Origin: Massalongia carnosa
Lineage: Eukaryota
Direction of reading: 5' to 3'
Length of the DNA stretch: 64,000 nucleotides
NCBI GenBank assembly: GCA_965645245.1
Contig: OZ287088.1
Location: 682,001 to 746,000 of the forward strand
Of this stretch, positions 1 through 64,000 are shown one piece after another. The first letter of the stretch is position 1. Each line of letters opens with the position of its first letter. The position numbers and the translations under genes were made by a program. A model generated the notes under the pieces. That model ran no database searches, was not told the DNA's origin, and saw nothing but the letters and a program-made list of their open reading frames with translations.

Positions 1-407
1 TAGTGATAATAATCTAGGAGGATTGATTCTAAGTCTTTGCTTAGATGGAGATGCTGAGTTCCGATGTAATTTAGTAGTAGATACCCGTTTTCTGAGTTGT
101 TTGGAGGGCTGTTTGGGGGGCTGTTTTGGAGGCTGTATTGGAGGCTGTTTTCGAGCAGGACTGGAATAACTACGTTAAAAGTTGATACGACTGCAAAAGG
201 CAGTATAAAGAGGAGAGCCATTAGCTACTGTACTAAATTATGGTATGTGGTCCAATTCTCTCGCTTTATTTTTTTTTACCGCGCAGTTTCGTGGTTCAAA
301 GTTCGGCAAACCAATTTGCAAACGGGTATAAATGACTCAGACGTTCTTTTCGGCAAGTGCTTCCGTTGACGCGATATAAACGAGGATATCACTGTCGTTG
401 ATGCGGA

Positions 408-555
408 TACGCCGCGCAACGGGTTGGGTATTCGCCACAAAATTGCTCGCCACCGGGTTTTTCTCTGAAAATTCAACGCGGACAACAAAAATCATAGGGT
501 TCGCCACAAACGGGTTGGGTTTTCAGTAGAGAAACCCGACCCGTTGCGCGGCGCA
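408..555. mobile_element. hAT-type MITE, copy 1 (148 bp)
   Basis: TIR TACGCCGCGCAACGGG / CCCGTTGCGCGGCGCA; perfect 8-bp TSD GATGCGGA at 400-407 and 556-563. Confidence 0.88.
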
Positions 556-728
556 GATGCGGAGTATATTTCTCATGACGTAGAATGAGATGAAAGTTTT
601 GCCAGCGATTGAACCTCCGCCGAGTCGGATTCAAAAAATTCGAATCCGATCCGTTCCGACTCGGACCTGGAATCAGAGGTCAAAAACCCGGATCCGATCC
701 GATTCCTTTGGGGTACCTTAACTGTGAT

Positions 729-1144
729 TACGCCGCGCAACGGGTTGGTTTAAACCCGTCGGATTTTACCCAGCCCGTCGGGTTTGGGTCGGGTTCGGGT
801 TTTTTATGCGCGTTTCCGGGTTAAACCGTTCAACCCGGGCAGTTTTTCCTGCAAATTAAATATAAAAATTCGACAAAAATATGACGTTTAAAGTGATAAA
901 TTTTTCGCTTACTAATCATCATTTCTTGATGACTAATTTTCAGAATTTTCAAATGTGATTAAAACGTCTACGAAACACGTTTAAAATTGACATAAAAAAT
1001 CGACCGGGTCGAACTAGTCAAACGGGTTAACCCAGGAACGGTTCCCTAACCCAACGGGTTGAGCCCTACAGGCTCACCAACTCGGTAGCGGGTCGGGTTC
1101 GACTAGTCAAAAACCCGACCTAACCCGACCCGTTGCGCGGCGTA
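729..1144. mobile_element. hAT-type MITE with the same TIR but a different interior (416 bp)
   Basis: TIR TACGCCGCGCAACGGG...CCCGTTGCGCGGCGTA; flanks ACTGTGAT/ACTGTAGT (6/8 match, degenerate TSD); many subterminal AACCCG/CGGGTT motifs. Confidence 0.8.
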
Positions 1145-1775
1145 ACTGTAGTCGTGGGGTAGTGGAGGGAGAATTGATCACCTTGGTATATAATAAAAAT
1201 ATTTGGAAGGGATAGTTTATTTTTCTACTATCTGCAGGGATTTTACCTGAACTCCTAAAATGTAAGCTAGCCTAATTAGGTAATCGCAGTCAACAACTGC
1301 CTGACCACAATCTAGTTGCGCTAACATAGGCTAACATCAACATTGAGGACACAAATCGTTGATTCTGCAGAACAGTCTCAAGTTGCACTTCTTGATTTAT
1401 ATTCGTTGATATATTCTCGATTTGCTCTCTAGAGTTAGAAATTTTAGTGTTCCCCTCCCAACGAATGAAAATCGGGGGATCACCATCAGCGAATTTCAGA
1501 TATAGACCAAGGTGGGGCAAAATAGTAGGGGGGGGGTTGGGGGAGGGATAATTCGGAATAGAATGTCAAGAATTGCCCGATCAAGAAACGAACGAGAATC
1601 AATCGATACTGAATCCTACCGATGTGCAAATTTTTCCATCCCGACCGTTATTTTCATTAGATTTAATCCTATACGTTTATGGAATTTTAAAATCTATTGT
1701 GAGAAATTTTTATTCTGAAGGATTTGAACACGAGCCAGCACGCAGCTCGCTTCGCTCGCGGAGTGGGTGATTAGA

Positions 1776-2135
1776 TGTAAGACGTATGCTTCTACTCAGA
1801 GGGCGTATTGGTCACGTGAAGGGGGTGTCTCAATAATGTATGTTATTGATCTATGCCCTTAGAATAAGGTGGGCATCGACCTCTATATCCTACAGACGTG
1901 TCTCCCCCTAAGACTCCCTTATCGGATAGCCCCCAGCTATCTGATTGGTCTGAATGGCTCCCGGCCCCTTTGGGCGGTTATTGCCATCCGACATGGGTTT
2001 CCAGCCGTCCCCCTGAGACGGCATGTGGCCGACAGCGGAATCAGCCCATTAGGGTCGGGCCGGGTTCGGCGGCCGAGTCATGCTGATGCCCCTTTTCCAT
2101 ATCCTTCTCCGTAGTCTCTATGGCAGGTCCTGACA
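1776..2135. mobile_element. probable solo LTR
   Basis: TGTAAG...CTGACA termini; flanks TTAGA/TTGGG differ only by G/A transitions; non-coding. Confidence 0.5.
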
Positions 2136-2377
2136 TTGGGAGAGTAAAAAATCACAATTGCGTTTCGGGCAAACAGTTTCGTTTGCAATATAGATATATA
2201 GATATTGGATAAAAAAAGTCATAGTTCCGAGAGTGCCAATGTGTAGGAAATTTCATCTTTTGCCCCTTGGGAGAAACCGTCAACCGTATGCTTACATCCC
2301 CTTGAAGTCATCAGCGCTGACGACTTTTGAGCTCCGCCGTGTTGTCAAAGTAGTTTTAATGCTTTCTGTCAATTCTC

Positions 2378-3030
2378 ACGGAGTTTGTACCAGAAATAAA
2401 TACTATAAGAACTGTGATGTATCTGTATTTAGTATCTTGTTAGTCCTCGGTGCATTGAACCACATGGTCTCGGGGAGTCAACTTACCTTGCGCCAGCGAT
2501 AGATAATTCTACAGTTTTCGCTTTCGTCAAGCTAGATAATATTGCGATGAAAAGAATTACTGAAATTATAATGATAACCATTCGACCCATTGCACCATCC
2601 GTGGCACGGCAGATTACCACTGGTATCAATAGAATAAAGACTATAAGGGAGAATATCAGTATCCGAGTTGCCCTCACTATAAAGGAGCCAGGAAATATAT
2701 AAACTTGTGAGTCCCTCGAAATAGAATTCTGACATTACGATAAGCCTAAACTCTTTAAAAAGAATATGAAGATGTATTTAGATATCACGAAAACCCTTGT
2801 AGAATCGTATCATATTATCTTCCACCTAAGGTCTGAGCTGCGTCACTACATTGTCGCCCGCTGGAGCTATGCTGAGCGAATCCTTGCGATGAGTCAAGTA
2901 CGCAGCTTCCTCTCTAGCCAAGCAGGCATTGCCATTGACCTAGTTTTGTAGACTCTGCATATCTCGTGACTTTGCAGCTTCGAACCCTAGCATTCGGTGG
3001 TTTCTTTCTACGAGCGCGTCTGCCAAACTT
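2378..3030 (-). pseudogene. DUF6594-like membrane protein (three C-terminal TM helices), degraded
   Basis: Translates to LADALVERNHRMLGFEAAKSRDMQSLQN*VNGNACLAREEAAYL and the hydrophobic LIVFILLIPVVIC...LSSLTKAKTVELSIAGA; in-frame stops; family recognised by eye. Confidence 0.55.
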
Positions 3031-3575
3031 TTTTTAAAAAGCTGCCTTTCAGTGCTCTGGGAAGTCCAGCACACCATAGTCAGCCAAGGCGGCGGCATCA
3101 TTGTCCGAGAGAACAGAGCCTCGCTCCAAGTTATTATCGAACCGACTGCTCCCAAGACATAGAACGGCATTTTCTTCTCGATCGATTTTCTCTAATGGCT
3201 TTTCGAGTATGAACACCCTGTCCTGCTTTAACAGTAGTAGCCGAGTACGTAAATTAGAGAAACGACGATAGAGATTGAACGAATTGTCAGCTGCAAGGAG
3301 CGTGTCCAGAGAAATTGCTATATACGAAATTTCCAGGTCTAGCTTTATTTATTATCTTTTTCAGGCTCGAAGTAATGTTGTCGTATGTTGGCCATGAATT
3401 TGGGGTTTTAGTTAGATGACGGGAATTTGTATCAGAGGGTGTGCTCTCCCTAAAGATAACGATGTGCGTAGGTGCATATCTGGTCTTGAGATATTGTTCA
3501 ATGCTCTGCATATCTCGGACACATCCCTCTAGAAGTTTCGCGGGGCTCAAATAGAAATTGACCCCAATCAGAACA

Positions 3576-6500
3576 TGTTAAATGGTAAGGCTACCATCGG
3601 TTAGATGGTCAGACTACCACTAGCATAGGCATCCATCGTGAGCCTCGGGAGGTGCCTTGCAAAGTGCCTAAAAAAAAGCAGATATGGGAGTCAAGGTCTG
3701 ATCGTCAGGGTGCCTAAACAAGCAGATATAGGGGGACAAGGTCTAACCGTTTAGGCTCCTAGATGTGACTGTTTTGTGACTGCTATATAAAGCAGACAAA
3801 TAGCCCACATAGATAATCACCTTCAATGACAATCATGCTACTATACCTACAAAGTGAATTTATATTTCATAGGTTATGAGCCCGGCTCACTTCTACTACG
3901 TTTGAATAAGCCCCTACATTGATTGTCAAACAAACTCACCTCCACCTCTTCCACCTACCTCATTCTATATTATATATATATTCATTTTCATATTCCACTT
4001 CAAAATCCAAGCAACCAAAGGGATCCTCTTTTTCCTCCGCTCAGTAACCCCTACTCCTAAGCACAATGGCCAAAAGGGAGAGTCTATACAAATTCCCAAA
4101 GCTAATGGGGAGTGGAAACTATAAGAAATGGTCCAGAGACATGGCCTTCGCCCTGCAGGAGGCGGAACTTTGGAACTACGTGACTGGTGCTCGGAAAATG
4201 CCTCGAGAAATTCCCCCTCCACTTCAAAAAGCTGATGAGACACCCCCGGAGGAAACAGAGGAACAGCTAGAAAAGCGGGACAAACCGGACCTTGAACGCC
4301 TAGAGTTCTCGGAGAAACAAAGGAGAGTAGTTGGTAAAATAGGCAAGATGTGCATGGATGACGTGCAACAGGAATTCTTGTCGATGAGAGACCTAGCCAA
4401 TGGGGGCATCTGGGACCCGAAGGACCTTTGGAAACACCTGAAAACCCGATACACCCTCAAAATTGGAGTGCGAAATGGAGCACATTCAACCGGCTGGAGG
4501 AGATAAACTATGAAAAATGGAAGACCATCGAGGAGTATGGTAGCCTAGTCAGGGATATCAAGGCCGAAATCACCGACATGGCCCTGACCGTTGAGCACAT
4601 TGTAGTGCTCAAACTCTTCAATGGACTCGGCAGTTCATTCAACACCTACCTGACCATCCTGAACGAACAAGCTCGGCGGGAAGACAAATTCCCGGCGTTG
4701 GATGACTTACTAAAAAACCTAGAGGACGAGGAGGCTCGTATGCGCCAGGACCCTGTCGCCGTAGCTAACATGCTGAAGGCAAAGGGAAGAAGAACCCCAC
4801 CGAACAGGGTAAGACCAAATGCAAATGCTGTGGTTATAATCACTCCGGAAAATGCAGGCATAGCAACGCTACATGTAGGAAGTGTAGTAAGATTGGTCAT
4901 CTGGAACGCGTTTATGAAAGCAAAGAAGGTAATGAAACCTCAAAACCCCAAATAGTTTGTACAATAAGGGAATGTTCCGGGAAAAGAACCCAGGAAACAC
5001 CGCTTATTTGTATGGCAAATCTGTACCGAGGCCCCAAGAATGCCCACGATCTATTGATCGACTCCGGTGCCACCGCGCACATTATATGCAATAAAGATCA
5101 CTTTCAAGAAGGGACCTTTCGGAGCGAAAATAGCTTTTTAGAAACAGGTTCCGGTGAGGTGTTATCGACAGAGGGGAAAGGCTCTCTACTCGTATCACTG
5201 GACAATGGAAATGGAGGTATAACGGACCTCATTTTGACCAACGTTCTTTTCGCCCCCGACATAAAATTCAATCTCATTAGCACAATACAACTCGGCAAAA
5301 AGGGCATATCAACGTACCTGATGGCGGATGACAAGCCCACTTAACTGGTGCATAAAGGAAAGGTGGTTGGACTGGCCAAAACAATCAATAATCAATGTTT
5401 TGCAGACAACCACTATCAGCCCTACCGAAGCACGGGCCCTCACCACCACAAACGGTGCAAAGGCCCCTATCCAAACATGACACGAACGACTCGGCCATCT
5501 CAGCTACCCAAACCTCCTAAAATTAAATCATTTAGCCAATGGAGTCACAATCGAAGGACCCATACCAGAAGAAGTATGCGGCTCATGCATGATAGGAAGA
5601 CAACAGCGGAAAATAAATCGCACTCCACGAACCCGAGCAACAGAATTTCTCGGAATAGTGCATAGCGACTTAGGGGGACCATTTCCACTGACAAGGTTCG
5701 GTGAACGTTTTTATGCTACGATGAAAGACGACTTCTCCGGGGTAGTGTGGATCTACCTGCTGAAAACAAAGGGTTAAACCTTCGAATGTTTTAAGCAGTT
5801 CAAGGCATGGATAGAAAATCAATCGGGAAAGAAAATTAAGAGACTCCGAGCTGATGGAGGAGGGGAGTACACCAGTGGTGACTTCCAGGAATTCCTAAAG
5901 AGTAAAGGTATCCAGTGGGGGGCCCGGGCACCAAATGTGCCAGAACAGAATAGGAAGGCCGAAAGGCAAAATTATACCGTCATGGTCCCCACTCGGTCCA
6001 TGATGAAGGCTAAAAAGCCCCCAAAGTCCCTTTGGAGGGAGGTCCTGAAGACGGCCGGGTACATCAAGAATAGAATTCCCGGGGTTGACGAGGTCACTCC
6101 ATATGAACGCATGAATAATGCGAAACTCTTCCTCGGCCACATGAGAACGGTCGGGGCAAGGACGTGGGTACATATCCCAAAAGAGAAGCGCAAGAAGCTG
6201 GACGATAGGTTCTGGCAGGGGATATTTGTTGGGTATGAAGGAAACAATCAGTATCGAATTTACGATCCTCTCACTGGAAAAGTCCATGTTTGTCGCGATA
6301 TCACCGTCGACGAAGGCAATATATATGATTCCAAGGACAAAAAGGCCTGGGACCTAGCCGACATTCCATGGGAGGGGGACGATGATGCTTTGTTTGATGA
6401 CCGAGATGCTTTTGTTGATGAAAACAAAAGTCATAATCCGCCATCTTCGTTGTCTCCGAAAACTCCGAGCTCTGAAATATCGAGAAGTTCGGAATTTCAA

Positions 6501-7474
6501 AATGAAACGGCCCCATCAGCACCACGGATAGTACTACATCCAATGGGAGTAAATGCTTCGGGGGGAGGCCGAGAAGAGGAGAATGGGGGGAGAGTGACTC
6601 CGATGAAGTGGAGGACATTCCTCGCCAGCCCATCGAACCTCGAAGATCTGGACGAATAAGGGTCCCCAGTCAAAGAACACTGGAGAACATCCGTCCCAGC
6701 ATCAACACCGACGAGGAGAATGGGGGGGGAGAGTTACTCCGATGAAGTGGAGGACATTCCTCGCCAGCCCATCGAACCTCGAAGATCTGGACGAATAAGG
6801 GTCCCCAGTCAAAGAGCACTGGAGAACATTCGTCCCAGCATCAACATCGTATTCAGTTCAAACCAGGTCCCGAAATCCCATGAGCACATGGTGCGGGTGC
6901 TAGCAACCCTGGCAGGAGGCGAGGATATGAGGGCCTCGCTGATCCTTTGACACTGAAACAGGCTATGTCCTCACACCACTGGGATCAATGGAGAAAGGTC
7001 TTGGAGACCGAATATAAATAGCTAGTGGAGAATGAAACTTGGACACTAGAAAGGACACCGACTGATCGAAAGGTGATCACCGGTCGCTGGGTGTTCAAAA
7101 TAAAGAACCAAAGAGATGGTGTGCAGATGAGCTTACGAAGCTACTGGCCGCTAAACCTTTTGCAATGCTTGGCATGAGCTAAGCTCAAAGAGGAAATTAA
7201 TTCCCGAATAACCTCAAAGATAGCTGAATGGGAGTGTTAAATGGTAAGGCTACCATCGGTTAGATTGTCAGACTACCACTAGTATAGGCATCCATCGTGA
7301 GGTGCCTTGCAAAGTGCCTAAAAAAAAGCAGATATGGGAGTCAAGGGGACAAGGTCTGACCGTTTAGGCTCCTAGATGTGACTGTTTTGTGATTTCTATA
7401 TGAAGCAGACAAATAGCTCCATTGATAATCACCTTCAATGATACTATAACTACAAAGTGATTTTATATTTCATA
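3576..7474 (+). mobile_element. Ty1/Copia LTR retrotransposon, internally deleted (most of RT/RNase H missing)
   Basis: LTRs 3576-3871 and 7235-7474; 5-bp TSD GAACA; PBS GGTTATGAGCCC 3872-3883; gag (4066-4955, frameshifted), protease LIDSGATAH, integrase VHSDLGGP...PEQN, start of RT; purine tract before 3' LTR. Confidence 0.93.
6576..6847 (+). repeat. tandem duplication, ~137-bp period, in the Copia integrase-RT linker
   Basis: GAGGAGAATGGGGGG...CCCAGCATCAACA begins at 6576 and again at 6713. Confidence 0.85.
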
Positions 7475-7616
7475 GAACAGCCCAATGACCTAGCGTAGCA
7501 TCTATTTCATTCGTTGTGATGAATATTTCGTCAAGTCTCTCAAGAATTAGAGGTTAGCCGTAGGCAACCGCTGCTCCTCATTTTCGCAGTCAATCCGTGG
7601 AAAGAGAACGAAATCA

Positions 7617-8101
7617 ATGGAAGACTTCGAGTACCTGGAAGACGACAAGGACTTCGAAGAGTGGAAAGACAATAATCCGGAAGAGTTTTTTAATGTTTAT
7701 GTAAAGGAGTCAATAAAGAATAACTTGAAAAACTTGGAGGATAAATCAGAGTCAGAAAGGAATTACAGGGAAGAATTGGAGATATTAAAGGCTATAGTCC
7801 ATGAATATAATGCTGCCAACGCAATATCTCAAGGTCATCCAGATCGAGCGGTCTATTTATACAACCTTGGATGTAACCTCGAAAAGCTCTACGAAAAAAG
7901 AGGACACACTAGCGATATTGACGAAGCTATACGCATTGGACAAGCTGCTATCGATTCTATGCCTGAAAATCATCCAGATCGGGTGCAATATTAAGCTCGC
8001 CTTGGAGTTAGACTTCACTGTCGATATGTACGAACAAGATCAATGGAAGACCTCAAGAAGGCTACACTTATTGCACAAGCTACCGTTGATGCCATGCCTG
8101 A
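7617..8101 (+). pseudogene. TPR-repeat protein of the type found N-terminal to fungal CHAT proteases; truncated
   Basis: Repeats GHPDRAVYLYNLGCNL..YE..G...DIDEAIRIGQAAIDSMPENHPDR; in-frame stop at 7992-7994; cut at 8102 by an LTR-like sequence; CHAT domain not seen. Confidence 0.7.
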
Positions 8102-8315
8102 TGTAAGAACCACTATCCAGGGAAGACGAATAGTAGTCAGCTATCTAAGAGACTAAGCATGAAGAAGGGAAATCTATCTACAAAGAAGAATGTGAAATGT
8201 ATATGCCCCGTTTGCCCTTCTTCTCGAAGTTTCCATCCGGCTCTAGAAGCTTATCTCCGAAGCTTCGGTCGGAAAGAGCCGTTGGATTTAGCGCTCCCAC
8301 ACCCGAGTCCTGACA
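8102..8315. mobile_element. LTR-like sequence truncating the TPR gene
   Basis: TGTAAG...CCTGACA termini like the 1776 element; no matching TSD. Confidence 0.4.
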
Positions 8316-8606
8316 TTGTCGAACGTCTTGTCCACCTAGCTACATAATCAAGTAAGGCCCCGTTCGGTAACCTCCTTATTGTCAATAAGGAGCCTCCTTC
8401 TTAAAAATATGGAACCTCCTTATAATGAAAAATACCTTCTGTTCGGTTCGGCCTCCTTCTTATTTTTTAAGGAGTCTCCTCGCGGCAAGTTCTATAATTG
8501 GTATATTACAAAAGGTCTGCAGGGATTGTTGCAGGGGGCCAAATAAAGGTGGTCGCGAGGTCCTTTTTTTATTAAGGAGAGTTCTATTTGCCTCTGTATT
8601 TGACGA

Positions 8607-10049
8607 TTGTATGTCTTTTAAATATGGAACACTACTTGCAGCGACGATCGCAAACAGCGACGGTTATCAATTTAATCTTGATGAGAATTATTCCCAATCT
8701 AATTCTGACTACTCAGCATGAGTCGAATAGAGGCAAAGAATATACTACGAGTTTACTTATTGGTCATCATCGTCGCATTTTTAACATACTTCGAATGCGT
8801 CTCGAGATCTTTAATGCGCTATTGGACAGGTTATTAAAAAATACCAATTTGGGATCTACTAGATAGATTGATGCGACTGAAAAGTTAACTATGTTTCTCG
8901 TCTACGTCGGTCAAGGTGTTTCGTATCGTTTGATATCTGAATGGTTCGGGCTGTCACGATTCTACACGGCACGGCCTCGGCACTCGGCACCGCCTAGGGC
9001 AATCGTAGATGGAACACGCAGGCGCTTTCGATTTCGTTCCCGCAGCTGCTAGAAGGTTCCATGACGACTATACCACATGGGTACTAGCGCAGTAGAGGAT
9101 ATATAGGGGCAGGTTCTGGTTGTCGATTGTCTTTTTCCTTCTTCATCTTTATTGTATTCGTTTCTAGTGTCCCTATGACTTGTTTCTAGGTAGATTATAG
9201 CACGGGCACAGTCTCGATACCGTCAGTAGAGTCTTTAAAGAGGTCTTGTATGCACTTATCACGCTGCATAAACGTACTGTAAAGATGCCTCAGTCGAATA
9301 CTTCATTGTCGTCTCGTATAGCTAGAAATCCAAAATATTATCCCTTCTTTAAGGATTGTATTGGGGCGTTGGATGGTTCTCATATATCAGCTTTTATTCC
9401 ATTATCGAAACAGGCCGCTTGGAGGAATCGCAAAGGCTCTATATCTCAAATCCTTTTAGCTGCGTGCGATATAGATATTTATTTCGTTTATATACTTGCT
9501 GGATGGGAGGGAACTGCTAACGATAGAAGAGTCTTGAATGATGCCACCAACAAAGGATTTATCGCGCCGTCAGGCAAATACTATCTCGCCGACGCTGGAT
9601 ACTCGACCACTCTCATGACTTTGGTTCTCTATCGGGGCGTCAGATATCATCTCAAAGAACAGGCACAGCAGGCATCGAAACTACAGACCAAGCAAGAGCT
9701 ATTTAATCTTCGTCATTCGTCGCTAAGAAATATCATTGAACTACTGTTTGGCGTCATAAAACGAAGATTTCGAATACTGCAAACTGCTCCGGAGCATCCT
9801 ATGCGCACACAAGTAGGAATGATATATGCGTTGACGGCGTTGAATAACTTTATTTATCATCATAATAATAGCATATCTGATAACATAGATAACGAGATAA
9901 CGTCTGAAGAAGCATCAAACGACGTCGAAGATAAGGATGAAGAAGATGAAAGTTCAAATCATCTTGAGAAAGATAGTAAAGTCGTAAACGCCAAACGAGA
10001 GGATATTGCTACTCAAATGTGGATTCAATATAGACAACATATAGATTAG
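8607..10049 (+). pseudogene. Harbinger (HARBI1-like) DDE transposase interrupted by a solo LTR
   Basis: CIGALDGSH, GWEGTAND, YYLADAGY, LFNLRHSSLRNIIE motifs; in-frame stops upstream; removing the LTR restores EWFGHSLDTVSRVF. Confidence 0.88.
8952..9202. mobile_element. solo LTR (251 bp)
   Basis: TGTCAC...TAGCA with 5-bp TSD CGGGC; partial inverted copy at 14699-14836. Confidence 0.88.
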
Positions 10050-10153
10050 AGCGAAATCTCCATGGAATAGATCAAATTTCAGTGATAACTTGATGCATTG
10101 AGTCGAGAAAGTATTTCATATGTAGACGTTATTCAACTACTTAAAATAAAATC

Positions 10154-11103
10154 CTATAAACTCTTCTTTATTTGTTCCTGTAATTTTTCCAACTGCCTTT
10201 CCATCCATCGACGTCTGAATTTTGAACTCGTCAAACTTATAAAGATACGAGCTTTCGTCTCGTCTTCAAACACCTCCGTCATTCGAATCTGATCCTCCAT
10301 ATCCAGATACTCAAACGCTGGAAAGAACACGCCCAAAGCTCGCTCTATTGGGGTCTCAACATTATTATCTTTCAATAATTGTGATGTCTGCTGCTCGTTG
10401 GAGGTTGATAGAAATTTGATCGCTCAGCAAGATGCTCAGAGCCGGTCTTTCTGATTCGTTTGAGACCTTCAGATGGGCCTGATGCAGAAGCGGTTCCAGC
10501 ACGTTTTCTGAGAGAGGATACCGACGACGCGGCAGATAACGACTGAGAAATAGGGTTGGAAGACTGTAAGAATGACTGTTCTTCATCATATAAGTTATCG
10601 ACAGCTGCTAATCGAATTCGTGGATCTAGGGCGTCTTCCTCCTCATTTAATATATCTTTATCTTCGCCTTCATCAAAATTATTTACATCTACAGCTTCCT
10701 CGCCAGTAGCCAGAACGTCAAAGAACAGCGTGTTTAACAGAGCCTCATATCTAATTGGTTTTGCGGAGGTTCGAAACTCCTTGGCCTGGGGATGTTTGTC
10801 TAGATATCGATCCCATACCTCGTCGGGTGCGGTGACAGCATTGGTATGTGGATCTCTACCGAAAGCAGATTGGTTGGCTAGATGATACCAAGTTTTGTAC
10901 TTGATCTTGAAGGTATCATACTTATTCTTCAACTGATCAGTTGATGCGATGATGTTGAGTTGAGTTTTCATCGCCATTTCTACAGCAGTCCAGGCATCTC
11001 TTTTATATCCTGAGTCGGCTCGCAACCCCTTACCCACCTCCTCAACAAGAGTCTCACAGAGGATCTCCTCCATTAAGTGATTCCATTTGAGTCTCGAAGG
11101 CAT
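10154..11103 (-). CDS. Myb/SANT-like DNA-binding protein (Harbinger ORF2), split by a frameshift or intron near 10372
   Basis: W.HLMEEILCETL...GYKRDAW...QLKNKYDTFK..Y..W...SAFG.D......APDEVWDRYL..HP pattern typical of Harbinger Myb/SANT proteins. Confidence 0.8.
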
Positions 11104-11496
11104 GACGGCGATATTAGAAGAAATATACTGAAAAACGAAGACAATTATCTATGTTGGAGTATATCATAACAGCAGTATGCTGTTTTCTATCTAGCAAGCT
11201 CAAACTCTATCAGTTTGAGCGTAGAACTAAGTAAGCTAAGCCTCAATTGGCTTATTATCATCAGTAGCCTTTAGTGTGACTGCTACTAATTCATTTTCTT
11301 CGACAATCTACCCCGCGATGACATCAATATACTGACTGATTAATAGCTTCTTATTGTAGCCGCGAACAAGACGCTATAAACGCACGGACACCAGCTTATT
11401 CAGGGGTGCAAAAAGGAGCAGTCTTAATGTTACCGAACAGACCCTAATACGTTTGCACCATCTGAATTTCTACCTGACCTGGCACCGTGACAACCT

Positions 11497-12178
11497 TTGC
11501 CTCAGTACCTCAGACGTGTGTAGGCTCTAGGAGCCGTCTAAGCCCCTCCGGGTTAGCCTATTTCACTAAGCTTCTTCGGATTAGCGTCCCAGCTGACTAA
11601 CGTGGCTACGATACCACGTCTGAGTGCAAAACTAAATATTACGGTCAGATATTCGTAATAAATCGTGTATTAATGCGATTTTTCGTCATTTTGACGTCTT
11701 GCTTTTTCGTTTGACATGGGCTATTTCTTCGAAAGAATTCAAGTAGAATTTGTATAGAAAGTTTCCTGAAAATCCTTTTCGTTGTAAAGTTCATGTGGGG
11801 TAATCTGATTACACTTCGCATAGAAATCGAGAATCGACATAACGAAAATAACAAGATATATGTAAAATTGCTCTACACGTTATAAACATAAATAAAGATT
11901 GAAATTTATAACGAGAAAATCAAAAATACATTGATCATGATCATATCAAGTGACGACGACGTTACAAACATGAAAACAATGAAGTTGTGACGTTGTTCTA
12001 TAAGGTCGAAATAGTTCTTGTCATGATCGTTAAGCTATATCTGACCGTAATCTTGAGTTTTGGGCTCAGACTTGCTACAGATGTGCTGCGTAGTCAGTCT
12101 GTTAACCCGAAGGGGCATAACGTTCTGTAAGGCTAACCCGGAGGGGCTTAGGCGGGCACGTTTGAGGTACTGAGGCAA
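11497..12178. repeat. long imperfect inverted repeat (arms ~11497-11650 and ~12038-12178); foldback MITE or facing transposon ends
   Basis: TTGCCTCAGTACCTCA, TAAGCCCCTCCGGGTTAGCCT and ATTACGGTCAGATAT all recur as reverse complements in mirror order. Confidence 0.75.
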
Positions 12179-12582
12179 GTTTACCTTTTTTTCCCCAAGC
12201 TGTGAGGCGAAGTACGAACAGTGTAACTATATGGCTCTACAGTAGTAGTAGGACAATAGAATAGGAGTCGCTATGGAACAGCAGTAGGTGGAGTGTAATC
12301 AATAGATTGATCAGTGGCCCTCCGAAAGAGGTAGGCGAAGGGCTGTTTATCCTATAGCCCCACCTTGATCAGGCCACGTTCGTCAAACTAATTGCTATCA
12401 CATGATTAGACCGGTTGAGACTATCGCATAGGTGTCTTCCCGCGCACCCCCTGCAGAAGTGTGCGACCGCTTCCTGTCTTATAGAAAGCTGTCCTGACAC
12501 AAGTATCATTATCATTATCATCGACAATTAATTTTTGGCCCATCAGTTATTATAATTATCAGCTCAAAGTGAAGTCAATAAT

Positions 12583-14531
12583 ATGGGTTTAAATGAAGAA
12601 GAAATTCCAAGTGTTTCGGACAAATCGCCCATCTCAACGAAGCAGCATAAAATAAATCGCAAACGCACCATTGAGAGTATCTTGGCCGATATTTCCCCCC
12701 TATCCAACTACACTCCTATTTCAATCGATGATAGGTCTCCAAAGTCACTGGTTCATGGCCTTATTGACACTCCGCTGTAGCTTTTTCAGTTATTCATTAC
12801 GCCTCAGCATTGTCGTACTATCGCATGTCATACCAATATCAAGGCATACGATTATATGAAAAAGGAGAAAGAAAATAATCCTCGCGCATGACATGACACG
12901 ACTGGACCAGAAATAGAGGTGTTTTTGGGCATTCTTCTGTGTATAGGTATGAATCAGACGCCTGCTATAGAGGATTATTGGAATAGATGCTCTGATAAGC
13001 CTATTTTCATGCCTATTCAACAGGCTTTGTCCCTTAGACGATTCAAACAAATCAAAAGATTTTTGAAACTCAATAATAGGCGTATGGAGCCTTCGTGCAT
13101 GGGCAAAGGAGCTGATTGGTGGAAGAAATTAGAACCGCTTGCTACCGGTTTTCGTGAGGCCTCGTTGGAGTACTATAAACCAGGAAGCATCATATCAATT
13201 GACGAACAATTAATTAAATTCAAAGATCGATCACGTCATACTTTACAAATAACCTCAAAGCAGGCTGGCAAAGGAATTAAAGTTTATAGTCTTTGTCAGG
13301 ATAAGTATTTGATATCGTTTTTGTTTGCCTCCAAAGTGAGTTGACTGATTCTTCATTCTGACTTCGGACAATGATACACGAAACCGCTTTTTTTGCCGCA
13401 AAATCACACCGTTTTCCGTTTCTTTTCACGTAATAGGCTAGAATAACTAAAAAGAAGCAGGTCACGAAAATTAGTCAATTAAAAACAGCTAGACAATTGG
13501 GATTTTTAGCAAAAGATGGTCTTTCAGATAATGCTTTGTTGGTAATTCAGCTTTGTAAAACACTTCCCGAGCCACTGAATTATACTCTCTTCTGCGACAA
13601 TTTCTTTACCCGCACGAAGCTATTTAAAACTCTTCGATCACTAGGAATTGCTGCATGCGGGACAGCCAAAAAAGGCTCTGGATTTCCCGCGGAGTTGCTG
13701 GCCATGCGGGATGTTGCGGTCAAAGCCAAACATTGGAGACTACAGGCCAGTACAACTGTCGATAATTAGGTGCTTTGTATGGGCTGGGTAGATAACAACA
13801 CCGTTCAAATCATGACTACTCGTCATCATCCTCGAGAGCTTGATAGTTCGTACTATTTAAATCCGCTGAAAAGATATGGTATTCCTAAAGACTCCGCTCA
13901 ACTGATAATACCTTATTACCCATCGATCTATGCTAACACCACTTTGATGCTTGATCAATCATTTCCATAGCCGTTGGGCCTACCGATTCCCGCCCCAATC
14001 AGAGACTTCAATCTTCACATGGGCGGTTCAGACGGCAATGCTCAACAAAGAGCGGTTTATTCATACGAACGTCGAAGTGATCGGTATTGGTGACCGTTGT
14101 TCATCTTTTTATTAGATGCTGCTACGCTGAATGCATACAAGCTTTATTTATTAATTGATTCTAAAACAGAAGAGAAGAGACTCTCCCGTACGGATTTTAT
14201 TCATCATCTTTCTCTTGCTCTGATGAAGAACCCCGCTGGACAAACCTGACGATATGAGCCACAAGTAAGTGTACAAACCACGGTCGAGCCTCTGATCTCC
14301 TCTCTAAAGCATCATTATATTCATCTTGATAAGAAGCAGAGTTGCGTGCCCTGCAATGTCAACAAAACAAGGCCTTCCAAACGCAAAGGAGAACCATTGA
14401 CCGAAAGGTATGCAAATGGAAAGAAAAGAAAGCGACGAGGTGCTCAAATAATATGGGCACGCGGAGGATGTCATCCATTTAAACCTTGCTGTAAAAATCA
14501 GACCTGTTGGGAGGCATTACATCTGCACTGA
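12583..14531 (+). pseudogene. piggyBac-family transposase relic
   Basis: SIDEQLIKFKDRS, LFCDNFFT, WVDNNTV, FNLHMGGSD...RYW*PLF..LLD..TLNAY; Cys-rich C-terminus; several stops. Confidence 0.85.
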
Positions 14532-14698
14532 AACGTTGAATGAAATTCATGTATATAGTAGTTGATTGGGCGTTCTGTCAGAAAGGGTCAAATAGGGGTA
14601 TCAAGTACTTGATCTGATCGGTGGGTAATTGAGGTTTCGGGAGCTCTAAACAATCTATAGTTAGTGGGGGAGGGTGATGCCTTCGTGCCAGCGAGAGG

Positions 14699-14836
14699 GA
14701 TATCCTCTACTGCGCTAGTACCCATGTAGTATAGTCGTCATGGAATCTTCTAGTAGCTGCGGGAACGAAATCGAAAGTGCCTGCGTGTTCCATTGCCCTA
14801 GGCGGTGCCGAGGTCGTGCCGAGTAGAATCGTGACA
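14699..14836 (-). mobile_element. partial LTR, same family as 8952-9202
   Basis: Reverse complement of the first ~150 bp of the 8952 LTR, ending CGTGACA. Confidence 0.85.
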
Positions 14837-16087
14837 AAAACCTATCTCTGCATTCGTCCAATCATTAGGACTGACTTGCAGAGTGATCAGAGGATCAGCA
14901 ATGACCTCTAACCAATCTTTTTGAACCTGACTACCCTGGAAAATAACATAGGCAGTGAGAACTGTTCCGCAAAAGGATATGCATTCGATTAAAGAAACCC
15001 AGTCCTATTCCCTGAATGCACATTGAATGAGATTGTTTCCCTCTTGACTATCACTTTAGAACTATCCGCAATGCCCATGGCAGAACCCTTTTCATTCATA
15101 TTGTAAATATCTTTATCTGCGACTCCATACTTTGCTCGAGTGGTCATGTACAGTTCAAATCATTTGTAATAGGGTAGGCCTAGTATGCGTTCGTTGAACG
15201 TAAAACTGGCCTATGTTGCTATGTGGGATACGTACAGCCAAAACAACCACCAAGACAATAAGGTCCTGCCTAACCCAGTTTGGCATAGTATGGGGACTTA
15301 ACTTATTATGGAGGTGTTTTCGTAGTACACGAAGTATCCCCGCGCCTCGCCTCACCTCCCCTAGCTCGCCTGCCTAGTCTCATCTACCCGTGTCTTTCGG
15401 TGACCGAAGTGTTTCGGTGACCGAAAATACCAGGTAGTATGGGCAAGGTACGGCAGAAGAGCTTAGGTTGTGGATTGTCCTATTCTATATAGATGAATGA
15501 TCAAGCACTTCAAGAGGGTAGCATTTAGTCTACCCTTTGACCCGGCCCTACCTATTTTGTATCTCTATTGTTACCATCACGTTATGTAGCCCCTGTGGAT
15601 CCCATCTTCCAGTAGTGAATGCCTGCTGGGAGAAGGTCTCCCCGTTTCATCATTCCTTTAGGATTTTGGGATGACTTGCGTCTTTTCTGGATTGATCCAA
15701 GTTTCTTTTAAATTTAGTTCTGAATTGGGGATGTCTATTCATGAAATTTTTATATCAATGATGTCCTAGGGGTTTTGAGTCCCCTTTTGCTTTCAGCAGA
15801 CTTTTGATCATGTCCTCAAGAGGTTGAATACTAGGTGGCCAACCCCATGCAGTCATCCGATCTATCCACGTGATCAAGCCCTATTCTTCTTCTACTGATA
15901 GTCTTTGAGTGACCTCATGAGAGGTTTTTGCGTCCCGTCTGCCTCGAAGACGGGCCTGTAAGGTCGATCGGGGAACTCCGTAAATGCGCGCTATCTCTCG
16001 CTGCGAAATGCCCGGGTTTTTGAGTATTTCTTCAATAGCCAACTGTAATTTAGTAGCAGAGTCATGTACGGGTATGTTTTTAGGCAT
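14837..16087 (-). pseudogene. Fot1/pogo transposase fragment (HTH-Psq, CENP-B HTH, start of DDE)
   Basis: SQREIARIYGVPRSTLQARLRG...LSVEEE*; IYNMNEKG after the LTR insertion; 3' truncated. Confidence 0.8.
15165..15649. mobile_element. solo LTR (485 bp) in the pogo fragment
   Basis: TGTAAT...TTTCA with 5-bp TSD TCATT. Confidence 0.85.
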
Positions 16088-16204
16088 TTTATATATAGTT
16101 TATCGATAATGGAGTGATGATGGTGGATTGGAAGGAATAGATTAATATTCAGCTACTAGATTTCGAGGGGTGGCCCGATTGGGTGGCTGGCCCGAATGGG
16201 TCAA

Positions 16205-18110
16205 TAATCGTGCCACGCCTCACCCCCTAGCGGGGGTGCTGGCCACCCAAATGACGTACACAACCCATATGACGTTTTTTTTCGATTTTTGACTCCAACT
16301 ATTCAACGATCACCATTCAACAACACAATGCCTACCAATTATGAAAATTGGAGCATCATATTCAGGATGCCCTGGATGCTATTGGCGATGGCGAATACCG
16401 CTTTGCAACCGATGCTGCCGTCGCATTCAACGTCAAAGTCAGAACTCTTCGGAGACGCATGCTGGAACCCATACTTCCTTCTTTGAACGTGAGCCTCATG
16501 GTCATGCTCTAACTGACGATTAAAGAGGTGCAATAGTCATATATTTGACAAGACTGGATAAACTATCGATTTCTGCGCCCATCAGGCATCTGCGGGGTGC
16601 AGCAAATTACCTTCTTGCTCAAGCGAATCCTGTCGATCCTCCCCGAGTCGGACAGCACTGGCCAGCACGATTTCTAGCTCAGCACCCTCAATTTCATAGG
16701 AGGAAGCAGACACCTCTTGCAGTCGAAAGGAAGACTTCCCTACAAACGATGTTGCAAAGGCTTACTTCCATGAATTTCGTCAAATTTGTCACGAGAAGGG
16801 GATCGGACCCGAAGATATTTGGAACATGGACGAGTCAGGCTTTCGGATAGGCGTTGGCAGGGGTTATACTGTTATCACATTGCTTCCCAAAGGTCCTGTT
16901 CGTGTTACTGATCCGGGTGTACGTGATCTGATCAGTGACGTTGAAAGTATTAGTGGTGGAGGAGCGACGATCCCTCCGATGCTCATCGTGCCCGGAGTTT
17001 ATATTCTAAATAAATGGGTGCAAGAAAACGACCTCGACGACGATATACTGCTTGCTACTACTTCCTCTGGGTATTCCGATGATGTTAAGGCTTATGAGTG
17101 GATACAGCACTTTGAAAAACATAGTAGGAAGACCCAGGTAGGTGGCTGGAGACTCCTCATCATGGACAATTATGGATCTCATCTTACATACGAATTTATT
17201 GAGTACTGCAATCACAAGAATATCATCTTGTTGGGTCTTCCCCCGCATTCTACATATGTTACTTAGCCATTGGATGTGGGAATATTTCAGCCCATGAAGC
17301 ATTATTATTCCGTAATTGACGATGCTGTTCGACTCAGGAGCGACAATTTCAACAAACAAGACTTTTTTGCCGCTTTCACAGACATGTGAGCAAAAGCCTT
17401 TACTAGATCAAATATTCTATCGGCCTTTGAACACACTGGTCTAATTCCTTACTCACCTAAGATAGTTCTAGATAAAATAAGTGGCTGGCAACCCCCTTCA
17501 AAGGAGCCAACTCCGGACCCTTTCGGCTCGTCACAATCCTTTCAAGGCACTCCACATGGTCCTAAGCAGTTGTTTAGACGCGGAAGGGAGTTACAAAGAG
17601 GTCTAGAAGACTTTTATCTGCCCGAGGATCGTCGTAAAAAGATGGATCAATATTCAAAGGGGTCGCTCGAAGCTGCGAATTCGCTAGCGTTGGCGGAGTG
17701 AGACATTGCAGCCACTCAAAATCATCACAAACAACGCTCAAAAAGAGAAGCACTAGATGGATCGCTTGCTCAAAAGGGCGGTGTTATAACTGTGGGCGAC
17801 GCAAGAGGAAAAAGTAAGGCCTGGAGGATAGAGAAAGCGGCTAAACATAATAGAGCGAAGGAGCGGCAAGAGAGGATCGATGCAAATGCACGAAATAAGT
17901 GGAATAAACAGTGCGCCAAAGGCTTCAAATTGATAGGTAAGAAAGCTGATCAGTGGATCAACACCTGGATAGAGTTATTAGACATAGAATATGAGGATAG
18001 GGCTACCTTTGAGGAGGTAATAGAACTTTTTAATTAAAAACGTCATATGGGTGGTGTACGTCATTTGGGTGGCCAGCACCCCCGCTAGGGGATGAGGTGT
18101 GGCACGATTA
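16205..18110 (+). mobile_element. Fot1/pogo (Tc1/mariner) transposon with a degenerate transposase
   Basis: ~75-bp TIRs starting TAATCGTGCCAC (16205-16280 / 18037-18110); WNMDESGF, LIMDNYGSH, LPPHSTY..*PLDVGIF; frameshifts and stops. Confidence 0.9.
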
Positions 18111-21100
18111 CGGCATCTACGCTTTCCGTAGGTGGCCTGTCCATGTAGGGCAGCCGTAGGTGCTATGTTCATTGAAATAATAGGTGTTCATTGTGCTGGT
18201 AGGAATTGAATATTCAACACCCCCCCTCAAGTCCTACCAGTACTTGTTTCCATCGTGGATTCAACCGTGGTTGAACTTCTTTACCTCTCATGTCTGTTTG
18301 TCTATGTTGAGCTGTCTGATAAAGGAGAATAACTTGACGTGCGGGGGGGGTTTTGTCAGTCCATTTGCAATCATGTCTTCGGTCGGAACATAGGTGAGGT
18401 CGATTCTTCCTTCTAGCACCTCGTTTCGTATGAAGTGGTGCTGAATGTCGATATGCTTGGTCCTGGAGTGTAATACGGGGTAATTGGCCAGTGCTATGGC
18501 GCTTTGATTGTCGCCTTTTAATGCAATTGTGCCTTCTCCTCTTAACACGTTTATTGTCGGAGATCCGTCATCAGAAGTTATCAATCGGAGTTCGGTCATC
18601 AGTAAACGTAGCCATGTGGCCTCTTTTGCTGTTAAGGTGAGTGCCATATACTCTACTTCGGTTGATGACAATGCGACGGTCGTTTGTCTTTTGGAACACC
18701 AGCTTATTGGTCCATTTTTCAGCATAAACACGTAACCCGAGGTGGATTTTCGCTGTTCTTTGTCTCCGGCCCAGTCGGAGTCAGAATATCCTTGTATAAA
18801 TAAATCTCCCCCACCGAAGGTGATGCCTCTATTCTTGGTACCGCTAAGGTATCTGAGAATGTGTTTGACCGCTTCCATATGAGTTTTGCCTGGATTCTTT
18901 GCATGTCGATTGACTACGGACGTTGCGAAAGCTATGTCTAGCCTGGTTTCTATCATTGCGAACATGATGGATCTGACCATGGTTTGATATTGCTTTATGT
19001 CCTTGTCGGAGGCCTGAGATTCATTGATGAAGAGACAGCCTTCTCGCATGGGAGTGCTTGTTGTCTTTGCGTTTTGCATATGGAATCGTTCCAATACCTT
19101 CTCGATATAGGCTGGTTGAGATAGCTTTATGGATTTGTTGACTCGATCTCGTTGGACTTTGAGGCCTAGATAGTAGCTGATTGGTCCCATGTCTACCATC
19201 TTGAAAGCTAGCTTGAGCTGTTTCTTGACTTCGGTGATCATCGGGGATCCCTTTGGGCCTATGATGTTCAAATCGTCAACGAAAGAGGTAACAATGGGTC
19301 CTTTTATCCCTTGAGGTGTGAAGAAGATGCTATGATCTGCGTGGAGTTTCTCCAGTCCTAAGTTGCTCAATAGAAAAGCTGAAAGTCGTTCATACAGAGA
19401 CGCGGTGTAGAAGTATGAGGTTATTCATTTTGTTATATTCATGATTCTATAACTCTCTCCTTCTAAAGTCTAAAATCATCCAAGTCCAGGATCCCCCACA
19501 CTAGTTACGAAAGAATCGCCCACGCTAACGAATCGATTTTTATCTCGTTTTTTTTGGAAGAATCAGCAGCTGTTGGTTGCATCGGTTCATTGGTAGGTTG
19601 TGGCTCCAGGTAGTGTGGCTGTGCTGATTTGGCTCTAGGTCATCTGCATCTGTTCGACAAAGGTGTGGAACTTTGCGTGCGTTAGAGCCTTTGTCAGGCC
19701 GTCGGCGATCATCTCCCCAGTTGGCACGTAGGTCAACTCGATTCTCTTTGCCTCCACCTCGTCTCGGATGTAATGGTGCTGGATATCGATGTGTTTGGTC
19801 CTGGCATGGAATACTGGGTTGTGTGCCAGAGCAAGAGATCCTTGGTTGTCACCTTTGAGTGAAACAGTGGGGTCTCCGTCGCTGGGCTTGAGGCTGTTGA
19901 GTCAGCCCTGCACCCGATATGAATATACTGTGGTCTGCATGGATGCGTTTCAAGCCTAGTTTCTCGAGGAGGAAGGCTGAAAAGGGTTCGTACCAGAGGC
20001 GGGGAGATTTTTTGAGGCCGAAGATAGCTTTCAACAGTTTGCAAACCATATTCTTTGTGGCTTCTGTCTCAGTTCCCTTTGGAATCTCCATATATATCAG
20101 TTGATCAATGAGGCCATAGAGAAAAGCCGTTTTACGTCCATCTGGTCGATGTCCAGGTCGAAGAAGGCGGCAAGGGCGAACAGGGTTCTGAAGGCCATTG
20201 GCTTCACCACGGATGCGTAGGTTTGATCGAAATCAACACCAAACTGTTGTAGGTACCCTTTGATAACCCATCTGGCTTTGAATCTAGATACCTTGCCTTC
20301 GACATCACGCTTAACCTTGTACACCCACTTCCCCCCCAGAGGTCGATGACCTGACTCCATCTCGTTCTTTGGTATGAGAACCCAGGTCTTGTTTTCGTGT
20401 AGAGAGTCTATTTCTTCTTTCATTGCCTGTGCCCACTGCGAGGCGTGGGGGCATTGCATTGCCCTGTTGTATGACTCAGGTTCTTCGACATCTAATTGGG
20501 TGGCAAGGACGTAGTCTCCTTTACTTTGGGCGTTGGCCTGAATGAGCCTCGAAGTCAAGATTGTGTATGGGTCGTCGTCTGCGTCATGGCCGTCCTCCTC
20601 GCATTCGATGTTTGTCAGGAACGCGTTTGCTTTTTCCTCCGAGTTGTGTTCCCAGTCAAGGTCTAGCAGCTTGCTGAGATGTACTATCAGATCTTGATCT
20701 TGAGCCTTTTGTGTAGGCCTTATCGTTCGGCCAGACCGAGACTTCCTTGTCTCCGTAGTTTCATTTGACGCTCCAGTAGTTTCATCTCTAGTAGTGACCT
20801 TTCGGCCCTTCCTAGGGGTTACTTTGCTGGGAGTTGACTCGCTGGCACCTGTTGCATTGTTGACCTTTCGGCCTACATCCAACATCTGTGTGTCGCTCGT
20901 CGCCTCGTCATCGTCATCGGAGAGTAAGAAACCTGAGAAGGTGGGAGTGTTTTTATATTCAGGAAGCTCGGTGGACGTCTTGGCCTCGTAGTCTTCAAAG
21001 ATTCTGAGATCTTTGATGCGAATGACTTTGTTCTGTTCTCGGATGTGGACTCTGTAGATTGTATGACCATCGTATCCAACAAGAATACCGCGTAAGGCTC

Positions 21101-21190
21101 GTGGGTTCCACTTCTCAGACTTTAAGGCTCGTTCCTCTTCGTGTAGAAGAACGTACACTGTCGAGCCTAACACTCCGAGGTGTTGGATAT

Positions 21191-21639
21191 TGTTGAAACG
21201 CGCCTGGATAATGGGAGGCAGGTTGTCTGGGACGATAAAGGTACAAGAATAAGTGCTGAATAGCTGAATATTTATTACACCGAATAGCTACCTGATAACG
21301 ACTGAATAGATAAAATACATGAGAAATCAACGCCTTATAATATCTAAAGAATATTACCCCTATTCGGCTTTGCTGACCGAACTTCGCAACTTTCGAATGT
21401 ATGAAGCCGAAAGGATTGATAATCTGATGAGGCTATTGTCGCCATGTATGTCAAAATAGCTACTATAGCTTATTCATCTTCTCGCGGTTTATCATACCGT
21501 AAAAGAGTGATTTGAAATCTCATCCCGCCACATTAGAAATCGAAACTCGTTAAATATTCTGCGATTTCCCAGTTAAGCTTAGCTAAAAATAGTTATGCGG
21601 GAACTCAAGAAAATGCGGCAACTTAGGAAATTCGCAACA
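21191..21639. mobile_element. solo LTR (449 bp) in the Copia B integrase
   Basis: TGTTG...CAACA, 5-bp TSD GATAT; removal restores HPDIQHLGVLGSTVY. Confidence 0.9.
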
Positions 21640-22460
21640 GATATCTGGGTGGATTTTCTGCTGTGCATGTTAGGGGTTGTCTCCACCTAAAGCCTTCGTG
21701 GGGCGAACGTTTTTGACGTACGTCATCGCAAGACTAGTTCGTGTCAATCTCGTTATATTGCTACTAAGTATGTTTGGGCTATTGCTCACAGCCCCCGGCC
21801 TCGAGAGGGGGACTCGATAAGGGCCTTGCTGTCTACTAATGTAAGACCCTCTCGCAGGCCTTGGGCTGTGAACAGACTCCCTCTATCTAAGCGACAGAAG
21901 AACTGGAGTGGGTGGGTGGGAAAGAAAACGTTGCAAACAGTGCTATCAAAATGCTATGCTTTTTGATTGTCTTGAGATGTGAGATGATGAGGGATACCGT
22001 CTGGGACCTCCTCTTTATATATCTTCTTCCTATTCTCCTTGTCCTACTCTACCATCCCAGTATGCCCCATCAACGCGGCCCATAGCAAGGCATACACAAA
22101 TCCGAAACCTAACTGTCGTCCGAAGGATCGATGCGGTGCTAAGATCTCTATGCCGTGCTGAGACATCCTTATGGTGCTGAGACATCTATGCCGTCCGAGA
22201 GATCCATGCGGTGCCGAAATCAAAGCGGGAGCTGTCTCGATTAACGACGCACTAGCTCTCAGCATAGCCGAACTAGCTAGTTCGTGTCAATCTCGTTATA
22301 TTGCTACTAAGTATGTTTGGGCTATTGCTCACAGCCCCCGGCCTCGAGAGGGGGACTCGATAAGGGCCTTGCTGTCTACTAATGTAAGACCCTCTCGCAG
22401 GCCTTGGGCTGTGAACAGACTCCCAATCCCCAACATGGAACGGCCCGCTTGCGGTGTTGT

Positions 22461-23516
22461 TCAGGACCTAGTGACTGGATTGTGAGGTTCCGTGGGTAAT
22501 GTTTGAAGGCGTTTTGAGGCGTTAAGAAGGTAAGTGGGGTGGGTTTGTATGTAAAGCTTGTATGCGTCTGACTTCCATCTTCCTAGCATCTGAATCTCGT
22601 CTTCGGTGAGTCCTGCCCGTCGCGCTGTTGTTGCCGCACCTCTTCTGAACGAGTGGCCAGAGAAATTTCCTATATAGCCCAAGTTCCTTAAGGTGGATTT
22701 CATCGCTGTTGTAATGTAGTCTCGAGTGAAGGACTGACCGTTTTTAAAGAGTGGTGCGGCCGGAGAACTTGGGAATCGCCTATATAAATTTGTAAGAGAA
22801 GCTAGTGCACAAGCAACATCGTTGGTAGCCGCAATTGTCAGTGTTATGCCTCGGCGAAAGGGATCGGTTTTGGAGACTGGTAGAGAGAGCTGTAGGTGAT
22901 CTGCTTCGAACCTAATAGATTTTCTGGTGAGGTGCCATTGATCAAAGCTTGGGTCTAGTACATCTTGCGTTGTGTAAGTAAATTCTCCGGCTCGTAAGAA
23001 GCCTGCAAACGCTAAGCAGTACGCCGCATGTAAATTTGCGCCTTTCTCTTTCGTTTGATCAAGACGACTTAGCAATTTGATTAAGATCTCTCTAGTAATT
23101 GGTAACCTTTCACGTTTCTCGGCTTCACCGTTCTTTCGCTTTATGCCAGTAAGGATGCGATCTAACACCGGGTGATGAAATACGTCGAGATTACCGAGGC
23201 CCATATCTATCTGGCATGATCTTATGCCCGTCAAGTAGCTCTTAATAGTTTTTGGTTGCAGGCGTCGTTCACCCAACGCTGCGATCCACGAAGACAGCGT
23301 CCGGATGTTGGCTGGAAATGGTGGCGCGTTGAGGTTTACCCTACAGTAAAGAACGTATCCCTTTCTTGCCGTTGTGTATAAAGATCTTGTCTTAGTGGCC
23401 AGGCCCCACCAGAGGTATCGTGCTGCGATTTCGTCTAGAGGTACCTCACTGTACCAAGATGGGGGTGGATCGCGTCCTATATTGCTGAGGGTAGAGCCTG
23501 AAACTGAGGGATTTTG
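22461..23516 (-). CDS. tyrosine recombinase of the Ngaro element (open frame lacks an ATG at its 5' end)
   Basis: FAGFLRAGE (R), SKTD (K), SGHSFRRGAAT (HxxR), LGRWKSDAYKLY (W/Y); frame open from 23516. Confidence 0.92.
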   Translation of the reverse strand, partial: QNPSVSGSTLSNIGRDPPPSWYSEVPLDEIAARYLWWGLATKTRSLYTTARKGYVLYCRVNLNAPPFPANIRTLSSWIAALGERRLQPKTIKSYLTGIRSCQIDMGLGNLDVFHHPVLDRILTGIKRKNGEAEKRERLPITREILIKLLSRLDQTKEKGANLHAAYCLAFAGFLRAGEFTYTTQDVLDPSFDQWHLTRKSIRFEADHLQLSLPVSKTDPFRRGITLTIAATNDVACALASLTNLYRRFPSSPAAPLFKNGQSFTRDYITTAMKSTLRNLGYIGNFSGHSFRRGAATTARRAGLTEDEIQMLGRWKSDAYKLYIQTHPTYLLNASKRLQTLPTEPHNPVTRS

Positions 23517-25093
23517 TCAGCCAGTTTCTTCAAAAGTCCTCTAGACAAGAGATCAGCAATATAATTTTCTTTGGATGATATCCATCGCGCTTCTATCTGG
23601 ATATCATGTAATGCAGCTAGCATTGTAATTGCCCGCAGGGCATGCATTGCTTGGCCTCGTATAGAGGTTTTATTCACTCCTTTCGTGACAGCGTAGCTAT
23701 CACAATAGAGGATTAAATGACTACCCTTGCATATAGGTAGCCACTTTTTCATAGCTTGAAGAATTGCTGTCATTTCTTTGACGTTGATATGCTTTGCCCT
23801 AAGGCGCGTAGTAAAGCGTGTGCTAAAAGCCTGCCGGGCTGCTTGTATATTATGCAAATTTTGATCCTCGCTGAGGATAAAGCCGCCCATACCATATGAG
23901 CCGGACGCATCTGTCCATATTCTCATAGTATGTCTAGTACGGTTGAGCAGATGTATGCCATTCCATTTAGGTAGGAAATGATGCCACCATAGAAGATCAG
24001 CCCTCATGTCCTTGTTAAGATGGATTAGTTTAGAGGTTACGCTTGCCGTAGCATTGAAAAGACGGCGTAGAAAGGCTCTTCCTGGTTTTACCACTCTGGC
24101 TGCAAAGCATAAGAATCCTAGAAGAGAGTCGAGTTCCTTCCTGGGTATGGCTTTTTTATTCAAAGCTGCCGATACTAGGGTCTTTGCTTTTAGTAACTTT
24201 TCGGAAGGCAAGCGTGCTTCCATGAGCGCGGTATCGATTTCAATGCCGAGGAAATCGCAAGTCGTTCCAGTTCTGTTCTTTTCGAGCTTGATTTTCATGC
24301 CAAGATCTTTACAAATGTTGTGGAAAACTTGATCAAACTTTTCAGCATCTGGTCCGGTGCTGACTATTATTAAAAAATCATCCAAGTAATGAATAGCGTC
24401 TTTCCAACCACAGTTGTACAATATCCAGTTGATACCCTTCGCGAACAGATCAAAAAGGAACGGCGACGTTCTCAGCCCAAAGGGTAAGTATTTATCCATC
24501 CAAAAGGAATCCTGCCACTTGAAACCTAGTAACCACCAATCGCTTTTTGCTACTGGTATGTGGCGAAAAGCGTCCGCAAAGTCTCTTTTAATAAGAATAC
24601 ACCCTGGCCCGCGTTGCTCAATCAACCTAATGGCTTCGTCGAAGCTGGTATATTCCAGGGAGCCCCAGTCTTCCGGTATGTGGTCGTTGACTGAGCTACT
24701 CTCCGGATACGATAGATGATGGATTCGCCGCCAACCACCGTTAGCCTTTGGTACAAGGCCTAATGGGGAACATATAAAGCAAGAAGGAATGTTGTTGACT
24801 TTCTCCAACCGATTACTAGCTATTTGTTCTTCGAGGTCATTGGTAAGAACTTCCGGTGCCTCATTTGCAGAGGCAAGATTATCGCTAATAATGAGTTGAT
24901 GTGCTCCTGTATAACCAACTTTGGCACCGTAGGTGATGATATCGATAATTGTTTGTGTGTAAGTGCGATCCGGGTGATTGGCCAAATGTTTCTCCCAGCC
25001 TTCTTTCTTCAATGGGCCCGGTGGGATCTTTGTTAGATTGTCCGTCAAGGTGTATGGAAAGGACTCCGCGATGGATAAGAATGGGGCGGTTAG
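23477..25093 (-). CDS. reverse transcriptase / RNase H of the Ngaro element, in frame with gag after one UGA
   Basis: KRDFADAFRHIP, LPFGLRTSP, HYLDDF, WTDASG, HINVKE, CDS, NYIADLLSR. Confidence 0.93.
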   Translation of the reverse strand, partial: LTAPFLSIAESFPYTLTDNLTKIPPGPLKKEGWEKHLANHPDRTYTQTIIDIITYGAKVGYTGAHQLIISDNLASANEAPEVLTNDLEEQIASNRLEKVNNIPSCFICSPLGLVPKANGGWRRIHHLSYPESSSVNDHIPEDWGSLEYTSFDEAIRLIEQRGPGCILIKRDFADAFRHIPVAKSDWWLLGFKWQDSFWMDKYLPFGLRTSPFLFDLFAKGINWILYNCGWKDAIHYLDDFLIIVSTGPDAEKFDQVFHNICKDLGMKIKLEKNRTGTTCDFLGIEIDTALMEARLPSEKLLKAKTLVSAALNKKAIPRKELDSLLGFLCFAARVVKPGRAFLRRLFNATASVTSKLIHLNKDMRADLLWWHHFLPKWNGIHLLNRTRHTMRIWTDASGSYGMGGFILSEDQNLHNIQAARQAFSTRFTTRLRAKHINVKEMTAILQAMKKWLPICKGSHLILYCDSYAVTKGVNKTSIRGQAMHALRAITMLAALHDIQIEARWISSKENYIADLLSRGLLKKLADKIPQFQALPSAI

Positions 25094-26248
25094 TCATTGC
25101 CTTGATGGGAGAGGCATCGAATTTGGGTTAGAGGGTTGATTTTTTCCATTTGTACAGTCCATCGCCCGATGTTGCTTTCCACATTTCTCACACACATGTT
25201 GGAATCTACAATATACGGGACAGTCTTTGCCATAGTTGTATTTCTTACAGATAATCTTTTCGCCTGAGGTTTTGAAAGCCGTAGAATTATCGTCCGGTTT
25301 TGCAAAGTAAGCGGACGGTTTCCGCACAAGATGCCTTTCCAAGGAATGGTCCATTTCTTTCCATCCATCCGGGTTGTCAATCCCGCGAAAGGCTCGAGAT
25401 TTGTGGAAATTCAAATGAAAGATGCGAACCGAGTCCCAGGTGTAGAAGGCGTATAATGATAGAAGATGGTCCTGATAAGCCATGAAGGCTCTCATCAGGT
25501 TTATCTGGAGACCGGGGTGTGCAAAGTGTAGTAGTATCATCCAATATACCCCGAGACATCGTATCAAATGAACTATCCCTTTGATATCTTTTAAGGAGCC
25601 ATCTTCTTCTCTCGTGGCGATTTCCAGACCTTCTCCGAGTTTGACGTATCTAGAGTTGGTTTGAACTCCGTCGATGTCGGTACATAGCTTGGTAATGTTG
25701 ATTGGGTCAAACGTATTCTCGGAGATTTGCTTTATCCATATGGGCTTGATAGTGGGATATTCGTTCATAAGAGAAACAAAACGAGGATCCATACCTTCTG
25801 TATACAATGAGTTTGGTCGATGCGGTGGAAATGATGTCGGAAATAATAGGGAAGGCTGTTGAGCTGAGGCTACTGGCCCAGGGACCACGTCTCGGGCACG
25901 TGCTTGTTGGGTTTCGATATCCCGCCTAAGACTTACTCTTTCTCTTTCCTCGGCTTCCCTGCGGGACATTTCGCGTTGTGCTCTAAGTTCAATAATGTCA
26001 TCAGGGGTGCGAGAACGGGTTTCCGGTATAACAGGCCCTTGTGAGGAGGAATTAAACGCTGAAGATGGAAGAGGAGAAGGTTGAGGATGGCTTTGAAGGG
26101 TTGCCGTGCTGTCTTGTGAGTCGGGTACTTCGACGTCTGGGTTGGAGTTGGCTAGATTTGCCCTAGCTCTAGTTCTAGTACGGGCTAGAGTGCTGCCTTG
26201 TGTGCGGGAGGTAGGCTTGGTGATTCTGTTGGAGATGCGGGTGGCCAT
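25094..26248 (-). CDS. Gag-like protein with C-terminal Cys/His zinc finger
   Basis: Likely start MATRIS; ICKKYNYGKDCPVYCRFQHVCEKCGKQHRAMDC. Confidence 0.82.
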   Translation of the reverse strand: MATRISNRITKPTSRTQGSTLARTRTRARANLANSNPDVEVPDSQDSTATLQSHPQPSPLPSSAFNSSSQGPVIPETRSRTPDDIIELRAQREMSRREAEERERVSLRRDIETQQARARDVVPGPVASAQQPSLLFPTSFPPHRPNSLYTEGMDPRFVSLMNEYPTIKPIWIKQISENTFDPINITKLCTDIDGVQTNSRYVKLGEGLEIATREEDGSLKDIKGIVHLIRCLGVYWMILLHFAHPGLQINLMRAFMAYQDHLLSLYAFYTWDSVRIFHLNFHKSRAFRGIDNPDGWKEMDHSLERHLVRKPSAYFAKPDDNSTAFKTSGEKIICKKYNYGKDCPVYCRFQHVCEKCGKQHRAMDCTNGKNQPSNPNSMPLPSRQ

Positions 26249-28784
26249 TTTTGGAGGAGAGGGATTTGAATAGAGTAAATTTAAGTGTAGTGGTTGTATA
26301 AATTTGAATTGGGTGAAAAGAAAACGTTGCAAACAGTGCTATCAAAATGCTATGCTTTTTGATTGTCTTGAGATGTGAGATGATGAGGGATACCGTCTGG
26401 GACCTCCTCTTTATATATCTTCTTCCTATTCTCCTTGTCCTACTCTACCATCCCAGTATGCCCCATCAACGCGGCCCATAGCAAGGCATACACAAATCCG
26501 AAACCTAACTGTCGTCCGAAGGATCGATGCGGTGCTAAGATCTCTATGCCGTGCTAAGACATCCTTATGGTGCTGAGACATCTATGCCGTCCGAGAGATC
26601 CATGCGGTGCCGAAATCAAAGCGGGAGCTGTCTCGATTAACGACGCACTAGCTCTCAGCATAGCCGAACTAGACAATTTCAGGCCATAGCTCGTCATCAA
26701 GGCTTCCCTCTAGGATTGTCGCTCTTGTCATATTTCCATGATGGTTCTTCCCATTCGTTCTGACACGCCGTTTTGTTCGTGAGAGTACGGTGCTGAGGGC
26801 TCAAAAGTGATGCCCTTCTTCGCAAACCATTCCTCTACCCTTTTGCTCTGCAGTTCTGATCCATAATCTGAACGTAGGCGTTCGACTGGTCTCTCCTTGT
26901 GTGACCTGGTTTTGCAGAGGTTGTAGAAGGTCTTGAGACATTTGAACCAATCGCTTTTCCGGGCACCAGTGTACACTTCGGTATATCGCGTGAAGTCATC
27001 CGTAAATGTGAAGAAGTATCTCTCCCCTCCAAAACCAACAGGGTTGATAGGACCTACTAGGTCTGTGTGTATAAACTGGTACGCCTCGCTTGCTCGTTTC
27101 TGAGGCTCGTGGCGGTTGTAGATTTTTGTGGCTTTCGCACGTTGGCAGCTGTCACACACGTACTTTCTGAGTCGTCCACGTAGTCGATCTCCAGTTTGTG
27201 GAGATGTTGCTTCAGTGAGGGGAAGTTGAGGTGGCCGAGTCGTTTGTGCCAGGTGGTGAGAGGTAGTTTTGATGAGGTGGTGGTCCTGTAGGCGTGTGGT
27301 GGCCACTCGTACGTGTTGTCGTCGATCTGCTTTAGATGAGTTGCAGAGACAGAGAGGTTGAGAGGGTGAAGAAGGAAGCTGGTCCTCCACCTTTCGGCGT
27401 AAGCCAGGGTTTCCTTTGTTCTTCTATCATAGAGTGTCTCGTTCTCATTATCATAGAAAATTCCATGAATGTTAAGAAGGCCGAGGCTGACAAGATTAGA
27501 AGGACTGTGGGGAAGGAAAAACACGTTGTTCAGGTTCAGGATCACTCCTTCGCGACCGTCTTTCAGGCTGAGGCGAAGGCGCACCTTTCCACGGCCTGGT
27601 GAAACCCCATCTGCAGCTAAGCCTCCGATCCGGGTAGGCTTTTCGTGGTACTCAGTCATCAAGCTTCGATCATTACACACGTGCACGTCCGCCGCGCTGT
27701 CAACCAGCCAGGAAGCGTCTCTCGGCCCTTTGACCGCTAGCACCTTTGGTTGTCAACTTTCGCGGGACAGGGTCTCGGAAGGGCTCTCTGTCTGGCTTTG
27801 GAGGTTTTGCCTAGAGCCTTTTGTTCTCATCTGGTGCAGCGAGTGTTTTGGCCGAAGTTCGGGGTATCTCAGGAAACAACGGTCTGTGTAGTGCTGTGTA
27901 TTTCCCTTCTTGATGCAATCTGGGTTTGTGCAGGTCCCCGGGGGTGCTCGATTACTAGGCTTTGGTGGTTTGGAGGTGAAGAGTGCCGATTGTTTGGGTG
28001 TGCCGGATTGTCCTGGAGTTTGGTCGTTCTCTTTCCTGATTTCTGCAAACCGGATAAGCTTTTCAGTGCTCTCGGCGATGTTTGTGTTCCCCATTTTCCA
28101 CTCTGTCTCCATCATGGAGACGATCCCCGAGTATTCGTTTCCCATTCCAGTGAGCAGTCCTGCCTGCAGGAGTACCTCGGCTCCTTTTGCGGGGATCTCG
28201 GAATCAGTGGGAATGAGGCCGCACACAGTGTCGTAGGCCTCTTGGTATTTGCTGCAATATTCGTGAATTTCTATGCAGTCCGATAGGCGTAATTTGGTGG
28301 TCTCCAGGATGAGTCGCGAGATGCTCATTGGAGAGATGTGCTGAAATTTCGTTTGTAGGGTTTCCCACATTTCCTTGGCTTCTTTGCCCTCGATAGCTGC
28401 TTGGTGTTTGGAGGCTACCGAGTTTTTGATGATGCCCTCCGCTTTGCTCAGGGAGGCTCGGTGCTCTTTAATTTCGGTGGAGAGGGCAGTCCAGAGTGCT
28501 TGGGCCGTCATTTCGGTGGGTTTGAAGCCCATGGCTATGATGTCCGATCTGACGGACTCCTTCGTTGGCTCTGGCTTTCTGGTGACTGCCTAGGCGTAGT
28601 TCTTCTGCTTGAGCTCTCCCAGAATGTAGGATCGCCATAATGTATAGTTCTCGGAGCCTTGGAGGATGATGCGGGGAGCCTTCTCCTGCTCTTCTCATCG
28701 GTCTGACATTTTGTGGTTTTTTGGGCGAAGGGTTCTCAACGCCTTTGGGTTGTAGGAAGGTGTGTTGCCTTGTAGCTGTTGTGG

Positions 28785-28965
28785 TATGCGAGCGTCTTCG
28801 CTTCGTAACCTTTGGTATATGAGCAAGTTCTCCGCCTCGTAGCCTTCGGTATGTGAGCGTTCTGCTTCGTATGAGCGTCTTCGCCTCGTAGCCGTCTGGT
28901 ATGTGAGCGTTTGCCTCGTAGCCTTTGGTATATGAGCGTTCTACTTCGTATCCTTTCAGTATGTA
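28785..28965. repeat. imperfect ~30-bp tandem array in the Copia B 5' leader
   Basis: Recurrent GGTAT(G/A)TGAGCGT...GCCTCGTAGCC units. Confidence 0.75.
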
Positions 28966-31900
28966 GCACTCTTCCTATCTATTGTGGTAGGTGGTCAGGC
29001 GCATTGGCTTGATTCCACACCGCCATTTCAGAATTGGCTTCTTTTGGTAGCCAAGTGGTCTTAACCCTCCTGCCTCACACCCCTCCTCCTTTTCGGGTAG
29101 GAAGTTCTTCCAGAGGTGGATCGGACTTTCGGTCTGATACTGATTATGTCCCTTTTGTTCTAGGTGCTTTGCTCTGGGGGTTGTGGGGTATTTGTGGCCT
29201 GTCGCTAGCGAAGATTAATGAGCTTATGCGCTGGCCGGGCTCATAACCTGTAGAAGTATGAGGTTATTCATTTTGTTATATTCATGATTATATAACTCTC
29301 TCCTTCTAAAGTCTAAAATCATCTAAGTCCAGGATGCGTGCCGCATACCGGGTCTACTGTTACACGTGACCATAATAATGTCTAGCGCCATAGGTTGGTA
29401 TCCAACACGCGGAGACTGTTTCAAACCGTACAGCGCTTTGTTCAACCTGCACATGATGCCAGCTGTGTCATATCATTTCGGCATGTGGACATAGATGAGT
29501 TGATCGATGAGACCGTTCAGAAAAGCTGTCACTATATCTAGTTGCTCGATGCCTAGATCGTGATGAGCAGCTAACGCGAATAGCAGGCGAAAAGCCATTG
29601 GTTTGACCACAGATGCAAAGGTTTGATTGAAATCTACTCCGTATTGTTGTAGATATCCTTTGACAACCCATCTGGCTTTAAAGCGAACGATCTTTCCATT
29701 TACGTCCCGTTTCAGCTTGAATACCCATTTGCCACTCAAGACTATATGTCCGGGTTCCATGGACTCGGTGGATAATGTATCCCAGGTGTTGTTCTCCAGC
29801 AGACTTTTGATCTCCTCATCCATTGCCAGACTCCATTCTTTTGCTTATTTGGAGTTCATTGCTTGATGATATGTTTGTGGCTCAGCTGTATCTGACTGAA
29901 TGAACGCATCGTAGTCGTTCAGGTATGCTGCTCCCTCTATTTCCAGTTCTTTGGCCAGAAGTATGAGTGGGTCTTCTTCGTCTCTATCTGCCAGTGTGAG
30001 GATGTGTTCTGGTTCACTTAATGCCTCATTTGACAGGAGACTCAGCACTTGTGCGACATGGGCGTGTTTTCTGGGTCTACCTCGTCCACGTTTGGGGATT
30101 CCACTTATCTTGGAATTCAACTCTGGTTGATCTTTTGAAGGAGTGGGACTGATTTCGAGTGTGATATCTTTCTCGTTTTGAATCATTACGGAATCGTACG
30201 TGGGTAGATCGGCCCCATCTTTGAATGTGGCGTCTTCATGAATTCGTAAGTCCTTGACCCTGATGACCTTGTAGTCTTTTTCCATAAAGACGCGATAGAT
30301 GGTGCTTCAGTCATATCCACACAGTGTTCCTTTCTGAGCCCTGGGAGAAAATTTAGCAGCCTTGCTGTTTATACCTTTTCGCTCTTCTCCGTGAATCAAC
30401 ACATAGACTGTGGATCCGAGAATTCTCAGGTGATCCAGATTATATGACTTATTCTCGATCTCATACGGGGTTTTACCTGCCAAGGCGTTGGCTGGTCTGA
30501 CGTTCTTGGTGTGAACCATGGCTAGAACTATTTCTGCCTACAAGTAGTCTGGAATGTCTCCGGCAATGACACTGCATCTTGTCATGTCCATGATGGTACT
30601 GCCCATTTGTTCTGCGACTCCGCTTTCCTCTTGAGAGTATGAAGCAGCTGGTTCAAACGTTATGCCTTGTTCCAGGAACCAAAAGTCTGACTTGTGACTG
30701 CGAAGCTCCGTACCGAAGTCACCGCGAAAACTGCTTATGGGTTTAGCCTTTCCGGATTTGTTTTGGGCCATGCTGTAGTGCGTCAACAAGTGATTAAACC
30801 ATTCACTCTTCTTATGTCCAGTATAGACATGAGTGTATCTGCTAGCATCACAGGTGAAAGTGAAGAAGTAAAGTTCTTCAAGAAGTCCTGCTGGCTTGAT
30901 TGGTCCCACTAGGTCAGAGATTATCTTTTGAAAGAGCTCTGTGGCCTTCTCTTGCCGAGTTCGGTTGTATATCTTTTTAGCTTTTCCCATTTCGCATGCA
31001 TGGCAAAACCAACCGTGGATGATATCGTCATCGTACGTTATGTCTAGCGTTTTCAGATATTTTCGACACGTCGCTATGTTGAGATGACCAAGCCTTGCAT
31101 GCCATGTAGTGAGTTTTGATTTGACAGATATTTGACAGATAGTGACGTCCAGTCCTTGATAGGTGTCCTCGTCCACTTTGCTCAAATGCATCCTCATATC
31201 TGGGGTGTCAATGGTATGTAGCATGAAGTTATTGTCAACTCTCGGTACGTGCCCTATGACTTTTGCAGTAGATCCCATGAACAGTCTCCAGTTTGAATTG
31301 TCATAGAAGATATCGTGTTGATTCAGCATTCCCAAACTCACAAGGTTCACCGGACATTGAGGAATGTAGAGCATTGTTAAGAATAAGTATCGACGAGGGT
31401 AAGCCGTCCTCCAAGATCAATGTCTTATGAATGGTTCCTCTTCCTGGCTACGTTCCTGTGGACGTTGACCCTGCTAGATCAGTGGAGTAGCTCGTATAGT
31501 CAGTGAACGTGTGTCTGTGGTTGCATACGTGCATATCTGCAGCGCTGTCCAATAACCACGAGTTCTTGTTCAGATTTGAGTTTTTGCAGTCTTGTGGCCA
31601 TGACCTGTGTGAGCCAACTACTCGCCGTTGGAATGTTGGGTGATGTATGAGGTAAGTCCGCCTTCGTTTCTGACGAGGTAGTCTTTTGTTTATTTGCTCT
31701 TCCGGATTCGAGGGAACTTCTATGTCTTTTTAGCTGTGGAAACTTCTGCCAGCAGGTATCTGGCCAATGACGAGTGTTCTTTCTCTCGACACATTCAGAG
31801 AAGGTGCAGGTCCCCAATGGGGCTCGACCTCTCGAGTCAGGTGTGCTGATATGAAGTGCATTGGTGTTTTTCATGTTGACAGAATAAGCAACGATGGTCT

Positions 31901-33668
31901 TCATCGCTTCCGACAGGTTTGTGGTTTCGTGTGTCCAATCTCGTCGAAGTTGGGCTATCAATGGGGAATAGACGTCTGTGGTGTTACCCAGCATCATTCC
32001 CTGAAGCATGAACTCCACGGTATGCACATCCACTTTGGCCTTGTCGTCCAGCATTTCTTTAATCTTGTTTAAAGCGCTCTCGTACTCTGCACAGTATAGA
32101 CTAGTCGTCTCGAAGTCAGTCATCTTCTTAGAACTAACCTTCCGAATGATGTCGCTGATGCTCATTGGTGCTATATCTTGGAATCTATCCTTCAGGATTT
32201 TCCACATTTCTGCCGCATTCTTGTTGTCAATGAGGCTGTAATGGCACTCCGCAACTATCCTCGAGATGTTGAGTGAAGGGGGAGGGTCAGAGGTATTGGA
32301 ACGAGGATTCTGGGGGATGAAGAGCTTAGGTTGGATAGTCGAAAGACAGCTCTCGGGCGGCGATGACCTGGGAGGTGACGAAGGAGACCGAGGAAATGCG
32401 GTTGACGTCCGACAAAGCAGCACTATCCCATTCATTCAATCATGATCTCGCCACGTTCAGCCTCATTTCTCTTTGGCAAAATCGCGAACCACCTCAAACC
32501 CAACGATTAAGTCTCGATGAGTTCGCGAGTCACTGACAGCCTTTGTGAGAATCAATGGTCAATGCTAAAATCTATAAAATCGAGACGCAATCGGCATCAA
32601 GCGGAGCAAATATTGCCCATCGTGCGAGAAGCATCGGGATCTTGTCGTGAAAAGCCACCGGAAAAAGTAGAAGCCTATTACAATTGCCATCCTTCGAGAA
32701 GACCTTTTATGTATCTTTGACAAGTATTGGCAGACTTTGTAGGACGACGGCCTTTACCTACAATGATTGTGCGAGCGCCTTCCAATGGCCTGTAGAGATC
32801 AATATACAAGCCCACGCTCAGTGATGCCATTATCACTTTATCCTCGCGGTACCTGAGGTTTGAAGACGAGCTTCATCCATGGCACCAATTTTTGGCAGAG
32901 TATAAAACCCTTCAAGGATAGAATGAGTTCCATCACCACTCAAGTTCACCGGTATGCAAAGCCTGTGCAAGTGGTGAGAATGATAGCAACAGAGCCGATA
33001 AGGAGGACGTCAAACATGTTTTTCCAGAGCTCCCTCCTGACTCTAACTTCAAGGTCATGGCAGCCCTCTTATCTTTTCAGAATAAACTTTCCATCTCTCA
33101 TTTTCCTATTCATCCTCTCAACCTCTCATCTTCCTATTCTCCCATGCTCGCTCCATGATAGGTAGCATGTAATATGTGTTGAAATAAAAGGGGCTGAGGG
33201 AGCTGCACTGAATCAATGAAAAGGCTGATATGCTGCGCTTGAAGCTCCATAACTAAATTGAACCGAACTAACTGAACTAACTAAGAAAGAAAAGAAGTGG
33301 GATTATTTGCCTAAATATATACACCGAATATGACTGTCATGGAGTCTTCGAGAAACTTCCATCGCGTTCGTCGCAGGGACCTTGTCGTGCGATAATAGCG
33401 GAATTATAGATTCCCATAGAATGTTCCATGCAATTGTAAGGTGAAGTCATATCGGGTTAGACAATTAACCTCGGTATAGTGGCAAAAGCAAATAACGCCA
33501 AAATAATATCAATAATATCACTATGGATGGTGTAATGGGTTGTTGGGGGATGTTCCGTGCTTAGGGCATGGCCCGTGCCTAGGGCAAGTGCTAGGACGGT
33601 TTAGTCACTCGCTTTTATTTCTCAGATTACTTCTCTGATCACATATCGTAACATGTTACATCGTCCGA

Positions 33669-36600
33669 CTATAATTTGATTCCGTTTCTTATAATAGCTA
33701 CCTCGCCGTTCTTGGGACACAACAATGTTCCTTGAGTAGTGATTACACACAAGCTGAGGGTGTCGGCGTAGAGCCAGTCCTTGGGCAGGAACAGATGTCT
33801 TTTGTAGGATTTAACCTTTCCATCAAGCTCCCACGTACAAAGCCAATGCTGATGATCAAAAAACATTACATGATTTTGATAGCTACCGATAAGCTTGGAG
33901 ACCTCCCCCGTCAGTGTCATAATGCTCTCTTCAAGTTTGATACAGTCTTCGAATGCCTCTGGGACGAGCGCAGTTGTAGGGATGAGTTGGACCCGCCGTC
34001 CCTTGGGTTTATCAGTATTGTAGGAGCAATTAGACTGCGTTTCGAAGATCACCGACTTAGAGTCTTTTGTTGAAGCAATGCAGTCAACAGTTTCATCTAG
34101 ATCTTTATCTTCTACGAAGGCACCTTGGGTTGCAAGGTCCATTCGCTTAATTGATGTAGAATGAACGGAATAATTTTCCGTCGCTGCATCTGAAGAAAGT
34201 TCCCTAATGTTTTTCCTATCAGAATCTAAAGGCACAATGCTCAGGCCATTTTCTGGTGTCAACTCCAAAAAGCTGTTCCAGTCAAAGATACGGACCTCCT
34301 CGGCGTTGATTAAAACAAGGCGTGTAATGTTTAATGGATGCTCTATCCACTTCCCTCGTCCCTGTGAGTGATGTTTCCGCGTCTGGCTTATCTTTTTGGC
34401 TGAGACGTCCCAGATCCTGTCAGATGAGAAAGTTGAGACGAGTAAGTACTTGTCATCAGAACTGAAAAGAAGCTGAGTAATTCCGTCTTCAAGCCGAAAG
34501 TCTGAGGCTTTGTAGACGAGCATTTTAGCATATCTTGCCGAGGGGGTTTGAACTTTCCGAACCAAAACATGGCCTGATTCATCACCTGACGCAATCCACT
34601 TCCCTGAACTGGACCAAGCTAGAGCTATTATTGCTGTGTCTATAGTGTGTCCTGGAAGTGAGCGGACTAGCTTGCCGCATGTTATTTCGTGAATTGAAAG
34701 TTCGCCGTCGTCCCGGCCACAGCAGAACCCAAAATCATCTGGACTGCTAACTATGGCAGTGATCTGGCTACGGTTAATCTGATGCGCTTCATCAGGCGCT
34801 GAGCTCATAAAAATTCCAGTGGATGACATGCGATCTGCCTCGGGATCTGTCGCGTTTGAATGAACAAGCACTTCAGGTTCCCACACATTAATACCCGACT
34901 CACGAATATCATAGAACCGGCGTTCATCAGGACTAAAGGCGAGGTCTCGAACAAATTCGTTATAGTTGAGCTGATAGACGAGGCTTAGTTTTCGGTCCTT
35001 ATCAGCTTCATAGTCTGGAAGGGCAAAGATTTTGATCGTCCCGCAATGATCGCTGGTAAGTAGGTAGTTTCCTTCAGGACTACAAACCATTTCTTTTGCA
35101 CCTATTTGGTGCTCTATCTGCTCCTCAAACATTGGACACCAATCTACCAGGCGGGTATTATGATACAGTATGTAAACACGTCCCGAATTAGGATGCCACT
35201 GTATTGCCTCTGCAGGCAAACCGATATCGCCTTCTGCTTTCCCGACATCTTCTTTTATGATGCAACGATACGCTTGTGACTTATAATTTAGATCCCATAT
35301 TTCGACGGGTCGATTTCTTGACACGAAAGCAACTTGTGTGCCGTCGGGACTAAAACTCATTACTCGTAGGTCACCATAATGATGGCTTTCCGCAACCGCT
35401 CGAAAGGCAAAAACTGTCTCACATGTGCTCCACTTATGGCAAACGATAGAGTGATCCTGATGACCTACGATAATCTCTTCATCGTGGGTACCAAAGGCAA
35501 GAGCGATGACCCGGGACTCTCCAGCCTTAAGGATTGAAGCTACTCGATTTCCCGTGCCAATTTCCCAGACCTTCAACGTCCTGAGGCCCGAGGTACAGAT
35601 CAGATAGCCGTTTTTATTGATGGTCATTTCTGTGAGATATTCGCCATGCCGGATTCTGCGCAACTCTTCGCAGGTCTGAGTGTGCCATATTATTACACAA
35701 TGCGCCTGAGGGATGAGCGCTGCGATGATCTCGACAATGGCTATTAGTCTTGATGCTCTCTCATCAGGCCCGACGGAAAGCCGAGCATGGCAATCATCCC
35801 ACTCATGATTCGAGATTCCTATGACTGAGAACAAGCCATTCACTTTACCAAAGTGTTTGCGGATCATCGAGCCCTCGGGAAAAAACGGTGGTATCAGCCT
35901 ATATATCGAGGAAGGGCTTTGTATTAGATTACTTCCAAATCTACCTACTAGCTTAATTAACTCCACAGCCCACATTCTGAAAAACTCATTGTCATCGTTT
36001 GACAAGGTTCTAGACGAGGTCTTCCTGAGAAGATTTTCTCTCCTTTTGACAAAGGTTTTGAGATATTGAGCGGAATTAATCAAACTCGTAAGACTGCCGG
36101 ACAAGGCTAGAATGTAAATCCAATTGAGGGCGTCATTTTTGAAAAAGTCTAAGAGGATATCTCGAAGAGGCTCGGAATCTGGCTGAGCAAGGCTTAAGTG
36201 ATAGGCCCATGTTTCAGCTGCGTAAAAAAGAAAAGGATGGGAGTTATCAATGAGAGAACCAGCATTGCGGTCGGTGTCTCTAAACTGGGTACGAGCTTCA
36301 AGTGCACTCAAGATTTGTTTCCACTGTCTTTGCTTTGTAGAACAGAGGTATCCAAGACAGGTGGTTGCTAGATATTCGTGCCCCTCATTTGAAGTCATTT
36401 GAATCAAATTTTGTCTTGTAGTGCTCACTAAGAAAAGCCGTACCGTTTCATGAATTAAGCTCACTTTCGAGTTTTGTATCCCGACAAAATCTCCACAGAT
36501 ATGCTGCATTGTGTCTTCTAGGCTGATAAAGTCTGAGAATTCTGGATTCAAAGCAGTTTTCAATTCAACAACCGAGAGCGGCCGAAAAGAAAACGTTGCC

Positions 36601-39062
36601 CAAGTTAGTATCGTCGAGGCCAACCTCCGTGTTCGTGGCTCATGTTCATCTAACTTCTGCAGCGTACGGGCGTAAAAGGGTGTCATCTCACTAGGAAACC
36701 CATTGATAACCTGATCGATATCACTTTGTGTGTGCCAGTTTCGTTTCAAAGCTTTCATAGCCAAAGAAACCCATAGGAAATTACCAGACGCTTTAGCCAA
36801 TACGTTTTCTACAGTCAGCTGATGATGTGGCGACCCTTCTGGTATGATGCTACCAACTTCCTCTATCACAAAGGCTCGAATATCCTGTCTCGTATCTGAC
36901 GGAGAAATTGTGTACTTGGAGTACTTTGTAAGGCTTTGCTCTACACGCATCTGGATGTCTCTTGTCGGTCTACTCACTAATAAAATTTTTATGACTAGGG
37001 AATGTGTTTTAATATTGGAAAGGCACCAGAATATCGTGGAAACTGACTCTGATTCATCCAGACCATCGATGATCCACCACAACGGGCTTGCTAGGGTCAT
37101 TTTGAACACCAAACCTTGAAAGATTTTCTCCCAGATTGTGGTTGCGCTCATGTTCTCAAACGAGATTCCGAATTCTTTTTCAAGTCGTAAGAGCCTATCA
37201 CCAAACATAGGAATATCTCGCGCAATCTGATATGCAAGGGAGCGCAAAAAATAAGAAACCGATTGCTTCGCTTTATTTTCGAAGGTGAAATTGTGATACT
37301 GACAAAAGTTCTCGCCGTTCATCTTCAGAATACTGTTGGTAATGCTCGCTGCAAGAACAGATTTTCCTGCAGCAGGAGCCCCAGAGATCCAAAGAAAATG
37401 TGGACCCGTCTCGTGAATTTGCTGCCATTGCGTGAACCATTTTCGATCGTCAATCCATGTGCAAGTACCATGCCTTGCAAGATTTCGAAAACGATCCAAC
37501 TCCTCGGCTACTTCGTTCTCGGCGATCAAAAGCACATCTCCGAGTTTCTTGACCTGATTGGCAGCTTCGGTGGAGATACTTTGGGATTCTTCAAGAGGTA
37601 GAAGATCAGATATATTTTACTTTCGATTTCAGGACTGACGATAATATTGCTTACCGTGCTCGAAGAGCGAGAATATTAAGCTCTTTAATGAGTTTTTGAC
37701 ATCTTGATAGCCGGAATCTTCGACGTTCTTGAACTTACAAACAGTGTGATGGCTAGCAGCCATGGGAACACTGATTTCGTTTGGCAGATTCAATACCCCA
37801 GAATCTTTATCAACAACCTGAAACCAAGTCAACTCTTGCTCACGGTTAGTACGAAGCTTCGATTAGACATACCAAGACTTTCCGCGGTCCTATGGAGGTT
37901 TTCATCGTTTCATAAAAAGAGTAGAGTTTGAGTCCACCACACATATTGCTAAACTCGTCGTTTATACTCTGAAGAAACGTAGAGTGAGACGAGAGTTCTT
38001 TGATATAACTCTTAGACATACTAGCTATCTGTAAAATGTACACCAAAGACTTTGCAAGACTACTGCCCCGGTGAGGAGTTGACAAGAAAATGATAGCCTT
38101 AACATGAGATATCATATCCCGGTATTTAGTGTCGTTGTTTCCCATGATATAAGCCTATAGTTGTGGTAGACTGTCAGCTCAGTCTCACATCCAAGATCCA
38201 CCACCAAGGCGATCCAGACCACACGCAAAACTACAATCTGCTGGCTGCTGCCTCTTTGAAAGCCAAACAAGACACACCTTTTTCGCAATCAACCCTCCCA
38301 TTGAGTGTGAGACGAAGATAAGGGGACGCTAAGATAGTCGATACAAGGTTAGCAAGGATGGTAACTAGCCGTACCTCAGAATTGATGCTGAGAATCAGAA
38401 TCATGACTGACGCTTCCAATAGCTGACCCCTGCAAAAATGCGTGTTTCATCTTGAACAGAAAACCTTTAGCAAAGTCATGGATGTTCATCGCGCTCGAGG
38501 GTCCTGAGATGCCGGCAGCGTAGCCAAATGTGTGCACACGAGCTCTTGCGAGTTGGGGGTCGGAGCATAGCCATGACGGCCAAAAGAAGTCGGGATTGTG
38601 TTCCCACGACCATGATCTTCTTGCTGACCCCCCAAGTCCGTGAATGAAGATAATATCGACGATCGGCTCCAAGGGAATCCATACCGCCACTAGGCCTAAT
38701 GGATCGGCCGATCCTTTTCGATGGAGTTCTGTGCTTAATTCGGACGACTGAGCAGAAGAATTTGTGATCAGGATTTTGGGACTCGAGTAAATTCTGTCTT
38801 GAAGTTTCTCGTTACCAGTAACTGCCGGAACGTCAGCCTTCTCCCAGTCTGTCTGACCCGCAGTGAGAGCATCTAAATCATCCACGGTCAATGGCTTGCT
38901 GCTTGCATCGCTGAGCGCTCGGTCTTTGACTTTTGCGCGTCTAATGCTAAACTTGTCAAACTAAGACGGACAGGTGGATCAGCACTATTATCCAAAATGC
39001 CAAGGTTATACTTTAGGCAGGATCGGAGTCGAAGGGCCGCCTACAAAACCCTTTCCATCCAT
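33669..39062 (-). CDS. NLR-like protein 1: SesB-like alpha/beta hydrolase - NACHT - WD40 (multi-exon)
   Basis: IIFIHGLGG, spliced exon RPLIFVSHSMGG, FLSTPHRGS, ASHHTVCKF; Walker A GAPAAGKS, Walker B IIDGLDE; WD40 repeats; long uninterrupted last exon 37535-33669; start exon inferred. Confidence 0.88.
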
Positions 39063-39514
39063 GATCCAAACCCGCTCGGGTTGAGAATATTAGAGTAGAG
39101 ATGCACAAGATGCTAGCTTGCTGGCGCTTTGATCTAATCCATTCAAGAAAAGGAATTGGCATCTACTCTGTAGCTAAGTGACAAATGCTACAATATCATA
39201 GCATCTGGGAGCTAGCTTCTGTTGTGCCAAGCAGGCTGCGTGCAGATCTATCCCTAACTAGACGCACATGGGTCATGGACAGGCTTCAGGCATCGATTGG
39301 ATCGCTTGTCGTCCATTTCTTATCGTTTTGACTTCGTACCCCCGCCACTGAGTTTATTAATATCGACAGCTATTCAGAGCAATGCCATTCTGGATTCAGA
39401 TGAGGCTTTGAACGTGCCATGTGGTCCAATATTTCCGAATGCCTCAGGGCTACAATACAGGCAGATAAAGCCATCATCACCGATTATGTTCATCCTCATT
39501 CCCTAAACAGCGGT

Positions 39515-40550
39515 ATGCCAACTGAAGATATTTCCTCCTCCCAAAGTTGGCGGCGAACATGCTGTAGATGAAGCTGTCCTTGAAGGTTCGCAGACATGAT
39601 TCTTCTCTTTGTCTACTCGCAGAATACAGCTAACCTTCTAATATTTCAGCCCCTTAAAAGGATTCCCGATTGCCGGCACTAGGTAGAAGGCGGCATACAA
39701 TTATGGCTCATCCCTATGGAGCAAGACCGCTAAGCTTGTCGCTCAGCTGCTATGTGACACCTATGAACGTTATTTCTTAAAGGGCTGTGTTCATGGTATT
39801 TCAACATATCGAACTCTGAAAATTAGTTAGCTAATAATAACCTAATAAAGATTGTTCCTAATGATTTTCTAGGTTAGCACATATGTAAAGGAGATTTTAA
39901 ATATTTAAAGACGATACTACGTGGTTGTACCGTCCTTCATCCCAAAAGTCTACAACTAGAGGCACTTGAGGCAGAGGCCAGACTACTTCTTGCTAGCTGA
40001 GTGGTTCGAGATCGAACGGCAGCCACCTGACCCACTGAAGCTTACCTTGCCGGTCGCAGAGTTGTACCGAAAGTCCGTATCCCCAACAGGAAAATTCGGC
40101 TTCCACGTCATTACTTGTCATGGCAATCTCCCTCAATACGCTGGATGGGAAGAATCTTGGACCGTCATGTTTACAAAGATCTTGTCGAGGGCAGTGGATC
40201 TGGATCTTGAGAAGCACGACCCGTGGCCAGAGTTCACTGCACTTCGGCAACTGCTGATCGATAGGGTGATCCCACAACTATTAGATCCCTTGACGAGCGA
40301 AGGAAGGAGGATAAAACCGTGCCTAGTGCACGGAGATCTCTGAGACGAAAACTACGCGGACGACATGAATAACGGAGAGCCCTTCGCTTTTAATGCTGGC
40401 TCATTGTATGCGCACAATAAGTATGAGATTGGCTATTGGAGACCGCCAAGACATCGATTGAGCAATAAAGCCTATATACGCTCATACAAAAAAATATCCC
40501 CGTGTCGGAACTTGGCAAGTTTCGTGTGGCTGGGGCTGAGAGCATAGACT
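39515..40550 (+). pseudogene. fructosamine-3-kinase-family pseudogene
   Basis: SPTGKFGFHVITCHG, IKPCLVHGDL*DEN, AFNAGSLYAHNKYE; multiple in-frame stops. Confidence 0.85.
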
Positions 40551-41111
40551 GGTTGCGAAGTAGAGGATGAGTGAGATGCCCGGAACCTTCTCTACTCGAT
40601 GCGCTATAATATCTCCTGCGCCGTTTTGATACCCGCCAGTGGACAGCGCCAAGTGTAGGAAACGTTGATCTCCTTGCCCGTAGTCTCATTTGCTGAATGT
40701 CACGGCTAGTGTTTTTGAGGACATGAAAATCCTCTGTCATAAGTTCTTCCCAGAATAACTAAAGGAGATTGAAAGACTCTATAGCAGTCACGTTGAAGCA
40801 GATGACAAAGACATGGAAGATGAGGAGACATTGGAGCTTGAGGATGACGAGTTGGAGAGCGAGGGATAACAACGTAGGAGTGAGAATAGTGAACAAACAC
40901 CAGTGATTAAATCAATAACATCTAAGCACTTTTTAAAATATAGATAAATCGTACATAGGCTGCGAATACTTATAAATTCCAAGTCTGGAGTGTCGAATGA
41001 TGGTCAATCATGAGAAACGAACGGGTTGACACCGCGAGTAGAGTCGAATACTATCAAAAACGGAGGAGTTTATCCGGAACTATCGCAAACCATTCAAATC
41101 ACCTCCATCAA

Positions 41112-42255
41112 ATGTCTAAGCAAACCGTCCATCCCCGCCATCCTCCATTCTCATCACTTCCGCTGGATCCAAACGGGCCAAACAGCAATGCGTGGGGCAT
41201 GTTCGGTCTTACGGACGAGCTCGGGATGCTCAACCTCCTTACTCCCGCTGTGGTAGCCTCTGCGGCAACGGAAATTGTGTCTGGCATTCGCATATCGTTG
41301 GATTGGCCACTCGATAAGCCTACGCATCCCTTATACAAGCGGAAGCCATTTGAGCAGCAATTTCTCAATCGAGGAGGAGGACGGGTGGTCAACGACGACA
41401 TATTGTGCTTCAACACGCAGGGCAGCAGCCAATGGGATGGCTTTCGTCATTATGGTCGATGCGCCTAGAACAGGAACATCCTTCGCTTGATAGCTGACAC
41501 GTCAAAAGGTTATTTGAAAGAGAGACGATACTTCAACGGCCACACCCAGGAAGAGTTGGAAACTTCGTCTGTTCTTGGCACTCAGAGTAAGCAACGCCAT
41601 CCCTTTTTAATTTGCAGCGAACCAAATTTCAATAGTATGGGCCAACAGCGGCGGGATCGTTGGTCGTGGGATCTTGGTAGATTATGCCGATTGGGCTTTG
41701 CGAAATTCCATCCAGCTCGAGCCCCTGACCTCGGTCGGTATCCCGTTTGAACACCTCCAGCGCGTAATCAGTGACCAGAGCATTACGTTCCGCTCTGGAT
41801 CCTGTTCATTCGCAGCGGGTTCGGCGCTGCTTACGACGCTCTCTCCGACGCGGACAGGAGATCTCTTTCGGCGCGTTTGTCGCCCGATTTCATCGGAGTG
41901 GAGGCATCCGAGGAAATCCTTCGATGGCTATGGGACAACCAGTTCGCCGCGGTGGCGGGAGATGCCCCCTCCTTTGAAAGATCGCCTCCGGCCGGGCCGC
42001 ATGCAAACATGGACGTCATGCTCCATCAGTGGCTCCTAGCCGGGTGGGGAATGCCGATTGGGGAGTTGTTTGATCTGGAAGTACTTTCCAAGCACTGCAA
42101 AGAAACACAGCGGAGAAGTTTTTTTCTAAGCAGTGTCCCGTTGAAGGTAAGGCTCACGTCTGGGGTTATGAAATAAAAGAAATCGTTGTCGTTCTCACAC
42201 AAACCAGGTCACCGGCGGCGTGGCTAGCCCACCCAACGCCATCGCTATCTTCTAG
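41112..42255 (+). CDS. putative cyclase / kynurenine-formamidase-like protein; apparent frameshift near 41797 (possibly a pseudogene)
   Basis: AWGMFG..DELG.LNLLTP, NTQGSSQWDGFRHY, GGIVGRG.L.DY, AAVAGD, LHQWLLAGWGMPIGELFDLE, VPGGVASPPNAIA-like end. Confidence 0.8.
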
Positions 42256-42659
42256 TTCAGCTTCCAATGTACTTGACAAAAAACAGATCATTTGAAAGTT
42301 GATTCTATCTAGAAAAACATTTGTGAAATCACAAAATAAAACTTCACGAGTCAAATTACTCATGTTGAAAATAAATCCTTCTTATCAAATCGCAGTAAAT
42401 TGAATCAGATAACGATAGTTTTGCACAAGATTTATCTTTTTCCTAATAACTTTTTTTGGGGGGTTTTTTGGTTTTTTTGATTTTATTTTCTTAACACACT
42501 AAGTTATACCTTGACCAAGTAACAAGATGTCGAATTTTGAAACCCCGAAACTGCGTTCCTCGCGTGCGACATGTCAGTCAACAAATTCATAACAAAACAT
42601 ACGCCGCGCAACGGGTCAGGTTTCTCTACTCAAAACTCAACCCGTTTGTGGCGGACCCT

Positions 42660-42731
42660 GGCCTGCTGGGTCAGAAACCTCTACGTGGTGCAGGCTATCA
42701 ACACCTCCTCGGAGGTGGCCAATATCTGATC
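42660..42731 (+). ncRNA. HDV/CPEB3-like self-cleaving ribozyme (predicted)
   Basis: P1 GGCCTGC/GCAGGCT with G1-U wobble; P2 GGTCAGA/TCTGATC; P3 ACC/GGT; L3 TCTACGT; P4 CACCTC/GAGGTG; J4/2 GCCAA. Confidence 0.8.
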
Positions 42732-43240
42732 ATCGCCAACGCGGAAGTCCACCTCGGTGGCCATTTGAACGATCAACGTCTCTACTGATCATTCGTCACC
42801 TCGGAGGCACACATACAAAGCCCATTCATTCGGAATGGCCACACCCCTCAGGCGGAAGCCTTTCACCACATCGAAAAAGCCCATTCATTTAGAATGGCCA
42901 CACTTACACACCTTCATTTATACGACACCACGATCTGCCCTCGATCACGGCCAGTCTTTCCTCCATTGAATCAAAACGTTTAAAGAGAGAGAACGTTCGT
43001 CGAACGTGTGGAAATACACTGTCTAGTTCATCGAGTCTATAGGATTCCTAGCGCTTGAAGATCTGGGTGTATGCACCGCGTGGTAGAACGGTCTCGTTGC
43101 GTTCAACATGGAACAAGGGAGTGGTTTTACCCTGGGGGCCAGGTTTCCACTTCCTGACTATTGTTTATGTACATAAATAGCAGTCACAGCGTCATATCCT
43201 TAGGATGCATACGCTTAATGAATTAATAAATAATAAATAA
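42660..43240 (+). mobile_element. SINE-like non-autonomous retroposon, copy 1
   Basis: Near-identical to 62410-62990 (about seven differences seen); same 5' start GGCCTGC; A/AAT-rich tail; no long ORF. Confidence 0.88.
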
Positions 43241-45055
43241 TGCTTTTTGATGTGCGGGTAGAGTTTTGAGAGAAAACCCCGGTGGCAAAAAAGCAATTTT
43301 CGGTCGAAAACCTAACCCGTTGCGCGGCGTAACAAAACATCGTGTCTCATGATTATCGCACATCACTTTGCGTGACTCGATCGAAAATGAAGTTATTGTT
43401 TGTGTTGAGGATAGCCGAGATGTCTGCTTATAGAAAATGGCACTAACCCCAATGCGCACTAGCTATTGGAAGTATTTGGATTGGCCACCTTGGGATTTAT
43501 CATCAACATCCCGCGTCTGATATTCTAGGAGACATTCGAACATTCTACAGTGGATTGATAATGAGGCAAATATGTCAGCTTTGGAACTCCGACAAAGACG
43601 AGCTTACATATCAGCATTTGACTGACCGATCACATAGAAAGTGGGGGAATCGTGCTCAAGGCAGGCAGCGGTATATAATGGGCTATATGCCCCCATAGAT
43701 AGCCTCAGTCATTTTCAATCAATCATTAGTAGCCTGCCATTGGATCAGCTTGATCATCGCACGTACTTTTTGCTGTTGTTTCCTACTTCCACCCCTATAA
43801 TCCGTAGCCTCCGCAACAGTTTGAACAATGATAATGTTTCTTGAACGAAACACGGTTCGATGAAGTGTACGAACATCCAAATTCTCATTGCTCAAACAAT
43901 CCAAACTGCTCAGCGAGCTCCGAGCTAGTTATGTACGAGCGCCATGGTACTTGCCTCAAGCTGACTCCGTGCTAAGCTACGAGCGTGCTGTACCTACTTG
44001 CTTCGAGCGCAATTTTGAGCCCCGAGCTAGCCCCCAGCTCGACCTGGGAGCTATGTACAGTACTTGCAATGGCTCACCTACAGGGCCGGTTCCCGATTTA
44101 CCGATGTCAAGTTCGCTTTATGTACAAAGCTTGTCTAATCTGGCTGGTTGTCTCAGTTGTTCGATGTTAATATTCTGCTTGATGTATACTCTCTCTATTT
44201 CAGAACAAGTCTTCTCGTCTTCTCGTCATTGACAACTTCTCTAAATCTCACAAGTAGTTCTTCTAACCCCTAAACGGGGTTTCGACTCCCCGATACCAAA
44301 TCGCGACGTCTTTCCCAATCATCCACACTTGATCCGGCCGATAAGCATCTGCTCTGTAACGCGTCTGCCTCTAGATACATCACTCTTCTAGCAGTGAACG
44401 TTGTATAACTAACTTGTATTCAGATCTTGCTATATACAATGCTTGCCTTCTCCAAGGCGAATATGCCCCGGAAATGAAACCATAGAAGCCGCAGCCTGTG
44501 CGGCACCGTTGAACGCCGCTCCTGGGGTAGCCTCGGAGCCATTGTTGATATCTGCCCTAATGGAGGAGTCGGCTGCAGCGAGCGCTATCTTGACAGCCGC
44601 GAAAGCGTTATACATGGGATCGATTTTGCAGTACTAGACATCTCTAGTATTGTTGAAGAATGCGATAGCGCCGGGTATACCTGACAGAATAATTCGTCAA
44701 CAGTTGAAATCTAGAAAACGAGGACATTAGTTATTGCGTGAGCGCCTCTATTGAGGTTGTTCACAACATTCAGGAAAGGCTGCATGTTTGGGATTGCGTA
44801 TCGATCAAGATGATGACAACGGGAAAGAGAGAAAGCGAGCGAAGATTGGGTGGAAATGATTGAGGGATAGAGATCAACTCGGAGCGTTTCTTGAGAGAGG
44901 GGTGTAAACGCATAGGTTGAAGAGGATAATATACGAGAAATATTGATGCGGGAGTTGATTGCAGCCTTGTCGAGATTCAATATTGTTCAACCGAATCTCA
45001 TCTTATTACCTAACTCACGTGCAAGGTAGTACAAACCCTCATAATTCTCGTGTTA

Positions 45056-46078
45056 TCATCTTCCGTCTAATTCTGGCTTTCTCAGCCCATACAATGAACC
45101 ATGATCGTAGACATTTTGACGCTGCTCAACTGCCGCTGTAGGTGCTTCGTGGATCATTCTATCATTTCCGGATCTTGCGACATGGCATCCGTATAATTCA
45201 GGCGTTGGATTTCTCCTAGGCACATCGGGTATTCTCGCCCCGTTTGTGTGATCTCGATGCCAGGCATTTTGGGGTTGTAACCGATGTTTACGCCGCCGTA
45301 ATACAAAGAACACAACAACCACGGCGACAAGAACCCCACCCCCAAGACCTCCGCCGACTGCAGCTCCCTTGCTGGCGCCGGAATTGGAAACCGTAGGTGT
45401 CGGCGTTGGTGTCAGGCTCGGCACAGAGCTGGAAACTGACCCTGTAAATATCGTGGACGGTTTGAAGAACGAGCTGGTGGCGGTTGAGCTGCTCGTGGAC
45501 TCGGTTCTCGTAGACACGCTCGTGCTCGTTAAGGTACTAGCAGTTGCGATCGAAACACCAACTGTCGCTGCGAGAACAACCCGATTACTCATGGCACAGC
45601 ACGCTTCCGATGCCAACCCCCCCTGGCAACACCAGCTACCATCTGCTGAGCACTGCGACATCGCCGCCGTGCTGTTGGAGAAACCTCCCTCCTATCTCTC
45701 ATCAGTTGGTACCTCCCGATTGCACTTTTACTCGATCCGATCCGAGCTTACAGAAGGGTTGGTACAAACGTCTCGTAAACAGAAAGGGCTCTTCCATGAT
45801 GCATCCGTGCACAACTCACGCCAATATTTTCCTCCCGACGAACCACCGCAGTGATAAGAGTCTGCGCACGGGTTGTGACAAAGCCCGTTGGCAAGACAGA
45901 CATCTGCAAATTGCGCGCGGTTTGTTGCGCAACACATAGAGATTGTTCCTAACGTAGAAACGCAAGGCTGAAAGTCAGGATCAAGGACAACGCTCCCGTC
46001 TGGATTGAAGCACGTCGCGATGGAGAAAGAATTGACACATAGTAACGTTATTGATATGTTAATGTAGTGCTTCCTCAT
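45056..46078 (-). CDS. Cys-rich, Ser/Thr-rich single-pass membrane protein (one intron, ~45688-45747)
   Basis: Signal peptide; TCFNPDG...CCATNR...CLANGLC...CTDASW...C; S/T stalk; TM GAAVGGGLGGGVLVAVVVVFFVL followed by RRRK. Confidence 0.8.
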
Positions 46079-46642
46079 CTTGACGCCCTGTGCGAACGAA
46101 GGAGAGATGAATTGTGCGAAGTTTCAAGTTATGTAACCTCAATTGTGGCGGAGCTTCGCATTGTGGGGGCAAAGACTTGCGAAGATGGGTTTAGACTACC
46201 TTTGCAAAATCGTATTTGCTAAAGTGGCAGCGATGAAACAGTGATTGTCAAAGTCGAGGAAACAACATAACTAGTAGGTGGATGTTTAGGATCAGATTTC
46301 CTTCTGACGGATTTCCTTCTCAATGAGTTAGCGGAGGTAGACAAGTCCATCATTCGCTGATGCGTCGATGATCTTGCAGACATGCTTTTAGGAACTTTCC
46401 AATGGATTGGCTTTTGAACGGATTAGTGACTGCTTGGCCAGAATGGGCCTAGTTAATGTAGTCTCAATCACTGAATGTCACAATGTTTACTTCAAGGTTT
46501 CTCACAGAAATACTCTGTACTCTGTAGAGTACTTTGTACTTTGTACTTTGTACTCTGTATCTGCATACACAAAAGCCGCGTGAATCTTCCGTTTTCGCAA
46601 AGTGCATTCGTGTGTGTTCGATTGACTCGAGAACCATAATGC

Positions 46643-48311
46643 GTGGACGCTTACCTACACATTAATCGTCGTAAGAACAAGCTCGCGACTTTTCTGCGCG
46701 CAAATGCGATCCAGATGCCTCATAGCCCTCGTCCTTTCTTTGAGAGTCAGGACCATGTCTTGACCTGGATGGAGAACATTCGCGAAGCAAGCGGCAGGGC
46801 TAATCTCAAGCGCAAGTACAATCATACACCTCAATTCAAGAGTACACCAAGCACCACGCCTCGGAAGAAGCTTGCCTTGACTCCTGCGAGCGGTAACATA
46901 ATGGCCCCACGGGACACAGAGCGGGCTCCGAACAAGAGGCAACGGGTGTCTGACCCAAAAACACCATCGAGGGATTTCTGCATCCTTCCGGGACAGGGTT
47001 CGGGCGAGCAGGATCAAGATGGAGAAACCCCAAGACCTAACGCAGGACCTACGTACCCAGATACACTCATACCATCAGGCTTTGTCGCCACGATTCTCAA
47101 TCGTCCCATAGCTGAAAGCGAGTCTTCACCTTCCCGGAGCTCAGTCTCCAACGCGTCTGGGACGCGCTCCGTCAGTCCTATCAAAAGAACTGCTGATCTG
47201 CGCATGGCCTTGAGGCCGACTTCCAGGGAGGCATTAAAAGGCAAAACGGCAAGAGACGCTGGGGGGGTTTTATGCGAATATCCCCGGCTCTACCGGGTAA
47301 GTCAAGGCATAGAAGTGATATCAAAATCGCTACAGGTACTTCAGAATTGGATTGCAATCATCGCTTGCTCGAAGCTAAATCAAATCTCAGGAGCTCATTG
47401 AAGCACATCTTGATCGAGACGACTGGCCTCCGCCATCTGCATATGAGCAACACCCGTCAAGTGCTTCCGCCGAAGAAGCAGAGTATGAGCAAGTGATTGG
47501 TAAAGCGGCCCTTAAAATACACAACAAGGCTGAGGAATGTGAGAAGGAAAGCTTCTCCGAGGCCGAATGGAACAGTCGTGTTCATGCCCCGCTATTGGAG
47601 CTCATCGAACAACATCCCAAGTACAAAGGCGCAATAAAGTATTTTAACATGTAAGTTGCAGCGGTCAGTATCATCAGAATTCTTTTCTAACTCGTTCCTA
47701 GCACGACAGCCCGTATCAAGCCAAAGCGATTGTTATCGATGATGCATGCGGGAGGCTTGAAAATGGAGGACAAGATGGTTGATTATGCGGTTTGCCTCCA
47801 GCCGGATGTCTCAATGAAGAAGTGTGTCCACGATATTTTGCTGGTGCAGGACAAGGACCTGCAGTCAATCAACCAAACAGCCTATCCGCCGCTATGTCTT
47901 CGTCCCATTGTACTCAGCGTCGAGACCAAACCACCTTTTACCGGAGGCGAAGACTCTGATGTCCAGCTTGCTGTTTGGGTCGCGGCAGGACTCAGACGTA
48001 CGCGGTTGCTTTTGCACGAGTCTGGGAATGGTACGGAGCCAATACCGACAATGCCAATTTTATCAATACATGGCCACGATATGCATCTTTCGGCGTTCAG
48101 AGAACAGGAGGCAAATAACGTAAGTATCGATTCCCACCGATGATCCCTAAGCTGATCCAGAGTATAGGTTGTGTATGGCAAACTCCGAATCGGTAGCACC
48201 GATTCCGTACTCGGCACTTTTCAACTGATCAAGGCGATGGATATTCTGATAGAATGGGCAATCACAAAGTATCGATCTTGGTACAACGAGAAGGTGTTAG
48301 GTAGTATATAG
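46643..48311 (+). CDS. fungal PD-(D/E)XK nuclease-like protein (multi-exon; start uncertain)
   Basis: Disordered N-terminus with SPIK; SEAEWNSRVHAPLL, KMVDYA, SINQT.Y.PL..RPI..SVETK, QLAVW motifs. Confidence 0.75.
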
Positions 48312-50053
48312 GGCCCAATCGTTTCGGAATAGAGAGGCAAATCTTTATCATCGAACTTCTTCGCCTTCCCTTCCAAGAATGGCCACGGTTGTAGACATAA
48401 GCCTAGATGCCACGGAAGACCTTAACTTACTGAATCAAACGACCCGGTATGTCCGCTCCTTATCAATACTAAATACAACCACTAAGATTACTTGTCGACC
48501 CAGAATTCATTCCGCCATCTGATGGTTCTTCTCAGCCGTTGCTCTTGTCCACTTCTTGCGTCCGCTCGCTCACTCACTCTCGAGCATCCATTTCCTATTA
48601 TCTAACTTCCATGTCGATCCTCAGCCGTTGCGTGCTCAACAACAGCTGCAGATAAAATGTCAAAGGAAAAGTTGTGCTCTCCTCGGGATTTACAACAAGG
48701 ATTGCGTGGTCTGACTAGAAGACAAATAGATAGATACTTATGCTCTTCTTCAATTCGCAACTCGTTTACGCTGTAAAAAAACACCAATAATATCATCTTG
48801 TGGTTAGATATGCATCTATTCCTTTTTGCATACTCCGTCCTCGATACACTAGCAATTAATTAGCGAACTGCTTTCTTCGGCTCCGAAGGATTGATTAACG
48901 TCTATTTTCATCGAATCTATGAAGTAACCTAATCTAACCATCACTCTAACTGCATTTTGGCTCAACACTTTAAATGACTAACCGCGTTCAGAGCTGTCAA
49001 AATACAGAGTTACCCTACGGAGTCTATAGTCTGTTACAGAATAACTTAGGACAAAGTTTATTTTCCAATATGCCATTCTCTCTCTTTACAGAGAGTAGTA
49101 GGTGATTCGTCGCTTCTTTTCGTTTCCGCTTGCCCTAAACTAGCCCGTTCAACGGGAGCTGGTGAAAACCCCGATCTGGACTAGTTTGCTTAGCTCGTCC
49201 ATTCATACGTCATCACGTGTGTTTCCGTAAGGAGTTTCAAGATCGATATCGAGATCTTCTGTTGGAAGCAGTAAGGATTTGTGTTCCTAGTTCGTCTACG
49301 CGCTACTTTGTTTTTGTTTTTTACGTTTATCTTTGTAGTGCAAGTTAGGGTTTTAAGTGATTTCAATTAGAGATAGGGATTTGGGTTTCTGGATAAGTGA
49401 TGATGAGGTTCGGAGCAATTAACCAAGTACGGAGTAGGTATTGTGGGAATGTGGGGGAATGTGTTGGAGACACGGACGGTTAATACCCAATGACGGATAT
49501 TTTATTTTACTTGGATTAGATTAGATTAGATTAGATATCTTCGTCGAGTTGTTTGTTGTGTTGTCGGGAGATACACAGCAAGTGTCCAAAACGGTTGGAG
49601 TAAAGTATAAAGTATCTAAAGTAGTCCGATCTCAAGTCTAACTATGTCCGACACACATCAACCCGAAATCAAAAGTGTAAAGTAACTGACTGACTACCTG
49701 TGATGGTCATAAGTTTCCGAAAATTGTGCGATAATCACGATACTCCTTATCAAGGTTCCTTTCCAATTTCTTTCAATCCAATTCAGTTCATATCCAATCA
49801 TCAAAGAGAGTCATCGTCAAGATCGCGGGTTTACATACCATCCGCCTTTGTCGATATTCTCATGACACAGCGAGTATTTGAGTCGAATCATTTGATACTT
49901 CTCGAGTAAGGTTCGTATGATTATCAACCCATACGTATTTACTATGGCTGTTAGCAGGCCGAGCTCAATCGGGCTGATGACGGAAGTGGCAAGAGAAAGC
50001 GACCTGATAAGTTCTTGAAGCTTAGATATAATAGAAACAAATTGGAAATCAAC

Positions 50054-51284
50054 TTACTTTGTCAGTTGACCGTATCTCTGAGCTAAGTCTCTCAAATCAT
50101 TAAGCATTCTATGGAATTTCATTAGCGACGGCCCTGATGACAAGACTGCGAAAGAAATCTATACTGCTCTCTAAGCGAGTGATTTTCTGTGAAGAGAGCC
50201 GATACGTGCGTATTGAATCTCCTATTCCAACGTTAACTTTTCATCAGCATCTGCGGTAATCTTGGAATCGCATTCTCACAGTTTGTAAAGGTCTAGGCGG
50301 CCGTCGTAATCCTCTTCAGGAGGGGATATCTGAACATAAGAGCGGTACGCTTCCAGGTATTCGTCCCCAAATTTATTGCAAATTGGCCGCCATTGTCCAA
50401 ACTCATCTTCATTGCGCGTACATGTAAGCCTCATCAAATCTGTCGCCCCTGGATCATCAGTCAACTTACATTCGTTGTGAGCGTAGAAACAGCACGCATC
50501 GAAGATAAGAGAGTCGCCATTATCCACATCAACCCCAGAGTTTGCGTACCAAAGATCTCCGTGCACAAGCGAGGGCTTCACGAATCGACCCTCGCTCTCG
50601 AGTGGGCGAAGCAGACGAGGTATAACCTTATCAAAAAGGGCTGGAACTAGCACATCAAACTCGGGATCCGGCCCCTTGGCTTCGAGTTCAAGTTTGAGGG
50701 CCAGCCTCATGCTATTTGTAAAGTAAGTCTCCCAGCTTCCTTCCCATTCGTTCATCTGGGGCAAATTGCCGCTGTAAGTGGTTATGTGGAAGCCGAATTT
50801 GCCGTTCGGAGACTTGCTATTTTGATGGAGCGCTGCTAAACTGGAGGTAAACTTTTGTGGGTCAGGCATTTCGTCTACCATGTCTCGATATTGGCATAAG
50901 AGAAAGTGCGTGTCCGGTATGGTCTCGTATGTTCCCCAGGCAATTGGCTTTGGTGCGAAGTCGGGCATGAGAGCATATATAGCCTTCATGGACTCGAACT
51001 CCCCGTGCACCATATTCTTCCCTATCTCTTTTGATAAAACTTTTATAAAAAATGACTGTGGTGTCCCATCGGCTAGCTCGACGTCGATTCGGCCGGTATT
51101 AGCCCAGAAACTGACGCCATGACCTTGAGTGGATACCACTCGGCAGCCTTCCGGTAGCTCTTGATGTTGATTAGCTGTGGACTTATATATTTGACGAACA
51201 TCATGACTTACGTGCGGCGACCTTTGCGTCAACCTTGGTGTTTGTTGCATCGAATTCGAGACCTTCAGCGCCGTCGTAATTCAT
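50054..51284 (-). CDS. fructosamine-3-kinase / ketosamine kinase family protein (multi-exon)
   Basis: FFIKV, GEFESM, SPNGKFGFHITTYSG, KPSLVHGDLWYAN, FDACCFYAHNE; introns with GT-AG; appears intact. Confidence 0.88.
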
Positions 51285-51994
51285 GAATGATAGGTGTCGT
51301 GCGTTTGTAATAGAAACCTTATGTTTGCTCCTGTCACTTTTGAGACTTAGTGAGCGGAAATTATACCCCTATGTCTTGCCTGCAGTCCCTACATACCAGG
51401 ACAAAGGTTTCGGCGATTAAGAGATTTCACAGCAAAATTCTCACACTTCATGTATCTCACAAACATGTACTCAGTACACAATAAATCAAAGTTCCAACCC
51501 TCACGATTTTAAATTTATATCAAAAGTCCAACGATGATGAGAATTTATAAAGGAGTTCAGTACATGCATCCGATGAAATGAATTAAGATCCAAGCTGAGA
51601 AAAGATCGTAGGAGATATGTATACATTATAGGGCTCGGGTCCTGTGGTGTGAAATGGGCGTCAACGTGCAGACTGGCTACATCGAAGGATTGCGGCACAG
51701 CATGTACAGCGCGAAGCAGCCACGCAGCCCTGTTGCTGTTGACAAGGCATCTGGAGTAGAACGAATCAATGATCAACCCGTAGCGCCGCTTGGGAAACGA
51801 GGGACCAATTGCTTGGATAAGTGACTCGAACCGACCAAAATTGTCCGGAAAGTTCCATAAGAACAAGAAGCCCCCCTCGTATATGGCCTCTGATCTTCTG
51901 GTCCAAAGACGTCATCCAGACATTCCGCAAAAATACCTAACCCCTCCGAGCCGTTTCGCGAACAAATCTTTCTTGACCTGCCTTTGTGTCTGTG

Positions 51995-52534
51995 ATGACA
52001 TCCGAACCCTCTCACCCAACCATCGCAGCGGGCGATCATAATGGATACATGGAATATGCCATTGAACAGGCTCGTCTGTCGCCTCCAGCACCCACGAAAT
52101 TTTGCGTGGGAGCAGTCCTCGTCGATGCAGATAAAAACGAAATCTTATCGACTGGATATTCCATGGAATTGCCCGGGAATATACCTGGAGACCCTGGGAA
52201 AACACATGCAGAGCAGTGCTGCTTCATCAAAGTGGCTCAAAGGCACAATCTTCCAGAGGAGCGATTAGGCGAAGTGTTACCGAAAAACACAGTCCTGTAT
52301 ACGACCATGGAGCCGTGCAACAAGAGACTGAGTGGGCATAGGACCTGCGTTGAGAGGATCTTAAGACTCAACGGTGCTATTAAAGCTGTCTATGTGGGGA
52401 TCAAAGAGCCGGAGATATTCATTGGTAAGAATGTGGGTATGATGAGACTAGAGGATGCAGGCGTCGTGGTTGAGTTTGTGGATGGAATGAAGGATCGCAT
52501 TTTGGAAGTCTCTACCGCAGGGCATGAAAAGTGA
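51995..52534 (+). CDS. Zn-dependent cytidine-deaminase-fold protein (similar to the Rib2/DRAP deaminase domain)
   Basis: FCVGAVLV, HAEQCC, YTTMEPCNKRLSGHRTC (HxE...PCxxxxxxxxC). Confidence 0.85.
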   Translation: MTSEPSHPTIAAGDHNGYMEYAIEQARLSPPAPTKFCVGAVLVDADKNEILSTGYSMELPGNIPGDPGKTHAEQCCFIKVAQRHNLPEERLGEVLPKNTVLYTTMEPCNKRLSGHRTCVERILRLNGAIKAVYVGIKEPEIFIGKNVGMMRLEDAGVVVEFVDGMKDRILEVSTAGHEK

Positions 52535-53059
52535 AGTAAATGTGAACCAGTGTCGCAACGAGCACCAGCTAGCAAGACACATTTGATAGTCTGACGAGGC
52601 CGTGGTTAATGTCTCTCTCGCAGTTCGTTTGGTAAATGTGTATTATCCTCAAAGTTGTTACGAGAGGTACTTGATAACACGAATAGATGATAGACGATTG
52701 ATTTATTATTGTAGGAAAGAAACTAAATAATGTGTAAATGACTATAATGATGAGAAATCCGTGTAGATAAATCCTGTGTTGATAGAGTTATATTCACGTT
52801 CATTCGGAATTGTTTTTCAATCATCTTCGTTTGTATCTTGCCTTGGCTACGTACTACATTTACCTCATCACCTCGAACTATCCAACACTTAAAAGATCCA
52901 CTACATCGCGGCAATGATGCCACGCCGTCGATGATGCTATCAGCAATGGCTCATCTGGGCTGAAACTATTGCTCTTATGTACTTCATTATATTCAACAGA
53001 ATCAGGTTCAAGCAAGCTCTTCCTGGGCCGATCGGAGAGAAAATGTTCTATTAGTACCT

Positions 53060-56000
53060 ATGGTAAGTTCAGAAGGCAAACCCGCTGTGAAAAGCTGGGC
53101 TCAATGAAGGATGATCATGGTGCTCGACCTTCCTGCACTTTCCTGACCTTGACCGAATCATGCATAGTCGATTAGAAGTTTTCGGCGCAAGGACACTGAC
53201 TGGTCTTCCACCACCATCAACGTGACCACCACCTTCACCGACGATGGCGTGGATGATTCGAAAGGTCCCCTCGGATTGAACCTCCTCCACTCCCCCTCGG
53301 AGCCTCTCGTTGACTTGATTTTCGTGCACGGCCTTGGCGGCGGTTCCCGAAAGACATGGAGCAAGACGAGCTCGGTCACACTCTTTTGGCCGCAGGAATG
53401 GCTTCCTAAAGATCCTGCGTTCAAGAACGTGCGAGTGCACAGTTTCGGGTACAATTCAGACTGGATCAAGGGTAGAGAAAACTGCCTGAATATCCATCAC
53501 TTCGGCAAGTCATTGCTGGGCGAAATGAACACATCGCCTTATCTGGGGGGTACAAACACGCCCATAGTGCTCATAGGACATAGCATGGGAGGCTTGGTTA
53601 TCAAGAAGGCCTACATGTTAGCCAGGCAAGATGCAGCTTATGAGGCTCTGTCAAAACGGTTTCATACAATCTACTTTCTTGCGACGCCCCATAGAGGTTC
53701 TGGCTTGGCCAAGCTCTTGAACAACATCCTTCAGATTGCCTACTCGTCTCGGGCTTACGTCGCAGACCTTGAACAAGGCTCCGGAGCTATTCAATCTATT
53801 AACGATGAGTTTCGCCAATATTCCGCCGACATAGATCTCTGGTCATTTTACGAAACTCAGAAACTCAGTAGAGGAGTCTTCAGTACACTCATTGTTGATC
53901 CTGATTCGGCTACGCTAGGGTATCGCGAAGAGAAACAGATGCCAATGAACGCTGATCACCGTTCAATCTGCAAATTCGAGACACCAACAGACCCAAACTA
54001 CGTAATCCTTCGCAATGCACTAATGTCGACCGTTAATAGTATCTCCAAGCTAGGTATAACACACTCATTAATCTATGATAGACCTCGCTAAGAATTTTAT
54101 AGAGCTAAAATCAAAAGAGAAACTACGGCACAACCAGGTTAAGGACCTGGAAAAGTATTTGGGTTGGTCTGATAAGCTAGAAGATGACCTCATAACGGTT
54201 GAAGATGCCCGTATGTCCGGAACCTGCGAATGGTTCTCGGCGAAAAAGAGCTACCTGAAGTGGATGGACTTTGCCCGAGATGGACCAAATGTACTCTGGG
54301 TTAATGGAAAGCCAGCAGCTGGCAAGTCTGTTCTTGCAGGCTATGCCATCGATCAGCTACAAAAAACGAATGCAGACTGCAGCTATTTCTTCTTCAAGCA
54401 CGGGGACAAGTCCAAGTCACGGCTTAGTGCCTGTCTCCGGTCACTGGCTTTTCAGATGGCTTGTACGAATGCTCAAGTTCGGGAAACGCTATTGGAGATG
54501 CAAATGGATGATATTCAGTTCGATAGTGATAATGAACGCAGCATATGGCGGAAACTATTTTTATCTGGCATCTTTCAGACCGAGTTTCCCAGGCATTACT
54601 GGGTTATTGATGCTTTAGATGAATGTGTGAATTTTTCTTCCCTTTTTGATCCGATGCTGGCTAAGCTTGATGAATCGATACCGTTACGAATCTTAATCAC
54701 AAGCCGAGAAACTTCTGAGTTGGAGAGGCATTTTTTCAGTCTCGGCACTCCCCGATGTCAATCTGAAAGTATATCAACGGCGGATACTCTTCCTGACATC
54801 AAGCTCCTGGTTGAGGCGAAGACAAGGTCTCTCATTGTGAAGGACGACGAGGACCGTGCTGCCCTAGTTTCAAAGATTCTGGGAAAATCCGAAGGATCTT
54901 TCCTGTGGACGGTCTTGGTCCTCAATGAGTTGTCAAAGTCCTATGGTGAGGAAGATATCATCCAGGTTCTCGACGACGTTCCTCAGGATATGGAACCTTT
55001 ATACCAGAGGACGCTAGAATTAATGTCACAAGCCAAACGCGGGAAGAAGCTTGCTAAAGCTATACTCACTTGGGCAACATGTGCAACAAGGCCGCTGACA
55101 ACGAAGGAGCTCGACCGAGCTCTGAAATTAGAGGTCAAAGACAACTTCCCAAGATTGGAGGATAGTATTGTGGCACTATGTGGACAGCTGGTAACTATTG
55201 ACAAGTTTGGCAAGGTGCAAATGGTGCATGAGACGGCCAGAGAATTCCTCCTCAACAACGACTTGGAATCCGAATTTGCCATTAACAAGACAGAGGCGCA
55301 CACGGGGATCGCTAGAGCATGTCTCACATACCTCACCGGCGAGGAGATGAAGCCCCCTCGAACCAGCAGGCGTAGTTCTGCTATGATTATCCCAGGCAAA
55401 AGGGCCGAGTTTTCACTTTATGCCTGTGCAGCATTCTCATACCATCTAGCCAAGGCTGATCCCCTTGCTCACGATATATTGGTTCTTGTCAATAAGTTCC
55501 TGAAGTCCAATGTCCTGTCGTGGATAGAAGTCATTGCCCAAACACAAAATCTCATCCCTTTGATCCGCACAGCAAAGAATCTTAGGACATATCTCAACTC
55601 ATGCACCGTGGAACGGTCGCCGCTTGGCAGGGATATGCAAACAATAAGAGGCTGGACGACGGATCTCGTCCGTATTGCGGCGAAGTTTGCTGACGCGCTC
55701 ATAATGTCACCATCGGCAATCTACTCGCTTATCCTACCATTCTGTCCTACGAAGTCTACGGTGTACAAAACTGTATACCCTGGCCGGAAGCTCTCGGTAG
55801 TGGGACTTTCAAACGCTCAATGGGACGACCGGCTGGCTTGTATCGACTTCCATCAGAGCCAGACGAGCGCCGTTTCCCATGGTGATGATTTCTTTGCAGT
55901 GGGCTTAACTTCCGGAACAGTTGCACTGTATCACATGGCATCCTGTCAGGAATTCAAAGTTCTTAATCACGGCGAGGCCGTAAAGTTTCTGCAATTCAAG

Positions 56001-57923
56001 AGCAAGACTGATTTGATGGCATCCTGCGGAATGAAGACAATCCGGATCTGGAACATTCACAGCGGCGAAATAATCCACAGTTTCCAATCCACACAACGGT
56101 CTATCGGGTTGGCATTTGACAAGAACCTGCTAATAGCCGCATCTTACAAAAACTACCTGGAATCGTGGGATCTGGACAATGGCGGGGCCAAGCGACCTAA
56201 CAGGCCATGGAATCAATCGGGCGAACTCATGAACACACGACCTCCGTGTGCCATATCGATTTCCGTGAGCCACAAAATGCTGGCTGTCGCTTACAGTGGA
56301 CGACCGATAACACTTTGGGACCTCGAGGAAGATACGTATTACGGCAGCTGCGGGAAGAAACTACCTAATGGCAGAACTAGTACACATCTAGTTACCGCCC
56401 TCGTTTTCAATCCCAACCCAAGTATTGGCCTCCTCGCTGTGTCCTACCTCGATGGTGAACTCGTACTCCTTGATCCGTTTGATGATCAGGATTTGGAGAG
56501 CTTCCGCGCAGATTGCCATACTCTCACGGCTAGTCCAGACGGACGTCTGCTTGCAGGCGGCGCTGGATTTGGAACAATTCAGATCTACGAGTTTGACACC
56601 CTGAGGTTGCTCTACCGGGTCAAATCCTCCAACTTCTACATCAAGCAACTGTCCTTCAGCAGAGACAGCATCCACATTTCCGATATTAGAGGGTCGCAAT
56701 GCAACGTCTGGGAGCCTGCAGTCCTGCTTCGGGACTCTGTGGGTGATGACAGCAGCGAAGGCACATCAACGTCCTTCGTCGAGGTAGTCGCGTCGGACGC
56801 TAGAGTCAAGGTTAGCGCCATGGTCTTGCATCCTAGGGGAGAGGTTGCATTCTGCGGTAAGGATGATGGGTCTGTTTCCCTATATGAGTTGAAGACCGGA
56901 GCCCAGGTGCGGACGCTTTACCGCCACAAGACAATGGTTCGTATCCTTACTTGGTGGCCTCAAAGCGATCTTATCATGAGCATTGATGTATCAAACGGGA
57001 TCTTCATATGGAATCTAACTAATACACAGGATGGATGGGTGGCTGACAAAATACTATTTCAGTCTCGACTGGACTGCGGAAAGTCTATCACTCAAGTCTT
57101 ACTGGGTGAGGCAGCTGGTAAATTCGTCCTGTCAACCCGGGAGTCCGACTACCTTTGGAGCATTAACGGCCAGCAGGAGGACGCACGGGCATACTCGAAT
57201 AGACCAGGGATCCGAAAGTGGATCCAGCACCAACAGTCATCGCTCCACATGATCTGTATCGAAGGCGCAGCCGCTCGCATCTATGCCTGGAGTGACTGGT
57301 CGGAAGTCGCAACCGTGCCCCTCACCGTTGACATGACGGGACTCCAGTTAAAAAGCGTCTACCCCTACATATCGGTCCACAGAGGATGGTTACTCCTCGA
57401 GCTGTCCGAGCTGGATGGCTCGACGATTACGCGTGCCCTGCACCTCCTCGATGCTGCGTCTTTCTGCATCGAGGAAACCCCAGTAAAGGAAACCGTTCCC
57501 GAAGTAGCCAAAGTCATGAAGGATACCGACACGATCTCAATCAGGGGGGAGACTGTAGCAGCATCGGTCTCGATCCCGCTTCTCGGTCCCCAGCTCGCCG
57601 CCCTTGCCCACCGTGTCGCTCACATCGTCGGCCTTAGCGACGCTGGTAAGCTCGTCTTCCTCGACATCCAATCATGGGTCTGCTCCGCAGATCTCGATGG
57701 GCTAGGCGACAACCCAGTTTCATACTCAAGGCATTTCTTCGTGCCATACGACTGGTTCTCCGGGACAAGGGACGTGATCTGCGCTGTCGAACAGCGAGAC
57801 ATCCTCTTTGCGCGGAATGACGACGTTGCAATTGTCAAAGGCGGGCTGGAGTATGCGGAGAAAGTCACTTTGGAGACGAAGGGGACTAAAGAGTTGCTTG
57901 CTGTCCCGCCGGTGGATAGATAG
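53060..57923 (+). CDS. NLR-like protein 2: SesB-like alpha/beta hydrolase - NACHT - WD40
   Basis: ATG|GTAAGT micro-exon with intron 53063-53167; FVHGLGG, GHSMGG, ATPHRGS, ADHRSICKF; GKPAAGKS, VIDALDE; WD40 repeats; intron ~54054-54102. Confidence 0.9.
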
Positions 57924-58644
57924 ATTCGAGTTGATGATTCTGTCTATTCAATAGCCGGAGTCTGTCATAGGTTACTAGCTGGAATTTACTACTTCCTACA
58001 CGCGATAATGGTTTAAAGTACCAAAACGTCAAATGGGAGATGAGACAGATCAATTCGTGTTGTCGATTAAGTATAAGGATTGATTGTGATGTATTATATA
58101 ACGACGAAGTCGGAATAATTGTTATTTTTCTCAAAAGTATAATGAAACTGTTCCATTGAGATGTATCTTGATGAGACGATGTGGAACAAAGTGTAATCGA
58201 AATACTGTTTAATTTCGTCTGGATTAAATCGTTAATGTCAACATAAATAGCCTTGCCTTTGTGGTTATTTAGTTTGAGCCTGTTCGTGTTTGCATCATTG
58301 ATCCTGAGAAAGCAAGATTAGTTGATAATTGTTGAAAACTCCTGTCGAATTTCGAGGCAGCGATAGATCTTGTGGAGGGAGTATCCCTCGGTGGACTTCG
58401 CCTCAAATAGACCCCATATTGATCTATCAGTTCCGTGTTCGACGTTATCAATCCAGAAGAGACTTTGATTGGATGGTTGCAGTCAAATCAGAAGAGGCAG
58501 AGACGCGGGGTGGTACGAATTGAGGGGGACATCTAGATTCGGACTACGACGAGCTTCAACGTCAATTCAACCTTTGAATCTATCGATTCCTGTTCCTAAC
58601 CACAACAACCTGAACAATAACTGAAGATAACACTTAATCCCGCT

Positions 58645-61146
58645 ATGGCTTCAATACAGGAACTGCATTCGATGAACAATCTTAGGTCTGTCGAACAGAT
58701 ACAACTCCTGGATCTGGTTGACTCTCTACGCGCGGAAGGCTTGAGTGAATTCACCGCTCTGCCGCAGTTGATCGTCTGTGGAGATCAATCCAGTGGCAAA
58801 AGCTCCTTGCTTGAAGCCATCTCGGGAGTTCCATTCCCGAGAAAAGATAATCTCTGCACACGATTCGCAACAGAGGTTATCCTACGTCGGGCGCCAGAGT
58901 CGGAAATCACAGTCTCCTTGGTAGGTTTCTGATCCCACCCAACCGCATATGTTCAACCTTTCCGGTTCTAGGTGCCAGGGAAGAGTAGATCGTCTGCAGA
59001 CCAAGAACGGCTATGGCTCTTTCGACACGAAGTGTCCTCCTGCAATGACTTTGTGACTCTCTTTGAGCAAGCTAAGGGCGCCATGGGTCTTTTATCTGTT
59101 GGTGGCAATGCTTTCTCTGAAGACATTCTGCGAGTGGAAATTTCGGGTCCGAAACAGCCACAACTCACCATTGTGGACCTTCCAGGCCTAATACATTCGC
59201 ACAACAAGCATCAAACCGAGCAGGATGTGAAGCTAGTTACGAGCTTGGTTGGCAAGTATATGAAAAATCCAAGGAGTATTATCTTAGCTGTAGTCTCGGC
59301 CAAAAATGATTTCCCGAATCAAATCGTGCGTATCCTACGTTATGCCATATCCATCAGTGTTATTCAAGGCCAATGCTGACACAGTCGGCTTTCCAGATTC
59401 TCACAAAGGCCAGAGAGGTTGATCCCAACGGTCTGCGAACTCTAGGCGTCATAACCAAACCAGATCAGCTGGGAACTGGCACCGATGGTGAGAAGACATT
59501 CTTGAGTCTTGCCAGAAACGAGCAGGTCGAGTTTGACTTGGGTTGGCACGTGGTCAGGAATTTGGACTCCGGGGCGAGCGACGGAATCCAGGACCGAGAT
59601 GCAATTGAAAAGCAATTTTTCGCTGAGAGCAATTTTCGCTCTCTCTCGGCCACGAGTCTAGGTATCGAAAATTTGCGGCAACGACTTAGCATGGTGCTCT
59701 TTGATCAAATCAAGGCCGAGCTGCCAATGCTAATCAAGGATATCGAATCCGGCATTTCAAACTGTCGCCAAGGGCTAGAAAAGCTAGGGCCTACCCGTAT
59801 AACCCTCGATGATCAAAAGAATTTTCTTATTGATTTGAGTGATGATTTCCAGAGACTCTGTGAGGCAGCGGTCAAAGGCGACTACGAGCATGACTTTTTT
59901 TCCGACCGGTCTCTAGAGGATAGACGTCTTGCAGCCAAGATCGCCAATTTGGGAATGGATTTCGAAGAAGACATTCGGATGGATGGCACACAGTGGAAGA
60001 TAGTGGAACGTGCAACAACCACCAATGAACGTAATCGTACCAGAGTACAGGCTATTAAAGATGTGCGCAGATTATTGAGAATGAGCCGTGGCCGGGAAGT
60101 AGGAACCCCTCTTCGCTGTAGACCGTATACCTTGAAGCATGCACTAAGTTTATCCCGAATTAGTTGCCGGGTTTCCCAAATTCATTGATCGTTGGTGAAG
60201 TCTTCCGTGAATACAGCAGACCTTGGGAAGATTTGGCACGCCAGTACATTAACGATGTCTGGGATACTACGAAAAGTTTTGTGGAGCAAGCATTGCAATA
60301 TTTAACAGATGCCACAGTCAGCGACGCCTTGCTCCGGTACTTGCTCGATCCTATCATGGATAGCAAGCTTAAGTTGGCGTTTGCAAAACTTGATGGGCTG
60401 ATGTTAGTTCACAAAGAACATCCGGAAACAAGAAACCACTATTTCACAGATATGTACAATGCGCTTCAGAAAAAGCAATCGGACATCAAGACTACCAACG
60501 TGCTGAAAAAAGCATTCGAAAAACGAGAGGAGATGACCGAAGCTGACATTCCCTTCCTTGCGAGTATGCTGCAAGAGAAGCCCGAGGCTGATATGGATCT
60601 CATTGCTGCGGAATCCACATATAATGCGATGGAGGCATTCTACAGAGTACATTTTCTGAGCTCACGATATCCAGATTTTCCGCTCACATCGACTTAGGTT
60701 TCGATGAAACTGTTCATCGATAACGTGCCAAATCTAGTCGTTCGAACGACTATCGCCTCCCAGCTATCATTTATGTTTTGTCCCAAATCAGTCTTCGCGA
60801 TGAGCTCAGACATGGTGACAAAGATAGCGTCGGAGTCCGCTGACAAGAAGATCAGACGCCAGGAAATAAGCGAAAAACTTAAGGCCTTGGAAGCCGGCAA
60901 CGCCCTCTGCAAGCAGTATGCCCTTCGTGTAACTTCATGTGAGTCATCTCGCTCTTATTCCTGCAGGGATTCTTCAATTGACAAGACCTAGCACGAATAC
61001 TACAAGATCCGCAGGCAGCTAGGCAGAGGAGATATTCGTCAGGTCAATCATCAATCGTGTCGTCAGTCGCAGACGGGTCAAGAGAAGAGACCCCGGTTGA
61101 TAGAGCCTCAGATTCTACAGTTCCTGATTTACAGACCGAGTTATAG
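58645..61146 (+). CDS. dynamin-like (Mx-type) GTPase, multi-exon
   Basis: G1 GDQSSGKSS, G2 CTRF, G3 DLPG, G4 TKPD, LGWHVVRN, GRE-LPG, GED-like MKLFIDNV. Confidence 0.9.
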
Positions 61147-61669
61147 TCTACCGAAAACTAGTCTATAGGGACGCTGATAACGAAGGCAATTAAGATGAAT
61201 AGGAAAGAAAAACTCGAAAGGTCGGGCTCGTCTCTATGCAGCATCTTGTTCTTTGATCTTCTTGCGATAAGATCGCAAAAGAATTTCCCGCGCTATTTTG
61301 TGGTTCGTGTCGAGCAGGATCACGAGCGTGACATCATTTAGGATTCTCGTCAACGTCAGGGTCCTGGCCTGACCTGACATGTTCTGGTAGCCATCTGACC
61401 TGATCTGGCCCGATCTGACCTTTCATCTAGAGCGACCGTAGATGCCGTAGATGCTGCATCGTTCTGATTTGATCGAGTCGATCACGAGATAACGTGACTC
61501 GTCTAGGCGATAGCGCGCCTCGCTTGACTGGCTAGCGCGTCACAGTGGATTATGTTTGGATGTTCAGCGATGATTACTTCTTTTCTTTCTTTCCATGTTG
61601 TTAAATTTTCGTTCATATCGACTGAATGATATCAGGGCCAGCTGCCTGATAGCGTATATTCAATCAAGG

Positions 61670-63420
61670 CTAACCGACGAGCGTGTTCTTGTCCGTTATC
61701 ATTGTCAACGTCGTATCGTTTCTGATCTGGTCATTAATCCACGTTCCCTTAAACCTACCCCAATCCTGCAACTCCAAGGCCCCCGGGCCGCACTTCTTAT
61801 CCTTTTGCCACAGACCCCTGTAGGTCCAGCCATCGTGGAACTGCATCGTTCCGCATCCCTCCATGCACCCGTCATGCGACGTTCCCTCGTATACGTCCCC
61901 GTTGTGATACCTTCGGACGCCTTGACCATGCATTTCGTTCCGATGGAACTCGCCCTCGTGGTCGTATTTGAACGCGGTCTCGAGCAGACCGTGAGCTTCG
62001 CGGGCCGTATCCGAAAGCTCGCCGGTATATTTCCCGCCACCGGGCTGCTCGTTGATATCGATAAAGTGCCCTTCGGCGACGAAGTTACGCATTGGTCCGA
62101 TGAAACGTCCCTCTCGAGGGCGGCGTGTGTATCCATCCCCATGGGCACGACCGTCTAGAAACTCACCGATCCAGGTAATTCCCGTCGGTATTCCTTGGTC
62201 ATCGACTTGACCTTGCTCCTGATGAGTAATTCACCGTAGCTGTAGCTTTCGTATCGTCATCGAACACGACTTGGGAAGCTTCACCCCGTCTTTTAACGTT
62301 GCTAACCTCACATTCATCGTCGAACTCCCCTTCGTAGGAATCTCCATTCCAGTAAGTGATTTTCCCATGATCATGTTCCCGCCCATTAGTCTATTCGCCG
62401 ATGTAATTTTTATTATTATTATTAATTCATTAAGCGTATGCATCCTAAGGATATGACGCTGTGACTGCTATTTATGTACATAAACAACAGTCAGGAAGTG
62501 GAAACCTGGCCCCCAGGGTAAAACCACTCCCTGTTCCATGTTGAACGCAACGAGACCGTCCTTCTACCACGCGGTGCATACACCCGGATCTTCAAGCGCT
62601 AGGAATCCTATAGACTCGATGAACTAGACAGTGTATTTTCACACGTTCGACGAACGTTCTCTCTCTTTAAACGTTTTGATTCAATGGAGGAAAGACTGGC
62701 CGTGATCGAGGGCAGATCGTGGTGTCGTATAAATGAAGGTGTGTAAGTGTGGCCATTCTAAATGAATGGGCTTTTTCGATGTGGTGAAAGGCTTCCGCCT
62801 GAGGGGTGTGGCCATTCCGAATGAATGGGCTTTATATGTGTGCCTCCGAGGTGACGAATGATCAGTAGAGACGTTGATCGTTCAAATGGCCACCGAGGTG
62901 GACTTCCGCGTTGGCGATGATCAGATATTGGCCACCTCCGAGGAGGTGTTGATAGCCTGCACCACGTAGAGCTTTCTGACCCAGCAGGCCGCCGATGTAA
63001 TTTGATCCAGTGTAGTAAATCATGATATCATGACCATGAGAGCGATCCTTGGACTACTGCCCTTCGTATTTGAACATTTCTGTTCACGTCCAACTCATGG
63101 CACCGAATCCGTCACGGCGGCCTAACACCTAGTCCCCTTCATAGACGCATCCGTCAGGACTCGAGAGCCGGCCATAGCCATGAAATTCATCGTTTGCCCA
63201 CGGCCCCCTCATAGACGGTACCAGAAGCAAACGTACAAGTACCCTGGCCTTCCCTAACATCACCTCTCCATCTTCCGATATATTTGTCGCGGTTTGCATA
63301 CACAGAACTTCCCTTTCCGTGCCGAGGGCCATCTACTAGTCTCCCTGTGTATTGGTTGTCAGTGCAGCCAAGCCTTGCAGCGAGCTTTCATAGTCTGTCC
63401 AGAGCGATGGCATGAACATG
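61670..63420 (-). pseudogene. MORN-repeat protein, degraded and interrupted by the SINE-like element
   Basis: Repeated YEG.W...HG.G...Y.NGD.Y motifs on both sides of the insertion; stops and frameshifts. Confidence 0.8.
62410..62990 (-). mobile_element. SINE-like non-autonomous retroposon, copy 2, with an HDV-like ribozyme head (62990-62919)
   Basis: 13-bp TSD GCCGATGTAATTT (62397-62409, 62991-63003); (AAT)n tail; starts at GGCCTGC; carries a C>G change in P3. Confidence 0.9.
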
Positions 63421-63785
63421 TTCTTCTGCCTTAACCCACGCATTCAACGTTCTAGTAATTCGCGGGCTCCATCGTGTCAGCTGAACATATACATAATTTC
63501 TATCTATGTTTGGGCAACCCTCCCCTCGCTGCTGCCCTGCTGGCGCTCAGTTTTGCTGAGGGCCCCTCCTATAATGGCTTTGTTTTGGCAGCATTGAGGG
63601 GGAAAACTCCATCTACCTATGCGGCTGATTCAGGGAGTGGGTGGGTGGGCAAAAGACCTTTTGGTGCTGAACTCCGAATCAATGGTGATGATGAGGAGAA
63701 GAGTGCCAAAAGGTCACCTATTTATGCCCTTTCTCTCCCTTGTTTGTCCAACTATTTTGGACATCATCCTCCTTTGTCCTTCGGC

Positions 63786-63883
63786 CTTCGTTGGCTGTTC
63801 GCGGCCTGCCTCCACTCGGTCCTTCGGCTATCCACGGCCTTCAGCCTTCGTCGGCTGTTTCGCGGCCTGCCTCCACTCGGTCC
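63786..63883 (+). repeat. direct repeat, two ~37-bp units at a 60-bp period
   Basis: CTTCGT(T/C)GGCTGTT(T)CGCGGCCTGCCTCCACTCGGTCC occurs twice. Confidence 0.75.
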
Positions 63884-64000
63884 CGGCATTAGTTACCTTT
63901 CGCCTTAGCCGAATACTACCACGGCCAGAGTCTGCTCCAGTTTTTGATATGTGGCAACAGAGTATAGCCATGATAATCCACCAGACGACTTAAGAAACTC

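Follow-up and report, generated by a model that had tools for sequence, protein, structure and literature searches.

The two NLR-like genes of the Massalongia carnosa window each adjoin a gene of the fructosamine-kinase family (PF03881), and we consider it somewhat probable that both pairs belong to an old module family, widespread in Pezizomycotina, that is centred on a small molecule and duplicates as one unit. Kinase-NLR pairing far exceeds chance expectation, and the retained adjacency, as judged from gene order and sequence, points to an undescribed working partnership. Relative to the first-pass annotation, which had proposed such a module, a co-diverging MFS transporter gene in one clade of the family (clade C) is new.

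Two kinase-NLR pairs in Massalongia carnosa

The window is a stretch of 64,000 nt of M. carnosa DNA (GCA_965645245.1, contig OZ287088.1, forward-strand positions 682,001 to 746,000), within which the module region at window positions 33,669 to 57,923 was analysed. It holds two hydrolase-NACHT-WD40 genes, each adjoining one PF03881 kinase gene, one of the kinases being dead. The two modules lie in mirror image, as the first-pass annotation had described; pair 1 (NLR1 and FN3K1) belongs to clade A of the family and pair 2 (NLR2 and FN3K2) to clade B. In window coordinates, the features are:

33669..37616, minus strand: main exon of NLR1 (clade A), with NACHT (GAPAAGKSVLA), winged helix, WD40 propellers and C-terminal RHLFLPKDW
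37629..38960, minus strand: N-terminal sesB/PGAP1-like serine hydrolase of NLR1, in four exon blocks (SHSMGG, TPHRG, HH..CKF)
38961..39674, no strand: head-to-head spacer between NLR1 and FN3K1
39675..40631 (approximate), plus strand: FN3K1 pseudogene, a clade A kinase
41001..42176, plus strand: cyclase-like fragments, with a frame switch near 41797-41800
50069..51284 (approximate), minus strand: FN3K2, an intact fructosamine/ribulosamine-3-kinase orthologue of clade B, with introns
51995..52534, plus strand: Rib2 (DARIPP) deaminase of riboflavin synthesis, a single exon with HAE and PCx9C zinc motifs
53060..57923, plus strand: NLR2 (clade B), comprising ATG, intron, hydrolase exon (GHSMGG), short intron and a NACHT-WHD-WD40-C-terminal ORF

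The main part of NLR1 is encoded on the minus strand by a single ORF (33669-37616, 1315 aa) with profile matches to NPHP3_N/NACHT (E 1.8e-37), GPIID_WHD and WD40. Four blocks at 37641-38711 align with the N-terminus of a Xanthoria orthologue; they contain no in-exon stops, and plausible GT..AG introns lie between them. The hydrolase that they encode carries SHSMGG and aligns with the hydrolase domains of NLR2 and Xanthoria. Its separate exon fragments gave no Pfam match in the profile search, and the NLR1 start codon was not located in the hydrolase region (37629..38960). NLR2 starts with an ATG at 53060, followed by an intron (53063-53167), a hydrolase exon with GHSMGG that matches PGAP1 (27.7 bits; cut-off 24.3), a short second intron at about 54050-54110 (borders approximate) and an ORF at 54072-57923 with a NACHT match (E 1e-45). 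Both proteins have an N-terminal alpha/beta serine hydrolase with GxSxG, a NACHT NTPase with Walker A AAGKS and Walker B W[VI]ID[GA]LDE, and C-terminal matches to WD40/beta-propeller families. When compared by sequence with the PDB, the hydrolase found no match and NLR2 matched generic WD40 chains only. All four of the distinctive motifs named in the first-pass annotation are indeed found in both NLRs, and the high divergence that it described is seen in their end-to-end alignment, with 366/1328 identical positions (28%, E 4e-143).

FN3K2 is intact (PF03881 E 4e-36, 125.1 bits; cut-off 22.4), and its PDB relatives include 6OID (E 1.6e-19) and 9CX8 (E 9e-17). The FN3K1 fragment matches the same profile with 39 bits (cut-off 22.4). 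Its earlier designation as a pseudogene is well founded: a TAG (within 39957-39959) and a TGA (40341-40343) replace two conserved Trp codons, additional stops lie in the N-terminal part, and the Mg-binding FD is changed to FN. The two kinases are 34% identical, in keeping with the divergence claimed for them.

The gene at 51995-52534 encodes a deaminase that matches Inv-AAD (E 7e-61) and PDB 7DRZ (E 5e-37); the matched PDB codes belong to AoRib2 (PMC8256712). It is homologous to A. oryzae Rib2, with THAE and EPCNKRLSGHRTC aligned, and has HxE and PCx8-9C zinc motifs and an Arg after PCxK. Rib2 is a core biosynthetic, housekeeping enzyme of riboflavin synthesis, and this identity rules out an AID/APOBEC-like immune enzyme. 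The deaminase that had been counted into the module is thus a real gene, but a housekeeping one that accompanies the NLR2 clade (clade B) only. The cyclase that had likewise been counted in does not hold up as a conserved component: in the ORFs at 41001-42176, only one of three fragments matches PF04199, with 13.3 bits (E 0.097) against a cut-off of 23.1, the reading frame switches, and a counterpart is present in 0/80 surveyed loci.

Linkage and co-diversification in other fungi

In four named genomes from two classes (Icmadophila ericetorum, Xylographa trunciseda, Aspergillus parasiticus and Polytolypa hystricis), the NLR2 and FN3K2 orthologues lie two locus tags from each other. The Lachnellula suecica orthologues each map to a longest contig sized 12.3 kb, and further orthologue pairs likewise match in longest-contig size.

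Neighbourhoods of related NLRs were surveyed in 80 partly redundant metagenome loci, seeded solely by the NACHT Walker B motif; with the survey seeded from the NLR side, unpaired FN3K genes may be common. The first-pass annotation had staked its proposal on an enrichment of FN3K genes beside such NLRs, and a clear enrichment was observed. A PF03881 gene lies upstream in 48/56 loci with at least 3 kb of upstream sequence and, after dereplication, in 30/36 informative NLR clusters, 0.7-4.6 kb away, compared with 0/30 clusters for the 5 kb downstream. The resulting 30 pairs are divergent (head-to-head) in 28 cases and tandem in two, and their median gap is 1380 bp. Chance adjacency is a conceivable outcome for two families that each have several copies per genome (for the kinases, see excerpts of PMC6652019); its probability here is negligible, as it is refuted by the upstream/downstream contrast, by the two-tag spacing in four genomes and by the tree congruence given below.

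PF03881 was confirmed in all eight of the partner kinases tested from the loci (E 6e-29 to 3e-35). FN3K2 and the partner kinases of the loci retain the ATP Lys, H[GA]D with the catalytic Asp (locus L061 has HGV) and FD, across clades that are ~40% identical to one another; the exception is FN3K1 of the window. The NLR-linked kinase paralogue clades are 34-45% identical to the conserved orthologue. Among the matches listed, PF00383 is the only extra domain of the kinases, and none of the NLR relatives (120+120) carries PF03881; two database proteins are merged Rib2+FN3K models.

Six of the 36 clusters have no kinase, with the NLR ORF still present. Long NLR ORFs have a broken or lost kinase neighbour in three cases, namely in the window, at loci L017/L018 and in part of the haplotypes of the L023 cluster, so the NLR can persist for a time after its kinase has gone. 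Kinase presence or absence differs among near-identical haplotypes. The modules sit in repeat-rich, rearranging regions. Of the window flank ORFs, 0/21 match any surveyed locus, and the seven clade B core loci share no outer-flank ORF.

The NLR and kinase trees have 15/29 splits in common (10000 label shuffles gave 0.23 on average and never more than 4), a congruence that partly reflects shared species history. Three deep clades (A, B and C) are recovered in both trees, and two NLR clades absent from the kinase tree are not rejected by AU tests (p 0.56, 0.23). The anticipated congruence is therefore borne out, and together with the paired orthologues and paralogues elsewhere it upholds the earlier claim that the linkage predates the duplication.

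Each clade has its own complement of third genes. Clade A modules have none. In clade B, Rib2 is located between kinase and NLR, and the strands of Rib2 and FN3K vary between loci with adjacency retained. An MFS transporter gene is present in 15 clusters, all of clade C wherever tree placement exists; it is found on either side of the kinase-NLR pair and stays in the cluster, and its tree reproduces the clade C subclades, so that it co-diverges with the pair. Apiospora arundinis has a merged NLR+MFS protein model. Clades A and C are patchily distributed and show pseudogenes and presence/absence variation, as is typical of NLRs. Among the matches listed, NLR2 is 56-85% and FN3K2 62-85% identical to relatives of several classes. 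Because of this identity across classes, the clade B NLR looks housekeeping rather than immune, and its conservation is unusual among NLRs.

Possible bases of the linkage

The small-molecule reading that we favour builds on the observed linkage, co-diversification, intact motifs and third genes. Its constant core is a PF03881 gene adjoining, mostly head-to-head, a sesB/PGAP1-like serine hydrolase-NACHT-WD40 STAND gene, and the module duplicates and diverges as one unit, giving at least three deep clades. The kinase, with motifs intact in nearly all modules, may phosphorylate a small molecule, which could be a xenobiotic or a metabolite of ketosamine-like or ribitylamine-like type, and the MFS protein, where present, would move the kinase-linked compound. 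What the WD40 sensor of the NLR then detects might be the compound itself, the phospho-product made from it or the kinase in its loaded state, after which NACHT oligomerisation would activate the N-terminal hydrolase as output. Biochemical coupling, ligand and output (cell death or other) are what we infer here. We lean towards a metabolite rather than a decoy because the catalytic motifs of the partner kinases are kept and the clade C MFS gene co-diverges, which suggests that some NLR-like proteins may be associated with small-molecule chemistry instead of with proteins. More tentatively, the NLRs of the family could be small-molecule-gated switches, each specific for what its co-inherited FN3K-type kinase uses as substrate or makes as phospho-product, with a dedicated MFS transporter in one clade, in a diversifying surveillance of sugar-amine compounds or xenobiotics.

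Alternatively, the NLR could be a guard that physically watches the kinase, with attack or allelic mismatch triggering the hydrolase. A precedent exists in the PLP-1/SEC-9 systems (het-Z, vic, Bcvic1/2), in which, according to excerpts of PMC12881547 and PMC10197012, an NLR with a lipase-type N-terminal effector is linked to a conserved housekeeping partner, the SNARE and proposed guardee SEC-9, and the pairing recurs in distant fungi. The kinase-NLR pair has the same tight partner linkage conserved across taxa; this linkage is ancient and pair-specific, NLR and kinase co-diverge, and the clade B partner is, like SEC-9, a conserved housekeeping enzyme. The differing kinase content of near-identical haplotypes would also be consistent with guarding. 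However, PLP-1 is a patatin/NB-ARC/TPR protein whereas the kinase-linked family is sesB-like/NACHT/WD40, the partner is a small-molecule-type kinase instead of a SNARE, and the kinase-NLR pair has given rise to many paralogous modules that co-diverge and include third genes. Outside the window pseudogene, the partners are not decoys, since their catalytic residues are kept (HGV in L061), and both the co-diverging MFS transporter and Rib2 point towards a small molecule. Moreover, NLR ORFs survive a dead or absent kinase, and this speaks against a sensor that fires when its guardee is missing, and kinase and NLR have no motif in common (blastp E at least 0.95). We thus regard guarding as unlikely.

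Linkage might also be maintained with no biochemical coupling at all, by a bidirectional promoter, a chromatin domain, or carriage of the kinase as a passenger of segmental duplication. The head-to-head arrangement of 28/30 pairs, with ~1-2 kb separating the matched parts, and the repeat-rich, rearranging surroundings are what such an account would expect. Passengers should decay, yet the partners keep their motifs (Lys and FD except in FN3K1, the Asp of H[GA]D except in L061). Clade B adjacency also survives an intervening Rib2, strand changes and differing flanks, and the MFS gene switches side yet remains in the cluster, so this account appears quite improbable.

We assign a similarly low probability to housekeeping damage control, in which FN3K, Rib2 and a regulated STAND-scaffold esterase, as the trio of clade B, would handle glycation products or reactive riboflavin-pathway intermediates, with clades A and C as metabolic offshoots. 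The identity of NLR2 and FN3K2 to relatives of several classes is consistent with such a role, as are the core biosynthetic function of Rib2 and the description of FN3K enzymes as deglycation kinases (names of PDB entries; excerpts of PMC6652019). However, sesB-like/NACHT/WD40 is a listed fungal NLR type (PMC4986451, PMC12258605), and the patchiness, pseudogenes and presence/absence variation of clades A and C are those of NLRs.

Relation to known NLR partnerships

Both window NLRs have the same three-part architecture as the sesB-like/NACHT/WD40 type (Dyrka et al. 2014; Sordariales survey 2025). The word 'fructosamine' has 0 occurrences in the NLR surveys PMC4986451 and PMC12258605, and no report of FN3K-NLR pairing was found in our literature searches, fungal NLR papers included. 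NLR/amyloid-effector pairs (NWD2/HET-S; PP, sigma and HRAM motif pairs) are, according to excerpts of PMC9815663, also adjacent, co-inherited genes. Their effector partners share a short amyloid motif with the NLR N-terminus and act downstream. In the kinase-linked family, the effector domain is part of the NLR itself, which has no motif in common with the kinase. The partner kinases resemble FN3K and FN3K-RP (protein-ribulosamine 3-kinase) in PF03881, conserved Lys, HGD and FD, and differ from them in having expanded into NLR-linked paralogue clades. In the plant partnerships Prf/Pto, ZAR1/RKS1 and RPS5/PBS1, the NLR acts through a kinase-fold partner, and Pto and Prf are also clustered in the genome. 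The plant partners are protein Ser/Thr kinases or pseudokinases, whereas the fungal partners are members of a small-molecule/ketosamine kinase family and have retained the residues needed for catalysis.

The targets sensed by most fungal NLRs have yet to be established, and known partner proteins are few; a partner that remains linked and co-diverges in several classes is a testable handle, in this case an enzyme with assayable activity and with orthologues in tractable Aspergillus species. The module would also explain the expansion of fructosamine kinases in a lichen fungus, Cladonia grayi, for which excerpts of PMC6652019 describe a family of 7 members, 3 of them induced in coculture. If the NLRs are indeed small-molecule switches, the modules of lichen fungi may read photobiont-derived compounds.

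The two kinase-NLR pairs and their setting

Both NLRs of the window (sesB/PGAP1-like serine hydrolase-NACHT-WD40 proteins) adjoin a gene of the fructosamine-kinase family (FN3K; PF03881).

33669-37616, minus strand: main exon of NLR1, an open frame of 1315 codons with NACHT, winged-helix and WD40 matches
Plus strand: FN3K1, a pseudogene; TAG and TGA replace two conserved Trp codons, more stops lie 5', and Asn stands in place of the Mg-binding Asp
ATG at 53060, plus strand: NLR2, with a 105-nt intron, a single hydrolase exon that scores above the PGAP1 cut-off and carries GHSMGG, and a frame at 54072-57923

The N-terminal serine hydrolase of NLR1 is coded by four blocks upstream of the main frame, which are separated by plausible GT..AG introns and contain no in-exon stops when aligned to the N-terminus of a Xanthoria orthologue. 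NLR1 and NLR2 align over their full length (28% identity, E 4e-143), and every motif named in the first-pass annotation is present in both, which bears out its view of a common architecture in highly diverged proteins. When FN3K1 is read through, it matches a clade of kinases of its own at 66%, 55% and 55% identity; FN3K2, on the minus strand, is an intact gene. FN3K2 and NLR2 show unusual conservation, with identities of 62-85% and 56-85%, respectively, among the matches listed; these relatives include Lecanoromycetes, Eurotiomycetes, Leotiomycetes and Sordariomycetes (classes checked for four lineages). The NLR1 group is patchier, the listed matches being one 95% relative, then 46-55% relatives in Xanthoria, Seirophora, Glarea and Pyrenochaeta, and beyond this group further NLR clades at 24-40% identity.

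The annotation had added a deaminase and a cyclase to the module. The deaminase is a real gene, matching Aspergillus oryzae Rib2 (DARIPP deaminase, riboflavin synthesis; E 5e-37) with zinc motifs present, and its membership holds only for loci of clade B, the deep clade of pair 2, plus locus L068. The Rib2 match rules out an AID/APOBEC-like enzyme. The cyclase was discarded as a module gene: it is supported by a single sub-threshold Pfam match, its reading frame switches near 41797-41800, and tblastn found its fragments in none of 80 related loci.

The best named relatives of the window genes are lichen-forming Lecanoromycetes. The left half (3965-32435) contains dense mobile-element remains.

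Within 3965-32435: copia-type elements (gag, integrase, RVT_2)
Within 3965-32435: piggyBac-like and DDE_1 fragments
9201-10049 and 10372-11148: Harbinger pair (DDE_Tnp_4 and Myb, respectively)
22461-26338: DIRS-like element (tyrosine recombinase, RVT_1, RNase H)

A short, very high-copy repeat with many internal joints lies at 42600-43330, where contig depth is hundreds of times flank depth in all three runs examined.

Recurrence of the pair in related loci

Starting from an alignment of 38 family NLRs, metagenome contigs were scanned with the Walker B motif as sole pattern; 332 of the 366 matching stretches encoded relatives, and the survey used the 80 best loci. In 55 of these, tblastn detected Rib2 or a PF03881 gene. 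Where 3 kb or more precedes the hydrolase start, 48 of 56 loci have a kinase; with shorter flanks, 3 of 24 do. Dereplication at 90% NLR identity left 54 clusters, 36 of them informative. The expected enrichment of FN3K neighbours was confirmed, with a kinase upstream in 30/36 informative clusters (28 head-to-head, 2 tandem) versus 0/30 within 5 kb downstream of the NLR, which served as internal control. Three clusters have a kinase within 10 kb downstream, and in at least two of them another NLR-like gene lies near that kinase. The gap between matched parts of kinase and NLR is 718-4618 bp (median 1380 bp), and all eight partners tested (clades A, outer B and C) match PF03881. Upstream of the NLR, the six kinase-less clusters show, depending on the case, unrelated housekeeping genes (SAP18/PRP4, P450, Nnf1), a helicase-type element with another NLR, ORF-free AT-rich DNA, or a replaced N-terminus.

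In four named genomes, the locus tags of the FN3K2 and NLR2 orthologues are two apart.

Icmadophila ericetorum: 006767/006769
Xylographa trunciseda: 008975/008977
Aspergillus parasiticus: 010810/010812
Polytolypa hystricis: 07264/07266

Both orthologues are assigned an equal-sized longest contig in Lachnellula suecica (12.3 kb) and Aspergillus sp. HF37 (155 kb), and likewise in three named sources (Mb-scale) and five others (10-74 kb). The database also holds two merged Rib2+FN3K protein models, one from Achaetomium macrosporum.

A plain syntenic block is ruled out, since none of the 21 window ORFs outside the modules matches any related locus and no outer-flank ORF is common to the seven clade B core loci. 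Three genes flanking the modules do not recur in the 80 related loci.

47691-48143: ORF of the PD-(D/E)XK nuclease family (PDDEXK_12)
58972-60697: dynamin-like gene
61670-62230: MORN-repeat ORF

Every one of the 10 clade B core loci whose flank is long enough has Rib2, as does L068; it was found in none of the remaining loci. The order kinase-Rib2-NLR is constant in clade B, while the strands of Rib2 and kinase vary: Rib2 lies opposite the NLR in L038, L048, L051, L054, L055, L057, L068, L074 and L080 and on its strand in the window, L046 and L050. These Rib2 strand differences are local inversions within a retained trio. In L068, an NLR2 relative with 49% identity (8357-10498) carries another P-loop/NACHT-like region where the hydrolase would be; Rib2 is kept upstream and the kinase is missing.

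Co-diversification of kinase and NLR

The trees cover the two window pairs and 30 representative loci, one for each cluster in which a kinase accompanies a long NLR frame; kinase-less loci, redundant cluster members, and the kinase-bearing clusters L014/L015 and L016 are outside them. Identical deep clades were recovered for NLRs and kinases.

Clade A: window pair 1, L003, L006
Clade B: window pair 2, seven orthologues, L063, L076, L078
Clade C: 18 rows, with subclades that agree between both trees

The tree congruence that the annotation listed as a check is clear: 15/29 splits are shared, whereas 10,000 label shuffles gave 0.23 on average and never more than 4. Two strongly supported NLR clades are absent from the kinase tree, but the kinase data do not reject them (p-AU 0.56 and 0.23). 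Shared species history accounts for part of the agreement. The three deep clades are nevertheless paralogues: the window has both A and B, and two family members occur in each of Xylographa trunciseda, Polytolypa hystricis and Gallowayella weberi. The results support the suggestion that the linkage is older than the duplication. Conservation of the clade B member is high enough for a housekeeping role.

Flank comparison revealed an outer ORF in common for 93 of 435 locus pairs, 91 of them clade C pairs; in the rows inspected it is one and the same gene, an MFS_1 transporter (E 1e-39 to 2e-48 for five full-length ORFs tested; the automatic atlas name, 'MFS multidrug transporter', is a lead only). 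It occurs in 29 loci forming 15 clusters, 14 of which are clade C tree rows and one outside the trees. Its position is either on the far side of the kinase, at a distance of 243-1542 bp, or behind the NLR, at 208-1350 bp. The other four of the 18 clade C rows comprise two with insufficient flank and two true negatives; no clade A or B tree row has the gene, nor does the window. The MFS tree recovers four subclades of the NLR and kinase trees, and one Apiospora arundinis model (2035 residues) merges hydrolase-NACHT-WD40 with the MFS protein.

State of the kinases and proposed function of the module

The ATP Lys and FD Asp are intact in every partner examined except window FN3K1, as is the H[GA]D Asp, with L061 reading HGV. 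Genuine in-frame stops at conserved kinase columns occur in the window and L017. Among near-identical haplotypes of one cluster, the kinase is mostly intact, with one mutated, one internally deleted and one replaced by AT-rich DNA. The NLR frame is open in all of them, including those in which the kinase is broken or gone; therefore, the kinase is not required for an open NLR, at least temporarily. A guard model like that described for PLP-1/SEC-9 (PMC12881547, PMC10197012) is less likely than a small-molecule module, as is pure co-regulation of kinase and NLR.

We found no report of FN3K-NLR pairing in the literature, with subscription journals and bioRxiv supplements outside the search scope, and 'fructosamine' occurs 0 times in the text of the fungal NLR papers searched. 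In L023, another PF03881 kinase gene (22989-23609, E 2e-39) comes immediately after a NACHT-winged helix-ankyrin NLR (20292-22787, plus strand), and a DAO-family FAD oxidoreductase fragment (18262-18918) lies close to the kinases. The DAO family includes fructosyl-amine oxidases. The Cladonia grayi genome paper reports seven fructosamine-kinase family members, three of them induced in coculture with the alga; its main text does not mention NLRs, and the supplement places a 'nacht and ankyrin domain protein' two gene numbers from the most induced kinase (PMC6652019). Together with the L023 arrangement, this supplement entry suggests that FN3K-type kinases adjoin more than one NLR architecture.

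The kinase-NLR pair is, with high probability, a functional unit. We favor a module that would be centered on a small molecule, because three linked genes handle small molecules: the intact enzyme, which belongs to a small-molecule kinase family, the clade C transporter and the clade B Rib2.
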